Shown here one piece after another: positions 1 to 64,000 of a DNA stretch of 64,000 nucleotides. The notes under the pieces are model-generated. The model searched no databases, was not told the DNA's origin, and was given only the letters and a program-made list of their open reading frames with translations. The DNA is from a virus. Taxonomy: Duplodnaviria; Caudoviricetes. The stretch is taken from IMG/VR virus record IMGVR_UViG_3300005841_000939, one strand, 5' to 3'. The position numbers and the translations under genes were made by a program. How positions within the stretch are numbered: position 1 is the first letter of the stretch; every line of letters starts with the position of its first letter.

Positions 1-251
1 TTTGGAATTTTTACCATATCATCCCAACGATAACCTTCTAATATATGCTTCTTTTCTATTTCTGAATAAAATACATGATTAGGTACATCCTTACCATACC
101 GCTTAATAAAGAATGCACATAAAATATGATGCAATGTGTCTTGAACATCTTCTATGGATATACATGGAGGACCTTGATCATATCTCTCACACTTTTCCAA
201 TAACTGCCGTATTGTTATTATCCTATATCCAATGTCTAATCTAATTCTCAT
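1..251 (-). CDS. KxxR-array protein (runs off window edge)
   Basis: Hand translation MRIRLDIGYRIITIRQLLEKCERYDQGPP...; open to position 1; motif KCERYD. Confidence 0.6.
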   Translation of the reverse strand, partial: MRIRLDIGYRIITIRQLLEKCERYDQGPPCISIEDVQDTLHHILCAFFIKRYGKDVPNHVFYSEIEKKHILEGYRWDDMVKIP

Positions 252-384
252 CTAAGTATTTGTCTTTTATATCTTTAAGTATTATTTCAACATAATCTGA
301 ATCTTCACAGAGAAAATAATGACATTGTCTATTTTCTTTAGCAATAAATACACTAATTCTAAAATCTTTATGATAAAACGCCAC
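241..384 (-). CDS. KxxR-array mini-protein, 47 aa
   Basis: Hand translation from GTG: ...FIAKENRQCHYFLCEDSDYVEIILKDIKDKYLDEN*. Confidence 0.55.
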   Translation of the reverse strand: MAFYHKDFRISVFIAKENRQCHYFLCEDSDYVEIILKDIKDKYLDEN

Positions 385-389
385 ACTAA

Positions 390-734
390 TTAACCTAAAT
401 TAATTTTATAGGACTGAGTATTATCAAACAATATCTCCATAAGCTTTGCAGTACTATTACGCTTTATATGTCTTTCTGCATATCTTTCAACTAGTGATTC
501 CCATGTAATCTCTATGTTATCCTTTCTATATGTTTTTAAGAAAGGTGAATATCCATACCGTGTTTCTTTATGACTATAAACTAATTCACCATATTTCCTA
601 GCAACAGCTTTTGGAATAGGTCTATCACAGGAAACTAATTCAGATGGAATAAAATTTGGAAAAGGGGCATTAACTGTCGGGAAATGTATATCATCAAAAC
701 TCATTTTAAATTTCCTTTTGCAGCATATTTCCAT
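390..734 (-). CDS. KxxR-array protein
   Basis: Motif KETRY; ITWESLVERY shared with 701 and 17302 ORFs. Confidence 0.75.
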   Translation of the reverse strand: MEICCKRKFKMSFDDIHFPTVNAPFPNFIPSELVSCDRPIPKAVARKYGELVYSHKETRYGYSPFLKTYRKDNIEITWESLVERYAERHIKRNSTAKLMEILFDNTQSYKINLG

Positions 735-898
735 CTAGATTCGGATATTAAATTATCCCATGTTGCTTTAACATTACCAGAATCATAATTATATCCTTTG
801 TAATTGTTTCGGGTTTCTTTAAGAAATAAATCAATAAATTTGTAAGAAACATCAAATTCTCTTAAATAAATTCCTGGTTTTATATAATTTGTACTCAT
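701..898 (-). CDS. KxxR-array protein
   Basis: Motif KETRNNY. Confidence 0.75.
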   Translation of the reverse strand: MSTNYIKPGIYLREFDVSYKFIDLFLKETRNNYKGYNYDSGNVKATWDNLISESRWKYAAKGNLK

Positions 899-1143
899 TC
901 GTTAACTTTCGTTTAGCTTTTAAAAACTTCTTGACTTGCGGCATTTCTGTGGTAAGATAAATTTTTAGGCTCGGCAAGGAAGGCAACCAAGTTTACAGAC
1001 CCATTTGCTTACTAGAATACCGCTAAGCCGTTTATTGTTATGTTCCTTTATCAATACCTTATTCATATTCATTTTCTTACTCATTTCCCTTTTACTCGTA
1101 TTGGTAATATCTTATTAGCATGTGGCATTGGATTACCGATATA

Positions 1144-1512
1144 TCATGCAACTTTATTAATTCTTTTAATACAAAGCTCTTTCATATAGATTGTTTTATT
1201 TTGGCCTTCAGTAACTAGAGTGTAGAAACATTTTGATTCTATATCTATACCTGCATGCATATTCCATAAGACAGAATCAAGGGATTCCATTTCAGAATCA
1301 CTTGTAGTGTCTATTGAAGCCTTTCTCCATAGAAATACATTTTTAATATGAAGAAAGGCTTGACTAGCTTCTATTGGTTTAGATACTAAATGTCTATCTT
1401 CTTTAGGAAAACAGAATATCACATGGAATCGTTTTCCATGAATAGTTTTATTAAAGCCTTCAATTGGTAATGAAGCATTGCGTTCAGTTGAATAGAATTG
1501 CCAATTACTCAT
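1144..1512 (-). CDS. KxxR-array protein (paralogue of 2456-2752)
   Basis: MSNWQFY...FPKEDRH...IKNVFLW. Confidence 0.8.
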   Translation of the reverse strand: MSNWQFYSTERNASLPIEGFNKTIHGKRFHVIFCFPKEDRHLVSKPIEASQAFLHIKNVFLWRKASIDTTSDSEMESLDSVLWNMHAGIDIESKCFYTLVTEGQNKTIYMKELCIKRINKVA

Positions 1513-1712
1513 AGTCTATCCTTGTCTATGCGGGATTGGATTACTGACCTATTATGTAATGAAATAGCTCTATCATTATATGCCCATATTCCTCTTGGAT
1601 CTGATTTCATCCATGACATCTGTAAGAAATCACTTTTTAATTGAGTAAGGCCTGCCAGACCGGTATGATTTAGTCTAAAATGTCTAGTTTCTTTAATTGA
1701 ATTCCTATTCAT
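1509..1712 (-). CDS. KxxR-array protein
   Basis: Motif KETRH; 4-nt overlap with next gene. Confidence 0.7.
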   Translation of the reverse strand: MNRNSIKETRHFRLNHTGLAGLTQLKSDFLQMSWMKSDPRGIWAYNDRAISLHNRSVIQSRIDKDRL

Positions 1713-2139
1713 AATACCAATCAGGATCCATGAGCGTTAACAGTTTAAATGAGAATATTCCTAAGTCCAAGAAAGAGAAGAATTTAACTAGTCGGAATAG
1801 GAGAGACTTCTTTGGTTTTGGTTGTTCAATGACACGTATACCTGTATCTCTACATGCAGCTACAAACATTGGATACGTAATGAGTGTTTTATCTATTTTA
1901 ATTCGGAATAGTTTGACAAGTACTGGATTCTCTTCTATGAGGACCTCTGTACTTGTAACTTTAGAGAGGAATTTTCTTACGAGACCGTGTACCACCCATT
2001 GTTGCAAAGCACTGGAAACATAGACATCCCTATGGGTTTGATCATGGCAATATGTTTGGCGGGTTATCATGACATCATCAAAATCATGCTGACCAGCAAT
2101 AAGAACAATTTTACCTGCAGAAGTTAATTGAGCTATCAT
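1705..2139 (-). CDS. KxxR-array protein
   Basis: Motif ITRQTY. Confidence 0.75.
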   Translation of the reverse strand: MIAQLTSAGKIVLIAGQHDFDDVMITRQTYCHDQTHRDVYVSSALQQWVVHGLVRKFLSKVTSTEVLIEENPVLVKLFRIKIDKTLITYPMFVAACRDTGIRVIEQPKPKKSLLFRLVKFFSFLDLGIFSFKLLTLMDPDWYYE

Positions 2140-2456
2140 ATTGTTGATTTACTTACTTGTATACCGTTATCTTCATAGAGAAGTGCTTGTGGATTTCTAC
2201 CTTTCTTTATTTTATGGATTTGGATAGGTGTGAGGTCTTTTATTCTAAATCCATTGTCAATAATATTTTTAACAACCATAAGTTCATGGACCGAATTTTC
2301 TCTTGTAAACATATTCGTAATTCTTTGAACCTGACAGTTGTGTGTAAGATATATGCTCTTGAGATGAGGAAATATGTTATGGATTCTGTGATTGATAGGA
2401 AAAATCCTATCTTGTCTACTAAATTTATGATCTGTATTGAACCAATCAATCTGCAT
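2136..2456 (-). CDS. KxxR-array protein
   Basis: Motif KFSRQD. Confidence 0.7.
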   Translation of the reverse strand: MQIDWFNTDHKFSRQDRIFPINHRIHNIFPHLKSIYLTHNCQVQRITNMFTRENSVHELMVVKNIIDNGFRIKDLTPIQIHKIKKGRNPQALLYEDNGIQVSKSTI

Positions 2457-2752
2457 TATTTTCTTCTTGTCCTAAAGCTTTTTATGGGATCTTCTGTACC
2501 CATTTTCATATACCATAAAGTAGCATCAAGAGTAGTCATATCATCAATGATGTCTATGTTTAACTTTAGGAATTTCCATAAGAACATTTCTTTTATATTC
2601 ATGAGAGAACCTGAGCTTTCAAGCTCACGAAAGATCGTATGTCTATCTTCTTTAGGGAAGTACGCTAACTCGCGGAAGACCTTTCCTTGAAAATTACATG
2701 TTCTTCTAAACATATACGCATGCGTACCCTCATAAAATTTCCAATTACTCAT
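2456..2752 (-). CDS. KxxR-array protein (paralogue of 1144-1512)
   Basis: MSNWKFY...FPKEDRH...IKEMFLW. Confidence 0.8.
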   Translation of the reverse strand: MSNWKFYEGTHAYMFRRTCNFQGKVFRELAYFPKEDRHTIFRELESSGSLMNIKEMFLWKFLKLNIDIIDDMTTLDATLWYMKMGTEDPIKSFRTRRK

Positions 2753-2979
2753 ATGTCATCTATTCCTGTTATGGTCGCATACTTATTAGACATAACTCCA
2801 ACATCATCACCGTAATATTCTAAGAAATCGCTATTAAACACAAGAGCTTGTTCCTCAAGAGTCCATTCAATCCCTTTACCTTTAAAGAAATGTCTTTTGC
2901 GTAATTCCAATTCATGAATAGGGTCGTAGGTAAATCTTCGTTGGCGACATTCTTTACAAAAAATTAATCGTTTATGCAT
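2749..2979 (-). CDS. KxxR-array protein (paralogue of 3239-3421)
   Basis: Motif KECRQ; IEWTLEEQA. Confidence 0.75.
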   Translation of the reverse strand: MHKRLIFCKECRQRRFTYDPIHELELRKRHFFKGKGIEWTLEEQALVFNSDFLEYYGDDVGVMSNKYATITGIDDI

Positions 2980-3089
2980 CGGAAATAATAGTGATTAAAA
3001 AGATAGAAAGGGGGTAAGTGGCATTCTGCATCGCAAATATGTATAAATACTGATTATCCGTTCATAAATTCATCTTTGCGGTCATAGAC

Positions 3090-3242
3090 TTACAACTTTG
3101 TTGGCTTTAATAATGCTGGAATGAGTGATTTATCGGCATCCCTCGTCCATAATCTGACGCAATATGAGTGTCTAAATTTTCTCCATTTTTCCATATCTGG
3201 CGGCTGAGGTTCTGTATACCTATTAATTATTAAACGTGTCAT
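3090..3242 (-). CDS. KxxR-array mini-protein, 50 aa
   Basis: Hand translation MTRLIINRYTEPQPPDMEKWRKFRHSY...; ATG overlaps upstream stop. Confidence 0.6.
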   Translation of the reverse strand: MTRLIINRYTEPQPPDMEKWRKFRHSYCVRLWTRDADKSLIPALLKPTKL

Positions 3243-3421
3243 GAGTCTTGAAATAGACCTTCAGGGATCATGGCATCACAATAAACTTTTGCTTGTTCTC
3301 GGATAGACCATTCAATGTTTCTTATGACGAAGAATTCTACTTTTAACATGTCAACATAGGCCTCAGAATAAAACATACACCTATAGTATCTTGTTTCCTT
3401 TATGAAGAGTGATCCGTTCAT
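3239..3421 (-). CDS. KxxR-array protein
   Basis: Motif KETRYY; IEWSIREQA. Confidence 0.75.
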   Translation of the reverse strand: MNGSLFIKETRYYRCMFYSEAYVDMLKVEFFVIRNIEWSIREQAKVYCDAMIPEGLFQDS

Positions 3422-3642
3422 ATATTAACTGGAGGTTGTGGGCAGAGAATGGTATTGATTCTATGTTGGTTATCAAGTAATGACTCACGCATACCTTCTT
3501 CATGTATGAACTCTTCTATAAGAATTGCTACGTCATACTCTATCCAATAAATTAGCAATTTTTTATCCGTCAATCGGTTTATTTTTTTGTCATCATATAT
3601 CATGCGTTGTGTATTCATGAATAAGACGAATTCCGTGTACAT
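3418..3642 (-). CDS. KxxR-array protein
   Basis: Motif KINRLT; NQHRI. Confidence 0.7.
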   Translation of the reverse strand: MYTEFVLFMNTQRMIYDDKKINRLTDKKLLIYWIEYDVAILIEEFIHEEGMRESLLDNQHRINTILCPQPPVNI

Positions 3643-3883
3643 CTAGGAAATTTTGGACATCAAGATTATCATACATAGTTTTTTCGGTTAATTTTAATGC
3701 TTTCACAACAAATTCTATTCCATATATAAAAAACAGAAATTCATCAGCCCTATATGTACAGTTGTATAAGCTTTTAGGATGATGATATTCAAGAGATAGA
3801 TCAGGTGATAAAAACTTACTTTTAAGTGCATTAAATCCATAGGTAACGGAATGATAGCAATATGTATGTCTATTTTCTTTCAT
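3593..3883 (-). CDS. KxxR-array protein (paralogue of 5257-5529)
   Basis: MKENRHTY...ADEFLFF. Confidence 0.8.
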   Translation of the reverse strand: MKENRHTYCYHSVTYGFNALKSKFLSPDLSLEYHHPKSLYNCTYRADEFLFFIYGIEFVVKALKLTEKTMYDNLDVQNFLDVHGIRLIHEYTTHDI

Positions 3884-4152
3884 TATTTGAATAGACCCTG
3901 AATACCATATTGATCAAGTATGCACTTTTGTTTTATATCTTTAATTCGGTATTCATTGGCTATGAATGAATTAGGGTTTAAGTTAGATGAAGGATTATCC
4001 GAGGTAATTATTAAACTATCATCTCGTTTCCAACCAAATACATATTCCTTTAATTCAACTAAAGCCATAATTTTTGACTTAAAATTGAAGGGATTTTTAT
4101 ATTGATTTTGCCTATTTATTGGAGTATTGATAAGGGTCAAAATATCTGTCAT
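3883..4152 (-). CDS. KxxR-array protein (paralogue of 4973-5260)
   Basis: PINRQ...FGWKRDDS...ANEYRI. Confidence 0.8.
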   Translation of the reverse strand: MTDILTLINTPINRQNQYKNPFNFKSKIMALVELKEYVFGWKRDDSLIITSDNPSSNLNPNSFIANEYRIKDIKQKCILDQYGIQGLFK

Positions 4153-4297
4153 ATGTTTCCATTAAAATACTTTGAATTCGCAGGTCATTTGTTCTTATAT
4201 AAATAGAAGGTTTTATTTTTAAGAAGCTTTCTCGTATTTTGCAAGTATACAATAAAAGATCCCCAGCGAAAGGATATGTATTTCTATTGACCTTAAT
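4112..4297 (-). CDS. KxxR-array member lacking ATG (ATT start or pseudogene), 61 aa
   Basis: Open frame (M)KVNRNTYPFAGDLLLYTCKIRESFLK...TNDLRI; AAGGA 7 nt upstream of ATT. Confidence 0.55.
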   Translation of the reverse strand: MKVNRNTYPFAGDLLLYTCKIRESFLKIKPSIYIRTNDLRIQSILMETYDRYFDPYQYSNK

Positions 4298-4310
4298 ACG
4301 ATATTCCTTA

Positions 4311-4562
4311 TTATTTTATTATACTATCTTTATAGTTATAAGAAGAGAATGAATTACCTAGCCAGTCAGGTTGATGGCATTCTGGTTTAAATCCCCAAAA
4401 TTCTATAAGTTGTTTATGTGTTACAACTTTGTCCCATAATGTTCTTTTGCGGCTTTTTAAATATTCTAGAACAACACGACTTTGCCAATCTTCAAAATAA
4501 TACTTCACTACTGAAGAATCGTAGGTATATCTAGTAGCTTTCATAGTGAAGCGAATCAACAT
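4311..4562 (-). CDS. KxxR-array protein
   Basis: Motif KATRYTY. Confidence 0.75.
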   Translation of the reverse strand: MLIRFTMKATRYTYDSSVVKYYFEDWQSRVVLEYLKSRKRTLWDKVVTHKQLIEFWGFKPECHQPDWLGNSFSSYNYKDSIIK

Positions 4563-4566
4563 AATT

Positions 4567-4971
4567 TTATTTTTTAGACTGGAGGCTGATATTGAAAAAC
4601 TTTTGTATATTTTCCATGTTATGATCTGAATTGTTCATGAAATTATTTAAGTCTAGCAATAAATAAGGGTCTTCTTTAATAACACTAGGACATAATTTTA
4701 TTCCGTATCCAGCCGCAACTATTGGAAAATCACGATGATTATATATGAAGTTTTCATTTACTTTTAAAATTATGCGTAATTGTTTTAGATGATTAGAAAA
4801 TTTAAGAAAAGTATTTGCCCTCTCATCACATGCATATAAAGTTTTTTCTTGTGAATAATGTATATAAAAATCTAGATCATATTTTTCAAAAAATCTTCTT
4901 TTTAATGCTGTTATAGACACTACCATATCATAAATTGAAGGAAGTTCTTCTGAATGTCTATTTATTTTCAT
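4567..4971 (-). CDS. KxxR-array protein
   Basis: MKINRHS. Confidence 0.75.
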   Translation of the reverse strand: MKINRHSEELPSIYDMVVSITALKRRFFEKYDLDFYIHYSQEKTLYACDERANTFLKFSNHLKQLRIILKVNENFIYNHRDFPIVAAGYGIKLCPSVIKEDPYLLLDLNNFMNNSDHNMENIQKFFNISLQSKK

Positions 4972-4972
4972 T

Positions 4973-5260
4973 TTAGGTCAAGTATCTAAATTTAGTTGGT
5001 GCTGACATATATTTTTCAAAATCTTCTGATTTAATAAGTTCTCTAATTCGGAATTCGTTAGAGATAAAAGATTCTGGCTTATGTGTCCTTGTTTTTGTAA
5101 TCTCATTGTAGATAAATGAATCTTTCCGTTTCCATCCAAAGTAAGATTCCTTAAGAATAATAATGCAAGTAATGCGATCCCTTGGAGCATATCTCTCTAT
5201 ATACGTGTGTCTATTCATCTTTTCTTGAATAGATTGTAGTGTGTGCATGGTTTCAATCAT
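4973..5260 (-). CDS. KxxR-array protein
   Basis: KMNRHTY...FGWKRKDS...SNEFRI. Confidence 0.8.
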   Translation of the reverse strand: MIETMHTLQSIQEKMNRHTYIERYAPRDRITCIIILKESYFGWKRKDSFIYNEITKTRTHKPESFISNEFRIRELIKSEDFEKYMSAPTKFRYLT

Positions 5261-5529
5261 GAAATTAGTTTAATATCATAACTGTTAAGACAATTAATAA
5301 CACGCTGATTAGTAAATATATCCTTATCTTTTATTCCTAGGTCTTTTTTAGCAGCATCAACCCAACGTGAGAAAAAATAGAATTCATCTGCTTTGACAGA
5401 ATACCATTGCAGACCTTTAAATACATTTAAAGATAATGGAAGGAGATTTGGTCTAAACTCCGATTTTAATGTAGTAAATCCGGTATAAACACTTAGCTTG
5501 CCTTTATATGTTTGTCTATTTTCTTTCAT
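5257..5529 (-). CDS. KxxR-array protein
   Basis: MKENRQTY...ADEFYFF. Confidence 0.8.
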   Translation of the reverse strand: MKENRQTYKGKLSVYTGFTTLKSEFRPNLLPLSLNVFKGLQWYSVKADEFYFFSRWVDAAKKDLGIKDKDIFTNQRVINCLNSYDIKLIS

Positions 5530-5536
5530 TTAATTA

Positions 5537-5779
5537 TCAGTCTTGCGCTGCATCCAAAGAATCTTTAAGGTATTGGTCTTTTCTTATTTCTAATATTCTT
5601 TTTTCATTTGCTGTAATTGATCTATCATTTGAATATATATTAGGCTCATCATAAGTTTTTGTTATGCCAAAAAATGTGTATTTAATATCTCTAAGAAAAA
5701 TAATAGGTGATCTTGGAAAATTATTTTTATATGTCTGTCTATTAAATTTTATTTTTAAAATTTTTATTGCAGGTAACAT
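5537..5779 (-). CDS. KxxR-array protein
   Basis: KFNRQTY...ANEKRI. Confidence 0.8.
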   Translation of the reverse strand: MLPAIKILKIKFNRQTYKNNFPRSPIIFLRDIKYTFFGITKTYDEPNIYSNDRSITANEKRILEIRKDQYLKDSLDAAQD

Positions 5780-5780
5780 G

Positions 5781-5975
5781 TTAATATAATACTATACTAA
5801 TATTTTCAATACGAAATCTAGGTGGAAATAAAAGTTCTCTTACTCTATCTTCATATTCAAACATCATTTTCATATTTTTATCATCTGTGTAATTTAAAAA
5901 ACGATATTTCAACATGACTATTCCAGCAAATGGAGGATTTTTAATATATGTATTCCTATTTTGTTTTATTGGCAT
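5781..5975 (-). CDS. KxxR-array protein
   Basis: KQNRNTY...YEDRV. Confidence 0.75.
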   Translation of the reverse strand: MPIKQNRNTYIKNPPFAGIVMLKYRFLNYTDDKNMKMMFEYEDRVRELLFPPRFRIENISIVLY

Positions 5976-6025
5976 AGTTATCTAATAACATCATTTTTTG
6001 ATAATGGGGGTTGTTTATAACTTTT

Positions 6026-6136
6026 CATTTTTCGGCTAGCACAATAATTAATTCTCCATGCACACCACGTATCCTTGATTAGTTTTTCATCATTATTCAT
6101 CAATTTGTATCTATTTAATTTAAAACTATTCTTCAT
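6026..6136 (-). CDS. KxxR-array mini-protein or truncated member, 36 aa
   Basis: Hand translation MKNSFKLNRYKLMNNDEKLIKDTWCAW... Confidence 0.45.
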
Positions 6137-6344
6137 ATTTAATATCTTTTATTCTTTTTTCATTAGCCATTATGGAATCTTTTTTGAGATAATATCCTTC
6201 GTCAATAATATCAAAACTATCCTCTTGCGTCATTTTAAGAAATGATTCTTTTACAGTGCAAGTATACAATTGATAATTTGTTATAAAAGGAGTTTTATAG
6301 GTATTTCTAAAAATTTTATTTTTAATATTATTAATGACTAACAT
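6126..6344 (-). CDS. KxxR-array protein
   Basis: KIFRNTY...YTCTVKESFLK...ANEKRI. Confidence 0.8.
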   Translation of the reverse strand: MLVINNIKNKIFRNTYKTPFITNYQLYTCTVKESFLKMTQEDSFDIIDEGYYLKKDSIMANEKRIKDIKYEE

Positions 6345-6561
6345 GTTTATTTTTCCAAACTATTTTATAAATTGCATAATAAATAACAACATTTTCAAGT
6401 TTCTTATCAGCTATGAATCTAAAAGCAGAAGCTTCATAGTTATAGGTAGTTCTTTTCGTAACATACTTAGAATACTCATTTGCCTTAGGAAAACTTTGTT
6501 TAATAATGACCCATTCTCTTACATCAAATTCTCTTATATATGATTGTCGTGTTTGCATCAT
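6331..6561 (-). CDS. KxxR-array protein
   Basis: MQTRQSY. Confidence 0.75.
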   Translation of the reverse strand: MMQTRQSYIREFDVREWVIIKQSFPKANEYSKYVTKRTTYNYEASAFRFIADKKLENVVIYYAIYKIVWKNKHVSH

Positions 6562-6731
6562 TATTTAAAAGTACCTGCCCAGCGTGTTATTTCAAATATA
6601 TCGTAAGGATCATGATTTGGATCAGCATAATAAGGACATAAATGTTTCGTGTAGACAAATCTAACATCTTTCCATAAGATTTCTACAAAATATGATTGCT
6701 GTCCTGAATATGTTTGTCTATTCTCTTTCAT
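6561..6731 (-). CDS. KxxR-array mini-protein, 56 aa
   Basis: Hand translation MKENRQTYSGQQSYFVEILWKDVRF... Confidence 0.7.
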   Translation of the reverse strand: MKENRQTYSGQQSYFVEILWKDVRFVYTKHLCPYYADPNHDPYDIFEITRWAGTFK

Positions 6732-6862
6732 TTTAATACTTCTATTATTTCGCTTTTCTTTCCTTGTTTATTCAATATACCTACACAAAATAAACGTCGT
6801 AGTACTTTCCACTGATGTTCGTTAAAAAATTTATAATATTCAAATCTATTGATTCTAGTCAT
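6728..6862 (-). CDS. KxxR-array mini-protein, 44 aa
   Basis: Hand translation MTRINRFEYYKFFNEHQWKVLRRLF...; ATGA overlap with next gene. Confidence 0.6.
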   Translation of the reverse strand: MTRINRFEYYKFFNEHQWKVLRRLFCVGILNKQGKKSEIIEVLK

Positions 6863-7061
6863 ATGCAAATCCCATTCTTACATCTCTAAATTCAGCTAGA
6901 ATATAAAAAATTTGTAAATCTCTATTCTGTAATTGTTTAGAAATTGTTAAATAACTTTCATCATCTTCAGCAATAAAATTGCTGAGTAAAGAAACAACAG
7001 AATAACCAATTTTCAAAGGGGTATATGAAAATGGATCATATGTTTGACGATTTATTTTCAT
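6855..7061 (-). CDS. KxxR-array protein
   Basis: MKINRQTY. Confidence 0.75.
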   Translation of the reverse strand: MKINRQTYDPFSYTPLKIGYSVVSLLSNFIAEDDESYLTISKQLQNRDLQIFYILAEFRDVRMGFAYD

Positions 7062-7288
7062 AAAGAAAAATTAGCAAATCCCACAGATGATTGCCCAATA
7101 TCTAATATTCTACGTTCAATCATGTAAATTGATAGTGGACCTTGAGTCATTGGATCCTCATCAAGTATATTACCTTTTAAAAGAAGAATATCATGAAATA
7201 CATGATAAGTATGATATTTTGATAACTGTCGGTTACATTTTCCTAAAGCTAAAAATAGAGGCATGCCATGTTTAAGTGATTGAATCAT
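7058..7288 (-). CDS. KxxR-array protein (paralogue of 7932-8156)
   Basis: HGMPLFL..KCNRQ...EDPMTQGPLSIYMIERRI. Confidence 0.8.
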   Translation of the reverse strand: MIQSLKHGMPLFLALGKCNRQLSKYHTYHVFHDILLLKGNILDEDPMTQGPLSIYMIERRILDIGQSSVGFANFSL

Positions 7289-7545
7289 TTTTTATATATA
7301 AACACATCATATTGCATGTTGTAGAACCTTTTGTCATTTGTTTCAATAAGAATTTTTCTTAATCTTACGTCACTGTTGTAGATAACATTATAGTTATCAT
7401 GGATAAGTCTAGCAGTCAAAAAATCTGAAACAACCTTAGTTGTTAATCCCAAGGTGGAAATAGTTTTTTTAACTGGAGGTCTATCTTGTCTAGTTATTTT
7501 ATCTTGCATAGGATTGTATTTAAATAATTGATTGAATGCGATCAT
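7285..7545 (-). CDS. KxxR-array protein
   Basis: KITRQD...NSDVRL. Confidence 0.75.
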   Translation of the reverse strand: MIAFNQLFKYNPMQDKITRQDRPPVKKTISTLGLTTKVVSDFLTARLIHDNYNVIYNSDVRLRKILIETNDKRFYNMQYDVFIYKK

Positions 7546-7678
7546 CGTTGAATTTCATCAAATCCCAATCTACAAATAAATTTTTATTATTTTTAAGAAA
7601 ACTATAATTCACTCCTATAATACCCATTAATTTAAAAATTGTTAATTTAGGATTATATGTATTTCTACTTATCTTCAT
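7520..7678 (-). CDS. KxxR-array mini-protein, 52 aa
   Basis: Hand translation MKISRNTYNPKL...FNDDRIQSII*. Confidence 0.7.
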   Translation of the reverse strand: MKISRNTYNPKLTIFKLMGIIGVNYSFLKNNKNLFVDWDLMKFNDDRIQSII

Positions 7679-7935
7679 GATATTATTTTAATTTTTAAAT
7701 AATCCATGTATTCAATAATATGTTGTAATTTATAGACAAAGTTTTCTGATAAACCTTGATTATCATAATAACCTTCTATAACATTTTTTAGACTAACTAA
7801 ATCTTCTAAAACGTGTTCTATCCTTACAACATCATGATATTCTACATCACTTAAATCTAGATAACATTCTTTTAAAGGAATTATGTCTGCTGGTTGTCCA
7901 ACATAAAAATTTGAATACCTAGAAATTTTATTCAT
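7675..7935 (-). CDS. KxxR-array protein
   Basis: MNKISRYS. Confidence 0.75.
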   Translation of the reverse strand: MNKISRYSNFYVGQPADIIPLKECYLDLSDVEYHDVVRIEHVLEDLVSLKNVIEGYYDNQGLSENFVYKLQHIIEYMDYLKIKIIS

Positions 7936-8156
7936 TTAAATGAATTATAGTAGGATTTATAATAGAGGTTTCCACTGATATTTGATATTCTACATTCAAT
8001 TTGATAAATTGATAGCATCCCTTGTTTATTAGGATCCTCTTTTATAAAATATCCCTTTAATACGCATATATCATTAAACAGACATGCATAGTTATATGTA
8101 TGTTCTTGTCTATTAGACTTAAACAAAAATAAAGGATTTCCATGTATGAACTGCAT
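7932..8156 (-). CDS. KxxR-array protein
   Basis: HGNPLFL.KSNRQ...EDPNKQGMLSIYQIECRI. Confidence 0.8.
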   Translation of the reverse strand: MQFIHGNPLFLFKSNRQEHTYNYACLFNDICVLKGYFIKEDPNKQGMLSIYQIECRISNISGNLYYKSYYNSFK

Positions 8157-8383
8157 TAAACTAAACCTTTAAACTCTATTCCATTATCGGAATCTTTATA
8201 CATAAAAAAGGATTTAGAATTATTCAGGAAAAGAAATTTAGTTAATATATATTTCCACTTGTTGTTTATTTGTTTAAACGAATCGGATTTATAGTTTTCT
8301 CTATATTCTTTTGTTAAAAATGCTGAAATAGATATAGATACAGGATCTATCGGGAAGTTTTCCATAATTATTTTTCTAAACAA
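8156..8383 (-). CDS. KxxR-array protein
   Basis: KEYRENY. Confidence 0.7.
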   Translation of the reverse strand: MFRKIIMENFPIDPVSISISAFLTKEYRENYKSDSFKQINNKWKYILTKFLFLNNSKSFFMYKDSDNGIEFKGLV

Positions 8384-8735
8384 AATTTAATAATTTATAA
8401 TTGTGATTTTTTAAGATTGAATATCGTGATCGTAAACCTATATTTGGTTTTATGTCTTCTTTCTTAAAAAAATTAATAATTAAATTTTGCCAGGACTCTT
8501 TGATAGTGTTTAATGCATATTCTGATTTAAAATTATTTCTATTTTCTTTATTTAATTCAATTTCATAAACAGAATTATTGAAATTAATTGGCACATATGG
8601 AGCATAAACATAACCAACATCCCAAGTATCATCAAACCTTTTTGTATATTTTAAAACATCATCTTTTAAAATATTTAATATTTCATCTTCTATTTCTTTT
8701 TTATATTTTTCAACAAGCTCATCAATATTTTTCAT
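8376..8735 (-). CDS. Mini-protein with T4 gp23-like major-capsid C-terminal motifs interrupted by a KxxR module
   Basis: EIEDEILNIL / DVGYVYAPYVPI / KPNIGLRSRYSI flank KENRNNF...TIKESW. Confidence 0.65.
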   Translation of the reverse strand: MKNIDELVEKYKKEIEDEILNILKDDVLKYTKRFDDTWDVGYVYAPYVPINFNNSVYEIELNKENRNNFKSEYALNTIKESWQNLIINFFKKEDIKPNIGLRSRYSILKNHNYKLLNFV

Positions 8736-9117
8736 TCCACCATTTTACAGGAATTTTGTTTATTTCGTTAATAAACTTTGGAGAATTCTTAAAAGTTTTG
8801 CTAATAAGATCAATATCACTCTGAACATATCTAACAAAGTGATCATATCTAAAATTATAAGTTGTAATAGGCCCAATAATCGTATCTTTTTTACCTTCTG
8901 ACCATAAACCAAAAATGTCCCATTCAATTTGTTTTGCTACCTGCATATGTTCGCTAGTCGTTTTACGATTGTATTTAATCCGTGTTGTATATTTTGCATT
9001 GCAAACATCTGCCATAACAAGTTCTTTAATATCCATCCAATAATCTACATCAAAATCGTTTTTTGAATACCTACCAATTTTTCTTCTATGTTGTAAAGTT
9101 ATAAGCGCCATTGTCAT
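8722..9117 (-). CDS. KxxR-array protein (two motif copies)
   Basis: KIGRYS and KYNRKT. Confidence 0.75.
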   Translation of the reverse strand: MTMALITLQHRRKIGRYSKNDFDVDYWMDIKELVMADVCNAKYTTRIKYNRKTTSEHMQVAKQIEWDIFGLWSEGKKDTIIGPITTYNFRYDHFVRYVQSDIDLISKTFKNSPKFINEINKIPVKWWNEKY

Positions 9118-9337
9118 ATCCTAAAAGCCATAGTTCATTGATTCTAGTATCATTTTCAACAATTGCCACAATTTGTTCTCCATTCATATCAGGATCAATA
9201 AACTCACGTTTAACATACATTAGATCCTCTAAAAATAAATGTCCGTTATAAACTGGCTTATACCTATGATTTTTAAACATGAATGTTTCTGATGGAGAAA
9301 AATCAGGAACACCAACATATTTTATGCTCAATGTCAT
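9086..9337 (-). CDS. KxxR-array protein
   Basis: KNHRY...ENDTRI. Confidence 0.75.
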   Translation of the reverse strand: MTLSIKYVGVPDFSPSETFMFKNHRYKPVYNGHLFLEDLMYVKREFIDPDMNGEQIVAIVENDTRINELWLLGYDNGAYNFTT

Positions 9338-9349
9338 ATGTTACCTATT

Positions 9350-9589
9350 TTATACATGCCAATATCTTTCATCAATTAAATCATTAAATAAACCGTACAA
9401 TCTTCTTTCATTATCATACATATCACAGAAGAGTTTACAATCCTCCAGGCCCCTTGAAATAAGAAATTTATTATTATGGTATGCCAATGTATCAATATCA
9501 TGAATACATTTAATTATTAATTGATAATCATGTCTTCCAATTTTTTCAGTCACGATGATTCCCCCATTGATCAAATAAGGCATTCTCAA
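9350..9589 (-). CDS. KxxR-array protein
   Basis: KIGRHDY...DNERRL. Confidence 0.75.
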   Translation of the reverse strand: MRMPYLINGGIIVTEKIGRHDYQLIIKCIHDIDTLAYHNNKFLISRGLEDCKLFCDMYDNERRLYGLFNDLIDERYWHV

Positions 9590-9782
9590 TTCTTGAAATA
9601 ATATTATATGGATATGGATGTGGATTAATACCTTTTTCTATTAAGAAAAAATTTCTCAATTCACGAAAATATGGTCCGTGAATGAAACGATCAATACGAT
9701 CTCCTCTATACTCTTTTGATTTAATGATAGTTCTTAAAGAGATATGAATATTTTTAGTTCTATTACCATATTGAATATTCAT
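9546..9782 (-). CDS. KxxR-array protein
   Basis: KEYRGD...IISRI. Confidence 0.7.
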   Translation of the reverse strand: MNIQYGNRTKNIHISLRTIIKSKEYRGDRIDRFIHGPYFRELRNFFLIEKGINPHPYPYNIISRIENALFDQWGNHRD

Positions 9783-9784
9783 GT

Positions 9785-9976
9785 TTAATCACGTTTAGAG
9801 AACTTTTCTACAACCTTTATTTCAAACACTCTATTTTCATAATTTCTAATAGAACGTCCTTTGATAAGAGAGTCAAAAATAGGGTGTATATTTAGGAATT
9901 CTTCTCTCAATTTACATAAATCTAGACTGAAATTGACGTTTGTGGCTAATTTATGATGTCTTGATTCTTTTTTCAT
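9785..9976 (-). CDS. KxxR-array protein
   Basis: MKKESRHH...NYENRV. Confidence 0.75.
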   Translation of the reverse strand: MKKESRHHKLATNVNFSLDLCKLREEFLNIHPIFDSLIKGRSIRNYENRVFEIKVVEKFSKRD

Positions 9977-10293
9977 CCTGAATCCCCTAGGAGAACATAA
10001 CAGTCTTCGCCCTTCATTTCTCTTATATCTATACCGTAAAATTTAATAAGTCTTAAACGACTTGTTTCCTTATATTCAAAAAACTCAATAGAATCTAGTT
10101 TTCTTATTAAAAATAATTTGACACCAATATCAATCATGACAATGCATTCTTCTCTAATATAAGGACGACTTAGACGGTTCAATTTATCGTTCATAATTAA
10201 TATGCAAAGATGTTGTATGATACATTTATTATCTTCTAAACCTATAAAAATCATACATGCGTTTATCATGTGCATGAATATATTCAGCAACAT
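9973..10293 (-). CDS. KxxR-array protein (true start probably downstream of annotated one)
   Basis: KLNRLS...KETSRL. Confidence 0.65.
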   Translation of the reverse strand: MLLNIFMHMINACMIFIGLEDNKCIIQHLCILIMNDKLNRLSRPYIREECIVMIDIGVKLFLIRKLDSIEFFEYKETSRLRLIKFYGIDIREMKGEDCYVLLGDSG

Positions 10294-10414
10294 GAATTGA
10301 TAAATTTTTATTATTTATCATTAAAAATCCAATTTTTAAATCTGAATAGACATGAAGTGAAAAATATATTGTTTCTCTTGATACATTCAGTGAATTTCTA
10401 TTAATTTTATTCAT
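10229..10414 (-). CDS. KxxR-array protein
   Basis: MNKINRNS...AHDKRM. Confidence 0.75.
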   Translation of the reverse strand: MNKINRNSLNVSRETIYFSLHVYSDLKIGFLMINNKNLSIHVAEYIHAHDKRMYDFYRFRR

Positions 10415-10925
10415 TTTTACTTCTAAACCATTGATAATCTAGGTCATAATTTGTATTAGTTGGTCCGTAAAGATCAACTGATGGTACTTCCCCCTCGTTA
10501 AATGGTTTTGTCCAAATTGGCCAAATAAATCTTTCTATATGCTCCATGTGGATTCTATCAACAAGATGCGCTGAATGCCAAACGTACTTGTCAATAAACC
10601 TCATTCTTATATCCGACCAAGTTGATGCACTAAAATAGTCAACTCTTCTAGGATTATCTGAATGTCTATCTGAAAAAGTAAACCAATAAGGTCTAATATC
10701 AAAATCGTTGTAATGTATATTGTCTATCCAGGAAGCATTATCTCTATTCTCTAATATGAATTCAATATGATGATGTCTTTTATTTCTAAAACTTTCTGAA
10801 ATAAATGTATCATAACCTATAAAAGGTTTAATACAATTCCTTAATTCATTCTCATCAATGTCTAATGTAGGTATTCCATTAATTCGGATTATACTTTCTA
10901 TTTCGTTGATCTTGTCATAAACCAT
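10407..10925 (-). CDS. Hypothetical protein in KxxR array (motif weak)
   Basis: 172-aa ORF coupled to neighbours; RNKRHH and WSDIRMRF...HMEHI resemble the family helices. Confidence 0.7.
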   Translation of the reverse strand: MVYDKINEIESIIRINGIPTLDIDENELRNCIKPFIGYDTFISESFRNKRHHHIEFILENRDNASWIDNIHYNDFDIRPYWFTFSDRHSDNPRRVDYFSASTWSDIRMRFIDKYVWHSAHLVDRIHMEHIERFIWPIWTKPFNEGEVPSVDLYGPTNTNYDLDYQWFRSKNE

Positions 10926-10983
10926 TAGGATACAATTTTACTAAGTTGATTATATTTTGAAAGAGTATTCATGTTGGTTCTAT

Positions 10984-11142
10984 TCACAACAAATAAGGAG
11001 CATGCCATCCATCAAGATGCCTAAATTCATATGAACTTTTAGAAACGTAAAGCTCATTTAGATAAGAACTTCGGCATTGGCGCCAATCACTACTAAAAGA
11101 TCCTCTAGTTTCTGTTGTATATCTGTCTATTTTAAAAAACAT
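10984..11142 (-). CDS. KxxR-array mini-protein, 52 aa
   Basis: Hand translation MFFKIDRYTTETRGSFSSDWRQCRSSYL... Confidence 0.6.
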   Translation of the reverse strand: MFFKIDRYTTETRGSFSSDWRQCRSSYLNELYVSKSSYEFRHLDGWHAPYLL

Positions 11143-11362
11143 ATTCTTTATTAGCTAATAAGTTATTATATTTGTGTACGAATGGTCCATATCTTATATC
11201 AATAACATCTATGTCCGCATATGTTATGTGATTTATTTCCTTTCCAGGATTCTCAATACTAAAAATAAAAAGTGTACGAATAATTCTCAATCCTGAACTA
11301 ATTACAATTGCATACTCATATTCTTTATATTGCCTAGTATCTTTTTTAATTTTTTTAATCAT
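11132..11362 (-). CDS. KxxR-array protein
   Basis: KDTRQY. Confidence 0.75.
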   Translation of the reverse strand: MIKKIKKDTRQYKEYEYAIVISSGLRIIRTLFIFSIENPGKEINHITYADIDVIDIRYGPFVHKYNNLLANKEYVF

Positions 11363-11561
11363 TTATTGTCTTGAAACCATCTTTTTCTAGGATCCGTATT
11401 ATTCTATCTTCACTATATCGTATGTTTGTTGGGCAATCAAGTTTTATCTCTTCTTGAGGTATTTTTAAAAATGTTTCTTTCAAATGACAATAATCAAAAG
11501 AAAACCAGGAGCGCATTTCTGTGAGAGAGGTATATCTATCAACCTTCTCATCATACATCAT
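11355..11561 (-). CDS. KxxR-array protein
   Basis: KVDRYT...LKETFL...YSEDRI. Confidence 0.75.
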   Translation of the reverse strand: MMYDEKVDRYTSLTEMRSWFSFDYCHLKETFLKIPQEEIKLDCPTNIRYSEDRIIRILEKDGFKTIND

Positions 11562-11832
11562 AAGATGATTTTATGGTTTTGATATTATAATCAAGGTATA
11601 TTTGTTTTGACCTATAATCAAAATCATCAAATAGATTTATAGGTATTTTTAGTTCAGTGCTCAAAAATCGTATACGTTCTTTAATAAACAAAAAGTCTAA
11701 TGATCGTATTTCTATGTCTTCTATATCTCTTGAATTTCCATCTTTGATAAATTGTTTTTTGATAATTTTCATATTTTCAAATATAAGAATATCTTTTGAG
11801 AAAATTACTTTTGAAAATCTATCTAATTTCAT
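11551..11832 (-). CDS. KxxR-array protein
   Basis: MKLDRFS...IKKQF...IKERI. Confidence 0.75.
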   Translation of the reverse strand: MKLDRFSKVIFSKDILIFENMKIIKKQFIKDGNSRDIEDIEIRSLDFLFIKERIRFLSTELKIPINLFDDFDYRSKQIYLDYNIKTIKSSYDV

Positions 11833-12047
11833 ACTAAAAGACTTTCAAAAAACTTTTCCATGTATCCATTAGATTTGTTGTGGAGATTAAAGAAGTTTAT
11901 TAAAAAATTGATTCTCAAAATTCTAAATTCACCTAATTCACCTAGAGGATCAATAATTATAGAAGAATACGCAGGATTCTTTTCCATACTCCAGATAATA
12001 TAACTATGACGTGTAATTTTCATTATTTTAAAAATGTCCTCATCCAT
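11829..12047 (-). CDS. KxxR-array protein
   Basis: MKITRHSY. Confidence 0.75.
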   Translation of the reverse strand: MDEDIFKIMKITRHSYIIWSMEKNPAYSSIIIDPLGELGEFRILRINFLINFFNLHNKSNGYMEKFFESLLV

Positions 12048-12238
12048 TTTGCCATAGGAATCATGTTTATATATTGCTGCATTTGATTATTAGTTTTGGG
12101 ATAAAGTGGGTAACGATTTACACAAAATGATGAGCGAACTATAAACCATTCATCCTGAGTACTAAAAGATCCCACTGAAACAAACTTTATAAATCCATCA
12201 GATAGTTTATGTTTGTTTAGTCTAGTTATTTTTTTCAA
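12023..12238 (-). CDS. KxxR-array protein
   Basis: KITRLN. Confidence 0.7.
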   Translation of the reverse strand: MKKITRLNKHKLSDGFIKFVSVGSFSTQDEWFIVRSSFCVNRYPLYPKTNNQMQQYINMIPMAKWMRTFLK

Positions 12239-12411
12239 TTTTTATCTCTTAAATTAAAACCAGAGCATTCAATTCTGAGAATGAGCTGTCTATCTCTTTC
12301 AGTGTATAATCTCAGAAAATTACATTTTATATCACGCATCACCCAAGCCAATGAATTGTTCATAAAACGACAACTATAACCCTGAAAGTTATAACGATTA
12401 ATAATTTTCAT
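12235..12411 (-). CDS. KxxR-array mini-protein, 58 aa
   Basis: Hand translation MKIINRYNFQGYSCRF...RDIKCNFL... Confidence 0.65.
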   Translation of the reverse strand: MKIINRYNFQGYSCRFMNNSLAWVMRDIKCNFLRLYTERDRQLILRIECSGFNLRDKN

Positions 12412-12661
12412 TTTTACCCAACACTTTGAATTTATGCTTCATTTCTAGTTCAAATAGAACTACATCAGGGAAATTATCATATGGATAACGTTCTGAAAAT
12501 TCTCTTAAAAAATATGTTCTACGCTCATATCCATGAATTGATACATCTTCAGACGAATATAATTTTATTTTAAAAAAATTAATCTTTATTTTGTATAAAG
12601 GCTCTGATAGTTCCCTAAAAATATCTAGTAGAGGTAAAATATTATGACGATTAATTTTCAT
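12398..12661 (-). CDS. KxxR-array protein
   Basis: MKINRHN...IKINFF...YERRT. Confidence 0.75.
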   Translation of the reverse strand: MKINRHNILPLLDIFRELSEPLYKIKINFFKIKLYSSEDVSIHGYERRTYFLREFSERYPYDNFPDVVLFELEMKHKFKVLGKNENY

Positions 12662-12845
12662 GGATTAATGTATCCTCATACCACAAAGTTATTATTTTAA
12701 TTTCATAGTTAACAAGCTCAGTTCTATATCCAATAAATTTTTTACTAAACAAAAAATCGCTTTTTATTGAGATATAAACTTCAGAGGCATCATCATAATA
12801 AATTTTTGATGTCATCGTTTCATAATCATACCGATCAGTCTTCAT
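12651..12845 (-). CDS. KxxR-array protein
   Basis: MKTDRYDY...IKSDFL...NYEIKI. Confidence 0.75.
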   Translation of the reverse strand: MKTDRYDYETMTSKIYYDDASEVYISIKSDFLFSKKFIGYRTELVNYEIKIITLWYEDTLIHEN

Positions 12846-13047
12846 TAACTAATTCTATGATTCTTCTATCTTTAACTAAAAAATCACGATTTAATTCTGA
12901 ATATCTTTTTCTATTAAAAGTCCTATTCATAATATAACATACCCTTATATCTGATATGGTATGAGTATGATGATTTATAAACCACATAGTGTTTAAATAA
13001 TTTAGATTTTCTAAATCTTGCCTAGTTATTTTTTTATGTATTACCAT
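12835..13047 (-). CDS. KxxR-array protein
   Basis: KITRQD...KDRRI. Confidence 0.75.
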   Translation of the reverse strand: MVIHKKITRQDLENLNYLNTMWFINHHTHTISDIRVCYIMNRTFNRKRYSELNRDFLVKDRRIIELVNED

Positions 13048-13333
13048 AGAAGGAAAACTGTATCATTTTCAGTTAAGGTATGTCCAATGTCTTCCAATAG
13101 CAAGTTTACAATACGTTCCTCATATTTCAATAGGATTCTTTTACCTTCATCTTCATCTGTTCCATAATGCGCCAACAAATAATCATTTCCGTAAGGATCA
13201 ACATCCCACTCATAAAAATATTTTTTATTTAATTTACGTGATGAAAATATTACTTTGATAATAACCCATAGTTCTACGTCAAAGGTATTTTTATATAGCT
13301 TACTATGATGCCTATTTGTTTTTTGTTTATCAT
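13041..13333 (-). pseudogene. Frameshifted KxxR-array member
   Basis: ATG at 13333 overlaps the upstream TGA but is out of frame with a ~95-codon open frame (KTNRHHS...KYEERIV); one extra A in the A6 run at 13319-13324 would join them. Confidence 0.6.
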
Positions 13334-13548
13334 ATAAGTTTTAACAAAGATACATCTACTTCAATTTGATTTTTTCTTGAAATTCTACGTCCCTCAACCA
13401 ATATTGAATCAATTTTCTGATGATTCAATTCCTCCTCCATAGATATATTATATTTAATAATTCTCAAAGCAGAAAGAAACGTGACTAAATTCTCCATGTT
13501 AAATGTTTTATCAGTGTTTCTATTTATTTTATAAGGACTTGCAAACAT
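13330..13548 (-). CDS. KxxR-array protein
   Basis: KINRNT...VEGRRI. Confidence 0.75.
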   Translation of the reverse strand: MFASPYKINRNTDKTFNMENLVTFLSALRIIKYNISMEEELNHQKIDSILVEGRRISRKNQIEVDVSLLKLI

Positions 13549-13772
13549 TATGCATTATCTTTAAGCATTAATTGTATTCTTCTATCGTTTTCTAATATTT
13601 CATATTTTATTTTTATATAAAAATCTGAGGAATCTAATGCCATACGCTTTTTATCAATCTTAGTGACTTTATATATGAAATCAATCCTCTTAAAAATCCA
13701 AAAAGGTTCATATTTTTGAGTTAAATATGTGTTCCTATTTATTTTATCAACAATATTGCCAGTAGGTTTCAT
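13548..13772 (-). CDS. KxxR-array protein
   Basis: KINRNTY...ENDRRI. Confidence 0.8.
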   Translation of the reverse strand: MKPTGNIVDKINRNTYLTQKYEPFWIFKRIDFIYKVTKIDKKRMALDSSDFYIKIKYEILENDRRIQLMLKDNA

Positions 13773-14005
13773 CAGTAGCCTAAGTAATAATATTTTCTTA
13801 TAATGCTAGGTTTTTCAAGTTCTTTTAATTCAAACGTTCGCTGTTCAATGATGTCTAAATTTTCAAAAGAGGTCTTAGTCCATTTAAGTTTTATCTGAAC
13901 AAGCCATTTGGCATATCGCACTTTTCTTCTATGTGACATTCCATAGTTTTGTCTATGTAATCTGGTATCAACCTCATAAAGTGGCTTCATAAATTTTCTT
14001 CGCAA
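13772..14005 (-). CDS. KxxR-array protein
   Basis: RLHRQNY...IEQRT. Confidence 0.7.
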   Translation of the reverse strand: MRRKFMKPLYEVDTRLHRQNYGMSHRRKVRYAKWLVQIKLKWTKTSFENLDIIEQRTFELKELEKPSIIRKYYYLGY

Positions 14006-14306
14006 TTAAACTTTTTAGGGCAAAATCATTGCGATTTATATTGTAAATGTAATCTGAAAATTTAATAGCTTGTTCCTTGTTGCTTATTATAGTAATGTCA
14101 CAGTGAGGATCAAGTATCCTCAGTTTTAAATGTGTCCAGTCTTCTTGAAAATCCCTTATATCATAGAGAAATTTGTTATATCTAGTTTGAGGCCAAAAAT
14201 AACGCATACCTTGTACCATTTTAACAGAATAAGCTTCAAAAGGATAATAAATGCAAATCCTAACACTTTCGCACCAGTGTTCTAAAGTAAGTTCATCACT
14301 ATACAT
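13974..14306 (-). CDS. KxxR-array protein
   Basis: PQTRYN and NINRND. Confidence 0.7.
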   Translation of the reverse strand: MYSDELTLEHWCESVRICIYYPFEAYSVKMVQGMRYFWPQTRYNKFLYDIRDFQEDWTHLKLRILDPHCDITIISNKEQAIKFSDYIYNINRNDFALKSLIAKKIYEATL

Positions 14307-14619
14307 CTAAACTCTCAACGATGAATCTTATGGATATTTCTTTTATGCGAATTGCATAATTGAGAAAATCATTGTAATCATTTTCATCTTTAATTTTTAT
14401 TGGTTCTATTACATCATCTAATTTTATTTGTAAAATAGTTATGTCTTTTAAATTAAAATATTCTTTAAATTTGTAAAGTTTTAATGCATTGAGATATTCA
14501 GCATAATCTCCACTATCATAGTTTTGATGATTTGAATGTCTTGTAAATTTATCTACTATTGGATGATATGAATTAACCATTATAAAACTCCCTATAACGC
14601 ATTTTTTCCAATACATCAT
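14299..14619 (-). CDS. KxxR-array protein
   Basis: KFTRHS...NYAIRI. Confidence 0.7.
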   Translation of the reverse strand: MMYWKKCVIGSFIMVNSYHPIVDKFTRHSNHQNYDSGDYAEYLNALKLYKFKEYFNLKDITILQIKLDDVIEPIKIKDENDYNDFLNYAIRIKEISIRFIVESLDV

Positions 14620-14833
14620 TTATGATTATTTCAGAAATATAATCATTGTAATTTTCTATATCAACTCCTTTGCTAGAAAAATATGGCAACTTTATTTCTG
14701 CTATGAGAAAATTATGAAAATTATTACCAAAATCAAATTTTAGAAACTTTATTTTTAAAGTCACATAGTCATATAAGATGTCAATCCCAGCATCATCCCC
14801 TTTTGTCTGACGATATATTTTATTCATAAACAT
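14573..14833 (-). CDS. KxxR-array protein
   Basis: KIYRQT...LKIKFL. Confidence 0.75.
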   Translation of the reverse strand: MFMNKIYRQTKGDDAGIDILYDYVTLKIKFLKFDFGNNFHNFLIAEIKLPYFSSKGVDIENYNDYISEIIINDVLEKMRYREFYNG

Positions 14834-15008
14834 CTATAGCATAATTTTCATAATTAGGATATTTTTCAATAACGAAATCATACCCTCTATATTCAATATT
14901 AAATATTGGATCAATTGGTTTTATACATAGAAAAGCACATTTATGAAATATCCATTTATGTAAATTCATATATTTAAGTTTTTTGTAACTGTTTCTGGTT
15001 TCTTTCAT
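14820..15008 (-). CDS. KxxR-array protein
   Basis: MKETRNSY. Confidence 0.75.
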   Translation of the reverse strand: MKETRNSYKKLKYMNLHKWIFHKCAFLCIKPIDPIFNIEYRGYDFVIEKYPNYENYAIDVYE

Positions 15009-15232
15009 ATGTAAAGACGATGTTTTCCAGTTCTACGCAAATAATGAACATTCAATGCATATAGTGCTTTACTATGCCAACTTCTATCGTAATGAGTTAA
15101 ATAGACGAAATATTCCTCCATTATTAAAGAGAATTGTTCATGAAATTTTTTAGCTTTAAGTACATTGAAATCGTCTCTTACTTCAACTGCACTATATACA
15201 GGAATATGGTTTTGACGGTCTATTTTTTCCAT
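15005..15232 (-). CDS. KxxR-array protein
   Basis: KIDRQN. Confidence 0.75.
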   Translation of the reverse strand: MEKIDRQNHIPVYSAVEVRDDFNVLKAKKFHEQFSLIMEEYFVYLTHYDRSWHSKALYALNVHYLRRTGKHRLYI

Positions 15233-15510
15233 AGGTAGACCTTATTTCGTATATAGGATCTTTTCCTTTTGTTTCTTTTTATTCTTTTATCATTTATCCT
15301 ATTATTATAAAATATATTTGCAACTCTAATGTCACCTGAATCACATTTATTTAAATAATAAACACAATCTTCAAGGTTTATTTTATAATCCTTGTAAAAT
15401 AACTTTGCTTTTATCCGATTAAAGCTAATTTTAATATAATCTAGGGGATAATCTATACGACTATACCTATTAACTTTTTTATTGAGGCTTTTATTTATGT
15501 TAAGCATCAA
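15220..15510 (-). CDS. KxxR-array protein
   Basis: KVNRYS...INDKRI. Confidence 0.75.
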   Translation of the reverse strand: MMLNINKSLNKKVNRYSRIDYPLDYIKISFNRIKAKLFYKDYKINLEDCVYYLNKCDSGDIRVANIFYNNRINDKRIKRNKRKRSYIRNKVYLWKK

Positions 15511-15539
15511 TACGGTATTTTATTGATGCATATAAAAAA

Positions 15540-15773
15540 TCAATCAATAACACTATGTGGAATTGATAATAGTGTTTTAGGGTCATCAATTGATATAAGA
15601 AATAAATAAAGTTTAGTCTCAGGATCATACACTCCTTGAGGATTTTTTGTAAACGAGATGAACGAATATTTATTACTTGACCAATGCTGGCTAAAAAATC
15701 TATATGATTTTAATTCGTTAATGCATGTTAATCTATTAATTTTCATATTTTTTTGTAAATTCAATGACACCAA
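15540..15773 (-). CDS. KxxR-array protein
   Basis: MKINRLT. Confidence 0.7.
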   Translation of the reverse strand: MVSLNLQKNMKINRLTCINELKSYRFFSQHWSSNKYSFISFTKNPQGVYDPETKLYLFLISIDDPKTLLSIPHSVID

Positions 15774-16059
15774 CTAAATTTAAATGCCATGTATAAGAAT
15801 TCATACCATGCACGTATGTATTTTCTTTCTCTGGAATAAATCTGTAAATCATTTCTTGTGTTGAACTATCATTTATGTTACTTATGTAATGTTTACAATC
15901 TGTATAGTAATTATATAACAAGAAGGCTGCACAATTATCTGCCCACTCAAAAGAATCTAATCCATAACTATTTGAATATTTTCCATTTTTATGCCATACC
16001 ATAACTAATGCATAATCTTGTCTATCTATTTTTCTATCATCATATGTTATTGGATTCAT
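15736..16059 (-). CDS. KxxR-array protein
   Basis: KIDRQDY. Confidence 0.75.
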   Translation of the reverse strand: MNPITYDDRKIDRQDYALVMVWHKNGKYSNSYGLDSFEWADNCAAFLLYNYYTDCKHYISNINDSSTQEMIYRFIPEKENTYVHGMNSYTWHLNLVGVIEFTKKYEN

Positions 16060-16412
16060 TTGAAATTATAAACTCCCTCAATATATTCTGTTGGGTCAAA
16101 TTCACTGAAATCCCAACCAGTTATTTCATCATGTTCATTTCTATATATAATTGCATATGTTTGCGGAAAAGAGAGCGTAACTTTCATATCTTCTGCAGGC
16201 AACATAAGTTTCCTATCAAATAACCAACGAATTCTATAAAAAGCCCATCCTTTCCAATAATGAGCTATATTCCAATCCCACATGAAAAAATACATCTTTT
16301 TAAGAGATGATGGATCATATTGACGATTGAATTTAATATCTATAAACTCATGTGAAAATATTTCACCTGGTAAAAGATTATCCTCATAAAATGACAGCGG
16401 CATATTTGCCAT
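16056..16412 (-). CDS. KxxR-array protein
   Basis: KFNRQY. Confidence 0.75.
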   Translation of the reverse strand: MANMPLSFYEDNLLPGEIFSHEFIDIKFNRQYDPSSLKKMYFFMWDWNIAHYWKGWAFYRIRWLFDRKLMLPAEDMKVTLSFPQTYAIIYRNEHDEITGWDFSEFDPTEYIEGVYNFK

Positions 16413-16702
16413 TACGTGTAATCCTCATAAGATAAACAATTATAGAGAGGTTGAGCAATTATATCTTTAAATCGTGAATGATGATCCAATAACTTTTCAT
16501 CCATCAAGAACGTTAATTTATAAAATTGCAGGTCTCTAAATGACTCTTTCCACTTTACATTATTATTTTGATTGTGTCTAGTAATTTTTGCATACAGGTC
16601 TTCAAACTCCATAACCGTATAAAGATTATGTCCTGAAATACCACTTTTATCAGGAATCAAGTCAAAACGTAAATTCCTGATTCTTATTTTTGCCGCAGCC
16701 AT
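16412..16702 (-). CDS. KxxR-array protein
   Basis: KITRHN. Confidence 0.75.
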   Translation of the reverse strand: MAAAKIRIRNLRFDLIPDKSGISGHNLYTVMEFEDLYAKITRHNQNNNVKWKESFRDLQFYKLTFLMDEKLLDHHSRFKDIIAQPLYNCLSYEDYT

Positions 16703-16911
16703 TCTATTTTATCCCTTGGATCATTTATGCCTAGTAGAGAGATTAATTCAGATTTAGATAATTCATTATTCCAAATTCTATTTCTATGTTGTTCTATAAA
16801 ATTGGCAACCAATATGCTTCGCCAACCATTGAGAATTTCATATCTAGGATTATCTAATGCGGTATAATTATACCTATCCTCATAATCATGCCTTGTCTTT
16901 AAAATACTCAT
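16684..16911 (-). CDS. KxxR-array protein
   Basis: LKTRHDY. Confidence 0.75.
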   Translation of the reverse strand: MSILKTRHDYEDRYNYTALDNPRYEILNGWRSILVANFIEQHRNRIWNNELSKSELISLLGINDPRDKIEWLRQK

Positions 16912-16929
16912 AAGTTTCGCAAATTAATC

Positions 16930-17130
16930 TTATAATTTTGTTTTGTTAGTTTTAAACTTTCTTTCCTCTACAACCTTCCACAATCCAGTTTCTAAATTAA
17001 TGTGAATTTCAAAAATTCTATTTGGGAATTTTTTGTTTAAAAAGTTTTTAGAACAAAATCCAAAATAATCCTCAGAACAAGCTGTTGTATCAGGATAATT
17101 ATATCTATGAATTTTATCTTGAATGCACAT
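16930..17130 (-). CDS. KxxR-array protein
   Basis: KIHRYNY. Confidence 0.7.
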   Translation of the reverse strand: MCIQDKIHRYNYPDTTACSEDYFGFCSKNFLNKKFPNRIFEIHINLETGLWKVVEERKFKTNKTKL

Positions 17131-17305
17131 AATTTTTCTTCAAAACATTAAACAATGAAAATCTGTAATCAGATGACATATTTAAACTTTTTTTATATCT
17201 TGTGTCTTTTTTATTTATCAATTCATCATAATTTAATTTATCTGCATTAGTTTTCATCATATATAACTGAAAATCAATATTTTCTTCAAAAAAATCTTGA
17301 TTCAT
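17114..17305 (-). CDS. KxxR-array protein
   Basis: KDTRYK. Confidence 0.7.
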   Translation of the reverse strand: MNQDFFEENIDFQLYMMKTNADKLNYDELINKKDTRYKKSLNMSSDYRFSLFNVLKKNYVHSR

Positions 17306-17529
17306 AATGGTATCTCAAATAAATTATATCTAAAAATAGTTGTTGGTATTGAACTTATAAATCTTTCTCTTAAACTTCTCCATGTAATATCAAGTCTATC
17401 ATATGGTTGATCGTTATTGATAGGGCGGATTGATCCCAGACGATGCATAATTAATTCAGAAGGATATGTAATTGACCATTCAGGTGTTTGCCTCCAATGT
17501 TTATATGTTTCACGACTAACTTTTTTCAT
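17302..17529 (-). CDS. KxxR-array protein
   Basis: KVSRETY; ITWRSLRERF like the 390 ORF. Confidence 0.75.
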   Translation of the reverse strand: MKKVSRETYKHWRQTPEWSITYPSELIMHRLGSIRPINNDQPYDRLDITWRSLRERFISSIPTTIFRYNLFEIPL

Positions 17530-17734
17530 TAAAAATCCAATGTTTTTTATGAGTCTCTATTATTTCTTCTATTGTATACCCCAAAGATTGTATATGCAAA
17601 TAACCATTTGGTAATACCGAATAATTAGGTATAGTATCTGGAAAATTCTTTAAAAACAATTCAGGATATGCTTTCCAAGAAGCGTACTGATGTCTGTTGA
17701 TTTTATTTTGGAGAATAAGATTTGTTAATATCAT
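17516..17734 (-). CDS. KxxR-array protein
   Basis: KINRHQY. Confidence 0.75.
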   Translation of the reverse strand: MILTNLILQNKINRHQYASWKAYPELFLKNFPDTIPNYSVLPNGYLHIQSLGYTIEEIIETHKKHWIFNEKS

Positions 17735-18180
17735 AAATCATATTGCCATTCTTTTCCTGCTTTAAATCCATATTTAAGATATGCTGCTTGAGCTTTCATG
17801 TTGGTATCTTCAACAAACAACGTCAGTTTATCACACCCTTCAGCTATGGCTATCTTTTTGCAAGCATCTAGCAGTCTCATTAAGTGACCTCTTCGTCTAA
17901 ATTCTTGTGCAATAATGACACCGTCAATATATAAATTTTTGGCGTTTCTCCAATCACTAAATTTAAATGATGCTCTCAGACATCCAACATAATTTTCTTC
18001 ATCTTCAGCGATCAGATAAAATCCATGTTCAGCAGTTTTTGCATTAAGAATTGTTGTTATTCCATCAACTAACTTTGGAGGAATTTCATTATATTCTTCC
18101 ATTGCCAAATTATATTGGAGGAAGATTAATGGGGTTAAATGTTCTATTGTAGCTCTGCGTATTGTCATAATATTATTCAA
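17731..18180 (-). CDS. GNAT-family N-acetyltransferase
   Basis: Motif A VIIAQEFRRRGHLMRLL and motif B LFVEDTNMKAQAAYLKYGF. Confidence 0.9.
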   Translation of the reverse strand: MNNIMTIRRATIEHLTPLIFLQYNLAMEEYNEIPPKLVDGITTILNAKTAEHGFYLIAEDEENYVGCLRASFKFSDWRNAKNLYIDGVIIAQEFRRRGHLMRLLDACKKIAIAEGCDKLTLFVEDTNMKAQAAYLKYGFKAGKEWQYDL

Positions 18181-18478
18181 AGGATGATGGTTTACTTTCC
18201 ATCACATAAACTGTTGTTTGATGTGACGATGGAAATACTACTAAATGCTTTTTAATTAAAAAATCCAATCTTATGTACGCTATTGGATACAGATGCAATT
18301 TATAGAAAAGTAAACCTTGGAAAGAATTTCTTGTAATCTTATGTGAAAGAACATGATCTGTTGTAGTTGTATATACTCTTTCTCTAAAATCTTTTGCAGT
18401 TGCAACATATTCACTGCCCAAAAAACTATAATTTACTATGTCCACACGTACTTTCAATGGTTCAAAATGCAATTGCAT
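18173..18478 (-). CDS. KxxR-array protein (motif internal)
   Basis: KITRNSF...IRLDFLIKK. Confidence 0.75.
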   Translation of the reverse strand: MQLHFEPLKVRVDIVNYSFLGSEYVATAKDFRERVYTTTTDHVLSHKITRNSFQGLLFYKLHLYPIAYIRLDFLIKKHLVVFPSSHQTTVYVMESKPSSFE

Positions 18479-18480
18479 AA

Positions 18481-18747
18481 TTAATATTTGTAAATTTCTA
18501 ATAAACGTGGCGTGGAATCATCATGTATTTTAACAAAATAAAATCTTGTTGCTAACCAATATTTAACAAAATCATTTGATAATTTTATTTCTATTGAATA
18601 TCTATTAAATTTTGAAAATCTCCTACGATTATAGGTTTTAAGAACCCAGTCTATTTGTATATGATCAGTATCATCGCTTACAAGCAACTCCTCAAAATAA
18701 GGATTTTGTTTAGGCTTAGGCACGAAATATTTAAAAAAAGAATTCAT
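18481..18747 (-). CDS. KxxR-array protein (motif internal)
   Basis: KFNRYS. Confidence 0.75.
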   Translation of the reverse strand: MNSFFKYFVPKPKQNPYFEELLVSDDTDHIQIDWVLKTYNRRRFSKFNRYSIEIKLSNDFVKYWLATRFYFVKIHDDSTPRLLEIYKY

Positions 18748-18995
18748 ACCACATATCCTTTTGGCTCAATAACTCCTTTTGTTTTAAGAAAATAAAATCG
18801 CATATAATGCAAGAAGTACCATTGAAAATTTTGTTTGATTACATGTCTATGAACAACACTATTAACTTCTGAATAAAATACCAGAATATCAGACCTTTGC
18901 AAAAATCCGTCAGTGTTTACTACAGCTAAACTATATCTAGGAATTTCAAACTTGCAAAATGCAGCATTATGATAATTAAAACTAATAGACATCAA
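18744..18995 (-). CDS. KxxR-array protein (motif weak)
   Basis: EIPRYS...YMRFYFL. Confidence 0.65.
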   Translation of the reverse strand: MMSISFNYHNAAFCKFEIPRYSLAVVNTDGFLQRSDILVFYSEVNSVVHRHVIKQNFQWYFLHYMRFYFLKTKGVIEPKGYVV

Positions 18996-19690
18996 AAAAT
19001 TTCAGCTTTAACAATATCAAGAACCTGTTTACATTTTTCTAAATCAAATAAATCGTTAGTTCTTAGTTTTGATTCCATATCAATCCAAGTTGGAATTGTT
19101 TCTGTTTTACTCAGAATATCTAATAGGTTTTCTTTGACATTTTCTGGACCCATTCCACCTGCATATCCACAATACCTACCAGGAAGTGGTTCCTGCCATT
19201 TGGTTGCTTCAATTCCACGGCCACCCGATGCATCAAATAGGAATGCGTGGTTCGTATAATGAACCATATGATGCCATATATGCCCATTACTGACATTATG
19301 CTGCGTTAAAAACGTTTTGTCTGGTGTTAGTACAAACAAATTTTCTAAGTCGCTTAAATCAAATGGATTTTTATGTATGTTGAAATTTAGCTGAATCCGT
19401 TGAAATGGTTTAATCAAGGTAAGCATTTCATGATCACCATTTAATATTCTAGGAACTGCATCTCCGCACAAATGAATAGCAAAATTGCCTGTATGTCGTT
19501 TATATATTTCTTCTGAAAGTTCTTTAATCCATTTTTCACTTGGGTATCGCCCACCACCTCCACACCTTTTTGGTGAAAATAATATACCCCATTCAACAAA
19601 GTTGTATTGATCACTCAATTCAAATAACTTATTGATAGGAGTTGAATCATCAGCACCAGTCAAGGTACAAATAAATTTAGGACGATACAT
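18992..19690 (-). CDS. Phosphoribosylanthranilate-isomerase-like TIM-barrel protein
   Basis: CTLTGAD, EWGILFS, FLFDASGGRG, GYAGGMGPENV, WIDMESKLR match the PRAI-like family seen in large phages. Confidence 0.75.
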   Translation of the reverse strand: MYRPKFICTLTGADDSTPINKLFELSDQYNFVEWGILFSPKRCGGGGRYPSEKWIKELSEEIYKRHTGNFAIHLCGDAVPRILNGDHEMLTLIKPFQRIQLNFNIHKNPFDLSDLENLFVLTPDKTFLTQHNVSNGHIWHHMVHYTNHAFLFDASGGRGIEATKWQEPLPGRYCGYAGGMGPENVKENLLDILSKTETIPTWIDMESKLRTNDLFDLEKCKQVLDIVKAEIF

Positions 19691-19709
19691 AAGAGCTTTC
19701 TAATTGTTG

Positions 19710-19737
19710 TTGACAACTAACATTTTTATTTGAAAAT
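19710..19737 (+). promoter_or_regulatory. sigma70-like promoter TTGACA-N16-GAAAAT
   Basis: 6 nt upstream of ATG 19744; same geometry as other promoters in the window. Confidence 0.45.
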
Positions 19738-19743
19738 CGTAAT

Positions 19744-19932
19744 ATGTCAAGAGCACAATTACTAGAAGAAATCAAAAAATTAGAGGATCAAGAATCACAA
19801 TTGATGATTCAATGGTCTGAGGCTACAGATCCTTTAATTATTGAATTACTTTCTGCAACATTGGAATTGACAAGAGCAGGTATAAAATTATCTAAAGTTG
19901 GACTTAAAATTGAAGACGCTAATAGATTTTAG
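19744..19932 (+). CDS. Small helical/coiled-coil protein, the only plausible plus-strand gene inside the array
   Basis: Fills the gap between minus-strand genes, has its own promoter-like site, amphipathic helices. Confidence 0.65.
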   Translation: MSRAQLLEEIKKLEDQESQLMIQWSEATDPLIIELLSATLELTRAGIKLSKVGLKIEDANRF

Positions 19933-20219
19933 AAAAACAATCTAGTAAACTTCTCGCGAGTTTTTATTTTATATTTATTTGATAAGAATAACAAACATAA
20001 GACTACAAAATTTTCATTCTCAATTTTTTCATATGTTTCAATATTAGTATTACGTGTAAACTTATAAGTTTTATCACTTATAATCATATAACATATCCAC
20101 TCATTACGATGATATATTATCTCACATGGCGAATGACTTATTAATGTTATTGATGCTGTACGAAAATTTGTAGAGCCAATTAACTTTGCAGGCTTTAATG
20201 TAGTATTCTCCAAGTTCAT
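19929..20219 (-). CDS. KxxR-array protein (motif internal)
   Basis: KFTRNT...LLFLSNKY. Confidence 0.7.
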   Translation of the reverse strand: MNLENTTLKPAKLIGSTNFRTASITLISHSPCEIIYHRNEWICYMIISDKTYKFTRNTNIETYEKIENENFVVLCLLFLSNKYKIKTREKFTRLFF

Positions 20220-20328
20220 ATAAGTACTTTTGATTATTTCGCGTTACTTTTCTATTAAGTTCATATAAAGCTAATTGCAATTGAATTAATTCAGAATCAC
20301 TAAAATCAGAATAGTAATCTTTCATCAA
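20122..20328 (-). CDS. KxxR-array protein
   Basis: KVTRNN. Confidence 0.7.
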   Translation of the reverse strand: MMKDYYSDFSDSELIQLQLALYELNRKVTRNNQKYLYELGEYYIKACKVNWLYKFSYSINNINKSFAM

Positions 20329-20530
20329 CAGACATTATAACACCTTTATCAATTAACCATTTTGTGCGCCAATATATAAACCCATCAGACGTATTATAAA
20401 TGTCAAAAATATATTTACTTGTTTGACGATTTACATTACACTTTAGATCATTCCATTCCTCTTCATAATATATGTCGCTTGAATCCTTGACATTAATTTT
20501 GAATACTCTCTCAAACATAGTATATCGCAA
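20306..20530 (-). CDS. KxxR-array protein
   Basis: NVNRQT. Confidence 0.7.
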   Translation of the reverse strand: MRYTMFERVFKINVKDSSDIYYEEEWNDLKCNVNRQTSKYIFDIYNTSDGFIYWRTKWLIDKGVIMSVDERLLF

Positions 20531-20585
20531 GTTTACAGTGTTCTTTTGTTAAGCAATCAAGAAGTGTTTCCTAAACATAAAGGAT

Positions 20586-20879
20586 TTAAGAGATAGCATG
20601 CGCCACCATTTCCTCATCCTCACATGTATTTTTTGCAAGCCATAAATGCGAAACTATTTCAAACCCTACGCCAAAGAATTCATGATCATAATCCATCAAA
20701 TCTTCTTTAATGGCATAAGTTCCATATCTAGATTCTGGCATCATAAGCATATATACAAAACATAATAACATTTCGCTATCAGTTTCATTAAATCCACCAT
20801 ATATTTCAGAAATTTCTTCATAATATTTTTCAGAAATACAATATGAATCCACTTCTCTATCACGTATGTCTAGCGCCAT
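20586..20879 (-). CDS. Acidic hypothetical protein in array (motif weak)
   Basis: PESRYGTY; coupled to neighbour. Confidence 0.65.
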   Translation of the reverse strand: MALDIRDREVDSYCISEKYYEEISEIYGGFNETDSEMLLCFVYMLMMPESRYGTYAIKEDLMDYDHEFFGVGFEIVSHLWLAKNTCEDEEMVAHAIS

Positions 20880-21238
20880 TGATTTTTGTCCGATAAAAAT
20901 TCTAAAAATTGGTTTTCATGTTTAATATCATTTAAAAATAATATAGACAATGCAATAAGTTTAATTTCAGCATCTATTGCGTCTTTAAAAAATAAATTAT
21001 TTTCTTCTTCATACCTACCTATTTTTTCAGCATCTTTATCTATTTTCAATGCCATTTTAAGATATTTTTTATTTCTAGGAACTTCAAAAACAAATCCCCT
21101 ACCATGTTCAAGCGTTGAATAATTTGAAATTATATTTATGGTATCATTGAAATACCGACGAAAACTAGTATTATCTTCATCCTTAAAAGTAAAATACAAA
21201 GAATGACCTTCGCTATCTTTTCTCATGAAGATTATCAT
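20870..21238 (-). CDS. KxxR-array protein (motif internal)
   Basis: KIGRYE...LSILFL. Confidence 0.7.
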   Translation of the reverse strand: MIIFMRKDSEGHSLYFTFKDEDNTSFRRYFNDTINIISNYSTLEHGRGFVFEVPRNKKYLKMALKIDKDAEKIGRYEEENNLFFKDAIDAEIKLIALSILFLNDIKHENQFLEFLSDKNQWR

Positions 21239-21558
21239 TCAATGTCCCTAAACACCATTTTCTTCCATTCTATATCTTTTTCATTAAACCACAACCATTT
21301 TAGTTCAACAAGAGAACAAGGTCTGTTTGAATCGCAAAAATCTTTATCTTCTGATTGTGTTAATCTATTATTAAATCTACTTACTTGTTCATTAATATAT
21401 TTAAGAATAGATGATTTTGACATTACCCAATGACAAGAATTATCTTCTAAGTCAGTGACATATAACCATATGTGTTTATTATGTTTTTCACGAAGGATTC
21501 TTCCTACTTGAAAAAACTTAGATTGTGAGGAATCATACACTTGTAAAAAGCTATCCAT
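21235..21558 (-). CDS. Hypothetical protein in array (motif weak)
   Basis: QVSRFN; ATGA overlap. Confidence 0.65.
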   Translation of the reverse strand: MDSFLQVYDSSQSKFFQVGRILREKHNKHIWLYVTDLEDNSCHWVMSKSSILKYINEQVSRFNNRLTQSEDKDFCDSNRPCSLVELKWLWFNEKDIEWKKMVFRDIE

Positions 21559-21622
21559 AACGTAAATTCCTTATGGTAAAATGATTTCAAAACTTAATAT
21601 CTATAACTATCTATACTCTCTT

Positions 21623-21892
21623 TCAATTGAAAAACCCAAAATGTGCATAAAAATATTCACCGCTTGCCTCTACATCAGAATATTTTCTTTGTAAAAAATG
21701 CGTAACTAACATCGCTAAATTACAATTTTTAAATGTATTACCACCGTTGTCATGCCTGTTTATTTTAATTGATAATGATATATTGATCTCTTTGTATGAA
21801 GGAAAAACTATAGAACCTTCTTTAACACGAAGATAAAACAAATCTTCACAGCAAATGGATATTACTTTATCATAAATAAAGTCCATTACCAT
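21623..21892 (-). CDS. KxxR-array protein (motif internal)
   Basis: IKINRHD...LVTHFLQRKY. Confidence 0.75.
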   Translation of the reverse strand: MVMDFIYDKVISICCEDLFYLRVKEGSIVFPSYKEINISLSIKINRHDNGGNTFKNCNLAMLVTHFLQRKYSDVEASGEYFYAHFGFFN

Positions 21893-22200
21893 TTTATCTC
21901 ATATTCTGTTGTGATAAATACTTCTGTACAATTCATATCCGTCTTATCATCAGTGTTTAAAAACTTTTTAATAAGTATAGGCATTGGAATAGTTACAATC
22001 ATGAATGTATTTGTTATATCTTGTCTTCCAATTTTTATCTGAAGAAGTTGATCAACATATGATATTCTTAATCTTACTGTTTGTATAGTGTCATCTTTAG
22101 TATTAATTACATATTGGTCATTTTCAACATGAACTGTTCCTCTTTTTATTAAAGATACATATGTAATTACTGGATCAAAACTAGGCAGTTGGTATTGCAT
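21886..22200 (-). CDS. KxxR-array protein (motif internal)
   Basis: IKIGRQD...LIKKFL. Confidence 0.75.
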   Translation of the reverse strand: MQYQLPSFDPVITYVSLIKRGTVHVENDQYVINTKDDTIQTVRLRISYVDQLLQIKIGRQDITNTFMIVTIPMPILIKKFLNTDDKTDMNCTEVFITTEYEIKW

Positions 22201-22486
22201 GTTTTTTATTCCAATCGCGCTGATGGACTTCCCACATGACAGCCAATGTTAAAGTATAATCCTCATAGGTTTTCTTAATGCGCAAATATTTTAATGGATC
22301 AAACATCTTTTCTGGATTGATGTTTATCCAATCTTTAACAGTTTCGCGCTGCATGTCCTTCAATAGTTCACGTTGAAACGCAAGCTCATGGGCATATTCT
22401 TTAATAAAAAATTCTTCAAATTTTTTATCTGTATACCGAAATACAAATCCGGATTCATCATCCCATGATTCAGGCTTTAAGATCAT
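22181..22486 (-). CDS. Hypothetical protein
   Basis: ORF coupled to both neighbours. Confidence 0.7.
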   Translation of the reverse strand: MILKPESWDDESGFVFRYTDKKFEEFFIKEYAHELAFQRELLKDMQRETVKDWININPEKMFDPLKYLRIKKTYEDYTLTLAVMWEVHQRDWNKKHAIPTA

Positions 22487-22911
22487 GATTCTTTAGATTT
22501 TGATTCTGCGTCATGCACTTGTTTAACAAGATGGCTAATTTCACGAACCAATTCTAATCCAACGGAAACACTTTCTCCAGGACGTAAGCAATCAACTAAA
22601 TCTCCCAATCTATTAATTACTCTATTCATATAATATTTTCTAGCACTTAAAGATAATGCATGATCTTTAGTTATACCTGGAAACGCATTTATTGATTGTA
22701 ATTCTTCAACAGTAGTTGGTAATTTTATTTGCTTTTTAAATAACTTATTCCAAAAAGATTGATTGTGTTTAACACAAGCGTCTTGCACTTCTTTAAGAAA
22801 AAGATTATTTAATTCAATAATGTGCTCATCTCTTTCTTTAATAAGAAGTTCTCTTACTTTTGCCAACACATTACCAGAAATTACAACATGAGTAGTAGTA
22901 CATTCAGACAT
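22483..22911 (-). CDS. Hypothetical helical protein
   Basis: 142-aa ORF in operon. Confidence 0.7.
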   Translation of the reverse strand: MSECTTTHVVISGNVLAKVRELLIKERDEHIIELNNLFLKEVQDACVKHNQSFWNKLFKKQIKLPTTVEELQSINAFPGITKDHALSLSARKYYMNRVINRLGDLVDCLRPGESVSVGLELVREISHLVKQVHDAESKSKES

Positions 22912-22915
22912 TTTA

Positions 22916-23134
22916 TTAGATGAATGGGTCTAAACCTTTTTCCCAAAGGAAGAGAACAACCAAACCTTTCACTTGCCATTCTACTTCGTCATTTACTATA
23001 CGCAAATAGCAACCTTTACACCAAATTTTGTTCTCTAGGTCTAAAAATTCAGTTGAATCCTCTTCTGTAGGTACCCATCCATCACGAACTTGAAGCAAAT
23101 AGGATATAACAAATGCTTTTTCTTTTTGCTTCAT
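22916..23134 (-). CDS. Hypothetical protein
   Basis: 72-aa ORF; TGG-TATAAT extended -10-like site upstream. Confidence 0.65.
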   Translation of the reverse strand: MKQKEKAFVISYLLQVRDGWVPTEEDSTEFLDLENKIWCKGCYLRIVNDEVEWQVKGLVVLFLWEKGLDPFI

Positions 23135-23213
23135 AGTGGCATTTTCTCCACCATCTATTTAGCAAAATAAGGATCCTATTATACCACCATTTAAAATAAT
23201 TTAAATTAGGTTT

Positions 23214-24866
23214 TTAGAGACTGACCTGCTTCCATCCGCTATCATTCCACGATCCGGTTCCATTTGGATGTGAAAAGATGTTATCAGGGAATTGATGGTC
23301 AATTAATTTTGATTTGGTGGGGGTTTTCTGTGCGAATGCCAAAGTTTTATCACTAATTGGTACCACGACAACACCCACAGGAGTTAATGAGAAAATTGGG
23401 CTATGAAACGTGTGGCTTGAATCTAGGATAGTATGCGTACCTTCCGAATTCCAGTAATGCATTTCATACAAGCCTTGCTTCTCAGTAACTAGAATGAGGT
23501 TTCCATATTCTGAATGCCAGGCTGCTATCTTCTTGCCCTTTATTTCTTTCAACGCAACATCTACAAATTTATTTTGTCCGAGATACGCTTTCCAATATGG
23601 CATACCGAGTAAGTAATGAATGAAATTACCAGCAACTCCATTTTTAATTCCAGGAGTTGTTTCACCAACAGCCTTGCTGGTAAGAACCCAATTGATACCA
23701 ACCTTGGTAAATGAATAGTGGAAAATCTTACCATCCTGATTTACTACAAAGAAAGTATTATCGTTTGACAGATACCAATGCTTTGCATTAGGATGAGTCA
23801 TATATTGATTATGATTTGAATCTAGGATCTTATCATCCTTACGATAAAACCATTGCTGCTTATTCTCAGGATGGGTAATGATCCACGTTGAATTATCCAA
23901 TGCAACGTTTGCAGGATAAATGTTTTGATTGATATAGACGTTGCTTGCTGACCATGCAACTACAGTTCCATTTGCCATGCCATAACAGCCCAGCAAATCA
24001 TTTGCGTGTTGCTCATTACTGATTTTCCAACCAACAATTTGTGCAATCTTCTGAACCATCTGAATAACAGCGCCGCGAACAAATCCTGGAGGAGCTGAAC
24101 GCTTACCATTTTGGAAAACATCTTTGTACCAATCCAACATTGGACCAGGTATTGCGCTCCAATCTCTCACAACTGGAGAAACTTTCACACTTGAATCAAA
24201 CACAGAAAGATTCAAACGCATTCTTTCTGTGAATGAAAGTCCCTTTGGTTCTTTGCCTTTGAATGGATGAATGCCCGTCCACAATTGAAATGTGACAATC
24301 CCCCAACCATACCAATCAGATTCTTTATTGAACTTATTATTTTTCTCAGTCAATGGATCACGGACAGATGCCATGATTGCTGTTGCATGATGCGATGGTG
24401 TTTGCCATGCATCGGTATCAATAATCGTAGTTGACCAATTGACTTCATCAAGAAGCCAATTCATTTCATTTGCATCAACTATCAAACAATTTGCATCATG
24501 GACAGATTGCATAATCTCTGCCATTTCTTTACAAATGTTGTTGATGTTTTTACCTTTGAGATTTGCCCGAGTTTGTGCAGGAGTTGTAATATAAGTACAC
24601 AACGGTTTGCCACCCATGACAGCAGGCATCCAATATCCGATACGCTTGCCATTGGTATCGTAAATACTTCCTTCTGATTTTATAACACGTTTGTCTTTGA
24701 TCAAACTAAGTTCTTGCAACTTTGATTCAGGAATACCATTCGCAGGATCATGCCAAATTTTGTAGGCACGATCACCTTTCACATAAACTGTACCTTCACC
24801 ACCATCACCGACTTTCTCTTTGTCAGCAAGAGTGTAGAGCATTCCATTGTTGTCTTTAATTTTCAT
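23214..24866 (-). CDS. Ser/Thr protein kinase, YegI/TerY-P type, with C-terminal beta-rich domain
   Basis: Gly loop GDGGEGTVY, AYKIWH, catalytic IVDANEMN, IDTDAW, SDWYGWGIVTFQLWTGIHPFKG. Start placed at ATG 24866, which overlaps the phosphatase TGA. Confidence 0.88.
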   Translation of the reverse strand: MKIKDNNGMLYTLADKEKVGDGGEGTVYVKGDRAYKIWHDPANGIPESKLQELSLIKDKRVIKSEGSIYDTNGKRIGYWMPAVMGGKPLCTYITTPAQTRANLKGKNINNICKEMAEIMQSVHDANCLIVDANEMNWLLDEVNWSTTIIDTDAWQTPSHHATAIMASVRDPLTEKNNKFNKESDWYGWGIVTFQLWTGIHPFKGKEPKGLSFTERMRLNLSVFDSSVKVSPVVRDWSAIPGPMLDWYKDVFQNGKRSAPPGFVRGAVIQMVQKIAQIVGWKISNEQHANDLLGCYGMANGTVVAWSASNVYINQNIYPANVALDNSTWIITHPENKQQWFYRKDDKILDSNHNQYMTHPNAKHWYLSNDNTFFVVNQDGKIFHYSFTKVGINWVLTSKAVGETTPGIKNGVAGNFIHYLLGMPYWKAYLGQNKFVDVALKEIKGKKIAAWHSEYGNLILVTEKQGLYEMHYWNSEGTHTILDSSHTFHSPIFSLTPVGVVVVPISDKTLAFAQKTPTKSKLIDHQFPDNIFSHPNGTGSWNDSGWKQVSL

Positions 24867-25699
24867 GACACGACAGTCCTGATGAGAGCAGCACATGAAA
24901 AGTCATCATGATGATAGATGGAATTCTTTCCCATCGTCTGACGCATCTTTCCCCAACACCGCTTTAAAAAGTTTCCATTGGTGTTTGGAATGTGAATCAA
25001 CTCGCGGATGATTTTATCAAATGGATAATTATCAACTACTGGAATACCATTTGAATTGGTAACTTTTTGTTTGAATGATGTAATACCATCAGTCATGATA
25101 AAAACTTTTAATGGACTGATGAAAGTAAATGCTTCAAAATCAGTTTTACTTTCAACGACATCAACATCAATGCCATTTCCTTGCGCATCATAATGAAATG
25201 TGCGAATAGTTTTTGTCATATCAACAGTTTTCAATGCTTCTCTTCTTTTATCGCTTAACAAATATGAAAGATAAAGCGGAGTATTCTCTTTGTAATCAAC
25301 AATGATGACATCATAAGAACCATCTGATTTGACGACACAAATTGTGCCATCGCCCCACATAGTTGCTTTGACATTATCTCCTTCAGTTGTTGCAAAAATG
25401 AGTGTTGCATCCAATGATTGCTGAACGATACCAGGAATATTTATTTGCTGGCAATGCGTAAAGTGAAGAATTGCATGCGCCATATCTTCCCACTTCGTGT
25501 AGTTGGCAGCATATGACGCAAAATTTGAAATGGCGAATGAAACTAAAAGTCTTGAACCCCAATCACTATCGGGTGAACTGCTGCAACCATCCGAAACACA
25601 CAAAAAAACATCAGTTGCTGATTTTGAAGTTCCAGCAAAATCCTGACAAACTTCATGATCGTGGCCGATACGATAAAAAGAATCTTTGACCCAACTCAT
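24863..25699 (-). CDS. PP2C-like protein phosphatase, YegK/PphC type
   Basis: GHDHEVCQD, VSDGCSS, DATL, WGDG, MTDG, DDFS metal-binding motifs. Confidence 0.88.
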   Translation of the reverse strand: MSWVKDSFYRIGHDHEVCQDFAGTSKSATDVFLCVSDGCSSSPDSDWGSRLLVSFAISNFASYAANYTKWEDMAHAILHFTHCQQINIPGIVQQSLDATLIFATTEGDNVKATMWGDGTICVVKSDGSYDVIIVDYKENTPLYLSYLLSDKRREALKTVDMTKTIRTFHYDAQGNGIDVDVVESKTDFEAFTFISPLKVFIMTDGITSFKQKVTNSNGIPVVDNYPFDKIIRELIHIPNTNGNFLKRCWGKMRQTMGKNSIYHHDDFSCAALIRTVVS

Positions 25700-25929
25700 A
25701 CATCATCCTTGTCTTCAGGAAAGGTATAATACACAGGCTTTTGACATACCGGGCAAATTGGACCTTTAGATTCACTTTTTATATACATATTTGAAACATG
25801 GCCTTTTGTGCAGCGCCATGTAGGTTTATCAAGCCAACGCTCAGGAATGTCCAAGAATTTTGGACCTTTTTCCTTTTTATAGGCTTCTACTATAATTTTT
25901 GGTCTATTAGGATCAAATGGTAATGACAT
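25696..25929 (-). CDS. Small Zn-ribbon protein
   Basis: WRCTKGH...PICPVCQ; coupled to the phosphatase gene. Confidence 0.65.
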   Translation of the reverse strand: MSLPFDPNRPKIIVEAYKKEKGPKFLDIPERWLDKPTWRCTKGHVSNMYIKSESKGPICPVCQKPVYYTFPEDKDDV

Positions 25930-25938
25930 GTAACCTAC

Positions 25939-25966
25939 AACATACCATCTAAACCATTGATGTCAA
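25939..25966 (-). promoter_or_regulatory. sigma70-like promoter TTGACA-N16-TATGTT for the Zn-ribbon/phosphatase/kinase operon
   Basis: 9 nt upstream of ATG 25929; TG extension before -10. Confidence 0.6.
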
Positions 25967-25973
25967 CTACTTA

Positions 25974-26297
25974 TCAATTTTTTCTAGGATTAAACGGAAC
26001 TTTTAAACCAATAAGCGAAGCGATTTCTTGATCTTTTTGAGGCAGCTTACTGATCACATATTTGTAAAAATCATCTGCGTTGTAATAAGGATAATGAAGC
26101 CATGTGAAGTCATATTCACCATGCTGCACTAATACCCTCTTATAAAATCCTTTTTCAGTGACAATGACATCAAAGTCACCATCCTCAATTGGATTTTCAG
26201 CATTGGCGAAACACCATTTTTCGCCAGAAACATCAAAAATTTCTTTGCTTTTTATTGCTCTATTGATCGCAATGATTACTAGTTCTTGTATTGTCAT
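25974..26297 (-). CDS. Hypothetical protein (start moved to ATG 26297)
   Basis: The annotated N-terminal extension overlaps the structured RNA; MTIQELVIIAINRAIK is the more plausible start. Confidence 0.65.
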   Translation of the reverse strand: MTIQELVIIAINRAIKSKEIFDVSGEKWCFANAENPIEDGDFDVIVTEKGFYKRVLVQHGEYDFTWLHYPYYNADDFYKYVISKLPQKDQEIASLIGLKVPFNPRKN

Positions 26298-26310
26298 AAA
26301 AGAGAAAGAA

Positions 26311-26506
26311 GATAGTGGCAGGATGCTCGTTCCGACTCTAAATAAAAAGCACAGATTAAGAGTTTTGACAATTGATTTTTGATGGTTGACTGTTGACAAG
26401 TTGAGTCTTGAGTCTTCGCATCGCGTTCATTGTCGTTATCGGTGCCGTATATTATATGGCCTGTACTCTTTACCCAAAGGCAGAAAGAGCAGAGCCTGCC
26501 ACCATC
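26311..26506 (-). ncRNA. Putative ~196-nt structured ncRNA: 41-bp interrupted terminal stem enclosing a 106-nt loop with seven UCAA heptads
   Basis: Arm 26506-26461 pairs with arm 26354-26311 (12+5+5+14+5 bp, 8 G-U pairs); starts 1 nt after the stop of 26508-26978. Confidence 0.72.
26365..26414 (-). repeat. Seven NNN-TCAA units at 7-nt period
   Basis: Plus-strand TTGA starts at 26365, 26372, 26379, 26386, 26393, 26401, 26408. Confidence 0.9.
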
Positions 26507-26507
26507 C

Positions 26508-26978
26508 TCAGATTTCAAAAGGGATCTTGATCTTGGTCAATGCATTGTGAGCATCAACCTCTTCTTGAAGGGTACCGATTTGTTCTTCCAGGTCATTGAC
26601 AGTCTTGTCAATACCAGCAGCATCAAAAACCTGATTGATCTTGATCTTGGTGATGTCCTGAGTTCCGTAAACACGCTCCGTCGTATACTCGCGGTTATCC
26701 GTTGGAACCGTGCGCCAGAATTGCACCAACGACTTCAACTCAGCCATCTGCGCCATCTTCCCATAGATAGGAACATTGGCTTCTTGGATGAGAGTCTTGA
26801 GCGAAATAAGGTTGTTGATCAGTTGGCCGAGAACATCAGACTCAACCTTGGCATCAAAAGAAGACTTATTGTTTTCCTGTGAAACGTTGGATGTCCGAAC
26901 CTTGTTTTGCGTTTCGGAAACCTTCTTGGCGAGGATGTTCTTGAGAGCCAGAGCTTTGCGGAGAGTTATTTCTTTCAT
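26508..26978 (-). CDS. DIP1984/DUF6847 (septicolysin-like) coiled-coil protein
   Basis: Architecture TLRKALALKNILAKK...SNVSQE...LISLKTLIQEAN...IDKTVNDLEEQIGTLQEEVDAHNALTKI matches my recollection of the family; C-ending codon bias. Confidence 0.6.
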   Translation of the reverse strand: MKEITLRKALALKNILAKKVSETQNKVRTSNVSQENNKSSFDAKVESDVLGQLINNLISLKTLIQEANVPIYGKMAQMAELKSLVQFWRTVPTDNREYTTERVYGTQDITKIKINQVFDAAGIDKTVNDLEEQIGTLQEEVDAHNALTKIKIPFEI

Positions 26979-26995
26979 GGTAATGTATTTCTACA

Positions 26996-27349
26996 TTAAT
27001 CATTTGAAGAGTCCAGGATTAAATTTTTAATCTGTGGGGTCAGCATATATAAAGTTCTAGGTACATCCTCTTCTTTTATTGCAAAATCATTGTGCAATGC
27101 TTGCTGAATTAATTCAAGGGATTTGATCATATCCTTTTCAAATCGCTTAGAATCCTTTGGATCCTTTAATAAATTCTTATCCTTCAATTTATGCATGAAG
27201 TGATACAATTCCAAATATGTAATACGCCATTCATTTTTATGGCACTCTTGATATACAGAATTGTGATCAACAATTTCTTTACCCATTTTTAGGATAATGG
27301 AGCACAATTTCTTTTGACGAACCGTCAATTTACGCATCGCGGTCATCAC
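26996..27349 (-). CDS. Hypothetical protein (possible winged-helix)
   Basis: 117-aa ORF; KLTVRQKKL...ITYLELYHFMHKL. Confidence 0.6.
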   Translation of the reverse strand: MMTAMRKLTVRQKKLCSIILKMGKEIVDHNSVYQECHKNEWRITYLELYHFMHKLKDKNLLKDPKDSKRFEKDMIKSLELIQQALHNDFAIKEEDVPRTLYMLTPQIKNLILDSSND

Positions 27350-27809
27350 GCACCATCATTTTATAGGTATGAATATCACGCACACAAATATTGGTCAAAA
27401 TGTCAATTCTATCTTTAACTATTTTCTTAAATCTCTCGTTAAATACCTGATGAAACAAATCATTGTGTTTGTCAATTTCATTAATCATGAAATTGGTGTA
27501 TGCTTCTTTAATTCGGTTTATGTATCCAATTTCATTTCCAGCAGCATAAGCTCGGCGCAAATCCGCTTTGACTTGATCATAAAGAGTTTTGTAATGAATG
27601 ACTAAAGTTTTGCTTTCCAACTTATACAGATTCCAGGAGAACATAAATCCATCATGATACTTACCGAAGTACAGGATTTCTGTTAAATCACTCTGGCGCT
27701 TATTTGCTGCGTGCAAAATGGTTGGCGGATATTGATTAAACTTGACGAGATTAACCGTCAATGCTGGATCCATATCCTCATAAAATTCAAGCTCGCTATA
27801 GATGGTCAT
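27330..27809 (-). CDS. Hypothetical protein
   Basis: Start moved to ATG 27809, 7 nt after the promoter -10. Confidence 0.7.
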   Translation of the reverse strand: MTIYSELEFYEDMDPALTVNLVKFNQYPPTILHAANKRQSDLTEILYFGKYHDGFMFSWNLYKLESKTLVIHYKTLYDQVKADLRRAYAAGNEIGYINRIKEAYTNFMINEIDKHNDLFHQVFNERFKKIVKDRIDILTNICVRDIHTYKMMVRDDRDA

Positions 27810-27816
27810 AAGACCT

Positions 27817-27844
27817 ACCATAGCGAGCTTTTATTAGAAATCAA
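27817..27844 (-). promoter_or_regulatory. sigma70-like promoter TTGATT-N16-TATGGT
   Basis: Intergenic; 7 nt upstream of ATG 27809. Confidence 0.5.
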
Positions 27845-27850
27845 GAGGTT

Positions 27851-28795
27851 TTATACTGGCGTTGTATGACCTTGAGCTAGGGCTGTCTCAAGGGTAGTAC
27901 AATCAAAGCGATCAATGTATGCAATCGTATCGTCTTTAACGATGACAATCAAAGGATCTTTTGGCTTAATTTCACTGGTGGCTCCTACAGTCTTCCAATC
28001 AGCTTCAACAATCAATTTAACTTCGCCACCTACAGAGTCTGCAATTTCTTTAGCCTCAATTATTGTTTTCTTTGCATTTTCAGGTATTAATCCTGGTACA
28101 TGCGTGACAAACTTCATACGAACATCTTCACTATCTTTGAAACTATTGTAATGTTTTATGCCAAAATTTGCCCAAGCTAAACATAGACAAGGGAGTAATA
28201 AAACCAAACCAAAAAATACTAATGGTCCAAGGCCACCAGCACCAGTTGTTATTCCAGAATATAGCATTATTCCTGCAATAATGCAACCAATTATACCAAG
28301 TATGAAATTTGATGTAGCACTTATATCGTTTAAGCTAAACCAGGATTTTGTGTAATTTATTGAAACATTAAACCATGATTGAACATTGGTTCTTAAACGC
28401 AATTCGCCAGACATTGAAATATCAGCGTGAACGCTCAATCCACCACGATCAATTGCATCAGAACCTAACTCAGGCCAATTTTTCAAATCAGTGATTGGCT
28501 GTTTAAAAGGATTTATCATTGCATAAACTGGTAAATCAACAATCAATGAAGGACGAGTTTCAAATGAAACTGTTTTCTTTTTCATTTTCTTCAAAATAGC
28601 AGGTTCAATATATTTTATTTTAGTATCATATCTATCTTGAACTGTTTGAAGCCACATATTGGCAACATCAAATTCTTTCTTTGAGTTTGTGAAACATTCT
28701 TCACATGGAAGTAGATTTTTAAGCTCAACTTGAGGCTTACTAACCTTAATATATTTAGTTTTGGAAACAACATCATCAAGAACATTAGTAGTCAT
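27851..28795 (-). CDS. Two-TM membrane protein, paralogue 1 of 3
   Basis: LLPCEE, LPVYAMINPF, two hydrophobic helices, PGLIP, LIVEADWK, PKDP, IDRFDCTTLE...AQGHTTPV. Confidence 0.85.
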   Translation of the reverse strand: MTTNVLDDVVSKTKYIKVSKPQVELKNLLPCEECFTNSKKEFDVANMWLQTVQDRYDTKIKYIEPAILKKMKKKTVSFETRPSLIVDLPVYAMINPFKQPITDLKNWPELGSDAIDRGGLSVHADISMSGELRLRTNVQSWFNVSINYTKSWFSLNDISATSNFILGIIGCIIAGIMLYSGITTGAGGLGPLVFFGLVLLLPCLCLAWANFGIKHYNSFKDSEDVRMKFVTHVPGLIPENAKKTIIEAKEIADSVGGEVKLIVEADWKTVGATSEIKPKDPLIVIVKDDTIAYIDRFDCTTLETALAQGHTTPV

Positions 28796-28837
28796 AATTG
28801 TATTTCTTTCAGAATTTTCTTGTATATCAAGAAAAAA

Positions 28838-29755
28838 TTATAGAGGAGTTGTGTAGCCTTGGGCCAAAGAAGTTTCAAGGGTTGTGCAATCAAAACGATC
28901 AACGTAGAAAATCATATTATCTTTAATGAGAACAATAACAGGATCTTTTGGAAGTATTTCGCTTTGTTGAAGTTTCCAATCAGCTTCAACTATCAAGCGA
29001 AGTTTGCAACTTTCTCTTCTATCATAATCACTCTGATCAGCAAAATCTCTTAATTCTTTTAACTTATTTTTAACATCTTTTGGAATTAGACCTGGAATTC
29101 TAGTTATAAACTCAAATTTTGCATAAACATCTTTATATAAAGTATTTTGAGTCAATCTGTAAACATTTGACAAAATATTTATTAGACCAACACTTCCTAC
29201 TGAAATTCCAACAAGTAAAGAAGTAAACGAATAGCTTAAAAAGAACATGAACAATACAGAAGCCAAAACAATAATTGAACCTACTATAATATTACTTTTA
29301 ATGCTCAAATCATCAAACAAATTAAAGAATGGTGTATAATTTTTGAAAGATGGTTGAAAGAAATGGCTTAAATTTGTCTCAAATTCTACTGACGTGTTTG
29401 CTTTTAATGACAACCTTCCAGTTAATTTACCAGTATCAGTACCGTTATGAATATACGTACCTTCTTCTACTCTTTTAAATGGATCAATGAACGCATAAAC
29501 TGGCAAACCAATCTTTAAAGAAGGATTGTCAGGAAATGTTACTGTATATTCTTTATTTTTCTTAAGGATTTCTGGATGCAAATATTTCAACTTGTGACCA
29601 AACTTATCTTCAAATCGTTTCAACCACTTAAAATCTATGTTGTTTGGTACATCAACCAAACCTTCTTCACATGGAAGAATATCTTCAGTACTCTTCACAT
29701 CCTGAACTGGAATAACTGAAACAATAACATCTTCAAGGGTTGGTGCAATATTCAT
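28838..29755 (-). CDS. Two-TM membrane protein, paralogue 2 of 3
   Basis: Same conserved blocks (ILPCEE, PGLIP, LIVEADWK, VDRFDCTTLE, AQGYTTPL). Confidence 0.85.
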   Translation of the reverse strand: MNIAPTLEDVIVSVIPVQDVKSTEDILPCEEGLVDVPNNIDFKWLKRFEDKFGHKLKYLHPEILKKNKEYTVTFPDNPSLKIGLPVYAFIDPFKRVEEGTYIHNGTDTGKLTGRLSLKANTSVEFETNLSHFFQPSFKNYTPFFNLFDDLSIKSNIIVGSIIVLASVLFMFFLSYSFTSLLVGISVGSVGLINILSNVYRLTQNTLYKDVYAKFEFITRIPGLIPKDVKNKLKELRDFADQSDYDRRESCKLRLIVEADWKLQQSEILPKDPVIVLIKDNMIFYVDRFDCTTLETSLAQGYTTPL

Positions 29756-29796
29756 ATGGGTATTCTCTCACGAAATAGTTATTTACCAAATTGTTT

Positions 29797-30729
29797 TTAA
29801 ACAGGGGTGGTGTGGCCTTGAGCAATCAAATTCTCTTTGGTGGTGCAATCAAAACGATCAATATAAGCAATCGTATCACCTTTGACGATAACAATGATTG
29901 GATCTTTATTTTCAGGTATGATAGTTCTTTCAACACGGCTAACTTTCCAATCAGCTTCAACAATCAAATAAAGTTCACCACCAACATTTTTTGCAACTTT
30001 TGTTGCCTTTTCAATTTTCTTTTTAGCATCTGGTGGAATTAACCCTGGAAGCATAGTGGAAAAATGTAACTTACATCTTTCATTTTTGACAAATGTATTT
30101 TTATGTAAGTTAACAACAGAAGGAATTGCAAATAAACCACCAAAAATAGATGCAATGCCAGCAATACAAGAAACCAAAACTCTAAGTGGAGTTTCATCAC
30201 AAAATTTAAAAATGGAAAATACAGCTATTGCTGAAACAGCTAGTATAATTGTTCCTGTTATAAAGTTTGCAACAGTTGACATGTCGTCATTTAATAACCA
30301 ATTTTCTTTAACTTTCACATCAACAGTATTTAATGGATGATGTGAAGTATCAACTTTGGATTCTCTATCTCTATCACTAGTAATTTCAACGGTTATTCCG
30401 CCTCGCCGTTGTAAATCATTTCCATAATATTCATCAGTTGGATTTATTGAAGGTAAATGTGGATCAATCAACGCAAATTCAGGTAAACCAATTTTAAGTG
30501 CTTGACGACCTTTTATTTTTATTGAATGATTTTTTGTCCCTTTCAATACTTCTGGATGAAATTTTCTGATTGGGGCGCCATATTCTTTTTGAACAAGTTT
30601 TAACCATTCATTGCTATTCTTCTTGTGATTTTCGCTGAAATGTCTTTCACATGGAAGAAGATTTTCAACAATATGATCTTCAACTAATTCAGAGGAAGTT
30701 TCAATAAGATTTGCGAGAGTAGAAACCAT
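29797..30729 (-). CDS. Two-TM membrane protein, paralogue 3 of 3
   Basis: Same conserved blocks (LLPCER, PGLIP, LIVEADWK, IDRFDCTTKE, AQGHTTPV). Confidence 0.85.
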   Translation of the reverse strand: MVSTLANLIETSSELVEDHIVENLLPCERHFSENHKKNSNEWLKLVQKEYGAPIRKFHPEVLKGTKNHSIKIKGRQALKIGLPEFALIDPHLPSINPTDEYYGNDLQRRGGITVEITSDRDRESKVDTSHHPLNTVDVKVKENWLLNDDMSTVANFITGTIILAVSAIAVFSIFKFCDETPLRVLVSCIAGIASIFGGLFAIPSVVNLHKNTFVKNERCKLHFSTMLPGLIPPDAKKKIEKATKVAKNVGGELYLIVEADWKVSRVERTIIPENKDPIIVIVKGDTIAYIDRFDCTTKENLIAQGHTTPV

Positions 30730-30743
30730 GATATATCCTTGCG

Positions 30744-31133
30744 TTATTTGGTGAGACTTTTGCGAGCCATTTTGTAATCAATCAACTTTGGAACTTTTAG
30801 AATTTTCGTATATTCGTTAATGAATTTATTATTTTTAAATACATCTTGTATATCCATCACTGATGTTGATTGATCAATTGCTTCATTAATTTGAGCCATT
30901 AATTCTTCCAGTTTTCTCAAACTAGGGAGCTTCTTATATGAGTGACCTTTTGGAATTGTTGATTTTTTATTTTTAATTCTTGCCCAAGCATAAATATCAA
31001 ACTGTACTCTGTGTTTTAAAACTAATAACGCTACAAGCCTGTCAGATATTTCCAATGTATTATCTTTTGAATATGCATTCAAAATCGTTTCAGAAATATC
31101 ATAAAACGTAGCTTTAGAAGGCATAGTTTTCAT
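30744..31133 (-). CDS. Hypothetical protein
   Basis: 129-aa ORF directly after a promoter. Confidence 0.7.
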   Translation of the reverse strand: MKTMPSKATFYDISETILNAYSKDNTLEISDRLVALLVLKHRVQFDIYAWARIKNKKSTIPKGHSYKKLPSLRKLEELMAQINEAIDQSTSVMDIQDVFKNNKFINEYTKILKVPKLIDYKMARKSLTK

Positions 31134-31139
31134 GGCTTG

Positions 31140-31167
31140 ATCTTATCGTTGGAAGTTTGGATGTCAA
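31140..31167 (-). promoter_or_regulatory. sigma70-like promoter TTGACA-N16-TAAGAT
   Basis: 6 nt upstream of ATG 31133. Confidence 0.65.
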
Positions 31168-31181
31168 AATACTTACCTAAA

Positions 31182-31216
31182 ACAAAAAAGCCACCAGTTG
31201 TTACACTGATGGCTTT
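31182..31216 (-). terminator. Intrinsic terminator after the vWA gene
   Basis: AAGCCATCAG-TGTAACAA-CTGGTGGCTT followed by a T run. Confidence 0.8.
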
Positions 31217-31235
31217 CCTAAATGAACTAGAAAGT

Positions 31236-31979
31236 TCAGATAGAGATTGACTGAGAAGGACCACCGGTCCCAAGAGCCTGAGACTGAGCCGAAATGCTCT
31301 TGCTCACGAACTGCGCCAGCTTGGCGATTGAGCTTTTCGTTGCATCCTTGATTTCAACGAATTGCGTGAACCCAGCATCCTGTTGGAGAGTGCGAAGTTC
31401 ATTGGCAACCTGAGAATCGCTCATGTTGACACCGACGAGAATTGAGACGATGCTTTCCAGCGATTCTTCCTTCATCATGGAAACCAGAGCTTCCTTGATG
31501 CGATCCTTGCCGTAGTTGCTGGAATTGTTCATGCCATCGGTGATCACGATGACGATGCCGTTTGCCGAGAAGTGCTGAGCATTCAGCGATTTGCCGTAAG
31601 CTGCCGTTGCTTCCACAGCATTGACGCATGCATCGTAGAGGGCAGTCATACCACCGTCACCGAGCAGGTTGGCATAGTCGCCAGCATTGATCGTCATCAG
31701 GGGCTTGAATCCGTGGAATTCTTTCAGCGCACTGCTGAAAGTGGTGACACGAATCAACAGGTTGTCTGCACGGGGACTGTAGCGACAGGCCTTGACGATT
31801 TCCTCCATGCAGTTGATCATGTCAGAACGGAAACTGTTGATGCTTCCCGAATCATCAACAGCGACAGTGATGAGGGTATATTCATCAGCGCCGAGGGATT
31901 CGATTTTCGTGGCCGAGAAGGTGAATGCACCAGGAAGCTTGAATTGTTCCAGGTCATCCGCTGCGTTGAGTTTGGGCAT
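31236..31979 (-). CDS. von Willebrand A domain protein, TerY/YegL-like
   Basis: MIDAS VDDSGS, GMTALYDA, VITDGMNNSS. Confidence 0.9.
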   Translation of the reverse strand: MPKLNAADDLEQFKLPGAFTFSATKIESLGADEYTLITVAVDDSGSINSFRSDMINCMEEIVKACRYSPRADNLLIRVTTFSSALKEFHGFKPLMTINAGDYANLLGDGGMTALYDACVNAVEATAAYGKSLNAQHFSANGIVIVITDGMNNSSNYGKDRIKEALVSMMKEESLESIVSILVGVNMSDSQVANELRTLQQDAGFTQFVEIKDATKSSIAKLAQFVSKSISAQSQALGTGGPSQSISI

Positions 31980-31990
31980 TTGGAGGTTCC

Positions 31991-32800
31991 TTACTTGAGG
32001 ACTTCGGTGCTCTTGGCAAGACGCATGCCGCGAGCAGTCATTTTGGTGATGAAAGCCTGCGCGGCTGATTCAAACCCCGGGACAGGAGAAGTGAGGTCAG
32101 TGAGAAGAACAATCTTCTTCACGTAGTCGTCGTTGCCGAATGCATCAGCGAGGTCGATGACCGTATTCGCCACGCAGTGAGACAGTGCCTGACCAGCGAT
32201 GAACAGATCATCGCAATCATTTTGCAGGGTGGTGACGAGGGGAACGTTCAGACCAGTCGAAGGATCCTCAGGATCGGGCACTTCAGCCTTGATGGCCGAA
32301 TAGTGTTCGGTGAACATGTTGCTGCCTTTGGTGACCTTGTCCACCACATTACCAGCGACATCTTCCCAATCCGTAAGAGATTGGAGAACCGAAGTTTCCA
32401 CACAAGCACCAGGGGTGCCGATGCGACAGTGAGGCGGCCAGATGCAGAGAGGATAGCGACCACCAGCTTTCAAGGCACGAGTGTATGCCAGAGCCTTCTT
32501 GAACGTTGATGGAACAGAAACATTCCATATACCATTCACCACGTCCTCATCGGGGATGATCGTGAAAGGAACAGGATGGTTGCCGTTGCGATCCTTCCAG
32601 AAGATCGGATGGGCGATGTCGAAATGATGATGCGAATCCAAGGTGACGTGAATATCAGCCAGACGATCACCGACACGTTTCACGAACGTTGCCGTACGGT
32701 CGCAGTCATCGGGCGAACCTGCGACGAAAAGAGACCCTGCAGGATTGCAGAAATCCACTTGAGGATCGATCAACAGAAGATGTGGACGTGCGATAGCCAT
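31991..32800 (-). CDS. pncA: Nicotinamidase/isochorismatase-family cysteine hydrolase
   Basis: IDPQVDF (Asp), DSH and WPPHC (metal ligands), TKG (Lys), GQALSHCV (Cys). Confidence 0.82.
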   Translation of the reverse strand: MAIARPHLLLIDPQVDFCNPAGSLFVAGSPDDCDRTATFVKRVGDRLADIHVTLDSHHHFDIAHPIFWKDRNGNHPVPFTIIPDEDVVNGIWNVSVPSTFKKALAYTRALKAGGRYPLCIWPPHCRIGTPGACVETSVLQSLTDWEDVAGNVVDKVTKGSNMFTEHYSAIKAEVPDPEDPSTGLNVPLVTTLQNDCDDLFIAGQALSHCVANTVIDLADAFGNDDYVKKIVLLTDLTSPVPGFESAAQAFITKMTARGMRLAKSTEVLK

Positions 32801-32827
32801 GTATGTTCCTTTGGAGGGTAGGAACTC

Positions 32828-32855
32828 ACTCTAATGCATTACCACCTTAAGTCAA
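32828..32855 (-). promoter_or_regulatory. sigma70-like promoter TTGACT-N16-TAGAGT for the nicotinamidase-vWA operon
   Basis: Intergenic; AAGGA Shine-Dalgarno before ATG 32800. Confidence 0.6.
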
Positions 32856-32859
32856 TACG

Positions 32860-33180
32860 CTATTCCTTTTCCAATATTCCAATGAGGATTGCTCTATTAA
32901 GTTCATCTTTTGTCCAATCAAGGCCAGTTTCTTTCTTCAAGGCAGCTAAAACCTCAACCGTCTGATTTCTTAGAACACCAAAAATTCTCTCTTGGAGGAT
33001 TTTATAAACCTCTTTTCCATTTACTCTTACAGATTTATATTCCTTTAAATCATCAGTATACAGATTATCAACAATGAGAAAATTCCAAGAAGTAGGTTTT
33101 ACTACTTTTTCAATTTTCTTTTTAACAGCTTTTTTCTTAGTAGGCATTTGTTCTTTCTTAAACCAAATCGCTTTGTTCAA
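32860..33180 (-). CDS. Hypothetical protein
   Basis: ORF in operon; likely start MPTKKK at 33147. Confidence 0.65.
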   Translation of the reverse strand: MNKAIWFKKEQMPTKKKAVKKKIEKVVKPTSWNFLIVDNLYTDDLKEYKSVRVNGKEVYKILQERIFGVLRNQTVEVLAALKKETGLDWTKDELNRAILIGILEKE

Positions 33181-33415
33181 TTTTTCTTTTGCGCAAACAG
33201 TTAGTGAAATTTTCTGGCTTTATGTTTCCATCAATTGCCTTCTCTACTTTTAAACGACAATCACCCAAATGCTTTTTTAATTCTTCAACTTTACTTTCAT
33301 CCATAGCCAAATTGAGATTCATTTTAAACACTTCAATATTTTCCATGAGAAATGGACGCCAAGCGCAACCATTACCATCAATTATTACATTTGCAGGATC
33401 TATTTTCCAAGTCAT
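33158..33415 (-). CDS. Hypothetical protein
   Basis: ATGA-coupled to the Nudix gene. Confidence 0.65.
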   Translation of the reverse strand: MTWKIDPANVIIDGNGCAWRPFLMENIEVFKMNLNLAMDESKVEELKKHLGDCRLKVEKAIDGNIKPENFTNCLRKRKIEQSDLV

Positions 33416-33831
33416 TTTATATATTTCTGTTTTACAAAGTGTGATTGAGTCTCATGTATTCTATCAACTGCATCTTTAGGATCTATCATTTCCCATTTAT
33501 CAATTTCAAAATATCCTTTTTCAGTCTTTGTTGAACAAAGCAATTTTTCAACTTCTATAACAAATTTTACTTTAATCCAAAAAGCAATTAACTTTTTCTT
33601 TTTATGCCCGTAAGCTTTTTCTCCAAGCAATTCAAGCTCATCATGCGCCCAATTTAATTCTAAACCAGTTTCTTCTCGGGTTTCTCTTATTGCAGTTTCA
33701 ACATCAGTTTCACCTTCATTCTTTTTACCCTTTGGAATAGACCAACCAATACTATCTTTAATTCCATGCGGCCTACAAATCAATATTTTACCGGTTGCAT
33801 CTTCAATAATTATTCCACATGTTTTTATCAT
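33412..33831 (-). CDS. Nudix hydrolase
   Basis: Nudix box GKKNEGETDVETAIRETREETGL. Confidence 0.93.
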   Translation of the reverse strand: MIKTCGIIIEDATGKILICRPHGIKDSIGWSIPKGKKNEGETDVETAIRETREETGLELNWAHDELELLGEKAYGHKKKKLIAFWIKVKFVIEVEKLLCSTKTEKGYFEIDKWEMIDPKDAVDRIHETQSHFVKQKYIK

Positions 33832-33833
33832 AA

Positions 33834-34259
33834 TTACTTCACCGGTACGTGTTCCAATACTTCAAAATAACTAGCAAGATCATTCCATACATTTGCATAT
33901 TGCAAATTATTATACTTTTCTAAATAATAAACTTTTTTGATGTTATTTTGAAGAAGCAATCCCAAACATCTATGACATGGTTGTAATGTCACATAAATAC
34001 TGCAACCATTTGTATTAAACGGGCAAAAACTTATTGCATTTTCTTCTGCGTGCCGTACGTACTCATATTTAAGTGGTCGTTGCCATTTTTCAGCAGTTTC
34101 AATAATTCCTTTTGGAAAACCATTATATCCAGTTGAAAATTGATTATTATCAGGATGAACTATACATGCACCAACATGTGTTGATGGATCTTTACTCAGT
34201 CCTGATGCTGCTAATGCATATTTAAAATATGTATCATGTAGGAGTTGTTGTGTTGGCAT
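33834..34259 (-). CDS. Deoxycytidylate (dCMP) deaminase
   Basis: SKDPSTHVGACIV, TGYNGFP, HAEENA, PCHRC zinc motifs. Confidence 0.92.
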   Translation of the reverse strand: MPTQQLLHDTYFKYALAASGLSKDPSTHVGACIVHPDNNQFSTGYNGFPKGIIETAEKWQRPLKYEYVRHAEENAISFCPFNTNGCSIYVTLQPCHRCLGLLLQNNIKKVYYLEKYNNLQYANVWNDLASYFEVLEHVPVK

Positions 34260-34491
34260 TTTTGTTCTTTGATTCTACCCAATCTATACATTTTTGCAAA
34301 GTCCAGTTACTAGAAATATCCACACATTCGTAAACTACTTCTTTTTCATCGGGATCAATTATTTGAGAAAACCATGCGCCAGATTTCCATTGTCTAGGTT
34401 TAACAATAGCATAAACCTTTTTCTTTGGTGCTGGTGGAACTTCTTCTTGTTTTGGTGTCTCTTCGGGAACTGGAGGTACTTCGTCAGTCAT
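34234..34491 (-). CDS. Hypothetical protein
   Basis: Pro/Glu-rich N-terminus; coupled to neighbour. Confidence 0.65.
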   Translation of the reverse strand: MTDEVPPVPEETPKQEEVPPAPKKKVYAIVKPRQWKSGAWFSQIIDPDEKEVVYECVDISSNWTLQKCIDWVESKNKNANTTTPT

Positions 34492-34688
34492 GAATGTCTT
34501 TCTCCTTCTTGAAAAATTAACATAGATGGTACCTCAATTATTTGATAGGTATCCATATATTGACAATGTGAACTATTTTTAAAAAACTCAAATGCCCAAC
34601 CTGGTGTTTCAAAATCACCACATAGATCATTAAACCCACCCTTTGAATCAGGTGAATTCCAAGCAAATAAATAATATCTTGTTTTCAC
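34488..34688 (-). CDS. Hypothetical protein
   Basis: GTG start 5 nt after TATAAT. Confidence 0.6.
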   Translation of the reverse strand: MKTRYYLFAWNSPDSKGGFNDLCGDFETPGWAFEFFKNSSHCQYMDTYQIIEVPSMLIFQEGERHS

Positions 34689-34712
34689 ACTGCATATTAT
34701 AGTGAAAAATAA

Positions 34713-35387
34713 TTAAATAGCACCCAAATAATTAAGGTAATCTTCATCCTGACGAATTTCATCAAGAACATTAGCAGGAGTCATCGTTGCAGCGACATTC
34801 CATTTTTCGTTTTTAATTGCTACACGAAGCATGGTTGATGAAATATGCGGAATATCAGCATGAATAATTCGATGACGTTCTTCATCATAAAATGGACGCG
34901 ATTTCAATACATCAACAGATAATTTTTCACGATTGAGCACAACCAAATTTGTTGATGAAATAAGATTTTGCCAATTGTGCCACTTATCAAGATTGGCAAA
35001 ATTATCTCCACCAATAATAAGGGTTGGTCTATTAATTCCTTCATGCGAACGAAGTATGTTAACCAACCCTTCAGTTGTTCCGGCTAAGTTATTTAATTCC
35101 CAGCTACGAACATCAAGACGCCATTTACATGTGTCAGGTGCATTTCTAAAAAGAAGCTGCAATAATTTTGTTCTTAATTCAAAAAATGGAAGCTCACCTT
35201 TAAACTTATGTAAAGCAGCAGGTAAAAAAGAAACTCGCTGAACATGGCCATCAAGAATTAAACTTTTAGCTATTTCCAAGTGCGCAAATGTTGGTGGATT
35301 AAAAGCTCCACCAAAAAAAGCTAAATTTGTAGTTGTCGGAATTTTATTCGTCAGATTCGTCTGAAGTTTTTCGTCTGATACGTGCAT
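34713..35387 (-). CDS. nadD: Nicotinate/nicotinamide mononucleotide adenylyltransferase
   Basis: FGGAFNPPTFAH (HxGH variant), LIIGGDNF..L.KWH.W, ISSTMLR. Confidence 0.85.
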   Translation of the reverse strand: MHVSDEKLQTNLTNKIPTTTNLAFFGGAFNPPTFAHLEIAKSLILDGHVQRVSFLPAALHKFKGELPFFELRTKLLQLLFRNAPDTCKWRLDVRSWELNNLAGTTEGLVNILRSHEGINRPTLIIGGDNFANLDKWHNWQNLISSTNLVVLNREKLSVDVLKSRPFYDEERHRIIHADIPHISSTMLRVAIKNEKWNVAATMTPANVLDEIRQDEDYLNYLGAI

Positions 35388-35592
35388 TTCTGATTAATCC
35401 TTCAAGTTTTATATCAATATATAAATTTAAGGCTATGACTATACACAGACCAGTGAAAAACACAACAGGTTGTTTATCGGCATGCAATCCAAGGTTGGCA
35501 GTTACTATTGCATATATAAAAGAACCAAGGAATACTAATAGCATAATTAAGCCTTGTTGAGAATTACCAAAACCTCGTTCCATGGCGAACAA
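35344..35592 (-). CDS. Small two-TM membrane protein
   Basis: Two hydrophobic segments. Confidence 0.6.
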   Translation of the reverse strand: MFAMERGFGNSQQGLIMLLVFLGSFIYAIVTANLGLHADKQPVVFFTGLCIVIALNLYIDIKLEGLIRNARIRRKTSDESDE

Positions 35593-35990
35593 TTCAAAGC
35601 CTCAATCATTTTTACTACATTGCGGCGAATAGATGGATCCTTGATTGGATTGTCCAATTTACCAATTTCCAAGATACGTTCAGGAGATCCTATAATTTCA
35701 ATCAAATGAGCATGCAAATGTTTGTGAGTAGTGGAACCCATTTTGATAAAATGATCAATGTTACGCTTCTCTTGTTTCAGCGTGACATTATCAGTACCTG
35801 ATTTTTCTTTCCAGTCATGAGGCTTCATGTCTGTGTGTGCAAATCGTTCGGTGATACTTTGTTCCAATCTTTCAGAGACTGTGACCCAGGCACCACCAGC
35901 AAGTTTCTGCATGAGGACTTCTTGTCCATCAGGCATCTTTACAGTTGAATATGAATTAAGGACAGTTGCAGTTGGATCAAAGTCTGGCAT
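35547..35990 (-). CDS. Hypothetical protein
   Basis: 147-aa ORF in operon. Confidence 0.7.
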   Translation of the reverse strand: MPDFDPTATVLNSYSTVKMPDGQEVLMQKLAGGAWVTVSERLEQSITERFAHTDMKPHDWKEKSGTDNVTLKQEKRNIDHFIKMGSTTHKHLHAHLIEIIGSPERILEIGKLDNPIKDPSIRRNVVKMIEALNCSPWNEVLVILNKA

Positions 35991-35992
35991 GA

Positions 35993-36256
35993 TTATTTGG
36001 TTTCTACCAATTTATTATCAATGTCAATATACTTTCCATCTTTATTAACTTTTACCCAATGTGTCGTACCAGATCCTACAATGCAACGTTCTTCATATCC
36101 ATTTTCAGCATAAAACCTAGTTTCTTTTATATTATAATCATAAATCAACCATGAAATTAAACCTACAGTTGAACATATTAAAAAAATAACTATGAGTAGA
36201 GTTGAGTCTTTCATAAAATAACCTTTATTTGCTTGCGTAAATGTATGGACAACCAT
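35993..36256 (-). CDS. Small single-TM protein
   Basis: LLIVIFLICSTVGLISWLIY. Confidence 0.65.
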   Translation of the reverse strand: MVVHTFTQANKGYFMKDSTLLIVIFLICSTVGLISWLIYDYNIKETRFYAENGYEERCIVGSGTTHWVKVNKDGKYIDIDNKLVETK

Positions 36257-37178
36257 ACAGTGATTTCAAATCATTTCCACCAGAATATGAAATTGATGAT
36301 TGCAGGTCTTCTCTCAATTCCTTGATAAGCTTTTCCATTGGTCCTTTATAATCAACGAAAATTTTCTTACCTTCAACGTTCTTATATTCACCTTTATTTG
36401 TATCTGACGCTGAACCAAAATATGCTTTTTTCATATGGCCATTTATTTCCAACATCTCTCCTGCGGATTCTTCATATCCTGCAAATAGATTGCCAGCCAT
36501 GACCATGTGAGCACCAAGAGCCAAAGCCTTTGCAATATCACCATGATGTTGAATTCCACCATCTGCAATAATTGGAACTGTTGCGGCTTTTACACATTCT
36601 TGAACAGTACTTACCATAGGACGATGGAAACCAGTCTTAAACTTTGTTGTACAGACCGAACCACCAGCAATGCCAACTTTGATTGCTTGTGCTCCCCATT
36701 CTTCTAAATCAAATACTGCTTTGTCTGTTGCGACATTGCCTGCAATCAAAAATGTATTGGGAAGTGCATTGCGAATATACTTGATCATTTTCTCACCTTT
36801 TGAACACCATGCATTGGCAATATCAAGGGTGATGAATTCTGGTAATAGATTCTGTGCAATCATATTATTTATTTGTTCATATGATTCGTAATTTACACCA
36901 ATAGAAATACTAGCGATATGACCTTTATCATGCATTTCATCAATAAATTGACATGGATCAACTTCAAATCTGTGCATGGTATAAAACCATTTATTTTCAC
37001 AGAAAAAATCACATGTTCTATTATTAATAACAGACTTCATATTTGCAGCATAGACCGGCATCGCAAATTTATATTTGCCCAACTCTACCTCAGTATTACA
37101 ATCTTTTCTTGATTCAACAATTGTCTTTTGTGGAATCAAGTGAATATCAGAATAGTGAAACTCTTGTGTAATTGTCAT
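36225..37178 (-). CDS. guaC: GMP reductase (type 2)
   Basis: VGIAGGSVCTT, IADGGI..HGDIAKAL..GA.MVM, GSAS, NVEGK; 317 aa with no CBS domains. Confidence 0.93.
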   Translation of the reverse strand: MTITQEFHYSDIHLIPQKTIVESRKDCNTEVELGKYKFAMPVYAANMKSVINNRTCDFFCENKWFYTMHRFEVDPCQFIDEMHDKGHIASISIGVNYESYEQINNMIAQNLLPEFITLDIANAWCSKGEKMIKYIRNALPNTFLIAGNVATDKAVFDLEEWGAQAIKVGIAGGSVCTTKFKTGFHRPMVSTVQECVKAATVPIIADGGIQHHGDIAKALALGAHMVMAGNLFAGYEESAGEMLEINGHMKKAYFGSASDTNKGEYKNVEGKKIFVDYKGPMEKLIKELREDLQSSISYSGGNDLKSLYGCPYIYASK

Positions 37179-37825
37179 TGTTTTGGCTTTCTTCCTCTTT
37201 TTACAGTCTTCTTTTTTGCAATTGGTGCTTTAGCTTTTGGCTTTTTAACAACTGGTTTTTTTGATGACAAGCTTTTCTTTATTTGTCTGGAAGCTTGAGC
37301 TTTTACTTTGTCTTTTTTAATTCTGGTGTCTGCTGCTGCAATCTTTTTCATTATCTTTTTAGTAAAGACGAATGTGAAGTCACCACTAGGACCAATCGTT
37401 TTATCAAAGCGTAATTCAAAGATTCCTGCATCCATTAAGTCTTCACAAATTTTGAAGAAAATGTTACGGCAAATCTCATCAATTATTCTACCCCAAGCTA
37501 CATCAGTCAATATAAATGATTCTGCATCTTCCGACCAAGTTAAAGTACGCTTGATAATATCATAAACTTCCTCCATCATAATGACGGTATCCATCAATTC
37601 CTCAGTCCAACGTTTTGCCGATGGATCAATATTTCGTGGATCAAGTTTTACTTTATCTTTTTTGAACCTGGTATTGAATTCCCTAATTGAATCGCGCCGT
37701 AACTGTACCATGAACGCTTGAATATCGTTTATAGGAACACCACGTTTTAAAGCGTCTCTTATTTCATCTTCGCTAGGAAAATCATCTTCTTCGTCGTCGT
37801 TATTGAAAAAGTTATTTTTACTCAT
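37175..37825 (-). CDS. Hypothetical protein with acidic N-terminus and Lys-rich tail
   Basis: Start moved to ATG 37825, downstream of the promoter. Confidence 0.7.
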   Translation of the reverse strand: MSKNNFFNNDDEEDDFPSEDEIRDALKRGVPINDIQAFMVQLRRDSIREFNTRFKKDKVKLDPRNIDPSAKRWTEELMDTVIMMEEVYDIIKRTLTWSEDAESFILTDVAWGRIIDEICRNIFFKICEDLMDAGIFELRFDKTIGPSGDFTFVFTKKIMKKIAAADTRIKKDKVKAQASRQIKKSLSSKKPVVKKPKAKAPIAKKKTVKRGRKPKQ

Positions 37826-37851
37826 GTATGTTGTCTTTCGGACTCCACACA

Positions 37852-37879
37852 ATTATATGTAAGTTTACTTCTGTTGCAA
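37852..37879 (-). promoter_or_regulatory. sigma70-like promoter TTGCAA-N16-TATAAT
   Basis: Intergenic; near-consensus hexamers. Confidence 0.65.
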
Positions 37880-37886
37880 ATTGAAG

Positions 37887-38444
37887 TTAGCGAGTACGCA
37901 CCTTGCGTTCAAATATCACATCATGATTTTTATCTGTAACAATATGATTCGTATAAATGAATTTCTTGTGATGAATCGCAGGATCAAATTTTGGTGCGGT
38001 TTCGTTCTCAACACCCTTAAACAAAGTAACGTGTGGTTTATAAGTAGGATATTCTGATGGGGGATAATCACCAACAGTTGTCATCCAAGAATTTATTTTA
38101 TTGAACCATTCATGCATACCTGGAGATTCTAATTCAGTGACAATGCATCCTTTATTGAATAGACTAAACTTTGAAGTAAACGCTTCAATTTCAGGTAATG
38201 GTAAACCATCCAACCATTCAACAAATCTTTCTGGATTTTGACCTGAAAGCATTTTCACATAACGAATAGTTGTATGGAAATGATCAGGTTCTTCTTTTTC
38301 TCCACCTTGCATAATTGGTGCTAATGCATTTTGTAATGCAAGAGCTTCACTGATGTATGGTTCTTCAAGGTAAAGCATGTAGCAAAATGTGGGAACTTTA
38401 TCTTCCTCATTAAGTAATACAAACTCATTAAATGGAGGGATCAT
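37887..38444 (-). CDS. 2H phosphoesterase (Acb1/T4 57B-like candidate)
   Basis: Two HxT motifs: DHFHTTIRY and YKPHVTLF; N-terminus MIPPFNEFVLLNE. Confidence 0.8.
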   Translation of the reverse strand: MIPPFNEFVLLNEEDKVPTFCYMLYLEEPYISEALALQNALAPIMQGGEKEEPDHFHTTIRYVKMLSGQNPERFVEWLDGLPLPEIEAFTSKFSLFNKGCIVTELESPGMHEWFNKINSWMTTVGDYPPSEYPTYKPHVTLFKGVENETAPKFDPAIHHKKFIYTNHIVTDKNHDVIFERKVRTR

Positions 38445-38447
38445 GAA

Positions 38448-39080
38448 TTATTTTATTTCGTTCTCAGGCTTTTGTTTAAGTTTCTTTTCGGAGCCTGCGT
38501 CTGTATCAATCTTATGTTCTTTTCTTGCCTTATCAAGATTGTCTTTAGCTGCGGTATCACGGTCTGCATGTGGAGTATATTTTGCAGCAGCCTTCAATTC
38601 TTTTTCAGTCTCTTTACCAAATTGTTCCATCCAATCAAAGAGTTGACGAGCACCCTCTTCATCAGTGGTTTCCATTTTTGGATCTTTTGCAGCATTGCCA
38701 AGCATACCGAAGAACCAATATGGAACGGTATCCTTGATCTTTGTCCATTCAGAATTAATTAAATCTCTATCTTGTTTGGTTTTAGCAACATCTAATTCAG
38801 CTTTAATTTTTGCCAAACTTTCAAAGTATGCTGGAGGCAATTGAACTTTTTTGCCAAGTGCTTCCATTTTGTCAAAGTCAATAATACGTTCAACCATTTC
38901 ACCTGGATTCATTGAACCAAGTAACGCACGAATTTCATTGCGATATTTTTCTAATGGATGGTCAGCTTTCTTAACATCTTTAGCCTTTTCACGGTCTTGG
39001 ACATCATCATGCATCTTGCTGAGTGTTGGAAGATCCGCTGTGTATCCAAACTTTTCTTGAATAAGTTGCTTAATTGACAT
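38448..39080 (-). CDS. Charged helical protein, probable late/virion-internal
   Basis: Late-promoter motif 17 nt upstream; N-terminal LIQE. Confidence 0.7.
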   Translation of the reverse strand: MSIKQLIQEKFGYTADLPTLSKMHDDVQDREKAKDVKKADHPLEKYRNEIRALLGSMNPGEMVERIIDFDKMEALGKKVQLPPAYFESLAKIKAELDVAKTKQDRDLINSEWTKIKDTVPYWFFGMLGNAAKDPKMETTDEEGARQLFDWMEQFGKETEKELKAAAKYTPHADRDTAAKDNLDKARKEHKIDTDAGSEKKLKQKPENEIK

Positions 39081-39097
39081 TTTTTAACTCCATTTCT

Positions 39098-39111
39098 TAT
39101 TTATATATTTT
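39098..39111 (-). promoter_or_regulatory. T4-type late promoter AAAATATATAAATA
   Basis: TATAAATA core with a shared upstream AAAAT[A/C]. Confidence 0.6.
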
Positions 39112-39188
39112 ATAACTTATCCAGGATTTATGAAAACAAAGAAGCCCTGATGCTTTCGCACCAGAGCTTTATGATTTTCAGCGTTGAA

Positions 39189-40076
39189 TCAGCCCTTGGA
39201 CAGGACGATTTTCTTGCTGAAAGCCTTTGCCTTGACAGTACTTGCGATAGCAAGCCCGGCTCTTTCCAGATTGGCAGCCGAGAGACGGAAGCCGCCGATG
39301 GCGCGACGATCACCAGCAGCACTTTCCTCGATAGTGATGGAATTCGGATGATACGTGATCATTACCAGTTCATCACGCAGGGCAGCAGCATCGATGATCT
39401 TGATGGGAATTTCCAGCTTACCATCATTGCGCTTGGAGATTACCGATTCATTGTCCAGAGCAGACGAAGTGCTCTTGGTAGCCTTTGGAGCAGCAGCCGA
39501 AGTCGTTGGCGCAGCCAGAGCAGGAGTTGCTGCGATGGATGGCGAACCAACAGGAGCAGCCTGCTGGCCAAGGGACAGCGCGACCTGGGCGCGATTCTGG
39601 TATGCAGCAGGATCGGTATTGTCAGGGTGATAGAGCAGCGCGCGGGCAGGGCCAGTTGGAGTCTGGACCGTGATTTCCGTGGACGTATATCCCCGACCGA
39701 CGATCATGCCATCAGCGATAGCGCGACCATCCTTGCGCACTTCGGAATGTCCGACGAAGCCATGCCCGTCAGACTTGACCTTGTTGCTGATGTCCAGCAT
39801 GGTGAACATGCCGAACTGATTGATGAAGTGGTTCAGAGCATCCGTGATGCGCTGGACGAGAGATGGGGTTGCGAGAGCGTTCATTGACTGGTCCTTGGGT
39901 TGATTTGGATCGAAAGGGATATCGGATTCGTAGATGATGTGTTCTTCGTGTTGATGAGATCGATTTATCGTGTATGGGATCTTTTTTTCATGAAGATATA
40001 AGAGGACTTTTTGTCCTGCTATTAGAGCCTTTGCTCCACCATTTCTTAAATCGATTTTGAAGATTTGTTGTGTCAT
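39189..40076 (-). CDS. Hypothetical protein with Ala/Pro linker and AbrB-like C-terminal barrel; probable internal start at ATG 39884
   Basis: AAGGA SD and abrupt GC rise at 39884; C-terminal SKRNDGKLEIPIKII...LVMITYHPNSITIE. Confidence 0.6.
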   Translation of the reverse strand: MTQQIFKIDLRNGGAKALIAGQKVLLYLHEKKIPYTINRSHQHEEHIIYESDIPFDPNQPKDQSMNALATPSLVQRITDALNHFINQFGMFTMLDISNKVKSDGHGFVGHSEVRKDGRAIADGMIVGRGYTSTEITVQTPTGPARALLYHPDNTDPAAYQNRAQVALSLGQQAAPVGSPSIAATPALAAPTTSAAAPKATKSTSSALDNESVISKRNDGKLEIPIKIIDAAALRDELVMITYHPNSITIEESAAGDRRAIGGFRLSAANLERAGLAIASTVKAKAFSKKIVLSKG

Positions 40077-40495
40077 CCGCTTGATGACATAGTATAGTAG
40101 ATTCCATCAGGAGCTACAAGCGAAAAACTGGCGGATGTTATTGAGAAGACTTGTTCAGTGATGTATCCAAAATAAACTCTTTCACCAGCGCGCAAATCAT
40201 CAAGGGCTCCGAAATAGCTTCCGTATGCTCCAGGCGCACTCCAATAAAATTTGAAGTTTGCGGAAATTCGTTCGCTAGTAGTATTCCTAGCCTCCATACT
40301 AATTACTGAATCGTAAGCATCACCATCCTGTTTGAACAGAGTTTGATGCAGCGTGAATGTTGCGACAGGAATACCTGAATCGCTATCATATAGCAGGATG
40401 TCAACAGACTTCACCTCTTGCGTATATTCAGGATCCTCGTGATGCAAACACCCTGACAGAAACAGAATAGCAAGAAGAGTGATGCAGTACTTCAT
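40073..40495 (-). CDS. Lipoprotein
   Basis: Signal peptide with lipobox LFLSGC. Confidence 0.75.
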   Translation of the reverse strand: MKYCITLLAILFLSGCLHHEDPEYTQEVKSVDILLYDSDSGIPVATFTLHQTLFKQDGDAYDSVISMEARNTTSERISANFKFYWSAPGAYGSYFGALDDLRAGERVYFGYITEQVFSITSASFSLVAPDGIYYTMSSSG

Positions 40496-40541
40496 ACCTT
40501 CAACTGTACGGAGCTATTCCTTATGTCAATGAAAATCTGAC

Positions 40542-40691
40542 CTACTTCGTCTTGCGTTTTGCAATGTGCTTTGAAGTGGTATCTTGCGGACCATAATTAA
40601 TGTTCTTTTTGCGTTCTGCAGGCCAGTTATCAACTCGGCGCGCAGCTTCATCAAGAATTTTGAAAAGCCAATTTGAGGAATTATGGGTCAT
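40542..40691 (-). CDS. Small basic protein
   Basis: MTHNSSNWLFKILDEAARRVDNWPAERK; start moved to remove overlap with the upstream gene. Confidence 0.55.
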   Translation of the reverse strand: MTHNSSNWLFKILDEAARRVDNWPAERKKNINYGPQDTTSKHIAKRKTK

Positions 40692-41004
40692 ATTTAATTC
40701 CTTTGATTTTAGAATGTCTGAAAGAGTTGGCAAATTCGTAGCACACCCGTTCAGTGTACTTGTCAAGACGTTCCTGACTAACTCTGGAAAGATGATAGTC
40801 ATCCTTGTTTCCAACGACGGTCCACCAACCATTTCCTTCAGGATTATTGGTAAAACCTACTTCCCTTCTTTCGCTATGATTAAATCCAGCATACTTATAT
40901 TCCATAGGCCAACCACCAATCTTCTCTATATCATCATAGAGAGTTGCAGTTGCGTATTGCCCATACTGAAGTGATAGGCCAGGAATCATTTTCCTTTCGC
41001 TCAT
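40681..41004 (-). CDS. Hypothetical protein
   Basis: Starts 4 nt after the PARP stop. Confidence 0.65.
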   Translation of the reverse strand: MSERKMIPGLSLQYGQYATATLYDDIEKIGGWPMEYKYAGFNHSERREVGFTNNPEGNGWWTVVGNKDDYHLSRVSQERLDKYTERVCYEFANSFRHSKIKGIKYDP

Positions 41005-41007
41005 AAA

Positions 41008-42411
41008 TTAACGTTCAACCTCGATGATATACTTAATGCTGTACTGATCAACAGTATAGACGATGAATTCGTCAAACGCCAATGAACGATATGAACCACC
41101 ATGCCCAGGCTTACCCCACGTTGAATCAAAACCTCCACGACGGGCTTCCTCGCGTTCACCACCATCGCCATAAGGCTTGATCAACTGCTTACCGAGTTTT
41201 GCATCAAGCACGAACAGGAAGCAATTGGTGGTATTTCGCTGATTCGGAAATGACAGCACGCTGTAATTCAGGCTCTTGGTACTGTGCGAAGCAGCATAGA
41301 GGCCTTTACCGAATGCATAGCCAGTCATGGGAGCTTCGGGAGGAGCGATTTTCAAACCACTCTTCAAGATACCGACGATGTTTGAATTACGGCTTCCATG
41401 CCACAATTCAGCCGGAGTTCCAAGCTTACACGCCTCAAAACGAGCACGTTCCGAAGGAATTACGACCTTGAGGATGTTCTTGACCTTGGTATTTACGTAG
41501 TGCGAATTGCCCTTAGTGGCTTGAACTTTCTTATCAAGACGAATCCATTCAGGATCAGTCTTTTCAAGATAGGAAAGCTGCACACCAAGTTCCTGATATT
41601 TCACCGCAGCACCAGAGACATACGAAGAACCGCCGACTTCAAGCGCATCATCCATCATTTGGAGGAGATCGAACTTGGTATCAACGATTTCGAGGGTGCT
41701 GAGAAGATCCGAATCCAGGATCTTTCTGCCGAGCTTGGTTGGAATGTGCGAATAGAACGCACTGGTCAGGATCTTGATTTGATCATCATCCTTTTTCTTG
41801 ATGGCTTTTGTCAAGTCACCAAGCACATCGCGACCTTTGGCGATTTGTGCGAATGTGAGGATACCAAGTGGAGTCTTCAAACCTTCACTGGTAATTTCAA
41901 TTGCAGAGTTGGATTGAATTGCGTTTGAGGAATCTGCAAACCACTGTTCGATAAGACGCTCCACAGTAGAATGGAGGACGACAGCCGGAGTCTTGGGATC
42001 CTTGGATTCGGTAATCTTCTTCTTTTTATCAGCCGGAACCTCAGCAGAATCAACACCCCAGCTTTTTTCACGCGCTTTGAGGGTGCCAACCGTGGGCTTG
42101 ACGAACTTGATTTCCTTGTACTTCTTTTCGCGAATCTTTTCCTTGCACTTGGATTCATATTCCGAGCGCATGTCTTGCTCATCGGAAGGTCCATAGTAAT
42201 CAAGGACACCATTATCGCCAACACGGCCATAATGGCACATGACCAGCCATTGACCATTTTTCAGCTTCAGGAGTTCAGCGGAGAAGTACTTGTTGTTATT
42301 GGCGATAGCATCCGTCTGATTACCGACGCGATGGGCGATCACCTCATATCCGGGAAAAGCAGCCTCCACACCTTCAAGGCCATCTTTGAACTTAACTGCT
42401 TTCCAAGCCAT
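41008..42411 (-). CDS. Poly(ADP-ribose) polymerase-like protein (WGR + regulatory + catalytic domains)
   Basis: WGR-like HYGRVG; PARP_reg TPLGILTFAQIAKG...AFYSHIP; catalytic LWHGSR, GYAFGKGLYAA, SLNYS, FDEFIVY (H-Y-E triad). Confidence 0.92.
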   Translation of the reverse strand: MAWKAVKFKDGLEGVEAAFPGYEVIAHRVGNQTDAIANNNKYFSAELLKLKNGQWLVMCHYGRVGDNGVLDYYGPSDEQDMRSEYESKCKEKIREKKYKEIKFVKPTVGTLKAREKSWGVDSAEVPADKKKKITESKDPKTPAVVLHSTVERLIEQWFADSSNAIQSNSAIEITSEGLKTPLGILTFAQIAKGRDVLGDLTKAIKKKDDDQIKILTSAFYSHIPTKLGRKILDSDLLSTLEIVDTKFDLLQMMDDALEVGGSSYVSGAAVKYQELGVQLSYLEKTDPEWIRLDKKVQATKGNSHYVNTKVKNILKVVIPSERARFEACKLGTPAELWHGSRNSNIVGILKSGLKIAPPEAPMTGYAFGKGLYAASHSTKSLNYSVLSFPNQRNTTNCFLFVLDAKLGKQLIKPYGDGGEREEARRGGFDSTWGKPGHGGSYRSLAFDEFIVYTVDQYSIKYIIEVER

Positions 42412-42432
42412 GATTTGCTCTCCGTGGCGTTG

Positions 42433-42460
42433 AATTTAATGATATAAGGTGATATGTCAA
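42433..42460 (-). promoter_or_regulatory. sigma70-like promoter TTGACA-N16-TAAATT for the PARP gene
   Basis: GGAG SD follows, then ATG 42411. Confidence 0.55.
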
Positions 42461-42738
42461 GCAAATAAATCTGTGATTGGCTCATCATTTGCAAGTTCAG
42501 CAAGGAAATCACAATGACATGATTGAGGAGAACACCAACATCCCAGGATCTTACCCTTTAATTCTGGAATTTTTGCCATCAATTCTTTATTTTGCAAAAG
42601 CCATTCGCGATGTTTTTTTATGACTTCTGTGCGATTGCCATCTTTACCAATCACAAAAGGATTTCCCCAAATAGAAGGTCGTCCACAATAAACATCATAT
42701 TTTTGATGCTTACAGTGGACGACCATCGGATGTCCCAT
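42457..42738 (-). CDS. DUF4326 family protein
   Basis: VYCGRPSIWGNPF...LKGKILGCWCSPQSCHCDFLAELAN. Confidence 0.9.
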   Translation of the reverse strand: MGHPMVVHCKHQKYDVYCGRPSIWGNPFVIGKDGNRTEVIKKHREWLLQNKELMAKIPELKGKILGCWCSPQSCHCDFLAELANDEPITDLFA

Positions 42739-42741
42739 ATT

Positions 42742-44406
42742 TTACTTCAAGTCAGATTTAAGATTAATAGCTGCAACCAATGATTCTCCATCAACAGCGC
42801 GATTATCTTCTTTGCAAATACATTGGGTTAGACGTATTGCATTTTTAATTTCACGGCCATTCATATCAACCTTACTGAGTACTGCAATTGACTTTTCATC
42901 AATTTCCAATTCAGCAGCTTTGAGTAAATTCACCCAAACTTTTTGACGTGCAACATCATCAAGTGCATCATATTTAATAGTCAATGTGATACGACTGTGG
43001 AAAGCTTGATCAAGATTCTTGGCACGATTAGTTGTCAAGAAAATGATTCCTTGATGATATTCAAGTAGACGCAAGAAAATACTGACAAGAGCATTTCTTT
43101 CAATGTCATTGGCTGTTCTCTCTTCAAGGAAAAGATCAGCTTCATCAATCAATAGCACAGCATTCCATGATGAAACAATGTCAAGAACTTGAGTCAAATT
43201 TTCTTCAAGTTCTTTTGCATTTGTACCAAGTTCACCTACAGTGATTGGATACAAAGGACGCTTGAGATAATCTGCGACTGTTTCAGCAGTCAATGTCTTA
43301 CCAACACCTGGTGTACCATGCAGAAGGAAGATACAACCGCCACTCTTTTCAGCAATAATATCCTTGAAAGAACTATTATAGTGAGTGATCAATGATTTGA
43401 TAACCTTTTTCTTTTCAGGATCAAGAACAATTTTATCAAAATTCAATGGATTAAATTGAAATTCTGAAACTTGTTCAATGTTGATTAAACCCCAATCTTT
43501 TAACTTGTAACTGAAAGCTTCAATCCAAGGAATAATCATCCAACGTGAATCTTCAGAGATGTTCTTAATAACAGTTGAATCATCACTTGCTTGTCCGCGA
43601 GAAGAAATTTTGTCAAACCCAACCTTATCAATTTGAACTTTTTTACCAGCATTTCTGAAACGATCACCAAACCAGCTTTTGAAAAGCATTTCACCTGAAT
43701 ATGAAACATAATGATTGCCAATGCAATACTTTTCAAGTTTCAACCCTCTTTCATTGAGGTTATCTTTTTCTTCTGGTGAGAGGAATTGTACTGGTAATTC
43801 GTTTGGAGACACATTTCCCTTGAAAAGTGGTATTTCAACTTCTCCATTGGTTTCTAGGAAAGTTTTTCCATTGGAACCAATATTCTTGTAACTAATAACA
43901 AATCTTGTTCCACCCCAACCTGCAGCAACATGAGTTGATGTAATAATTCCACCACACTTCAAACCACTTTGCAAGAATACAATTTCTTTATCCTCTTTAA
44001 ACAAATATGGCAACAAGAAAAAACTTATCTTGTTCATTGAAGTAATATCTTGAATCAACTTATCACGATATTTGCCACATTCAGCAAAGAATGATTTGCA
44101 ATCAGGATATGATGATGTTTGAACGTTTTGAAAATCGTCTACATCAGAGAAAATTTCATAAATTGGAATTTTATAAATTTCTCTTTTTTTATATAAGGTT
44201 TCAAAACTGCAAACTTCACGAAGACGTGAAATTAATTTTGCATTTGAAACTACTGCATATGGAACGCCTTCATGAGTTTCAAATATAAAAGATTCTGTTT
44301 TTGCAGTTTCTTTAGATTTTGAAACCTTCTTTACTGCTTTCTTCGCAGGTACAGGCTTAACAGGTGCAGTGTTGGCTACTAATTTTTTTAAAGATGGTTT
44401 TGGCAT
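42742..44406 (-). CDS. AAA+ ATPase of the subfamily expanded in fungi
   Basis: Walker A LHGTPGVGKTLTAE, Walker B LLIDEAD, ERNALVSIFLRLLEY, LTTNR, AFHSRI; start placed at ATG 44406. Confidence 0.9.
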   Translation of the reverse strand: MPKPSLKKLVANTAPVKPVPAKKAVKKVSKSKETAKTESFIFETHEGVPYAVVSNAKLISRLREVCSFETLYKKREIYKIPIYEIFSDVDDFQNVQTSSYPDCKSFFAECGKYRDKLIQDITSMNKISFFLLPYLFKEDKEIVFLQSGLKCGGIITSTHVAAGWGGTRFVISYKNIGSNGKTFLETNGEVEIPLFKGNVSPNELPVQFLSPEEKDNLNERGLKLEKYCIGNHYVSYSGEMLFKSWFGDRFRNAGKKVQIDKVGFDKISSRGQASDDSTVIKNISEDSRWMIIPWIEAFSYKLKDWGLINIEQVSEFQFNPLNFDKIVLDPEKKKVIKSLITHYNSSFKDIIAEKSGGCIFLLHGTPGVGKTLTAETVADYLKRPLYPITVGELGTNAKELEENLTQVLDIVSSWNAVLLIDEADLFLEERTANDIERNALVSIFLRLLEYHQGIIFLTTNRAKNLDQAFHSRITLTIKYDALDDVARQKVWVNLLKAAELEIDEKSIAVLSKVDMNGREIKNAIRLTQCICKEDNRAVDGESLVAAINLKSDLK

Positions 44407-44444
44407 ATGCGCCAAATCATACTTTCACCTATCGCATTTGAAAG

Positions 44445-47441
44445 TTATTTTTTCAAATACGAAACCTTATCATCTGAGAGTATTTCTTGTGCTTCTGGAT
44501 GTTCCTGACGGAATTTATCAGCAGCACTTTTAAATGTTGGTAGACGGAACACAGCCTTCTTTATCAAAGAATTAAAATTCTTATTTTGACGTTCCAATTC
44601 ACGATCATTCATTCTGTCTTTTTCACTGTAATGTGATGAATCAGGATTTTGTGTTGGTTCAGGCGCTGGTGTATCTACAGATGGTGCAGAAACTTCTGAT
44701 TGACCTACAGCAGGCTCAGTTGTGTGCGAAGCTGCATCCTTGGCAGTTTTCCAAACATCATAATCATGAACTAAGGTAGCTGATGTTGCTTCTGGAAATT
44801 TTGACAAACCTTGAAGAATTTTTATATTGGAAGCATAAGGAGCAAGTTCCTTCTTTACTTCATCTATCTTTGCAATGATCTTCTTCTTTTTATCAATTTC
44901 AGTTGAACTCTTGAATTGTTTATTTAGGTCTTCAAGTTGTGCTGATAATTGATCAGACATTTTTTTATTACGGACAATGTCTTGAATTGTCTTATCTGTG
45001 AAAACTGCATCTTTATTTTCTGTAGCAGCAGGAACAACTGGTGTTACGTTTTCCAATGGTTCAGCATCAGCAGGAATCTTATCCTTTGAAGGATATAGAC
45101 GATAGTTACCCTTTACCTTTGCTTTTACCCATGCTGGATTGTCTTTGATGAACTTATCTGCTTTGTTACCAAATTTCTTGCCAAAGGAAATAAATTCGCC
45201 ATTGTTCTTGTTGTAATTCTTGAGAATCTTTTCATCAGCAGTATGAATTGCTGTTGGTTCGGCTTCTGGTGCAGGTGGCGCTGATACATCAACTGGTGCA
45301 GGAGCGACTGATGTTGGTGCGGCGGGTGCATTCAATTGATCAGGTGTACCTGCGACTGCATTTGCAATATCTGAACTTACAGATTTTGCTGGTTCTTTAG
45401 GATCAGTAACTGGTGCACCTTTAGGAGTTTCAGCATCTTTAGGTTTATCATCTGCAAATGCTTTGAGAATTCTATCAATCTCATCTTTTTCAATTGGTGT
45501 TCCAGGATTTATTTTCTTGATTGGATCTAATGGCTCAGTTTTATGATTTACTTTTGTTGCAGGATACTCACCAGTTTCTGGCTTATCAATAGGCTCAGTT
45601 TCTGCGGGTGTATTCAAATTTACTTTATTGGTTGGTGTAGTATCAACATCATCATTAGGAAATGGACTTTCCTCGCTTGATGCATCGTCCATAGCTTTTT
45701 GAATTGTACCAATAAGATCCTTTGTCTTATTTCCAATCATTTCATCTTTTTTAATCTCTGGTTTTATTTCAGTATCAATTTCTTGCTTGATTTGATCAGC
45801 TTTGTCTTTGTTTGGCTCAAACAATGAAAAGTCATCAGCGTGATGTTTTACAGAATCATATGATTTTTGTTCTGCGGCAACTTCTGCTATGGCTTGATTG
45901 GTATAGTCAATCATTCCACGAAGTTTTTGTACTTCTGGACGCTTTTCAAAACGGGTACCTTGATAGTTTTTGAAATCTGCTTCTAACAACTCTTTTTGCA
46001 ACTTCAGTGATTGCAAACGATATTTGAAGTGCTTATCCAACGCTTTAATCATACGATTAAAAATACGTTCCAATTCTTTTGCATTCTTTTTTGGTGTTGC
46101 TTCAAGTTTAGCATCTGAAATTTTGGAGAAGAGATTTAATGCACCTTCTGCAACCATTTCTGGTTCTTCTTTTTCAGCTTCATCTTGTGAATCATCAATT
46201 TTTGCAAAACTTAAACGCAAATCAGTTTGTTTGACTTCATCATAAATTTCATGTGCTACATCACGATCATGCTCAATTGACGCAATTTGATTATCAAGCT
46301 CACTTACACGCGCATTGTCTTGATCAAGCTCTTGAGCAAATTCAGTAGCAGCTTTATATGCTTCCAATTGTGCATCATATTGTTTGATGACAGAATCCAA
46401 ATATTTAAGAGTCTTACCACGAACAGTCAATCCTGATGTTTTAAGAATCCAATCTTTTGCACCATTGAATTTTTCTTTCCAATCCTCTTCAAGTTGATAA
46501 GAAGGAAGTAATACTTTTTCGCGTTCATCTTCTTGACAATCTGTGCAACCATCTTCACCTGCTTCATTAACAACAATACTTTCAAACATTCTTGAAAGTT
46601 TACTTTCTTGAACACTATTTACTTGACCAGGGGGTTGTGAAACTGGTTTTTTAGTTTCTTCTGAATCACTTGGTTGTGGTGTTGGTGGTTGAGTTGGATC
46701 AGTCGCTTGGGCTGATGAATCGCCTTTCCATTTTGGAACTTTTTTACCATCAGCAGTATCCCAAGTCCATGTATCAAATACACGGAGATGTGTCACTGTA
46801 TTATCAGTCACAATTTCATATGTTTGATAATACAATGGAGCCTCTGTACCCAAGAAATTCGTATTTTCTTTACTAAGACTTTTTCCTGGTGCTGCTTGTG
46901 TATTATATTGATTAATTTGATTGAGTTTTGAACGACAGACTTTTATGACTGCGTTAACATCAAAAAGCAATTGTCCAGAATCAACTTTTGTTTCCAATAC
47001 GATACCGCCAACGGGTTCACCTTTATCAGCATCATAATCTGTTGCTAATTTCTTTGATTCAGACGCATTGGTTGTCCATGATGAAATAACATCTTGTGAA
47101 GCAAAATCTACTTGTGAACCAATTGCAGGAAGATTTTCAAATTGATCGCCACGACGAACTGGAAAACCTTTAAAAATTTTATATTCTTGTGCAAGTCCAA
47201 ATCCAACAAACTTACGGGCAGCAGCCGAACGTGAAAGAACATCTAAAACGTCCATTGTCAAGTCACGCTTTGATTTTGTGCCAGTACCTTTGACAATATC
47301 AGTCACTCTTGAAAGAATGATATTGATTTCACTAGGACGTATTGCCAACAATTGCATGAATTGTTGATCATTCATTTCCACACGTTCCAAGTGTAAATAT
47401 TGGCTTACTTGCTGAGCCTCAAAAATATTGATAAGGTCCAT
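44445..47441 (-). CDS. Large late protein (~998 aa): ART-like N-terminal domain, coiled coil and Pro/Ala-rich disordered tail
   Basis: IFKG...ISSWTT...GGIVLETKV...TYEIV; late promoter upstream; start moved to ATG 47441. Confidence 0.65.
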   Translation of the reverse strand: MDLINIFEAQQVSQYLHLERVEMNDQQFMQLLAIRPSEINIILSRVTDIVKGTGTKSKRDLTMDVLDVLSRSAAARKFVGFGLAQEYKIFKGFPVRRGDQFENLPAIGSQVDFASQDVISSWTTNASESKKLATDYDADKGEPVGGIVLETKVDSGQLLFDVNAVIKVCRSKLNQINQYNTQAAPGKSLSKENTNFLGTEAPLYYQTYEIVTDNTVTHLRVFDTWTWDTADGKKVPKWKGDSSAQATDPTQPPTPQPSDSEETKKPVSQPPGQVNSVQESKLSRMFESIVVNEAGEDGCTDCQEDEREKVLLPSYQLEEDWKEKFNGAKDWILKTSGLTVRGKTLKYLDSVIKQYDAQLEAYKAATEFAQELDQDNARVSELDNQIASIEHDRDVAHEIYDEVKQTDLRLSFAKIDDSQDEAEKEEPEMVAEGALNLFSKISDAKLEATPKKNAKELERIFNRMIKALDKHFKYRLQSLKLQKELLEADFKNYQGTRFEKRPEVQKLRGMIDYTNQAIAEVAAEQKSYDSVKHHADDFSLFEPNKDKADQIKQEIDTEIKPEIKKDEMIGNKTKDLIGTIQKAMDDASSEESPFPNDDVDTTPTNKVNLNTPAETEPIDKPETGEYPATKVNHKTEPLDPIKKINPGTPIEKDEIDRILKAFADDKPKDAETPKGAPVTDPKEPAKSVSSDIANAVAGTPDQLNAPAAPTSVAPAPVDVSAPPAPEAEPTAIHTADEKILKNYNKNNGEFISFGKKFGNKADKFIKDNPAWVKAKVKGNYRLYPSKDKIPADAEPLENVTPVVPAATENKDAVFTDKTIQDIVRNKKMSDQLSAQLEDLNKQFKSSTEIDKKKKIIAKIDEVKKELAPYASNIKILQGLSKFPEATSATLVHDYDVWKTAKDAASHTTEPAVGQSEVSAPSVDTPAPEPTQNPDSSHYSEKDRMNDRELERQNKNFNSLIKKAVFRLPTFKSAADKFRQEHPEAQEILSDDKVSYLKK

Positions 47442-47464
47442 ATTTATAATATCCCGTTCCATCG

Positions 47465-47478
47465 TATTTATATATTTT
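47465..47478 (-). promoter_or_regulatory. T4-type late promoter AAAATATATAAATA
   Basis: Identical 14-mer to 39098-39111. Confidence 0.6.
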
Positions 47479-47505
47479 ACGATAGTTTATGGATATTATC
47501 AATTT

Positions 47506-47991
47506 TTATCTTGTTCCAGGCTTATATGTAGAAACATCTGGAACTGTCCATCCATGTGGTTGCAATGCAGCATTTACCGCCAAAAATATATCAGTAAATG
47601 AACAAGGTGGTTCACCAATGAATGTATAATCGTGATCATATGGAAGATCATTCCATAATGCTTGCTTTTTAACCATTAGGTATTCATACATTACTGCATT
47701 TTTCCATTTTTCAACAGCAGCAATCAAATCACATACCGGATGGTCTGGATATGCACTTTTCCAATCAACCATCTGAATAAATGCTGGTGGATCATAATAT
47801 GGAGTAATATAACCCCATGCCTCTTCCAATAAAGATTCTTGAATTACTTTCTTTTCAGCAATAACAATCCCTGAAGTATCTTCATTTATAGTGATAACAG
47901 TTGAATTATGTGTTTCTGCAAAACTATTTGCAACAGATTCATCTGAAAATTCAGTAGTTGTTTGGCCAACAGTTACGCTATATTTGATCAT
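47506..47991 (-). CDS. Hypothetical protein, possible tail-fibre assembly chaperone
   Basis: Position at the 3' end of the fibre cluster only. Confidence 0.5.
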   Translation of the reverse strand: MIKYSVTVGQTTTEFSDESVANSFAETHNSTVITINEDTSGIVIAEKKVIQESLLEEAWGYITPYYDPPAFIQMVDWKSAYPDHPVCDLIAAVEKWKNAVMYEYLMVKKQALWNDLPYDHDYTFIGEPPCSFTDIFLAVNAALQPHGWTVPDVSTYKPGTR

Positions 47992-47999
47992 ACTAGTAA

Positions 48000-49010
48000 T
48001 TATATGCGAGTGGTTACATATTTGTTGTAAAAATAATCAAGATATAGTAAGTTTGCAGTAATACCAAGAGATTTATTGATAATAATACCAATTCCAGTAT
48101 ATCGTCCTGCACCAGTTGGAATGTTTGTTGTTACTGATCCAACAAAAATGTTATCAATATAATAATCAACTCTTGTTCCAGCAGCATTTACATAAATCCA
48201 AAAACTTGAGAATGCAGTTGCTTGTACAACTGTATTTGTTGTTGTTTTTGTTCTTGTACCATTACTTGCTGTACAAATACGCCAGTTAGGGGAAGTTGCA
48301 GTATCATATTCAAAATATGCACCGTCTGTCGGTTCAGCGTTTGTTGTTGAATCTATATATCCAACACGAACTTGATATGTTTGTAAAATTGTTGATAAAG
48401 CACTCAAAGCAAAACGCCAACGTTGGAAGAATTCGCCATAACCAAACAAAATAAGATCAGTACCAAGATTTAAATTAGCTCTTCCTGATAATGTTGTGCC
48501 AGTAGTGAATACAACAACACCATATGCTTTATTTGTAGAATCATAACCGAAGGTTGTTGTAACTGAACTACCTGCAGCAGTACCACTATTTACAGCAGCC
48601 CAACCTAAATCTCCAGCAACAGTTGATGAAATAAAATCATCACGAAATTCACTAATTTTGTTAATTGGATTTACTGCACCATAACAAAGAAAATCTGCAC
48701 CGGTAATGTTGTTGGCTCCGCCACTAACTACAACACTACCAGTAAATAATGCACCACCATCCGCATCCAAATCAGAAATAATTAAACCGTTATAATCTTT
48801 TAATTGAACAAGATTTGCAGATTGACCTGATAATCCAATAACTGAAAAAGGAACTTTTGTCGTGTCAGTAGATGTTATGATGGAACTACTTAACAGAGCA
48901 TTGTCTGATGAGATAGTACCAACAACGGATGGAGCATAAATGCTGGTGGTTACATTTAATGTATCCAATCCGTATATGGTGTTGTCTTGATAGTTAATTT
49001 CTACTGACAT
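48000..49010 (-). CDS. Tail fibre/receptor-binding protein with lectin-like beta-sandwich C-terminus
   Basis: N-terminus MSVEINYQD parallels MPIEINNQD of the next gene; Thr/Gly/Ser-rich beta strands. Confidence 0.65.
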   Translation of the reverse strand: MSVEINYQDNTIYGLDTLNVTTSIYAPSVVGTISSDNALLSSSIITSTDTTKVPFSVIGLSGQSANLVQLKDYNGLIISDLDADGGALFTGSVVVSGGANNITGADFLCYGAVNPINKISEFRDDFISSTVAGDLGWAAVNSGTAAGSSVTTTFGYDSTNKAYGVVVFTTGTTLSGRANLNLGTDLILFGYGEFFQRWRFALSALSTILQTYQVRVGYIDSTTNAEPTDGAYFEYDTATSPNWRICTASNGTRTKTTTNTVVQATAFSSFWIYVNAAGTRVDYYIDNIFVGSVTTNIPTGAGRYTGIGIIINKSLGITANLLYLDYFYNKYVTTRI

Positions 49011-49019
49011 ATTATCCTA

Positions 49020-50798
49020 TTATACAGGGAATACTGTGACGTAAACTGCCCAATTAATTGTTTTACCGTTTTGTCCAGTTCCAGTGAATGTCAATGTTTT
49101 TGAAGTATTGTTTGCTGCACATGCACTATCCCATGCAACAGTATCTTCCGCAAGAACAGTCTTTGCAACGTTAACCATTGTAACTGTACCAGCAACGTTT
49201 CTAACTGCACCTTCATATTTGTAACCAGCACTTTCAGACCCTGAGTCTGTTCTACGTGCAAACATATATGCAACGAAACCATATGTTGTATTATTTGGAA
49301 CTACAACACGGTTACTATTCGCAGAATCACCGTTTACAAATAATTCTGTAACTGCATTGGTTGTTGTTGTTGCAGTCAATTTATATTTGTTTGCTGCCAA
49401 GGTATCAAGCGCACTATCTATGTCAACTGGTTGTGGATTCCAGTTTGCACTAATGTTTGGAACATATAAAATACTTCCTGGAGCAACATTCAAATTTCCA
49501 CTGATGTTTACTGCACCAGTAAATATTTTACTTCCAGCAATTACTTCAACACCAGTTTTGTGAACAACGTTAGCATCAAGAGCAAAAGATCCAGTAACAG
49601 ATGTCAATTGTGATAATGTTGCTTGTTGAGAAGCATCAACTACACCGTTTGCAGTAATTTGAGTTTGCAAACTACCAGTGATTGGTGCCAAATAAGCAGC
49701 GTTCAAGAATGAACCTGTTACTGATGTGATTTGCGCCAATGTACTTTGTTGTGCAACATCAACCGCAGTATTAACGTTTATTTGTCCTTGAAGATTAGCA
49801 GATACAGATGCAATCAATGCACTTGTTGCCAATGAACCAGTAATAGATGTCAATTGTGACAAAGTACCTTGTTGGGAAACATCAACAGCTTGAACTGCAG
49901 TAATTTGAGTTTGTAAACTACCTGTAATTGGTGCCAAGTAAGCAGCGTTCAAGAATGAACCTGTTACAGAAGTCAATTGTGATAATGTTGTTTGTTGCGC
50001 ACCAGTAATAGCGGCCAATTGAACAAAGGTTGTTTGTTGTGCGTTATTAACAGTTACAGCACTTGTGATTTGAGTTTGCAAACTACCAGTAATTGGTGCC
50101 AAGTAAGCAGCGTTCAAGAATGAACCTGTTACAGAAGTCAATTGTGATAATGTTGTTTGTTGACCAGCATTAACAGTTACAGCATTTGTAATTTGAGTTT
50201 GGAGATTACCAGTAATTGGTGCCAAGTAAGCAGCGTTCAAGAATGAACCTGTTACTGATGTGATTTGCGCCAATGTACTTTGTTGTGCAACATCAAGAAC
50301 ATTAATTGCTGTAATTTGTGTTTGTAAATTACCAGTCAATGATGCGATTAATGCACTTGTACCAAGAGAACCAGTAATACCTGCAATTTGAGCAAGAGTT
50401 GCTTGTTGTGCAGCATCAGTTGCATTAATAACAGTAATTTGTCCTTGCAAATTACCAGTCAAAGATGCAACCGCAGCACTTGTAATTTCTCCGGCATCTG
50501 AAGCAGACAATGCTTGAATAGCCGCAGATTGTAAAGCGTTTACTGCGCCAATATCTGCGATTTGTGCCGCTTGTGCAGCAGAAATAGAAGCCAATTGTGC
50601 ATTGGTTGCAGGGAAAAGATTACCTTCATGGTAAATCATGTAACTTCCACTTACTGTCGGAGTTACAGGGAAGTTAGGTTGAGCAAAACCAATACTTTGA
50701 ATATTGTTAATGATCAAATTTGCAGCAGAAATAGTATTTGTTGCTACGATGTTATCAAGATAGATTGAACCATCCTGGTTGTTAATCTCTATGGGCAT
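49020..50798 (-). CDS. Tail fibre protein with 41-aa coiled-coil repeats
   Basis: VHKTGVEVIAGSKIF fibre motif; repeats SVTGSFLNAAYLAPITGxLQTQIT; C-terminal domain shared with 50822-51520. Confidence 0.75.
   Translation of the reverse strand: MPIEINNQDGSIYLDNIVATNTISAANLIINNIQSIGFAQPNFPVTPTVSGSYMIYHEGNLFPATNAQLASISAAQAAQIADIGAVNALQSAAIQALSASDAGEITSAAVASLTGNLQGQITVINATDAAQQATLAQIAGITGSLGTSALIASLTGNLQTQITAINVLDVAQQSTLAQITSVTGSFLNAAYLAPITGNLQTQITNAVTVNAGQQTTLSQLTSVTGSFLNAAYLAPITGSLQTQITSAVTVNNAQQTTFVQLAAITGAQQTTLSQLTSVTGSFLNAAYLAPITGSLQTQITAVQAVDVSQQGTLSQLTSITGSLATSALIASVSANLQGQINVNTAVDVAQQSTLAQITSVTGSFLNAAYLAPITGSLQTQITANGVVDASQQATLSQLTSVTGSFALDANVVHKTGVEVIAGSKIFTGAVNISGNLNVAPGSILYVPNISANWNPQPVDIDSALDTLAANKYKLTATTTTNAVTELFVNGDSANSNRVVVPNNTTYGFVAYMFARRTDSGSESAGYKYEGAVRNVAGTVTMVNVAKTVLAEDTVAWDSACAANNTSKTLTFTGTGQNGKTINWAVYVTVFPV
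49580..50480 (-). repeat. 123-bp (41-aa) tandem repeats
   Basis: AAGCAGCGTTCAAGAATGAACCTGTTAC at 49694, 49940, 50105, 50228 (spacings 246, 165, 123). Confidence 0.9.
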
Positions 50799-50821
50799 AA
50801 TCTTTTATTTTCTTCTTTTTA

Positions 50822-51520
50822 TTAAACGGTTAATGATTCAACTTCACATAGCCAATCTATAGTCTTTCCGTTTTCTCCGGTGACAAAAATATTGATTGCT
50901 TTATTTGTGTTGTCGGCCGCCGCTGTTACATCCCACGGCACTGAATCTTCGGCAACAACAGTTCTCAACAAAGAGCCTACTAGAGTTACAACTCCAGCAA
51001 CATTTTTTATAACACATTGAAGTGTGTAACCAGCACTCTCAGAACCCGAATCAGTTCTACGAGCAACAAGTTTTATGGAAAACATCTTAGTAGTATTTAT
51101 GACTATCCCGAGCCGATTATTCAACTCTCCGTTAATATAAATTTCTGTTATTGCATTAGTTGTGGTAGTCCCAAGTAAATATGTTTTTGTGCTTTGAATT
51201 CTATCTAAAGCAGCACTTACAGTAGTTGGAATAGGTGTTTGCCAATTAGATGAAACTGCCGGAGTGTAAATAAAATCTGGTGCATTTAAACTTCCAGAAA
51301 TGTTTACTGAATTTACAAACGTCTTAATTCCAGAAATATTTTCATTTCCAGTTTTATGAACAAAATTTGCATCAACATTTGCAGATGTAGCAAAAGAAGA
51401 AATTTGTACAGATGAAACTTGAACAATACCATTCGGATCAACCGAAAGAAGATTATTTTCATCATACCCTTTTAGGGAACCAATTAATAGACCGTTCTTG
51501 GTCTTGAACTCATTTGACAT
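50822..51520 (-). CDS. Short tail fibre-like protein
   Basis: FVHKTGNENISGIKTF; ARRTDSGSESAGY domain shared with 49020-50798. Confidence 0.75.
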   Translation of the reverse strand: MSNEFKTKNGLLIGSLKGYDENNLLSVDPNGIVQVSSVQISSFATSANVDANFVHKTGNENISGIKTFVNSVNISGSLNAPDFIYTPAVSSNWQTPIPTTVSAALDRIQSTKTYLLGTTTTNAITEIYINGELNNRLGIVINTTKMFSIKLVARRTDSGSESAGYTLQCVIKNVAGVVTLVGSLLRTVVAEDSVPWDVTAAADNTNKAINIFVTGENGKTIDWLCEVESLTV

Positions 51521-51563
51521 TTTCTTCTTTCACTTTCCAGAAGTTAAATGTCTATTAGAAACG

Positions 51564-53525
51564 TTAGAGAACCGTTCTAATAGACTTGACTACCCATCCA
51601 TTACTTGTTGCTGTTGCTTGCAAACGAATTAATCCATTTGAACCAACGTTATTATCTACAATCAATACTAAACCAGATGTATCACCAATATCCAAAGTTG
51701 AAACTTCTGTATATTCTACAGATGAACCAACCCAACATCCAATAACTTGTGATGTGCGTACATTTAAACCATTTCTTACAGAAACTGTCCACATTGCACC
51801 ATTGCCAATTGTATTATCAAACGCATCAATCAATTCAGTGCCAATATCTACTTGAGTATTTTCACCATATTTGATTGTTGCATTATCAACTTTAAGTTCA
51901 CCACCAACAATTTCAAGATTTGCACCAGTAATGTGCAAAGTTCCTGTCATTGTGTCGCCGGTGATATTTACAAAACGACTATCAAGATATGCACCAGCAT
52001 TATCAGGAGTCAAAATTGGTTGATCATCACCTTCAATCCCAATTGTCCATTGATCAGTTGTTTCATTCCAACGAATTTCAGCCTTTGGTTGATTTCCGCG
52101 TGAAACATTAATACCAGCATCAAGTACTGGTGCACCTGCAGTTACGTTTGAGTTTAATGTAATGAAGTTATCTTTAACGAGAACTTCAGATGTATTCAAG
52201 AATGTTGCAGAACCCGCAACAGTTAATGAACCAAGAATTACAACATTATCAATGAATGTCTTTTCGCCAGAAATTGTTTCAGTTCCGACCAAATGAACAA
52301 ATAAGGAATCAGATGTTGGCTTATCATAATAATTTGTTGCCAAATCAGTAACAACATCAGAAATTTGTGTTTGCAATTGTCCAGTCAAACTGGCAGTTTG
52401 TGCAAGTGTTGTGTAATTTGCAGTAATTGATTGAATTTGTGTTGATTGCAACGCATTAGTTGCTGTAATATCTGCAATTACTGATGATATTGGAAGATTG
52501 TTAAGTTGACCTTGCAAATATGCACTAATTGAAGCAGTAGTTGCGAGAGGAGTATATGTTGCAGAAATATCTTGAATAGCAGCAGATTGCAAACCATTGA
52601 CAATTTCCAAATCAAGAACTTGACCAGAAAGATCAGCAATTGCTAATGATTGAAGTCCGTTAACAACTTCTACATCAGTAACACGATTTTCAACACTTGT
52701 CAAACGACCAGTAATTGAATTTACTTGTGTTTGTAAAACATCATTTGAAGCTGAAAGGGATTGAATAGCAGCAGATTGTAAACCATTTACTGTTTCAACA
52801 TCTGTAATACGAATATCAAATGCGGAATCAGCAGCAGACAATGATTGTATTGCTGTTGATTGAAGTCCATTAACAACTTCTACATCGGTTACACGAACTT
52901 CAAGAGCACTTTCAGAAGCTGATAAAGATTGGATGGCAGTTGATTGTAAACCATTAACTATCTCAACATCTAACAGACGACCAGTAATTGCATCAACTTG
53001 TGATTGTATTGCACTATCGTCACCTGAAATTGCTTGAATTGCAGCAGATTGTAATGCATTGACAATTTCAACATCTGTAACACGATCTTCAAGGCTTGAT
53101 ATTCTGCCATCAAATACGACATCAGCAGCAGACAATGATTGTATTGCAGTTGATTGGAGAGAATTAACTACTTCAATATCAGCAATATGAGCAGTGATAT
53201 TAGCAATAGTTGAACTAACTGGAAGAGAATCCAATTGTGATTGCAAATATGCACTAATTGCGGCAGTAGTTGTAAGAGGAGTGTATGTCGCAGTAATACC
53301 AGCAATTTGCACTGATTGCAAAGTATTAATTGCACCTTCTTCATCTATTTGAGATTGGAACGCAGCAGTAATAGGAGCAAGTTGAGCAGGAGTAATGAAA
53401 CTTCCACTTGTGAACCCGGATGTAACAATTAATCCGTTTGAATCAACTGTTAAGAAGATATTTTCATTACCTTCTAAACTATTAATTTGAATAGATCCTT
53501 GACGAATTACATAATCATGTGACAT
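51564..53525 (-). CDS. Tail fibre protein with VTDVEVVNGLQSxAIQ repeats
   Basis: Heptad repeats; FVHLVGTETISGEKTF; VKDNFITLN; C-terminal domain shared with 53571-54533. Confidence 0.75.
   Translation of the reverse strand: MSHDYVIRQGSIQINSLEGNENIFLTVDSNGLIVTSGFTSGSFITPAQLAPITAAFQSQIDEEGAINTLQSVQIAGITATYTPLTTTAAISAYLQSQLDSLPVSSTIANITAHIADIEVVNSLQSTAIQSLSAADVVFDGRISSLEDRVTDVEIVNALQSAAIQAISGDDSAIQSQVDAITGRLLDVEIVNGLQSTAIQSLSASESALEVRVTDVEVVNGLQSTAIQSLSAADSAFDIRITDVETVNGLQSAAIQSLSASNDVLQTQVNSITGRLTSVENRVTDVEVVNGLQSLAIADLSGQVLDLEIVNGLQSAAIQDISATYTPLATTASISAYLQGQLNNLPISSVIADITATNALQSTQIQSITANYTTLAQTASLTGQLQTQISDVVTDLATNYYDKPTSDSLFVHLVGTETISGEKTFIDNVVILGSLTVAGSATFLNTSEVLVKDNFITLNSNVTAGAPVLDAGINVSRGNQPKAEIRWNETTDQWTIGIEGDDQPILTPDNAGAYLDSRFVNITGDTMTGTLHITGANLEIVGGELKVDNATIKYGENTQVDIGTELIDAFDNTIGNGAMWTVSVRNGLNVRTSQVIGCWVGSSVEYTEVSTLDIGDTSGLVLIVDNNVGSNGLIRLQATATSNGWVVKSIRTVL
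52440..53340 (-). repeat. Imperfect coiled-coil repeats (D[VL]E[IV]VN[GAS]LQS[TA]AIQ)
   Basis: About nine copies visible in the translation. Confidence 0.8.
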
Positions 53526-53570
53526 AATGTTTGTTCTCTCTTATTAGTGCTTTTGATATTTATCGCTTTT

Positions 53571-54533
53571 TTACAGTAATTTGCGACTTACTTTTATATT
53601 CCATATGCCAGAAATCACTGAAGCTCTTAATGCAATATCAGCATTTGAGTTTCTATATGATACTGCTAAACTTACACCTTCAGTTACACCAATACTTTCA
53701 GTTGAGGTTTCTACTAATTTTATTTCTAATGTTGAATTTTTCCAAATGGCAAATAATCTTGAAGCTCTCAAATTATCGCCAGCATCATCAGAAATTAAAA
53801 TATCCCAAAATACTGCTGTACCTTTAGTTGCAGAAAAAATGTCTAAAGTTGTATTTGTTGAAATATTGTTTGATTCTAATGTTGCGACATATGCGCCATT
53901 GATATTTACTTCACCATTGAATGTTGTATCATCAACGAAAGTTTTATTTCCACTGATTGATTCAGTTCCGGTTAAATGAACAAACTGATTTCCATCAGGT
54001 AAACCATCTTGAAGTGTTTCACCAATATACACATAACATGTAATTTTTGGAATTCCCCATCCAAGATCGGCAGGCGTATAACCAACTTCAAAGTGAACTA
54101 TACCTTGAAATGGATCAATGAACCAAACTCCATTACTTGGTGAAATAAAAGTGTTGTCACCTTTATAAAGTTTTGGTAAAAAACCATTTGATGGATTATT
54201 TGTTCCAACTTCTGGAATCAATGACGGTTGAAGTATTGGTTTTTGCCATGTTGTATCATTGATATACCATGATTGACCATTACTGCCAATAATTTCAGTT
54301 AAAGAAAATTGTGTATATTTTTTGACAATCGTTGGATTGGCAAACGCATAATTATCAGCATCTGTTTGTGTTGCACAATATGGAATTGTTGAAAGTAATA
54401 CATCTTTTGGAAAAACTACGTGTCCAGAAGAATAAGAACTATTAAAGGTGTATTGATTCTCTTCTGTTAAAGTTCTGCCAACAGAGTGAAAAAAACCATA
54501 ATTAGTTTTTAGATGATCTGTAGGCTGTGTCAT
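53571..54533 (-). CDS. Tail fibre-associated structural protein
   Basis: FVHLTGTESISGNKTF; C-terminal W.I.I...LRAS.L...W...STESIG domain. Confidence 0.7.
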   Translation of the reverse strand: MTQPTDHLKTNYGFFHSVGRTLTEENQYTFNSSYSSGHVVFPKDVLLSTIPYCATQTDADNYAFANPTIVKKYTQFSLTEIIGSNGQSWYINDTTWQKPILQPSLIPEVGTNNPSNGFLPKLYKGDNTFISPSNGVWFIDPFQGIVHFEVGYTPADLGWGIPKITCYVYIGETLQDGLPDGNQFVHLTGTESISGNKTFVDDTTFNGEVNINGAYVATLESNNISTNTTLDIFSATKGTAVFWDILISDDAGDNLRASRLFAIWKNSTLEIKLVETSTESIGVTEGVSLAVSYRNSNADIALRASVISGIWNIKVSRKLL

Positions 54534-55159
54534 CCTTTAAATACGCCTTTCCAGATTTTCTTATACCATGGTTCTTTATTTTTAATTATTTGTGTCTTAG
54601 CACTTTTTGAAGAATGTTCTTCTACAACTTTTGGATTTTCAATTTTATTATTGATTGCTGGAACTATTTTAGTTTTTCTTTGTCCAAAAGGAATATCTTC
54701 TTCGTCATCAATTACAATAACTTCATTATCATCACCAAATTCAATATTACATTTATGTAATATGTAAGAGACTTCATCATCAGTTGAATTATTTAAAAAA
54801 TTAATTACATCATTTTTATCAACAAATCTAGGTGTTAATCCATTATTTACGGTATAGTCAATATTCTTTTCTATAATTTTTACCTTTGGAACTTCAATGA
54901 CTATTGTTTTTTCTACAATTTTTACTTTTTCTTGTACAACTTCTTTTTCAATAATTTTTGGAATATATTTGATGATAACTTCATCTTCATCAACGTTACC
55001 TTCAATAGGTTCACCAAGAACATCACGCAATTCATTCATAAATTGACGAGCATCTTTATTGTTTATGACAACACCAACACTGTTATGATCGGTAACGTTT
55101 ACAATAACGCGATACCAACCATTACGACCATTCTTTTGTATTTGTATTTTTTCTGTCAT
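54530..55159 (-). CDS. Hypothetical protein (Lys/Glu/Val-rich)
   Basis: ATGA-coupled within the structural cluster. Confidence 0.7.
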   Translation of the reverse strand: MTEKIQIQKNGRNGWYRVIVNVTDHNSVGVVINNKDARQFMNELRDVLGEPIEGNVDEDEVIIKYIPKIIEKEVVQEKVKIVEKTIVIEVPKVKIIEKNIDYTVNNGLTPRFVDKNDVINFLNNSTDDEVSYILHKCNIEFGDDNEVIVIDDEEDIPFGQRKTKIVPAINNKIENPKVVEEHSSKSAKTQIIKNKEPWYKKIWKGVFKG

Positions 55160-55169
55160 GCGTTATCCT

Positions 55170-56837
55170 TTATGTCCAGTTACCAAACTCAATGTAATCA
55201 AGCAAAACACTTGAGGTGCTTGGCATACTTATTCTGAAATATATCCCCCATCCATCAGGCCCTGTCATTGCAGTAGTTGTTCCTAAAGGACCACTTCCCA
55301 ATGTAAATTCTATTGCAGGACTGCTATTGTTTAAATTAACACTATCTGAATTTATTCTACATCCACTACCGTCTGGCAATTGTCCTAATGTACCATCCCA
55401 ATCTTGTGAACAATCAAGCCAATTTATATTATCTAAACTTATTTCTATTGTCATTTCACCCGATGAAAATTGTGCTTCTGATAATCCATTCAAATATATT
55501 ATCCCATTTGAATGTGAAACGCCAGAATGTCTAAATCCACGATAAAACCATTGTGTTGCAGCACCAGTTGTATAGTTAGCTGAATTTGTTGGTTGATAAG
55601 TTGACCAATTTCCATATCGTGTAGATAATACATCGTTATTAACAAATAAATCAGTATTTGTTAATGCGGTTGAAGAATTCCATGCATTCCATGATGAATC
55701 AGTTCTTTGATTTTCATCACGAAAATCTTCAAGAATGTCACTTGAATTTGCTGTAAAAGTATCAATCAAATAATTTACACCAGATGAGCTTATTTCAGGA
55801 ATTATTGCTGACCAATCATAAGCTTGCGCTTTAATTTTTTGTGATGATGAAATAGAACGATATGATGGACGATTAATTGGTTTTATAGAAGCGTAGGTAG
55901 CATTGACATTATCCCATGCAGCAGTCCAATTTGATAATGCACTAACTGAAAGTGTATATGTATTTAAACCTACGTTTTTTCCATCAATTGTTATCACATT
56001 ATCAGGCCATGTTTCATTATTAATATTATCAATATCAGTAATACCAATCGTAAACGTATCACCCAAATCATAATAACGAACACCACTCAAATATTTTGAT
56101 GAATTGATGGTATTTTGTGATAGTGACAAACCTGAAATTGTTGGTGGAGTTAGATTAGCATCATAAAAGAATGGGCCATCAGTAAATGTACTTGTAGTTG
56201 TTCCATCTTGACCAGTGTAAATAGAAACTCTTCCACCATTTGGGATAATTGCAGAAATATCAATTTGAACAAAAACTCTAGCTTTAAAGCGATCATAATC
56301 ACCTTGCCAATTTGATACAACAATTCTGATGTTGTTTATTGTTGTATCACTGTTTCCTGTAACAGGAGAAAGTGAACGTTGTTTGATTATAGAAAATCCA
56401 TCGGCATCAAGAACTTTAACACGGAATGTTTCCATGTTAGTATTGAAACTAATCAGCCCAGGAGAATTATAATTAAGTAAAGTTGTATTAAACGCACCAT
56501 GAACAGTACTTGCTGTCCAATCACCAATTTTAAATGGTGTACCTTCTGTTGATGGTGCTGAAATATTTCTTGGAGTTGTTGGAAATGCTGAAATTGCATT
56601 TGTTCCCATGTTCCAATAAGGTACATACTGGACATCAGGAATATATATTTTTGCAATTGTCCCACTGAGACTAACAACTGTATTTGAAATAAAATCAATA
56701 CCAGTAGCTACAGAGGTAACTAAGCTACCATCGTCATAAATGATAATGGTATTATTTCCACTGCCGCCACCTGTTATTGGACCTGAACCACCACTAGAGC
56801 CGCGACCATCCGAATATATACCTGGGAATACTGGCAC
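55170..56837 (-). CDS. Virion structural protein, beta-rich
   Basis: Gly-rich N-terminus, Ser/Thr/Asn-rich; late promoter 19 nt upstream. Confidence 0.65.
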   Translation of the reverse strand: MPVFPGIYSDGRGSSGGSGPITGGGSGNNTIIIYDDGSLVTSVATGIDFISNTVVSLSGTIAKIYIPDVQYVPYWNMGTNAISAFPTTPRNISAPSTEGTPFKIGDWTASTVHGAFNTTLLNYNSPGLISFNTNMETFRVKVLDADGFSIIKQRSLSPVTGNSDTTINNIRIVVSNWQGDYDRFKARVFVQIDISAIIPNGGRVSIYTGQDGTTTSTFTDGPFFYDANLTPPTISGLSLSQNTINSSKYLSGVRYYDLGDTFTIGITDIDNINNETWPDNVITIDGKNVGLNTYTLSVSALSNWTAAWDNVNATYASIKPINRPSYRSISSSQKIKAQAYDWSAIIPEISSSGVNYLIDTFTANSSDILEDFRDENQRTDSSWNAWNSSTALTNTDLFVNNDVLSTRYGNWSTYQPTNSANYTTGAATQWFYRGFRHSGVSHSNGIIYLNGLSEAQFSSGEMTIEISLDNINWLDCSQDWDGTLGQLPDGSGCRINSDSVNLNNSSPAIEFTLGSGPLGTTTAMTGPDGWGIYFRISMPSTSSVLLDYIEFGNWT

Positions 56838-56856
56838 GAAGTTTTCCTTCGTTCAG

Positions 56857-56870
56857 TATTTATAGATTTT
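56857..56870 (-). promoter_or_regulatory. T4-type late promoter AAAATCTATAAATA
   Basis: Heads the tail-fibre operon. Confidence 0.6.
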
Positions 56871-56876
56871 TACAGC

Positions 56877-57104
56877 TTAGGCTGGGGATTTATACAACAC
56901 TCTAATCTCATCATTTTCTGTAAATAGTCCAGTTGCATACATTAAATGTGAAAATTGTTGTTTATCTGATCCAGGTTTTAAATAAATGATTACTACCGCA
57001 TCAGTTTCATCCCAATCGGTACCAACAAAAAGATTTTTAACTAAATCCGAAAAATAAAGTAATGCTTTATCTATACGTTTTAAAATGTCATCTTTGTTAG
57101 CCAT
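56877..57104 (-). CDS. Hypothetical protein
   Basis: 75-aa ORF. Confidence 0.6.
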   Translation of the reverse strand: MANKDDILKRIDKALLYFSDLVKNLFVGTDWDETDAVVIIYLKPGSDKQQFSHLMYATGLFTENDEIRVLYKSPA

Positions 57105-57139
57105 AATAATCTCGGAATAAATAGGTTAGATACCTCTAT

Positions 57140-57727
57140 TTATTTGACTAATGGCTCTTTTATTTTATAACCTAGATGTTTTTCTATTTCAATAATCACT
57201 GCATCAATAGATTCTCTGTTTTTTGTTGCAGTAATATAGGGCAATTGTTCTTTATCTAAGAATGTTTGAATGTTATTATCAATCTGTTTTGATTGCTCAA
57301 GAGTTTGTGTTCTACCAGCTTGTTGATATTTTCCATGCATTCTCTCAATCAAAATATTGAGATTATTTTTACGCTTGTATGTTTCTAGAACTAAGGTTTT
57401 AAATGCATCATCAATTGCTTGAGCAATTGGCTTGTAATAAAACAAACCAATTAAGATTGGACTATCGGTAATAATGATGTCAACTTTACCTTCCAAACGA
57501 TCCTGGCGATATAATTGATTGGCGGTTGTATAAAATTGATTATTTAAGGCACACCAATTCTCTTCCCATGTAAAATCTTTAGCTACCTCAGTAACTAATT
57601 CACAATTTACACCTAAAGTCTTCAATTTATGAAATAATCCTGCCGAAAAAGTAGACTTTCCAGCATTTGGACCTCCATAACAGTTAATAATCAATGGTGT
57701 TTTAGCAATAATAGGTTTGTCTGTCAT
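57140..57727 (-). CDS. AAA_28/NadR-Ttd14-like P-loop nucleotide kinase
   Basis: INCYGGPNAGKST, ELVTEVAKD, IITDSPIL, GRTQT. Confidence 0.82.
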   Translation of the reverse strand: MTDKPIIAKTPLIINCYGGPNAGKSTFSAGLFHKLKTLGVNCELVTEVAKDFTWEENWCALNNQFYTTANQLYRQDRLEGKVDIIITDSPILIGLFYYKPIAQAIDDAFKTLVLETYKRKNNLNILIERMHGKYQQAGRTQTLEQSKQIDNNIQTFLDKEQLPYITATKNRESIDAVIIEIEKHLGYKIKEPLVK

Positions 57728-57799
57728 AGCTTTTATTATAAACCATAAAAACGCAGATTAAAAGAGAAACTCCTCTATTGCTTTTACAAGATTATCCCC

Positions 57800-57813
57800 A
57801 AAATCTATAAATA
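57800..57813 (+). promoter_or_regulatory. T4-type late promoter AAAATCTATAAATA
   Basis: Identical 14-mer to 56857-56870; 19 nt upstream of ATG 57833. Confidence 0.55.
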
Positions 57814-57832
57814 CGAATATATAGCTACCACT

Positions 57833-57937
57833 ATGAAACAGCTTACCATTAACTACGACAAGCCATGGAAAAAGAATAGGGAAGAACTTGTTAAAAAAGT
57901 TCTCAATCCTAAAATAAAGAAAGATAATAAAAAGTGA
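57833..57937 (+). CDS. Small basic protein, 34 aa
   Basis: Hand translation MKQLTINYDKPWKKNREELVKKVLNPKIKKDNKK*; GTGA overlap with the thioredoxin gene. Confidence 0.55.
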   Translation: MKQLTINYDKPWKKNREELVKKVLNPKIKKDNKK

Positions 57938-58239
57938 ACATCCTATTTTTCAATATGAAAGGCTGTCAATGGTGCAAACGTCAAGAATCAGTTCTTCAAC
58001 GTTTTCCTCCATCTGCTATTACAGTAATCCCTATTGAAAGAAAAGATATTTCACCACGTTGGAAGATTTCTAGATTTCCTACTCTAGTATTTACAGATGA
58101 TTCTGTTGTACATCCAAAAGAGTTGGCTAGACTTGTTGGCTTCCAAGATGAGCAACAAATACGTCAAACTCTTAACAAACTTGCCATGAGACAAAAGATT
58201 ATGGAATCATGGAAGCGAATTAAGAATTTAGGCGATTAA
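57934..58239 (+). CDS. Thioredoxin/glutaredoxin-like protein
   Basis: CQWC active site; cis-Pro motif RFPTLVF. Confidence 0.85.
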   Translation: MNILFFNMKGCQWCKRQESVLQRFPPSAITVIPIERKDISPRWKISRFPTLVFTDDSVVHPKELARLVGFQDEQQIRQTLNKLAMRQKIMESWKRIKNLGD

Positions 58240-58241
58240 TC

Positions 58242-58269
58242 TTGCAAATCGGTTAGACTAATATATAAT
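58242..58269 (+). promoter_or_regulatory. sigma70-like promoter TTGCAA-N16-TATAAT
   Basis: Intergenic, upstream of the QueD-like gene. Confidence 0.65.
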
Positions 58270-58286
58270 TGTACAAAAGGTATCTT

Positions 58287-59198
58287 ATGAAAGATGTTTT
58301 CTCACTATTCATCGAGGATTTAACTATTCTCGATTGCGCAATCTGGCACCCTGCAAGAGGAGCGATTGGTTATTCCTGGACGGTTGGCATAGAATTTATT
58401 GGTGCCACAACTGGTGAAGGCGTTGTCTTTGATTTTTCGTTAGCTAAGAAATTTGCTAAGAAAGTCATTGATGAAACTGCTGATCACGGTTTTATTGTTC
58501 CAAAAAAATATACACATAAAATGAGTGATACTCATTTGATTTTTGCAAAAGATGATTTCACTTATAGTGCCCCTGAACATGCTTTTTACGTTTTGGATAC
58601 AGTATCAACAGAATCAATCGCAACACATCTTCAAGAAAAAATATTGAAAAAATGTCAAGAAGAAAAAGATTGTGGATCACTTGATTCTGTTGTAATTTAT
58701 TTGAAATCTGAACATGATCTTAATCAAAAATATTTTAATTATATTCATGGATTAAAGCAGCACTATGGTAATTGCCAACGTTTGATTCATGGTCATAGAT
58801 CAACACTTAAAGTGTGGATTAATGAATCAAGACATTCAGGATACGAAAGTCATCTTATTGAATTATTTCATGATAAACAATTAGCCATACATGAAAATGC
58901 AACGTTTAATGAATCAGGTACAGAATGCGAATTGAAATATACCAGTAAACAAGGTGAATTCAGAGCAACAATTGATCCTAGAAAAGTATTGATTATGCCT
59001 TATGAGACTACTATTGAAAATATTAGTAAATTCGCAGCAACTACCTTAAAGAATGATTTTAAAGAATTGAAAAATTCGGTCGTTACTGTTGCAGTATATG
59101 AAGGTATAGGCAAGGGTAGTAAGTTCACTCTTGACCAGACATATCAAACAGCAAAATTAGAACAGAAATTAATGGAAGAAACATGCCACACATTCTAG
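58287..59198 (+). CDS. queD: Two-domain 6-pyruvoyl-tetrahydropterin synthase/QueD-like protein
   Basis: LFIEDLTILD, VFDFSLAKK, DETADH, HGLKQHYGNCQRLIHGHRS, ETTIENI. Confidence 0.75.
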   Translation: MKDVFSLFIEDLTILDCAIWHPARGAIGYSWTVGIEFIGATTGEGVVFDFSLAKKFAKKVIDETADHGFIVPKKYTHKMSDTHLIFAKDDFTYSAPEHAFYVLDTVSTESIATHLQEKILKKCQEEKDCGSLDSVVIYLKSEHDLNQKYFNYIHGLKQHYGNCQRLIHGHRSTLKVWINESRHSGYESHLIELFHDKQLAIHENATFNESGTECELKYTSKQGEFRATIDPRKVLIMPYETTIENISKFAATTLKNDFKELKNSVVTVAVYEGIGKGSKFTLDQTYQTAKLEQKLMEETCHTF

Positions 59199-59374
59199 AA
59201 ACCATCCAGGCTGAATGCGAGACTATCAAAAAAAGACTCAAGGTTAATTATGGTCCTGCCCTTGGTAAGCAATTGATTGCCGGTGCTGAAGAATCGGTTG
59301 ATTATTCATATCAAGCCGAAAGAAATGTTGAATGGTGGGTAAAATATCGTTCAGCATTAGAGGAAAGATTATAA
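59183..59374 (+). CDS. Hypothetical protein
   Basis: Overlaps both neighbours; GGA SD. Confidence 0.6.
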   Translation: MPHILETIQAECETIKKRLKVNYGPALGKQLIAGAEESVDYSYQAERNVEWWVKYRSALEERL

Positions 59375-59865
59375 TGGGAATGACGACATTTGCTAAATTC
59401 ATGGAAAATAAAAATACACCAGTAAAGTATATTTTCCTTGACCTAGATGGTACCTTGCGTGAACATGGTACAGAAGGAATGGCACCTCATACAATTGAAG
59501 CAATAAAAGTTTTTCCTTGGGTTCAAGCACGAATTGCAGAAGCTATTAGAAATGGTTTCAAACCTGTCGGAGCAACCAATCAAGCGCGATCCTGTGAGTT
59601 GTTTGGAAGCAAAGTTGTTGAGCAATGTATTGCTGAAACTCTTCGTCAAATTGGAATTGATTTTCCAGTAATTTATGCCGAGACAAGAGAGCAATGTAAA
59701 CCTAATACATATATGCTTGATCGTGCAGAAGAGTTATTCGGTCCAGCAGATAAGGATCATAGCATCTTTGTTGGTGATGACTTACAAAAAGATAAAGTGG
59801 CAGCCGAAAAGTTTGGAATTAAATGGATTTCACCTGAACAATTTAGAGATTCAGGCACTAAGTGA
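59374..59865 (+). CDS. HAD-IIIA phosphatase (GmhB/PNK-3'-phosphatase-like)
   Basis: IFLDLDGTL, ATNQ, CKP, FVGDD..KD; start moved to ATG 59374 (GAGGA SD, TAATG overlap). Confidence 0.85.
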   Translation: MGMTTFAKFMENKNTPVKYIFLDLDGTLREHGTEGMAPHTIEAIKVFPWVQARIAEAIRNGFKPVGATNQARSCELFGSKVVEQCIAETLRQIGIDFPVIYAETREQCKPNTYMLDRAEELFGPADKDHSIFVGDDLQKDKVAAEKFGIKWISPEQFRDSGTK

Positions 59866-59880
59866 TATAATTACTTGGTT

Positions 59881-60549
59881 ATGAAACCAAGAACCTTGGC
59901 ACGTTTGGCACTTCAAAAAATTGAAGACGGAACATTTATTTTTGACTCGGAGGAGAGAAAAAAAGAATCAATCCGCCAAATGAAAAGAATAATTGCTGGA
60001 AGACCTAGTTTCAAAAACGATGGTGATGATCCAATTATTGAAATTCATATCTCAGTATATACTCCAAATTTTGATTATCCTGTAGTACCAATCAAAGAGA
60101 ATGAACCTTTTGTATGGAAAGAAGATAGTTTATATATTGTTCCTGGTTTTGGTACACATACAGTCAGAGCTATGAGTTTAAATGGTAATTTCTATAATCT
60201 ACAATTTTGTGATTCATTGGCTCCATTTAGATCATCAATTATCAAAGTAGACAAATATACTGATCCTATTAGAGCAGCCCACGCACTTGTTTGCACTGCA
60301 TCTAAAATAATCAATAAGAAAGAATATCGTAAAAATGCTGTAATGGATTCTCAGTTATGTCTTTCTGATGAATTATTGTTGACGCATTGGGATTCTATAC
60401 CAAATAAGAAAGAATTTGAAGATAAACAGAAGCATTTGTATGTTAAATGGCTTCAAAAGTGGATTTCTTTCTATCATAAGAGCCCTGAAACACATATGAA
60501 AGTGCTCAAAGTAACAAAAGATACAAAAGAAAATATAAATACCCACTGA
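59881..60549 (+). CDS. Hypothetical protein
   Basis: Long ORF; TGaTATAAT upstream. Confidence 0.7.
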   Translation: MKPRTLARLALQKIEDGTFIFDSEERKKESIRQMKRIIAGRPSFKNDGDDPIIEIHISVYTPNFDYPVVPIKENEPFVWKEDSLYIVPGFGTHTVRAMSLNGNFYNLQFCDSLAPFRSSIIKVDKYTDPIRAAHALVCTASKIINKKEYRKNAVMDSQLCLSDELLLTHWDSIPNKKEFEDKQKHLYVKWLQKWISFYHKSPETHMKVLKVTKDTKENINTH

Positions 60550-60608
60550 ATCATACAGATTCGTTGGTAGGATCCACCAACTGAACATCTTTCCTTAAGG
60601 AGAAACAA

Positions 60609-60953
60609 ATGGCCGAGAAACCAAAAGAAACCCCATCAGAAACAAAGCCATTTTCGGCTCTTGGCGCTGAACGTACTGAATCTAATATCAAGAAGAAGTC
60701 ATGGGAGCGCGAAGAACCATTCCAAGGTAAAAAGGGTGGTTATAATGCAGTTGGCACAAAGAGTAAGCAAAACGGTACTGGTGCCGAAAGATCAGAATCA
60801 GCATACCGCAAAGGGGAGCCAACAAAGGCAGAACCATTCATGGGCGGAAAAAATGAAGGTTACAAGCATGTTGGAACCAAATCAAAATCTGGTGGCGATG
60901 GCAAGGAACGCACAGAAAGTGCAATTCCTAAGAAGAGTCCATGGCGTAATTGA
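60609..60953 (+). CDS. Small basic, repetitive, disordered protein
   Basis: Three G[AK]ER[TS]ES units and two EPF.G.K..GY..VGTKSK units; AAGGAG SD. Confidence 0.8.
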   Translation: MAEKPKETPSETKPFSALGAERTESNIKKKSWEREEPFQGKKGGYNAVGTKSKQNGTGAERSESAYRKGEPTKAEPFMGGKNEGYKHVGTKSKSGGDGKERTESAIPKKSPWRN

Positions 60954-60968
60954 AGTAATTCAATGCTT

Positions 60969-61000
60969 AAACCCAAGATCAAAAGTCTTGGGTTTTTTGT
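60969..61000 (+). terminator. Intrinsic terminator
   Basis: AAACCCAAGA-TCAAAAG-TCTTGGGTTT followed by TTTGT. Confidence 0.85.
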
Positions 61001-61045
61001 TAAAGTTATAGGGACTTCTATCTTGTAAGCATATAAATATAAAGT

Positions 61046-62011
61046 ATGAAATATGACTTTAATGAAATTTATGCCGATTATGAATCAGGCTTAACTAAAA
61101 AACAACTATGTAAAAAATTTAAAATTAGTAATAAAACAATAAACAAGCTGTTTAAAGTTAATAATAAATCTTTACGTAATCCTGGATATAATTCTGGTTC
61201 ATATCATCACAAAGATAAACGTAAAGCTGATTTATACTACAAATTAGAAGAAAATTATCAATATATTGTTGATCAATATGCAAATGGAAAAACATCTGTT
61301 GAATTGGCTAAAGAATTCTATTGTAAACCGACATATATCATTGCATTCTTGCACAGAAAAAATATAGTCTTAAATGGACCTAATGAGATAAGACAAAAAG
61401 AACTTAAAGAAAAATTAGAATTAAACAAAGAAAAAATTATTGACCTTTATGTTAATCAACAAAAAAGAATTCAAGACATAGAAAAACAATTTAATCTATC
61501 AAGAGGAGTTGTAAGAAGATTTTTAAAAGAACATAATATATTAAGAACAAGAGCACAATCACGAAAAATATATCGAGGTGGTTTTTTAAATTTTTTCGAC
61601 AAAATGACTAAAGAAGAAAAGCAAGAATATTTTTGGAAAAATATATGTGTTAACAATCCAAATTCACAAGCAAATAAAACTTTCTTAATTCTTAAGGAAT
61701 TATTTCCAAACGTTATAATTGAGCCAGAAAAAATTTTCATTGTTGATGGAAAGAGAATGAGGGGAGACTTCTACTTTGAATGGAATGAAGAAAAATTTCT
61801 TGTTGAGTATAATGGAATTCAACACTACAAGCCAGTAAAGTTTCCTGGCATGGATGATGAGGCTGCAAAAGCTAAATTTGAATATCAAACAAACCGCGAT
61901 GAAAGATTACGATCTTATTGCGCTGAACAAGGTATTCTACTTATAGAAATTGATTGCAGAATCGCAAGAAAAAGTGGTTTACGAGAAACAATATTGGATC
62001 AGTTTAAATGA
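61046..62011 (+). mobile_element. Putative free-standing homing endonuclease (three HTH-like repeats + Vsr/DUF559-like PD-(D/E)xK nuclease)
   Basis: YESGLTKKQLCKKF, YANGKTSVELAKEF, QKRIQDIEKQF; RGDFYF...VEYNGIQHY...RDERLRSYC..QGILLIEI. Confidence 0.7.
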
Positions 62012-62484
62012 CAGAAGATTATGTAACATTAACAATTACTGACATGAAAAAATTGATTGATGGGGTTATTGACTCAAACATATCATTATTTGCATCAATT
62101 GATTCATCAAAACTTCCATTATTGAAAAAATATCTTTTTGTCATTGTGGATGGATCAGGTGATGCAGATTTATGTTTTTTAAATAAAAGTAAAGTAAAAA
62201 CCCCGGGTCTTATTCATTATGAATTATTAGTAGAAAAATCTCAAAATTGTTTGTTTATCATAGACATGCCGCAGTGGATAAAATGTGATCCTGAAATAGC
62301 ATTCACGACCAAACCCACATCTATATTTATTTTTAATAAAATGTTTATAGGATCAGTTAATACTAAAGGTGAATTGAGAAAACTCATTAAACACCTTGGT
62401 TATACTAAGCATTATTTTAATGAATCGTATCCAATTGATTATGTAAGGAAACCTTTACAAAAAACTAAGAATCACAAGTCTTGA
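62008..62484 (+). CDS. Hypothetical protein
   Basis: ATGA-coupled to the endonuclease gene. Confidence 0.65.
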   Translation: MTEDYVTLTITDMKKLIDGVIDSNISLFASIDSSKLPLLKKYLFVIVDGSGDADLCFLNKSKVKTPGLIHYELLVEKSQNCLFIIDMPQWIKCDPEIAFTTKPTSIFIFNKMFIGSVNTKGELRKLIKHLGYTKHYFNESYPIDYVRKPLQKTKNHKS

Positions 62485-62496
62485 GGTTTTTTGTTT
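62462..62496 (+). terminator. Degenerate copy of the 60969 terminator
   Basis: AAACTAAGAATCACAAGTCTTGAGGTTTTTTGTTT versus AAACCCAAGATCAAAAGTCTTGGGTTTTTTGTT. Confidence 0.55.
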
Positions 62497-62507
62497 ATAG
62501 GATTAGT

Positions 62508-62535
62508 TTGCAAATTATTTTTAATATTTTAAAAT
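62508..62535 (+). promoter_or_regulatory. sigma70-like promoter TTGCAA-N16-TAAAAT
   Basis: 6 nt upstream of ATG 62542. Confidence 0.6.
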
Positions 62536-62541
62536 GATAAG

Positions 62542-63279
62542 ATGACAGCATGGATACAAATAGATAAAGATGGTATACCTAGAACAAGAAATCATTACGA
62601 ACTATATCATGGATTTCTTGAAATAGGAGAAGAAGTTAAAACTTACCATTTTGAAGATTTATTTTCTGGCAAATTAGATAATATTACAGTTGATGATATT
62701 TTTGTTGGTACAATTGAATCAACCAATAAAGCATTACAAATTCTTGGCAAAAAAGTTCCAGATTTGACATGCTATCCTGATGAATTGATGCATTTATATG
62801 GACGTAAAATTTGGTCATCAACAGTTGGAAAAATTCGTAAAGATGTCATTGACCCACAATTCACAGCAACATTTATAAAACCAAAAAAGACAAAAAAATT
62901 TGATGGTTTCATTCTTCGTAATTCATCAGAAGTTTTTAAATTAGATGAATGTGATGATACAACTGAAATATGGTGCAATGAATTAATTGATATGCAGTCT
63001 GAATTCAGATTTTATGTTCATAATCACAATGTTATAGGTGCATATCGGTATACCGGTGATTATAAAATTGCACCAAATATAGATGAAAGAATTTTCTTAG
63101 AACCATTATATTCAATTAAAAAACCACCAACATTTTATTCTGTTGATATTGCTTTCCTTAATCATAAAGATTGGGTAGTAATTGAAATGAATGATGGGTA
63201 TGCATTAGGTAATTACACACTATCGCCACGCAAATATGCATATGCTTGCCGTGATAGATGGTATGAAATGGTTGTATAA
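62542..63279 (+). CDS. ATP-grasp domain protein (DUF4343/R2K-like)
   Basis: FIKP, SEFRFYV, YSVDIA, VIEMNDGYALGNY. Confidence 0.8.
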   Translation: MTAWIQIDKDGIPRTRNHYELYHGFLEIGEEVKTYHFEDLFSGKLDNITVDDIFVGTIESTNKALQILGKKVPDLTCYPDELMHLYGRKIWSSTVGKIRKDVIDPQFTATFIKPKKTKKFDGFILRNSSEVFKLDECDDTTEIWCNELIDMQSEFRFYVHNHNVIGAYRYTGDYKIAPNIDERIFLEPLYSIKKPPTFYSVDIAFLNHKDWVVIEMNDGYALGNYTLSPRKYAYACRDRWYEMVV

Positions 63280-63298
63280 TAGATTATCAGGAGAATCT

Positions 63299-64000
63299 AT
63301 GAAAGGTGTTATACTTGCCGGGGGATTCGGAACTCGCTTACGTCCATTCACAAAGAAGCTAAATAAAGGCTTAGCACCAATTTACACGCCTCAAGGTGCA
63401 ATTCCTCAATTAGTTTTTCCATTGAAAACTTTGACTAATTCTGGTATTACAGAAATAATGATTATTACTTCACAAGAACATTGTGGACAAATAGTTGAAA
63501 TATTCGGTGATGGCGAAGAATATGATTGCAGAATTACATATAAAATCCAAAACATGTATCCTAAAGATGGAATAGTTGGAATTGCTCAAGCATTGAAACT
63601 TTCTCAAGGATTTGTTGGTGTAGATGATTTTTCCGTTATTCTTGGCGATAATTTCTATGGTGATACCTTCAAAAGAGAGTTCAATGATTTTGAAATGAAC
63701 CCAAATATTCAAAAAGCAGCTATCTTTTTGAAAGAAGTTGATGATCCTGAAAGATTTGGTGTTGCAACTTTAGATTCAGATGGAAATGTTAAGTACATTG
63801 TAGAAAAGCCTGAGAAGCCAGAAACAAATTTTGCCGTATCTGGTCTTTATTGTTTTTCACCAGACTGTTTTGCAATTCTTCCAACACTCAAACCAAGTAG
63901 AAGAAAAGAATTGGAAATAACTGATTTAAATAATCATTATGCAAGATCAGGATGTATGAAAAGTTATACATTAGTTGGAGAGTGGTCTGATATGGGTTTA
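63299..64000 (+). CDS. rfbA: Glucose-1-phosphate thymidylyltransferase (truncated by window end; absent from the ORF track)
   Basis: Hand translation MKGVILAGGFGTRLRP...GIAQAL...VILGDN...DPERFGV...VEKP...AVSGLY...LKPSRRKELEITD; GGAG SD. Confidence 0.9.
   Translation, partial: MKGVILAGGFGTRLRPFTKKLNKGLAPIYTPQGAIPQLVFPLKTLTNSGITEIMIITSQEHCGQIVEIFGDGEEYDCRITYKIQNMYPKDGIVGIAQALKLSQGFVGVDDFSVILGDNFYGDTFKREFNDFEMNPNIQKAAIFLKEVDDPERFGVATLDSDGNVKYIVEKPEKPETNFAVSGLYCFSPDCFAILPTLKPSRRKELEITDLNNHYARSGCMKSYTLVGEWSDMGL

Follow-up and report, generated by a model that had tools for sequence, protein, structure and literature searches.

A head-to-tail array of diverged small proteins sharing a KxNR module in an uncultured jumbo phage

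The first 22,200 nt of the window, by which we mean the whole 64,000-nt stretch of viral DNA analysed here, are taken up by a head-to-tail run of small minus-strand genes (Table 1). A non-overlapping chain of 85 minus-strand open reading frames (ORFs) of at least 36 aa covers 98.5% of this region; of the 84 junctions, 63 are overlaps, including 21 of 4 nt and 7 of 1 nt, and these counts are possibly too high because each start was taken as that of the longest ORF. The DNA here is 27% G+C, a Shine-Dalgarno sequence is found at only 8 of the 85 ORF starts, and the array contains no Rfam family, tRNA or convincing terminator. As the initial annotation had supposed, the array runs off the left edge of the window: L001, which matches the window at 100% identity along 15,779 nt, adds 1.65 kb of array and 7 ORFs, of which at least 4 carry the motif described below, before the array ends, convergent with HNH, SprT and rIIB/rIIA genes of the same contig. 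The whole array spans about 24 kb and some 90-96 ORFs, or about 6% of the genome of an uncultured jumbo phage represented by a 379,560-bp rhizosphere (soil) metagenome contig. Its sequence is identical across three independent samples, and none of the RNA runs searched for the phage contain it. The array strand has a single perfect TTGACA -35 hexamer, which lies in the sole large gap (238 nt, 19691-19928) with a 21-kb run downstream; a promoter-consensus scan of the array overall gave no enrichment over shuffles, and this candidate promoter is a lead only.

Table 1. Features of the array and its upstream flank, in window coordinates
Feature	Coordinates	Strand	Basis
Head-to-tail array of ~85 small ORFs (36-232 aa)	1..22200	-	ORF chain and HMM members
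Old block duplications	3593..5779	-	BLASTP pairs at 33-39% identity
Motif-bearing 5' part of ORF	4253..4310	-	Read from sequence
Typical member, motif M-K-E-N-R-Q-T-Y at start codon	5257..5529	-	Paralog of 3593-3883, BLASTP 39%, E 5e-12
Member, structure model 2	5781..5975	-	AlphaFold2, mean pLDDT 76; residues 1-10, 78
Member, 119 aa, module central (motif at residue 63)	8376..8735	-	Motif position
Non-members within gene run	10407-10925 and 20586-21558	-	
Member, structure model 1	11355..11561	-	AlphaFold2, mean pLDDT 78
Motif-bearing ORF (K-T-N-R-H-H) without in-frame start	13179..13340	-	Read from sequence
GNAT acetyltransferase inside array, non-member	17731..18180	-	PF00583, E 5.7e-16
232-aa non-member ORF, first gene past sole large gap	18992..19690	-	No Pfam family above threshold
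Candidate promoter, TTGACA / 17 nt / AAAAAT	19722..19750	-	Consensus scan
62-aa ORF filling 238-nt gap	19744..19932	+	ORF list, gap sequence
Protein kinase (560 aa) and PP2C phosphatase	23214..25699	-	PF00069, 27.3 bits (below 31.7 cut-off); PF13672, E 3e-17

A short motif recurs throughout the array. The three minus frames of positions 1-22,200 contain its core, K.[NTDS]R[QHNYFL], 58 times, compared with 3 instances in the plus frames and 11 in the minus frames of the remaining 41.8 kb. The core is present in 52 of the 85 chain ORFs against 2.9 +/- 1.7 residue-shuffled ORFs (maximum 9 in 1000 shuffles), and 17 ORFs have the strict form K.[NTDS]R[QHNY].Y, for which shuffles predict 0.11; these enrichments, about 18-fold and 150-fold, confirm the earlier observation of a short motif common to the minus-strand ORFs. 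Downstream of it, a [LIVM][KR]..[FYW] block appears in 34 of the 52 motif ORFs (6.8 in shuffles), mostly with 15-24 residues between the motif Arg and the block Phe, and a [DE].R[IVLAM] block in 15 (3.3 in shuffles). Neither block played any part in choosing members, and their roughly 5-fold enrichment substantiates the h-K-x-x-F-h and [DE]-x-R-h helices that had been proposed to follow the motif. The motif Arg is encoded by AGA (33), AGG (7), CGT (7), CGA (3) and CGG (2), in agreement with background Arg codon use (AGA 229, AGG 57, CGT 66, CGA 37, CGC 26, CGG 11), and the remaining positions use many synonymous codons, with ten for the four residues of position 3; selection therefore acts on the protein and not on a DNA site, as had been argued from the Arg codons.

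An iterated HMM recovered 55 secure members (E<0.01), all on the minus strand, and no match in about 1,200 control segments; a recognisable motif is present in about 67 of some 95 ORFs, perhaps 75 if degenerate forms are counted. The initial annotation was right about a large family, but its figure of about 80 members, or nearly every ORF, was generous, as several genes are not members. It had also placed motif-bearing members in gaps of the ORF track, and these are found at 4253-4310, 10294-10406, 13179-13329 and 20220-20305. The first has no ATG, GTG or TTG ahead of the motif, with ATT immediately before K-V-N-R-N-T-Y; the third has an out-of-frame ATG just ahead of a six-A run, in sequence identical in three samples.

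The members are soluble proteins (median pI 8.9, range 4.7-10.9, essentially no transmembrane segments), a quarter of them acidic. Many anti-defence proteins are acidic DNA mimics, a type against which the mildly basic median pI counts. In the 119-aa member with a central module, the flanks scored below threshold against PF07068 Gp23, the family of T4-type major capsid proteins (E 2.5e-4; 21.0 bits, cut-off 24.4), a likeness unsupported by tblastn or PDB sequence search.

BLASTP detects only 8 pairs among the members, with identities of at most 53%; identity is usually below 25%, and the three-block pattern is kept even there. Without the motif, 16 of 49 members still outranked every one of their own 20 shuffles in a cross-validated HMM (about 2 expected), and two thirds of members have no detectable similarity outside the motif in cross-validation. 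The duplicated block contains two copies of an A/B pair, one at 3593-3883 and 3883-4152 and the other at 5257-5529 and 4973-5260, and an extra B copy at 5537-5779. DNA-level repeats in this block are limited to a 25-nt stretch encoding the motif, and a 25-nt repeat family overlies the motif in six genes. The proposal that one short module had expanded by duplication is upheld by the three-block module, the protein-level selection and the eight diverged pairs. On this sequence evidence the family is real, selected at the protein level and composed of old paralogs.

AlphaFold2 models of two members, both of moderate confidence and built on alignments of paralogs only, predict a helical hairpin. 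Model 1 has helices at residues 9-32 and 47-60, with the Asp before the invariant Arg at the N-cap; in model 2 the motif lies in an N-terminal coil, followed by helix 15-26 with h-K-x-x-F-h and helix 32-49 with E-D-R-V. The models thus differ at the motif, which is coil in model 2 and the start of helix 1 in model 1. Among members, the inter-helix loop varies from 5 to about 20 residues.

Pfam and PHROGs gave no recurrent match to 46 members, a PDB sequence profile search gave none, and fold-library searches returned nothing above noise. A profile search of 1.84 billion representative proteins yielded 22 matches, of which 20 were the window's own proteins and 2 were unrelated repeat proteins; no homologue emerged from a 5.8-billion-cluster word search or from IMG/VR and JGI pattern scans, and no member was found in the 22 kb left of the array, the 42 kb to its right or more distant kinase-bearing phage loci. 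By these searches the module, of about 55 residues, is an undescribed protein family, as the initial annotation had suspected, and is confined to this phage clade.

Directly upstream of the array and on the same strand lies the kinase/PP2C pair, which is conserved in other large phage contigs; a PARP and an AAA+ protease-like ATPase belong to the same co-directional block. Two relatives (L070 and L072), with only 37% rIIA identity to this phage, keep its AAA_33-rIIA-rIIB-SprT gene order and, next to it at the same position, a convergent array of small genes; the SprT-like protease adjoining the array is conserved in all three phages. With this phage's HMM, 9 of the relatives' 21 array ORFs score higher than at least 48 of their own 50 shuffles, compared with 0 of 18 control small genes; the scores are 5-8 bits and significant only as a set. 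The relatives' modules are of a weaker form without the motif Lys, which is invariant in this phage (K and R invariance in the seed alignment being by construction). Between L070 and L072, identity is 58% for rIIA, 62% for rIIB and 80% for AAA_33, whereas their arrays retain only 4 detectable orthologs, at 28-47% identity. Judged by these alignments, the arrays at this conserved position diverge faster than the flanking genes, which is consistent with an arms race without proving one and fits relaxed constraint equally well.

We favour, with moderate confidence, the reading that this lineage-specific 'KxNR' module family is probably a diversified set of host-directed small binders. The phage is a T4-related (rIIA/rIIB-bearing) jumbo phage of 380 kb, and the family comprises at least 55, probably about 67, diverged paralogs of about 55 residues, interspersed with some 25 unrelated small genes. 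Each module starts with K-x-[N/T/D/S]-R-[Q/H/N/Y]-x-Y at its N-terminal end, where the residue in third place is one typical of helix N-caps; after 10-20 variable residues comes an amphipathic helix with h-K-x-x-F-h and, usually, a second helix with [D/E]-x-R-h folding back on the first. In this reading the conserved residues would be a constant scaffold or handle, with a variable surface made of the remainder; the motif itself, a docking or ligand-binding site in the initial annotation, may instead be a fold determinant. The proteins would act as diversified small binders of host components in takeover or counter-defence, as that annotation proposed. The array would presumably be expressed from a few long polycistronic transcripts.

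The motif could instead be a common recognition tag or handle read by one enzyme or machine, the members being substrates or cargoes and not autonomous binders. Candidate readers are the kinase/PP2C pair immediately upstream, the PARP and AAA+ protease-like ATPase of the co-directional block, the SprT-like protease beside the array in three phages, and a capsid targeting or processing system like that of T4 internal proteins. The motif falls within the first 12 residues of 32 of the 52 members, directly after Met in 10, but lies 13-63 residues in for 20 and near the C-terminus in one; its Arg is invariant (by construction in the seed alignment) and Ser, Thr or Tyr are frequent at positions 6-7, yet these positions are sometimes not phosphorylatable and no conserved cleavage-type residue follows. 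A Lys invariant here and missing in the relatives is the pattern expected of a genome-specific partner. We consider such a tag unlikely, given that the spacing between the motif and the h-K-x-x-F-h helix that always accompanies it is fixed, which better fits a folded module, and that some 60 packaged cargo proteins would be unprecedented.

It is likewise improbable, in our judgement, that the array is mostly evolutionary ballast, arising by duplication into spare head-full capacity and weakly constrained drift that kept only fold-stabilising residues. Tandem duplication has been proposed as a route of jumbo-genome growth (Hua et al., PMC5646251), and the extreme divergence of the paralogs, the array's outpacing of its neighbours and the two members that lack a canonical start codon and may be decaying would all fit. 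Against drift of this kind, nearly all ORFs are open at 27% G+C, where random ORFs would average about 12 codons (estimated from base composition), the three blocks persist below 25% identity, the array stays in place across phages with just 37% identity in rIIA, and the sequence is the same in three independent samples.

We regard it as very unlikely that the members are small nucleic-acid-binding regulators with a basic K/N/R/Q arm and two helices, dimeric and either ribbon-helix-helix (RHH)-like or another helical hairpin. The order and sizes of the elements in model 2 (extended segment, 12-residue helix, 18-residue helix) are those of an RHH monomer, K, N, R and Q commonly contact bases and phosphates, and the median pI is 8.9; in model 1, however, the motif starts a helix and not a strand, and a quarter of the members are acidic. 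RHH proteins carry a G-x-S/T/N turn between their helices, which is absent from the loop of 5 to about 20 residues seen here. No RHH or other DNA-binding Pfam family was matched at E<=1 in 46 members, no RHH chain was among the 50 best of 48,161 PDB representatives (top Z 4.3), and sixty paralogous repressors in one operon would have no obvious rationale.

The motif's frequent position right at the start codon, the scarcity of Shine-Dalgarno sequences and the 25-nt repeats in six genes might suggest that the protein motif only reflects a nucleic-acid signal repeated at gene starts (a promoter, a translation-initiation enhancer in a Shine-Dalgarno-poor system, or a recombination site). This reading is effectively refuted by the codon data (Arg from five codons in two codon boxes at background proportions, ten codons at position 3), and the motif also lies 13-63 codons inside ORFs, is linked to helix motifs 15-24 residues downstream and shows DNA repeats only among the closest paralogs.

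The KxNR array resembles several known systems in part. The multigene families of eukaryotic viruses, such as ASFV MGF360/505/110 and the poxvirus ankyrin/PRANC and BTB-kelch families, serve host range and immune evasion. Like them, the array takes up several percent of the genome with tandem, fast-diverging paralogs that would combine a small constant element with variable surfaces; those families have defined partners (for example Skp1 for PRANC/F-box), and their proteins are much larger than the array members, which are 50-100 aa and belong to a bacterial virus. The T4 internal proteins IPI, IPII, IPIII and Alt share an N-terminal capsid-targeting sequence and come from a polymorphic locus, and at least one of them, IPI*, is an anti-restriction factor. 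They too belong to a T4-related genome and are small proteins related only by a short conserved peptide at the N-terminus. Their signal, however, is strictly N-terminal, ends in a protease site and exists in 3-4 copies, whereas the array motif, recurring in about 60 copies, is internal in some members, lacks a conserved cleavage residue and goes together with a downstream helix.

Early takeover blocks are known from the SPO1 gp37-60 module, the T4 hyperplastic regions and the phiKZ early ORFans; they share with the array dense, one-directional, small lineage-specific genes beside early-type genes (here rIIA/rIIB). In those blocks each gene is unrelated to the others and has a promoter and a ribosome-binding site to itself, in contrast to the overlapping genes of mostly one paralog family, with almost no intergenic space, found here. 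In the jumbo phages G and 121Q, tandem arrays have been reported that exceed 30 genes (Hua et al. 2017, mBio, PMC5646251). There, as here, a jumbo phage holds a long head-to-tail run of a single family ascribed to tandem duplication; the G and 121Q genes are described as 'very similar', however, whereas the copies here are at most 53% and usually less than 25% identical, with the three-block signature alone surviving. The sequence family is unrelated to those arrays, with no PHROG match and a profile search that recovers only proteins of this phage; the array is a new family, and paralog arrays as such are already known in other giant phages.

The minus frames of positions 1-22,200 contain 58 occurrences of the motif K-x-[NTDS]-R with its following residue (K.[NTDS]R[QHNYFL]), compared with 3 in plus frames and 11 in the minus frames of the other 41.8 kb. 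In a non-overlapping chain of 85 minus-strand ORFs spanning 98.5% of 1-22,200, we found this core pattern in 52 ORFs vs 2.9 +/- 1.7 expected from shuffling residues within each ORF, and the strict seven-residue motif in 17 vs 0.11 expected; the enrichment on which the initial annotation built its case is thus well beyond chance. The motif begins at or before residue 12 in 32 of the 52 members, with starts spanning residues 2-63. Codons for its invariant Arg (AGA 33, AGG 7, CGT 7, CGA 3, CGG 2) match region-wide Arg usage and many synonymous codons are in use at the remaining positions, so the motif is conserved at the level of protein, as had been proposed.

Two downstream blocks, neither of which played a role in member selection, complete what we call the KxNR module. 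The first, [LIVM][KR]..[FYW], is present in 34 of 52 members vs 6.8 in shuffles, mostly with 15-24 residues separating the motif Arg from its Phe; the second, [DE].R[IVLAM], is present in 15 of 52 vs 3.3, and the same three blocks are visible in the column profile of a hidden Markov model (HMM). With the motif removed, an HMM of what lies downstream of it, tested by four-fold cross-validation, still scored 16 of 49 members higher than every one of 20 shuffled versions of themselves, meaning that a third of the family is demonstrably homologous past the motif; the remaining two thirds are too diverged to tell.

An iterated HMM, searched against all six-frame stop-to-stop segments and run to convergence, recovered 55 members, every one on the array strand and within 22 kb, and matched none of ~1,200 control segments. 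Relaxed motifs and four ORFs in gaps of the ORF track bring membership to ~67, and degenerate motif forms to ~75 of roughly 95 ORFs. The earlier claim of about 80 members in nearly every ORF therefore stands as to a large family, although the count was somewhat generous and clear non-members are present, among them a GNAT acetyltransferase and a 232-aa ORF (table); that gaps in the ORF track also encode members was correct.

The array continues off the window's left edge, as had been supposed. A locus of the same phage from another assembly (L001) shares 15,779 nt with the window at 100% identity and then runs past position 1, adding seven further small ORFs, at least four of them with the motif, to an array end ~1.65 kb left of that position. 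The whole array measures ~24 kb, or 6% of a 379,560-bp contig; facing its end on the opposite strand are genes for an HNH endonuclease, a SprT-like protease, rIIB (PF26926), a 781-aa rIIA-like protein and an AAA_33 kinase-like protein. No family members were found outside the array in the 22 kb to the left or the 42 kb to the right.

Features of the window and of adjoining loci of the same phage (window coordinates unless a locus is named)
Feature	Position	Strand	Remark
Antisense ORF, 177 aa	2157-2690	plus	opposite three array genes
Motif-bearing ORF	4253-4310	minus	no ATG, GTG or TTG ahead of motif
Member used for model 2	5781-5975	minus	
Member, 119 aa	8376-8735	minus	KxNR module in middle
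Member used for model 1	11355-11561	minus	
Motif-bearing ORF	13270-13345	minus	K-T-N-R-H-H; no in-frame start
GNAT acetyltransferase	17731-18180	minus	non-member inside array
ORF, 232 aa	18992-19690	minus	non-member inside array
ORF, 62 aa, coiled-coil-like	19744-19932	plus	occupies array's only large gap
Kinase (560 aa) and PP2C phosphatase	23214-25699	minus	
Three tandem paralogs, ~310 aa	27851-30729	minus	mutual identity 34-37%; no Pfam family
VWA-domain protein	31236-31979	minus	near kinase and phosphatase
Four adjacent genes	49020-54533	minus	common modules incl. short BppL_N-like motif; 27-59% identity over segments
Gene, 118 aa	L001 15942-16298	plus	163-519 nt left of window position 1
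HNH endonuclease	L007 11521-12039	plus	between SprT and array end

Genes in the array are tightly packed: neighbouring ORFs overlap at 63 of 84 junctions, by 4 nt at 21 of them and by 1 nt at 7, and just ten gaps are longer than 50 nt. Scans of the array gave no tRNA, no Rfam family and no convincing terminator, which, with the overlaps, fits a predicted organization into a few long polycistronic units. Just one perfect TTGACA occurs on the array strand, in a 238-nt gap at 19.7 kb, and the 62-aa opposite-strand ORF may divide the array into two transcription units. Promoter-like sites in a sigma-70/terminator scan were fewer than in shuffles; Bacteroidetes-type -7 boxes were uninformative, since many of them are simply codons of the motif read as reverse complement. 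Only 11 of 34 large genes and 8 of 85 array ORFs have a Shine-Dalgarno sequence, a scarcity that suggests a host in which translation starts without such sequences, for instance one of the Bacteroidota.

The array duplications are old, not recent. In an all-against-all BLASTP comparison just eight pairs passed E<1e-3, at 29-53% identity, and several of these make up duplicated two-gene blocks (3.6-5.8 kb); DNA-level repeats are confined to 25 nt coding for the motif in the closest copies, and none longer than 60 nt was found.

Several array ORFs are unusual. The flanks of the 119-aa member match PF07068 (T4-type major capsid protein) at E 2.5e-4 and 21.0 bits, below the 24.4 cut-off, and on this one sub-threshold Pfam match the protein may be a chimera that carries a capsid fragment. 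When array ORFs were compared by BLASTP with the window's other large ORFs and the flanking loci, no chimeras were found. The 118-aa gene just left of the window has T-D-N-R-Y-D-Y ... L-I-K-S-T-W between V-Q-P-M and a G-x-I-Y-x-L-x-Y-V-Y-G stretch; a 'Gol-like' reading of it found no support from Pfam, tblastn or PDB sequences. At 4253-4310 an ATT codon immediately precedes K-V-N-R-N-T-Y, and initiation there would restore the usual M-K-x-N-R start. The ORF at 13270-13345 has an other-frame ATG just upstream of a six-A run and could be a frameshifted pseudogene or a case of slippage; its sequence is the same in three samples. The 177-aa antisense ORF is probably a chance open frame in a slightly more G+C-rich part of the array.

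Two AlphaFold2 models built from paralog alignments reached mean pLDDT values of 78 and 76. Model 1 has helices at residues 9-32 and 47-60, with the Asp preceding the Arg at the N-cap position; N, T, D and S, the residues of motif position 3, are classical helix N-cap residues. In model 2 the motif is a fairly confident coil (pLDDT 78, residues 1-10) followed by helices at 15-26 and 32-49. Both models are thus a helical hairpin after the motif but disagree on whether the motif belongs to helix 1; the Pro or Gly directly after the motif in most members favours model 2, with the motif outside the helix. Structure prediction and Foldseek, suggested in the initial annotation as a check for a common fold, gave a shared hairpin, but with differing motif conformation and no Foldseek match above noise. 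The best VIA-align score over 48,161 chains (Z = 4.3) went to helical hairpins of a generic kind, PKA/SPA17 docking-dimerisation domains among them, a likeness of the models that serves as a lead only. By sequence the array proteins are soluble, with a median pI of 8.9, a wide spread, and a TM-like stretch in only three ORFs.

Searches agree with the earlier view that the module belongs to no described family. Pfam-A and PHROGs v4 scans of ten and then 46 members gave no recurring family, and the family profile found nothing at E<=10 among PDB sequences; a likeness to T4 AsiA, a protein with structures in the PDB, was rejected on that ground. Of the profile's 22 matches at E<=0.001 in 1.84 billion representative proteins, 20 were the window's own and 2 were unrelated repeat proteins, and a word-indexed search of 5.8 billion clusters returned the window's own protein alone. 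A degenerate DNA pattern for M-K-x-N-R-Q-T-Y had 2 matches in IMG/VR and 58 in JGI metagenomes, all single chance matches with no arrays; a single-protein search for related loci in IMG/VR found nothing. Fold searches (Foldseek against PDB, BFVD and AFDB clusters; ESM Atlas by shape and feature; VIA-align run wide) gave nothing above noise.

The window is AT-rich (G+C 26-33% in the first 22 kb, 30-44% in the remainder), with genes near wall-to-wall on the minus strand to ~57 kb. Its larger genes (protein kinase, PP2C phosphatase, full WGR-PARP, AAA ATPase, GMP-reductase-like, cytidylyltransferase-like (CTP_transf_like), QueD, R2K ATP-grasp and baseplate-like motifs) identify, as judged from their predicted products, a large tailed phage rich in auxiliary functions. 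A member protein lies on the 379,560-bp contig, which carries rIIB, the rIIA-like gene and baseplate-like motifs and exceeds the 200 kb that defines jumbo phages; the window's minus strand is the contig's plus strand (contig coordinate = 315,539 minus window position). In ENA this contig is k141_6275370 of ERZ27252182. The same sequence is found in three rhizosphere metagenome runs with zero differences where contigs cover the stretch, leaving no microdiversity for selection tests. DNA similarity searches of 50,697 phage records gave no match, nor did tblastn of these records with the 1005-aa protein and two array proteins; the PARP was the only query to reach phage relatives, and these are distant. 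The PP2C-kinase pair recurs on other very large phage contigs at 32-34% identity, and two such kinase-bearing contigs (L003, L005) have no array and no motif enrichment. The four adjacent genes at 49020-54533 look like a mosaic tail-fibre or baseplate set.

Searching with the rIIA-like protein, we found two related phages at 37-38% identity, with G+C of 35% (L070/L071) and 43% (L072/L073); the two are represented in JGI datasets 3300049856 and 3300044708. Both have the same gene order, AAA_33, rIIA, rIIB, small genes and SprT, then a convergent run of small genes to the contig end. Their array ORFs carry a looser module (I-E-D-R-K-R-H ... Y-V-L-R-C-S-F-I; K-L-T-R-Q-D ... F-L-R-S-K-Y; K-H-D-R-R-S-Y ... 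A-L-R-A-R-F-V) in which the Arg-to-aromatic spacing is kept and the Lys is not conserved. With the HMM of the window phage, 9 of 21 of these ORFs scored higher than 48 or more of 50 shuffled versions of themselves, compared with 0 of 18 control small genes on the same contigs. Between the two relatives, rIIA is 58%, rIIB 62%, AAA_33 80% and SprT 42% identical, while their arrays have only four detectable orthologs, at 28-47%; rIIB of the window phage retains 57% identity to that of the relatives, and between them no array orthologs were detectable past one 32-residue match in the motif region. The shared position and module, together with this low array identity, indicate that the clade inherited the array from its ancestor at a fixed position and that array genes diverge more quickly than those around them. 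The HNH endonuclease gene, missing from this site in L070 and L072, is likely a mobile insertion. The Lys is invariant in ~60 copies of <25% identity yet absent in relatives, a pattern that might stem either from a genome-specific partner with which it co-evolved or from the expansion of one Lys-bearing ancestor after the split.

The array is thus a real family of 55-67 members with a small helical module under protein-level selection, arranged co-directionally over 24 kb, limited to one clade of soil jumbo phages and rapidly evolving. We see an even chance that its proteins are diversified host-directed binders: the Lys/Arg N-terminal element and the h-K-x-x-F-h and [DE]-x-R-h helices would form a constant scaffold or handle, the rest of each protein a variable surface, and the array as a whole a diversified binder set aimed at the host. 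For the anti-defence role proposed in the initial annotation (anti-CRISPR or anti-restriction type), small size, clustering and fast divergence are indirect indications only.

Among other explanations, it is unlikely that the motif is a shared recognition tag read by a modifying, processing or packaging machine, and we give equally little credence to the array being largely neutral duplication ballast. Small nucleic-acid binders of the ribbon-helix-helix (RHH) type or similar are highly improbable: no RHH (Arc/MetJ/CopG) family appeared in the Pfam scan of 46 members at E<=1. As to fold, model 2 has the order coil, helix, helix, and VIA-align placed no RHH chain in the top 50 of 48,161 (best Z 4.3), but this is a monomer model, in which an intersubunit ribbon cannot show. 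A nucleic-acid signal posing as a protein motif is contradicted by the codon data and effectively excluded.

A further proposal, which is quite doubtful, makes KxNR a constant docking handle for one phage or host machine and the variable part bait for different host factors or immune sensors. If so, the array would correspond, in a phage, to the F-box/ankyrin-type adaptor expansions in large eukaryotic viruses, members on capsid-protein fragments could be decoys for capsid-sensing defences, and the Lys pattern would be the mark of a co-evolving genome-specific partner. If the Lys/Arg element turns out to be a common docking site, this would be a new adaptor logic in phage-host conflict and a natural library of small binders as well.

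Jumbo phages have hundreds of function-unknown genes, among which large paralog arrays form one of only a few recognizable patterns. This array is outstanding for its size (at least 55 copies, 24 kb, ~6% of the genome) and simple signature; its three blocks, small module and conserved genomic position across the clade make it a tractable case for distinguishing arsenal from packaging ballast, and a module of this size lends itself to synthesis, NMR and pooled screening.

Among known systems, the T4-type capsid-targeting sequence has its signal at the extreme N-terminus, whereas here the motif starts beyond residue 12 in 20 of 52 members. Phages G and 121Q, also jumbo phages, are reported to carry tandem arrays of >30 genes, ascribed to tandem duplication (PMC5646251). 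The likeness is in the more than 30 head-to-tail genes of one family, here 55 on one strand; their copies are 'very similar', in contrast to the eight BLASTP pairs at 29-53% identity here, and we found no sequence homology to their families (no recurrent PHROG in 46 members; tblastn and blastn without a match among 50,697 phage records). Jumbo-phage paralog arrays are already known as a kind, to which the array described here adds a new phage lineage with a new sequence family, unrelated to theirs.

Follow-up and report, generated by a model that had tools for sequence, protein, structure and literature searches.

The locus described here raises the question of why a gene of 119 codons, placed inside an array of small accessory genes, should encode a piece of gp23, the major capsid protein of T4-like phages. 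It lies in a window of 64,000 nucleotides, the whole stretch of DNA that was analysed, and its source is a T4-like jumbo phage (~380 kb) of rhizosphere and soil metagenomes. The open reading frame, whose product is here called P0001, has exactly the translation quoted in a preliminary description made from the DNA letters. It is a genuine small protein gene and overlaps its upstream neighbour by 14 nt and its downstream neighbour by 8 nt. Its GC content is 20.8%, while that of the array is 28.5% versus 36% elsewhere in the window. An identical P0001 gene is present on further assemblies of this phage, which reach 379,560 bp, and these contigs therefore give no population signal on strain variation. 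The gene, its parts and the related genes are listed in Table 1.

Table 1. Coordinates of the P0001 gene, its segments, the surrounding array and related capsid-peptide genes. Positions are those of the window unless L086 is named; sub-profiles are numbered after T4 gp23.
Feature	Position	Strand	Correspondence or basis
Whole gene P0001	8376..8735	(-)	119 codons + stop; hairpin sub-profile T4 440-485, 31.2 bits
Residues 1-35, predicted N-terminal helix	8631..8735	(-)	AlphaFold helix 4-32; no match to spine-helix HMM
Residues 36-51, capsid strand 1 DTWDVGYVYAPYVPIN	8583..8630	(-)	~T4 gp23 442-457; strand-1 HMM
Residues 52-95, insert with array module (KENRNNF, then IKESWQNLIINFF)	8451..8582	(-)	phmmer, alignment
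Residues 96-110, candidate capsid strand 2 KPNIGLRSRYSILKN	8406..8450	(-)	~T4 gp23 468-482, gp24 370-384
Adjoining downstream gene, KE.R..YK...W..L module sub-type as in P0001	8156..8383	(-)	phmmer, alignment
Array of ~65 small genes with K-x-[NDTS]-R-x-x-Y module, P0001 gene inside	700..21900	(-)	
P0002, relative in another phage			Hairpin sub-profile T4 440-485, 23.9 bits
P0003, array paralogue just outside the window	L086 9282-9638	(+)	N-arm sub-profile T4 88-135, 16.4 bits
P0004, on the contig of P0002			N-arm sub-profile T4 88-135, 18.6 bits
Last array gene	L086 10557-10763	(+)	Mid-region sub-profile T4 262-295, 17.4 bits

The array is a hypervariable, AT-rich region of small accessory genes with birth-and-death dynamics. 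Its genes abut, and most of their products contain K-x-[N/D/T/S]-R-x-x-Y with a hydrophobic helix motif behind it. The codons used for Lys and Arg in K-x-[N/D/T/S]-R-x-x-Y differ between genes (AGA, AGG, CGT, CGG, CGA), and because of this variation the conservation of the motif is ascribed to the protein level and not to a DNA repeat. The N-terminus of P0001, MKNIDELV, resembles the MSNIDELL of its paralogue P0003, with M-[K/S]-N-I-D-E-L in common. Beyond the window, convergent genes mark the end of the array: HNH, SprT-like and T4 rIIB-type genes, together with a 781-residue ORF that occupies the rIIA position, an arrangement that supports a T4-like genome organisation. The rIIB-family gene (Pfam PF26926) and the adjacent 781-aa ORF are located at L086:15632-18977 (-), convergent on the array end. 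No DNA similarity to the locus was found in cultured phages.

By sequence comparison, P0001 resembles gp23-type major capsid proteins far beyond chance. Its top Pfam family is Gp23 (PF07068; E = 2.5e-4, 21.0 bits), with residues 35-110 aligned to profile positions 310-351. A hairpin HMM was built from 75 non-identical IMG/VR homologues of gp23, of which the C-terminal part was used, and searched against 957 sequences, comprising 956 stop-to-stop frames of the window (>=30 codons) and P0002, the relative described below. It scored P0001 at 31.4 bits (E = 7.6e-9; 31.2 bits with the T4-numbered sub-profile) and P0002 at 24.5 bits, while the next best sequence reached 3.9 bits and 5000 shuffles of P0001 reached at most 10.2 bits. 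With the same HMM, the conserved motifs of the P-domain hairpin (Y-A/C-P-Y-V-P-L and G-F-K-T-R-Y-G) were recognised in P0001. Strand 1 is significant by itself (16.1 bits, E = 3e-4; strand-1 HMM, 994 ORFs). Strand 2 (residues 97-110) by itself is the top match of the window, yet at 4.8 bits it is not significant alone; within the hairpin HMM it forms HMMER domain 2 with 7.6 bits, and a pairwise BLASTP comparison with T4 gp24 367-384 gave an E value of 0.003. In a tblastn search of 50,697 phage records, eight of the 12 weak matches to P0001 fell at the same spot of major-head genes, which belong to RM378 and the Sinorhizobium phiM12 group, and BLASTP aligned residues 38-86 with residues 469-516 of the RM378 head protein.

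The preliminary description had read the gene as a miniature, non-full-length copy of the gp23 C-terminal motifs combined with an array module, and this reading is supported. The profile match to gp23-type capsid proteins on which that reading depended was obtained, below the family cut-off in Pfam and with the much lower E value given above for the hairpin HMM. The T4 gp23 motifs cited in that description are also correct, YAPYVAL being residues 450-456 and GFKTRYG residues 472-478 (NC_000866). An "EINRE-type helix" had been claimed as well, for which the spine-helix HMM (T4 288-325) gave no match.

P0001 nonetheless stands outside the Gp23 family by score, architecture and context. Its 21.0 bits, and the 17.3 bits of P0002, miss the gathering cut-off of PF07068 (24.4 bits). 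The full HK97-type body is missing, as the Gp23 positions matched are only 310-351 of 376, and a full-length gp23 HMM likewise covers P0001 only at positions 374-415 of 445. Whereas gp23 and gp24 have 430-520 residues, P0001 has 119 and lacks the A domain, the spine helix and the insertion domain; gp23 genes are located in a late structural operon, and the P0001 gene is not. The spine-helix, N-arm and mid-region gp23 HMMs had no match in the ORF. No informative family was found in PHROGs, no capsid match in PDB sequence searches with P0001 or with a P0001+P0002 profile, no longer protein resembling P0001 at E <= 10 in a word-index protein search, and no look-alike above chance in the ESM Atlas.

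In the T4 gp23 numbering of NC_000866, the region matched by P0001 corresponds to residues 444-482. This region is the P-domain beta-hairpin, of which P0001 represents strand 1 and probably the whole. Compared with this hairpin in gp23 (~444-482) and gp24 (~340-384; PF07068), strand 1 of P0001 is near the consensus W/D-x-G-x-x-Y-A-P-Y-V-P, and the candidate strand 2 retains P..IG...RY....N. The AlphaFold2 model of P0001, computed from a two-row alignment, is poor (pLDDT 45, with only helix 4-32 at ~70), and hairpin formation therefore stays a prediction.

The two strands are set much further apart in P0001 than in capsid proteins. The distance from the PY of strand 1 to the G of strand 2 is 18 residues in 81 capsid proteins including T4 gp23, 19 in the RM378 head protein and 27-28 in 10 capsid proteins including T4 gp24, compared with 52 in P0001 and 50 in P0002. 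With a spacing of 52 versus 18, P0001 would therefore carry ~33 residues at the hairpin tip that the gp23/gp24 hairpin lacks. The insert contains the module motif K-x-[NDTS]-R-x-x-[YF] and, 10-25 residues further on, an aromatic/hydrophobic helix (KENRNNF at residues 63-69, then W82, L85, F89 and F90). It had been described as a typical array module. The general array-module HMM scores the insert only at noise level (8.9 bits, E = 0.09), whereas phmmer matches it directly to array members at 701-898 (E = 1.7e-4) and 8156-8365 (E = 0.0099) and to a third below inclusion (E = 0.086). The stretch between the capsid motifs thus appears to be a weak but recognisable copy of the module. Eight proteins, P0001 and seven KETR-type paralogues or relatives, align on a K-E-T-R-x-x-Y ... 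I-x-x-T-W-x-x-L ... F core, and the module begins at residue 63 in P0001 versus within the first 15 residues in most array members. In a collinear alignment that HMMER also offers, strand 2 is replaced by the first half of the module (residues 62-75), and the spacing is nearly native. The insertion reading is favoured because the segment after the module keeps the invariant strand-2 pattern.

Descent of the module itself from gp23 was considered and rejected: hhalign of 55 modules against gp23 gave a P of 0.87, the KETR sub-family gave a P of 0.024 at the wrong place, and the strand-2 HMM reached only 2.5 bits on the ORF at 390-734. By eye, the KETRYGYSPF of that 114-aa array gene (window 390-734 (-)) recalls the KTRYGIGINPF of gp23; the N-arm and strand-2 HMMs gave at most 2.5 bits and supported no capsid reading of it. 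The 65-aa array gene at window 701-898 (-), whose module is closest to that of P0001, has an N-terminus (YIKPGIYLREFDVS) that recalls the N-terminus of contractile-sheath proteins. It is the top match of a T-even sheath N-terminal HMM, but at 2.7 bits (E = 5.4) the match is not significant. Single-sequence comparison of the array ORFs with T4 structural proteins returned noise only, and in ten array members whose N-terminal extensions are long, Pfam recognised no structural-protein family.

A phmmer search of 1.84 billion representative proteins returned a single relative of P0001, the 73-aa protein P0002 (E = 6e-4, 33-34% identity overall), which is encoded on a 677-bp ENA contig of another phage (38.6% GC). 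P0002 independently matches Pfam Gp23, at profile positions 307-329. The two proteins are identical at 10 of 16 residues in strand 1 and at 8 of 41 in the insert, and all three Pro and both Gly residues of P0001 stand at invariant P/G positions of the capsid motifs. Scans of IMG/VR and JGI contigs with P0001+P0002 patterns, and of cultured phages, found no relative, and a word-index search for near relatives returned only the P0001 protein.

The window, the contig of the relative and the flank beyond the window start were also searched with a full-length gp23 profile and T4-numbered sub-profiles, which matched only small genes of the array type. As judged from these matches, at least three genes of the array, that of P0001 included, encode conserved gp23 peptides, and the peptide differs from gene to gene. 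P0003, a 118-aa paralogue with the module, is encoded ~520 to 160 bases before window position 1 and carries the N-arm/Gol-region peptide of gp23 (T4 88-117). Its tblastn matches in cultured phages are, for the best 40 of 70 matching records, all head genes except for one unannotated record. The C-terminal LNYVYGK of P0003 resembles T4 LRAVYGK (126-132) by eye; the HMM reports no second domain. The last array gene, situated past the window start, encodes 68 aa, the first 27 of which resemble T4 262-288 in the region of the short acidic P-domain helix, and a module-like NNRYDH ... ISDIVRDFL follows the capsid peptide. Gp23 is the top Pfam family for P0001, P0002, P0004 and the last array gene, the match of P0004 being at profile positions 2-32 (E = 3.4e-4) and that of the last array gene, a weak one, at positions 148-170 (E = 0.12).

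On the contig of the relative (L003:93-628), the N-arm gene P0004 (105 aa) directly adjoins the hairpin gene P0002 (73 aa), the overlap being ATGA, while the two gene types are ~9 kb apart in the phage of P0001. The earlier hint that the module can be grafted onto different capsid pieces is thus substantiated by the N-arm peptides of P0003 and P0004 and by the T4 262-295 peptide of the last array gene. A profile of the N-arm pair found only P0003 and P0004 in a word-index protein search, and the corresponding scan of IMG/VR returned only full-length capsid genes.

The array also differs from the structural genes in its expression signals. No T4-type late box (TATAAATA) was found on the minus (coding) strand of positions 1-23000, which include the ~22-kb array, whereas late boxes at 39098, 47465 and 56857 (-) directly precede structural operons. 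The total number of late boxes in the window is not above chance, but their placement is. These boxes (39098-39105, 47441-47472 and 56857-56864 (-)) lie immediately upstream of large ORF starts at 39080, 47462 and 56837; on the (+) strand, late boxes occur at 57806, 60534 and 61032. The gap that precedes the first array genes contains an extended -10 element (TGGTATAAT, 23178-23186 (-)), a candidate promoter of the host (early) type from which the array could be transcribed. The absence of late boxes from the coding strand and the extended -10 at the array head suggest early or middle transcription of the array, and early expression of P0001 is plausible. Around the P0001 gene itself, a sigma-70 and terminator scan found fewer promoter-like sites than in shuffles.

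We tentatively propose, with a probability of about 0.4, that P0001 mimics the capsid protein without assembling and competes for a partner by which the hairpin is recognised, most likely a host sensor towards which it would act as a non-activating decoy. The protein combines a helical N-terminus, the first and probably both strands of the gp23/gp24 hairpin and ~33 extra residues with the array module, which on the favoured alignment takes the position of the capsid P loop. Its synthesis would precede that of the late structural proteins or be independent of it. It would present the invariant capsid hairpin in a form unable to join the lattice, and could compete with the real capsid protein for whatever recognises this hairpin. 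The most likely partner would be a host immune sensor of capsid protein; the module may supply fold or solubility, and may block activation or polymerisation.

The decoy reading is ranked first because the hypervariable, AT-rich small-gene arrays of T4-like phages typically hold arms-race genes, and because capsid proteins are common immune triggers. The frequency with which capsid proteins trigger bacterial immunity has been documented (PMC9712102, PMC13728456). Against a decoy, a trigger epitope displayed on it could itself set off an abortive system, and two members in 1.84 billion proteins are thin for a generally useful counter-defence. It also counts against the decoy that we know of no sensor of the P-domain hairpin. 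Poxvirus K3L, which mimics eIF2alpha against PKR, and phage mimics of the Ocr type share with P0001 the proposed logic only, namely that a small viral protein copies a recognised surface and competes for a host factor; they copy host proteins or DNA, whereas P0001 would copy the phage's own capsid protein.

The preliminary description had drawn an analogy with the sensing of gp23 by Lit through the Gol peptide. Gol comprises 29 residues within the first quarter of gp23 (PMC3014915), and since P0001 copies T4 444-482, at the opposite end of the protein, the Lit/Gol analogy does not fit this gene. What Gol, the Lit protease and EF-Tu (PMC3014915) share with the proposed decoy is that a short, highly conserved capsid peptide could be what a host factor recognises. 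Gol differs, however, in being part of gp23 and not a separate gene, and the Gol-equivalent peptide is found in another array gene, P0003.

Taken over the whole array, the genes could form a capsid-peptide display panel, in which one module of ~33 residues is shared and each protein presents one invariant piece of gp23, be it the N-arm/Gol region, the short P-domain helix region or the P-domain hairpin, blinding host sensors adapted to the immutable parts of the capsid protein or controlling capsomer contacts and head geometry; this wider reading is possible, although we lean against it. No family of stand-alone capsid-peptide genes was found in Pfam, PHROGs or PDB, and a literature search found no paper on them. 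No capsid-hairpin mimic gene has been described. The most conserved capsid peptides are those that the phage cannot change. If capsid mimicry by P0001 is true, it would amount to a new counter-defence principle, self-mimicry of the trigger, or to a new way of steering the assembly of a very large head. The copied peptides also provide a short, testable list of capsid epitopes (the hairpin T4 444-482, the N-arm 88-135 and the helix region 262-295), and the module is portable and could serve for peptide display.

Control of capsid assembly could also account for the choice of peptides. In T4, the P loop is the tip of the P-domain hairpin, and it is through these loops that three adjacent capsomers meet at the quasi-threefold axes (PMC9546572). 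Residues 457, 460 and 461 shape this loop, through which T457A, R460C and G461S alter head length, and these form one of the clusters of head-length mutations, alongside A66D/A94V/G97S and A268V to D287N (PMC9546572). The peptides copied by the three types of array gene (T4 88-135, 262-295 and 440-485) coincide with the three clusters, and also with inter-capsomer contact elements, namely the P loops and a short acidic helix that faces the basic P-domain strand (PMC9546572). P0001 could accordingly be read as a modulator or poison of capsid assembly, with the hairpin copy docking on capsid subunits at the inter-capsomer quasi-threefold interface, where it would tune or delay the phage's own very large head or sabotage the heads of a co-infecting T4-like phage; that the P loop itself is replaced on the favoured alignment would suit such a role. 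We regard this as unlikely. The morphogenetic genes of T4-like phages are located in conserved late operons, whereas P0001 belongs to a hypervariable array without late boxes. The coincidence with the mutation clusters may moreover be trivial, because the copied peptides are simply the best-conserved parts of gp23, and a poison directed at invariant peptides would not spare the capsid protein of the phage itself. P4 Sid and SaPI CpmB are small satellite proteins that act on capsid contacts and change head geometry. They match an assembly modulator in this respect, but they are not copies of capsid sequence, and they are encoded by satellites and not by the phage itself.

A less probable explanation still is evolutionary debris, in which a gp23/gp24 fragment was captured by illegitimate recombination into a fast-duplicating array gene and has no capsid-related function. 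The birth-and-death dynamics of the array, the tiny family and the poor fold prediction are consistent with this, and T4 keeps partial duplicates of a virion gene, alt, as the small ORFs alt.-1 and alt.-2 (NC_000866). Like the P0001 gene, the latter are small and stem from a portion of a gene for a virion protein; they adjoin their parent gene, however, and read as decayed duplicates, whereas in P0001 the capsid piece is joined to a module of the array family and has a conserved counterpart in a second phage. Further points weigh against debris. P0001 and P0002 are only 33% identical, and no part of them is better conserved than the capsid strand; in a gene of 21% GC, moreover, the invariant Pro and Gly residues have retained their GC-rich codons. 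From both facts, selection on the capsid-like residues can be argued. Three different capsid peptides recur in sibling genes, and N-arm and hairpin genes occur together in the second phage. If the P0001 gene were debris after all, it would show how parts of essential genes are recruited into the hyperplastic regions of jumbo phages.

The hairpin might instead be the element that makes gp23 folding dependent on GroEL and the phage co-chaperonin, in which case the mini-protein would engage or titrate this machinery. The copied strand (YAPYVAL, T4 450-456) includes the site of the gp31-bypass mutation A455V, A455 being located in the P-domain sheet, and other bypass residues are in the P domain (PMC9546572). 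This reasoning is purely positional, and recognition by GroEL is not known to be sequence-specific for the copied strand; we judge such a role to be highly improbable. Chance resemblance in an AT-rich, low-complexity ORF, for which the Pfam score under the gathering cut-off and the empty searches of PDB and of longer proteins might speak, is effectively refuted by the margin of the hairpin HMM over the other window frames and the shuffles, by the independent match of P0002 to Gp23 at the same profile position and by a motif that is not of low complexity.

Several other genes of the window deserve mention. Between the array and the structural genes, a 560-aa protein (window 23214-24896 (-)) has a weak match to a protein-kinase domain that falls short of the Pfam cut-off, and 42742-44415 (-) encodes an AAA ATPase of 557 aa. 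A 467-aa protein at 41008-42411 (-) combines a WGR domain with the regulatory and catalytic domains of PARP (Pfam E = 1e-27), and its distant relatives are found in jumbo phages of Xanthomonas, Stenotrophomonas, Klebsiella and Cellulophaga. Nucleotide metabolism is represented by an IMPDH/GMP-reductase-type gene at 36225-37178 (-) (Pfam E = 4e-55) and by a thymidylate-kinase-type gene at 57140-57727 (-) (PHROG E = 1.5e-18).

What the first reader, a model, noticed from the sequence alone, without database searches (positions are those of the whole stretch)
26311..26978. Candidate new ribonucleoprotein system: DIP1984-like coiled-coil gene followed directly by a long-stem RNA displaying seven UCAA heptads
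Seen (minus strand): one base after the TGA of the 156-aa gene begins GAUGGUGGCAGG-CUC-UGCUC-U-UUCUG-C-CUUUGGGUAAAGAG-UACAG (26506-26461). It pairs with CUGUG-CUUUUUAUUUAGAG-U-CGGAA-C-GAGCA-U-CCUGCCACUAUC (26354-26311): 41 bp with 8 G-U pairs, which favours an RNA helix over a DNA cruciform. The enclosed 106-nt loop has a small GCC...GGC hairpin, then gacUCAA gacUCAA cuugUCAA cagUCAA ccaUCAA aaaUCAA uugUCAA. The spacers vary while the tetramer and the 7-nt period are fixed. A pyrimidine tract follows the stem. Established analogies: repeated short motifs on single-stranded RNA are binding arrays for oligomeric proteins (TRAP, CsrB/RsmZ), and closed-stem RNAs with open loops act as scaffolds (Y RNA, 6S). 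Inference: the upstream protein, whose family function is unclear to me, oligomerises on the heptad track, or the RNA sponges a host RNA-binding protein. I know no described RNA with this layout.
Basis: partly seen in the sequence, partly recalled or inferred. Interest (0 to 1): 0.92.

Follow-up and report, generated by a model that had tools for sequence, protein, structure and literature searches.

The report
Conserved heptad-rail RNA behind DIP1984-like gene
Right after a small gene of unknown function, this giant soil phage encodes a roughly 200-base folded RNA with a row of eight evenly spaced 7-base units; the same gene-plus-RNA pair recurs in other large phages and in some bacteria and is in no RNA catalogue, so it is probably an undescribed protein-RNA particle.

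Summary
Window 26308-26509 (minus strand) folds into a 44-bp closing helix with 9 G-U pairs (-82 kcal/mol, z about -9 to -11). It encloses a G-poor tract with seven UCAA units plus one UCUU, spaced 7 nt apart. This is a family, not a one-off. All 14 distinct phage loci encoding homologues of the 156-aa protein (33-38% identity) carry the same layout 3' of that gene: closing helix, small hairpin, GA-N4 purine box, then 4-10 heptads N3-U-Y-A-A with U and A invariant. Stem sequences differ but stay paired. Two canonical DUF6847 genes in Bacteroidota also have a closed-stem RNA, with a CAC-rich tract instead. The RNA is single-copy per genome, matches no Rfam family, and its downstream genes vary. 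The protein has the DIP1984 fold (3KDQ, Z 12.4), which has no known function. My best reading, which is inferred and not shown: a co-transcribed ncRNA whose helix stabilises or processes it and whose heptad rail lines up several protein copies, most likely the upstream protein. Rivals are a sponge for a gp32-like or host protein, or a cis-acting mRNA element. Earlier AI notes of this scan reported the same module on other DNA. Their link to phage T5 was not supported here.

The parts
26508..26978 (-). 156-aa DIP1984/DUF6847-like gene. Predicted three long helices plus a small beta-sheet, with a basic N-terminal helix and an acidic C-terminal helix.
   Evidence: ORF. Pfam PF20935 E 0.004, 17.6 bits, below the cut-off of 27. 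915 homologues at E<=1e-3. AF2 pLDDT 95. Best solved structure 3KDQ, Z 12.4, 142 aa aligned. Charge pattern and conserved K13, N14, N31, K61, N68, E80, K82, Q138, N145.
26308..26509 (-). Whole structured RNA element (about 202 nt). It fills the intergenic gap.
   Evidence: Fold -82.4 kcal/mol, z -9.1. z -10.9 and 44-bp outer helix. Only strong hit of model R1 in the window.
26461..26509 (-). P1, 5' strand of the closing helix (purine-rich). It overlaps the last two bases of the stop codon.
   Evidence: The 5' strand is purine-rich in 14 of 14 loci.
26444..26460 (-). P2, small hairpin (GCC...GGC). An equivalent 5' hairpin is present in the homologous RNAs.
26423..26440 (-). Purine box of GA-N4 hexads (GAUAAC GACAAU GAACGC). 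It is rich in UAA/UGA triplets and is predicted to pair with the last two heptads.
   Evidence: Alignment A8 columns 1-18. Register-specific GA:UY pairing, 62% paired against 29-48% when slid.
26358..26414 (-). Heptad rail of eight N3-U-Y-A-A units (seven UCAA plus UCUU). It is G-poor.
   Evidence: Rail composition across the family is A 0.40, U 0.33, C 0.18, G 0.09.
26308..26354 (-). P1, 3' strand of the closing helix (pyrimidine-rich).
26298..26307 (-). Pyrimidine/U-rich tract between P1 and the next start codon.
   Evidence: A U-rich tail (7 or more U in 12 nt) follows P1 in 5 of 14 loci.
25974..26297 (-). Downstream 107-aa gene. It is not a conserved partner and is shared only with locus L003.

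Best explanation
This is one member of a conserved, uncatalogued gene-plus-RNA module. A DIP1984/DUF6847-fold protein gene is followed on the same strand by a non-coding RNA of about 170-220 nt. Shown: the RNA has a long closing helix formed by its two ends, a small 5' hairpin, a GA-N4 purine box, and a G-poor rail of 4-10 heptads N3-U-Y-A-A. This layout is kept while the stem sequences and the neighbouring genes change. It is single-copy per genome. Inferred: the RNA is co-transcribed with the protein gene. The closing helix protects it and may serve as a double-strand processing stalk, as RNase III stems do for rRNA. The rail presents identical U-Y-A contacts every 7 nt, so that several protomers of an RNA-binding protein line up on it. 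The most likely partner is the protein encoded immediately upstream, which would make a phage- and bacterium-encoded ribonucleoprotein. The cellular role of that particle is not known. The window places it among early and counter-defence-type genes, and three related loci place it beside tRNA genes.
For: - Structure: z -9.1 and -10.9 in the window. All 11 trimmed homologous RNAs give z between -2.6 and -10.9.
- Co-inheritance: 14 of 14 distinct phage loci with a homologous protein (33-38% identity) have the RNA 3' of the gene. The downstream genes are unrelated.
- Blind recovery: model R1, built from 11 cores, found an untrained locus (L150, E 5e-11) about 100 nt after its DUF6847 homologue.
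- Copy number: R1 gives exactly one strong hit in each of two huge-phage genomes of 462 kb and 595 kb, each just 3' of the homologue.
- Periodicity: U-Y-A pairs at lag 7 number 36 and at lag 14 number 26, against 10 or fewer at every other lag. U and A are 11/11 invariant in five heptads, and the middle base is never G.
- Compensatory changes in P1, for example CG/GC/AU at one pair.
- RNA more conserved than protein: the core is 73% identical between window and L003, whose proteins are 36-37% identical.
- Strand asymmetry: the P1 5' strand is purine-rich in 14 of 14 loci. The sense strand is more stable in 8 of 11.
- Bacteria: two canonical PF20935 genes in Bacteroidota (180 and 163 bits) are each followed by a closed-stem region with a CAC-rich tract. 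The tract is 7-nt periodic in one of them, p 0.0005. This hints that the rail motif changes with the protein subfamily.
- Protein: a conserved basic N-terminal helix (net +5.4) and invariant Lys/Asn/Gln residues.
- Precedents for periodic single-strand motifs bound by protein oligomers or cooperative binders: HutP sites at U498/U505/U512, which have a 7-nt period (PMC2425495), and the UUAAA/UAAA repeats of the T4 gp32 operator (PMC535899).
Against: - There is no direct evidence that the RNA accumulates. No RNA run holds this DNA.
- There is no evidence of binding between this protein and this RNA. The DIP1984 fold has no known activity, and all structural neighbours are uncharacterised.
- The heptad number varies from 4 to 10, which argues against a fixed ring stoichiometry.
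- In L003 and L004 the antisense strand folds better.
- L059 and the two GC-rich bacterial regions have non-significant fold z-scores.
- The rail can pair in part with the purine box, so it may not be freely accessible.
- Gene adjacency would equally fit a cis-acting 3' UTR element.
Confidence: 0.5

Rival explanations
1. The RNA is real, but its rail binds a different protein. It would act as a sponge, decoy or store for a cooperative single-strand binder with a site size of about 7 nt. Candidates are a phage gp32-like SSB or a host RNA-binding protein or nuclease. The neighbouring protein would have another role, such as chaperone or regulator.
For: In the T4 gp32 translational operator, an unstructured tract with UUAAA/UAAA repeats lies next to a folded nucleation element (PMC535899). 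These loci are T4-like or huge phages: a gp44 clamp loader and DNA polymerase exonuclease in L134, and an SSB gene 430 nt downstream in L135. The rail is A/U-rich and G-poor. The window neighbourhood holds counter-defence-type genes (first-reader notes, unchecked).
Against: The only gene that always accompanies the RNA is the DUF6847 homologue. The motif seems to differ between protein subfamilies, UYAA against CAC. That is easier to explain with a co-evolving dedicated partner than with a generic binder.
Confidence: 0.2
2. It is a cis-acting part of the mRNA and not a free ncRNA. It could be a 3' stabiliser, an RNase III processing site or an atypical terminator for the DUF6847 transcript. 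It could also be a bridge that brings the upstream stop codon next to the downstream start, allowing termination-reinitiation.
For: P1 starts 11 nt or less after the stop codon in most loci. In the window, L003, L134 and L059 it ends 8-10 nt before the next ATG. A U-rich tail follows P1 in 5 of 14 loci. The window's downstream start has an unusual pyrimidine-rich leader.
Against: None of these roles needs 8 heptads with invariant U and A, or a conserved purine box. The downstream element varies: unrelated genes, a tRNA in L005, or gaps of 50-70 nt. L007 and L139 have an extra ORF between the gene and the RNA. The standard terminator scan finds nothing here.
Confidence: 0.17
3. It is a DNA-level element: a replication origin, packaging or recombination site with 7-bp iterons flanked by an inverted repeat (cruciform).
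For: Inverted repeats and short direct repeats are typical of origins. In L003 and L004 the antisense strand folds better. The element is single-copy per genome.
Against: There are 9 G-U pairs in the window stem and 52 across the family. Purine/pyrimidine strand asymmetry has the same direction in 14 of 14 loci. Orientation is fixed relative to the gene. A 7-bp period puts successive sites on different faces of duplex DNA.
Confidence: 0.06
4. The loop encodes a small peptide. An ATG in the purine box opens a 24-codon frame in the window.
For: Short ORFs start at the same AUGAAY in the window, L003 and L059.
Against: Indels shift the frame between window and L003 while the nucleotides stay conserved. 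In the other loci the conserved triplet at that position is UGA, not AUG. A 7-nt period is incompatible with a conserved reading frame.
Confidence: 0.02

Closest known systems
HutP and the hut terminator RNA of Bacillus subtilis (PMC2425495)
   Same: Short motifs repeated at a 7-nt period on single-stranded RNA, each contacted by one subunit of a protein oligomer. The spacers are free to vary.
   Different: HutP is a different fold and family, and no HutP domain is present here. Its motif is NAG, not UYA. It has 3+3 sites in a 5' leader that control a terminator. Here, 4-10 sites sit inside a closed-stem RNA 3' of the putative partner gene.
Phage T4 gp32 translational operator (PMC535899)
   Same: T4-like phage setting. 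A folded nucleation element lies next to an unstructured A/U-rich tract of more than 40 nt with UUAAA/UAAA repeats, used for cooperative protein loading.
   Different: The operator lies 5' of gene 32 and includes its ribosome-binding site. It has no closing helix and no reported strict period. Here the element follows a DIP1984-like gene and is not attached to an SSB gene.
TRAP/trp leader and CsrB/RsmZ-type sponge RNAs (own knowledge)
   Same: Arrays of many identical short motifs that bind a multimeric protein or many copies of a protein.
   Different: Their motifs are GAG/UAG or GGA, with other periods, and sit in a leader or on hairpin loops. The protein families are unrelated, and the partner gene is not adjacent.
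Ro60 (Rsr) with Y RNA / YrlA, and 6S RNA (own knowledge; also named in earlier scan notes)
   Same: The RNA ends pair into a long closing stem that encloses a functional internal region. For Ro/Y RNA, the protein and RNA genes are often adjacent.
   Different: No Ro/TROVE protein is present and no Rfam Y RNA or 6S match was found. Those RNAs have no periodic rail.
Stable RNAs of unknown function in phage tRNA clusters (T5 RNA1, RNA2, RNA2H, RNAI, RNAIV as annotated in AY543070)
   Same: Phage-encoded non-coding RNAs of unknown role. Three loci of the present family lie beside tRNA genes.
   Different: T5 has no match to the protein profile or to RNA model R1. T5 RNA2H has no heptads and follows a promoter rather than a helical-protein gene.
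DIP1984 / Pfam DUF6847 (crystal structure 3KDQ, Corynebacterium diphtheriae)
   Same: Same fold as the upstream protein (Z 12.4, TM 0.62). It is the only solved relative.
   Different: It is a structural-genomics entry with no assigned function. Sequence identity is about 15-17%. Whether its gene has a downstream RNA was not tested here.

Membership tests
Pfam DUF6847 (PF20935) / DIP1984 family (the protein) | Match to the family HMM above the gathering score | tested here: not met
   17.6 bits, E 0.004, against a cut-off of 27. The huge-phage homologue also scores 17 bits.
Pfam DUF6847 (PF20935) / DIP1984 family (the protein) | Same three-dimensional fold as the solved member 3KDQ | tested here: met
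   AF2 model pLDDT 95. 3kdq_A is the top hit by VIA-align, Z 12.4 with 142 of 152 residues at rmsd 3.6. It is also the top hit by Foldseek, TM 0.62.
Pfam DUF6847 (PF20935) / DIP1984 family (the protein) | Linked to bona fide members through intermediate sequences | tested here: met
   Homologue P0002 carries PF20935. The nearest Atlas clusters have PF20935 in 19-23% of members, and a 100% PF20935 bacterial cluster matches at TM 0.74. Profile A4 hits the canonical Bacteroidales gene at E 1.5e-9.
Any Rfam 15 RNA family | Covariance-model match | tested here: not met
   No relevant hit at E<=10 in the window region. Only tRNAs were found at E<=1 in 10 homologous loci.
HutP-type antitermination system | HutP protein, and NAG triplets in a 5' leader overlapping a terminator | tested here: not met
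   No HutP domain in the neighbouring proteins. The motif is U-Y-A and the element is 3' of the gene. Only the 7-nt period is shared.
T4 gp32 autoregulatory operator | Lies in the 5' leader of an SSB (gene 32) and covers its ribosome-binding site | tested here: not met
   The element follows the DUF6847 gene in 14 of 14 loci. An SSB gene is nearby only in L135 and is not adjacent.
Intrinsic (Rho-independent) terminator | Short G+C-rich hairpin immediately followed by a U run | tested here: inconclusive
   The consensus scan finds none here. A 200-nt closed structure is atypical for a terminator. A U-rich tail follows P1 in 5 of 14 loci.
MITE or other dispersed repeat | Multiple copies per genome | tested here: not met
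   One strong R1 hit in the 64-kb window and one in each of two huge-phage genomes. No match in INPHARED by blastn.
Retron msr-msd RNA | Adjacent reverse-transcriptase gene | tested here: not met
   No RT family appears among the Pfam hits of the neighbouring genes in the window or in the fetched loci.
tRNA / tmRNA | Recognised by ARAGORN or by the Rfam tRNA/tmRNA models | tested here: not met
   No tRNA or tmRNA in the window, and none overlapping the RNA in related loci.

The most novel reading that the evidence does not exclude
This could be a new class of ribonucleoprotein shared by huge or T4-like phages and some bacteria. A three-helix DIP1984-fold protein would polymerise at a fixed 7-nt register on its own cognate closed-stem RNA. 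The rail motif would co-evolve with the protein subfamily: UYAA in the phage clade, CAC in Bacteroidota, and other motifs reported in earlier scan notes. That would give the DUF6847 family its first function and add a new kind of sequence-periodic RNA-protein filament.
Probability: 0.35. Interest if true: 0.85.

Novelty: new variant of a known kind. Interest (0 to 1): 0.72.

Why it matters
If true, a widespread protein family with a solved structure but no function (DIP1984/DUF6847) would gain a testable role as the partner of a dedicated RNA. The family has more than 900 clusters at 50% identity, mostly viral. RNA catalogues would gain a new family with an unusual, strictly periodic single-stranded rail. 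The module is small, at about 0.7 kb, and could be tested directly in vitro by binding, stoichiometry against heptad number, and cryo-EM. Its position among early and counter-defence genes and beside tRNA clusters in large phages suggests a role in host takeover or RNA metabolism that is not yet on any map.

Tried and rejected
- Close relatives: IMG/VR by protein and by stem sequence gave nothing. INPHARED blastn gave nothing.
- Profile-based locus search failed because the protein alignments have no stretch conserved enough.
- Short DNA patterns in IMG/VR gave mostly chance hits. One pattern happened to catch a true member, L059/L110, which was recognised later with the protein profile.
- Metagenome pattern scan: 0 hits.
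- Genome-collection scan with P0002: no relative.
- Heptad pattern scan of bacterial genomes returned unrelated heptanucleotide tandem repeats, mainly from cyanobacteria and Bacteroidota. R1 scores were only 13-28 bits.
- Expression: no RNA-seq run holds the DNA.
- Link to phage T5, proposed in earlier scan notes: T5 has no match to protein profile A4 or RNA model R1, and T5 RNA2H has no heptads. I did not adopt the link.
- Small-peptide reading: rejected because of frame shifts and because UGA, not AUG, is the conserved triplet.
- Sigma-70 -35 mimicry (TTGACA on the opposite strand): rejected because homologues have UUAA there.
- boxA-like CUCUUUA: rejected as simply the eighth heptad.
- Anticodon-loop mimicry: rejected because the base before the triplet is not U.
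- Promoter and terminator scan: nothing specific. TATAAATA late boxes are not enriched.
- Conserved helix between the GA box and heptads 6-7: register-specific but weak. It is 62% paired, and 27 of 500 shuffles reach the covariation score, so I left it as inconclusive.
- Structure searches in PDB, AFDB and the Atlas gave only uncharacterised relatives.

Full report
**What is in the window.** On the minus strand, a 156-aa ORF (26508-26978) ends with TGA at 26510-26508. The next gene (107 aa) starts with ATG at 26297. The 210 nt between them fold into one structure.
- The closing helix P1 pairs 26509-26461 with 26354-26308. It has 44 pairs: 17 G-C, 18 A-U and 9 G-U.
- P1 encloses a small hairpin (26444-26460), a purine box made of GA-N4 hexads (26423-26440), and a G-poor tract (26358-26414).
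- That tract holds seven UCAA plus one UCUU at spacings 7, 8, 7, 7, 7, 7, 7.
- The fold energy is -82.4 kcal/mol against -47.2 for dinucleotide shuffles (z -9.1). The trimmed RNA gives z -10.9.
- The complementary strand folds far worse (-64.2, z -3.0).
- In a sliding fold of the whole window, this is the only low-GC segment among the most stable ones.
- Four UCAA at exact 7-nt spacing occur nowhere else in 64 kb and in none of 100 shuffles.

The helix is slightly longer than stated and overlaps the stop codon. The 'loop' is predicted to be partly paired.

**Origin.** The window belongs to a phage-like contig of 379,560 bp from rhizosphere metagenomes. Genes are dense, small, co-directional and lack Shine-Dalgarno sequences. 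Two other assemblies carry an identical copy of the region, so they add no covariation. No whole genome is held.

**The protein.**
- Pfam gives only a sub-threshold DUF6847 hit (17.6 bits against 27).
- An exhaustive HMMER search finds 915 homologues at E<=1e-3. The best are 33-40% identical and 141-176 aa long.
- An AlphaFold2 model built on 36 of them has pLDDT 95. It shows three long helices plus four short strands.
- The best solved match is 3KDQ, the DIP1984 protein of Corynebacterium diphtheriae: Z 12.4, 142 residues aligned, well above the next rows, and TM 0.62.
- All AlphaFold DB and Atlas neighbours are uncharacterised. The Atlas neighbours are mostly viral, and one bacterial cluster is auto-named 'putative Septicolysin'.
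- The family keeps a basic N-terminal helix (net +5.4), an acidic C-terminal helix (-5.3), and invariant Lys/Asn/Gln residues.

The label 'DIP1984-like' is therefore justified by fold, but it brings no function.

**The RNA is a family.** I fetched the loci of the homologues that the tools could reach.
- In every one, the gene is followed on the same strand by a 190-440-nt gene-free stretch. Each stretch folds into a long closing helix, starting 11 nt or less after the stop codon in most loci. In L007 and L139 one small ORF intervenes.
- Two huge-phage genomes in GenBank, LR756500.1 (462 kb) and LR756511.1 (595 kb), are the only INPHARED records with a homologue, and both have the RNA.
- One IMG/VR contig (L059) is a further member.
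- That makes 14 of 14 distinct phage loci.
- The trimmed RNAs are 171-222 nt with z-scores from -2.6 to -10.9. The whole L059 gap, and GC-rich cases, are not significant on their own.
- Stem sequences are unrelated between loci. Among the three alignable relatives, P1 shows compensatory changes, for example CG/GC/AU at one pair.
- The 5' strand of P1 is purine-rich and the 3' strand pyrimidine-rich in 14 of 14 loci. The sense strand is the more stable one in 8 of 11.

**The conserved core.**
- MAFFT aligns the inner 80-100 nt of 11 RNAs (A8).
- The core begins with the GA-N4 box (consensus GAUAAnGAUAAUGA).
- It continues with eight heptads in which U and A are invariant (11/11) in five units. 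The middle base is C or U and never G, and the fourth base is mostly A.
- Over all gaps, U-Y-A pairs at lag 7 number 36 and at lag 14 number 26, against 10 or fewer at any other lag.
- Rail composition is A 0.40, U 0.33, C 0.18, G 0.09.
- The core is 73% identical between the window and L003, whose proteins are only 36-37% identical.
- A sequence-only covariance model of the core (R1) hits the window once (E 1e-14).
- It hits each huge phage once, just 3' of the homologue.
- It recovered an untrained locus (L150/L151, E 5e-11) about 100 nt after its gene.
- L149 is too divergent for R1 but has the closing stem and UCAA/UUAA units.
- The GA dinucleotides of the box pair with the UY of heptads 6 and 7 in a register-specific way (62% paired against 29-48% when slid). 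The support is weak, since 27 of 500 shuffles reach the covariation score.

**Context.**
- The genes downstream of the RNA are unrelated between loci. Only the window and L003 share one.
- tRNA genes flank the module in L004, L005 and L134.
- Replication genes (gp44-type clamp loader, polymerase exonuclease, SSB) lie nearby in L134 and L135.
- No reverse transcriptase, Ro or HutP-type gene accompanies it.
- Rfam 15 has no match in the window at E<=10, or in 10 related loci at E<=1, apart from tRNAs.
- I found no paper on DUF6847 or DIP1984 beyond a plasmid annotation.

**Bacteria.** A scan of 301 Bacteroidota genomes found canonical PF20935 genes (180 and 163 bits) in two. Both are followed by a closing stem that encloses about 135-150 nt with a CAC-rich tract. 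The CAC units are 7-nt periodic in L278 (p 0.0005) but not clearly so in L233. L278 also contains a T-arm-like hairpin. This is thin evidence: two loci, with non-significant fold z-scores at high GC. It suggests that the module reaches beyond phages and that the rail motif changes with the protein subfamily.

**Interpretation.**
- Shown: a conserved, single-copy, strand-specific structured element that is co-inherited with one protein family and carries a strictly periodic motif under strong selection.
- Inferred: it is an RNA that is co-transcribed with the gene. P1 stabilises it and may be a double-strand processing stalk. The rail aligns several protein protomers at a 7-nt register.
- The upstream protein is the most economical partner, because it is the only constant neighbour and because the motif seems to track the protein clade.
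- Precedents for periodic single-strand recognition are HutP (sites at U498, U505, U512; PMC2425495) and the UUAAA/UAAA tract of the T4 gp32 operator (PMC535899).
- The variable heptad number (4-10) fits linear cooperative loading better than a fixed ring.
- I put 0.5 on this reading, 0.2 on a sponge for another binder (gp32-like SSB or a host protein), 0.17 on a purely cis-acting mRNA element, 0.06 on a DNA-level element and 0.02 on a peptide.

**Earlier notes of this scan.** AI notes on other genomes describe the same gene-plus-RNA module: e1-5281358 and e1-5281359 in a bacterium with TCAAANY units, and e1-5234276 in gut bacteria and phages with GUU units. My independent results agree on the module and on the HutP analogy. 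I could only partly test the bacterial range. Other notes tie a similar module to phage T5. In my tests T5 has no match to the protein profile or to R1, and its annotated RNA2H has no heptads, so I do not use that link.

**Limits.**
- No expression data exist and no binding test was possible.
- The structural alignment outside the core is poor, so covariation in P1 rests on three sequences plus the independent folding of each RNA.

Noticed in passing
L139:1920-2010 (LR756511.1): A lysine-rich mini-ORF of about 28 codons (MAKGKTPKKEPKK...) sits between the DUF6847 homologue and the RNA in this 595-kb phage. In L007, an 89-aa ORF (1253-1522) occupies the same position.
   Followed up: no
L004:1968-2042; L005:2745-2819, 3251-3326, 3411-3484; L134:168-250: tRNA genes lie directly beside the gene-plus-RNA module in three of the related phage loci. 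In L005, a tRNA-Cys follows the RNA immediately.
   Followed up: partly
L278:2015-2035: The RNA behind a canonical Bacteroidota DUF6847 gene contains a hairpin with a T-arm-like loop (GUGGG-UUCGAUC-CCCAC), reminiscent of tRNA-like domains.
   Followed up: no
window 31500-32400 and 39100-39900: Two islands of much higher G+C (0.52-0.61 against about 0.40 elsewhere) give the most negative fold energies in the window. They may be recently acquired genes.
   Followed up: no
window 27851-30729: Three tandem paralogous genes of about 310 aa with two predicted membrane helices and strongly conserved C-terminal blocks (LIVEADWK, DRFDCTT) lie just upstream of the module.
   Followed up: no
window 23214-25699: A PP2C-type phosphatase (PF13672, E 3e-17) overlaps a 560-aa protein with a weak protein-kinase domain, just downstream of the module.
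   Followed up: no
L154-L273 (genome contigs pattern scan): The pattern TYAAANN x4 is common as heptanucleotide tandem repeats in cyanobacterial and Bacteroidota genomes. In L233 such an array lies upstream of an rdgB-like gene, about 0.8 kb from a DUF6847 gene, and is unrelated to the RNA behind that gene.
   Followed up: partly
L153 (phage T5, AY543070 30500-33000): The T5 tRNA region is annotated with five 'stable RNAs with unknown functions' (RNAI, RNA1, RNA2H, RNAIV, RNA2). RNA2H folds with a closing stem (z -3.0) but has no heptad rail.
   Followed up: partly
window 26298-26320: The leader of the downstream 107-aa gene is pyrimidine-rich, unlike the A-rich leaders of most other genes in the window.
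   Followed up: no
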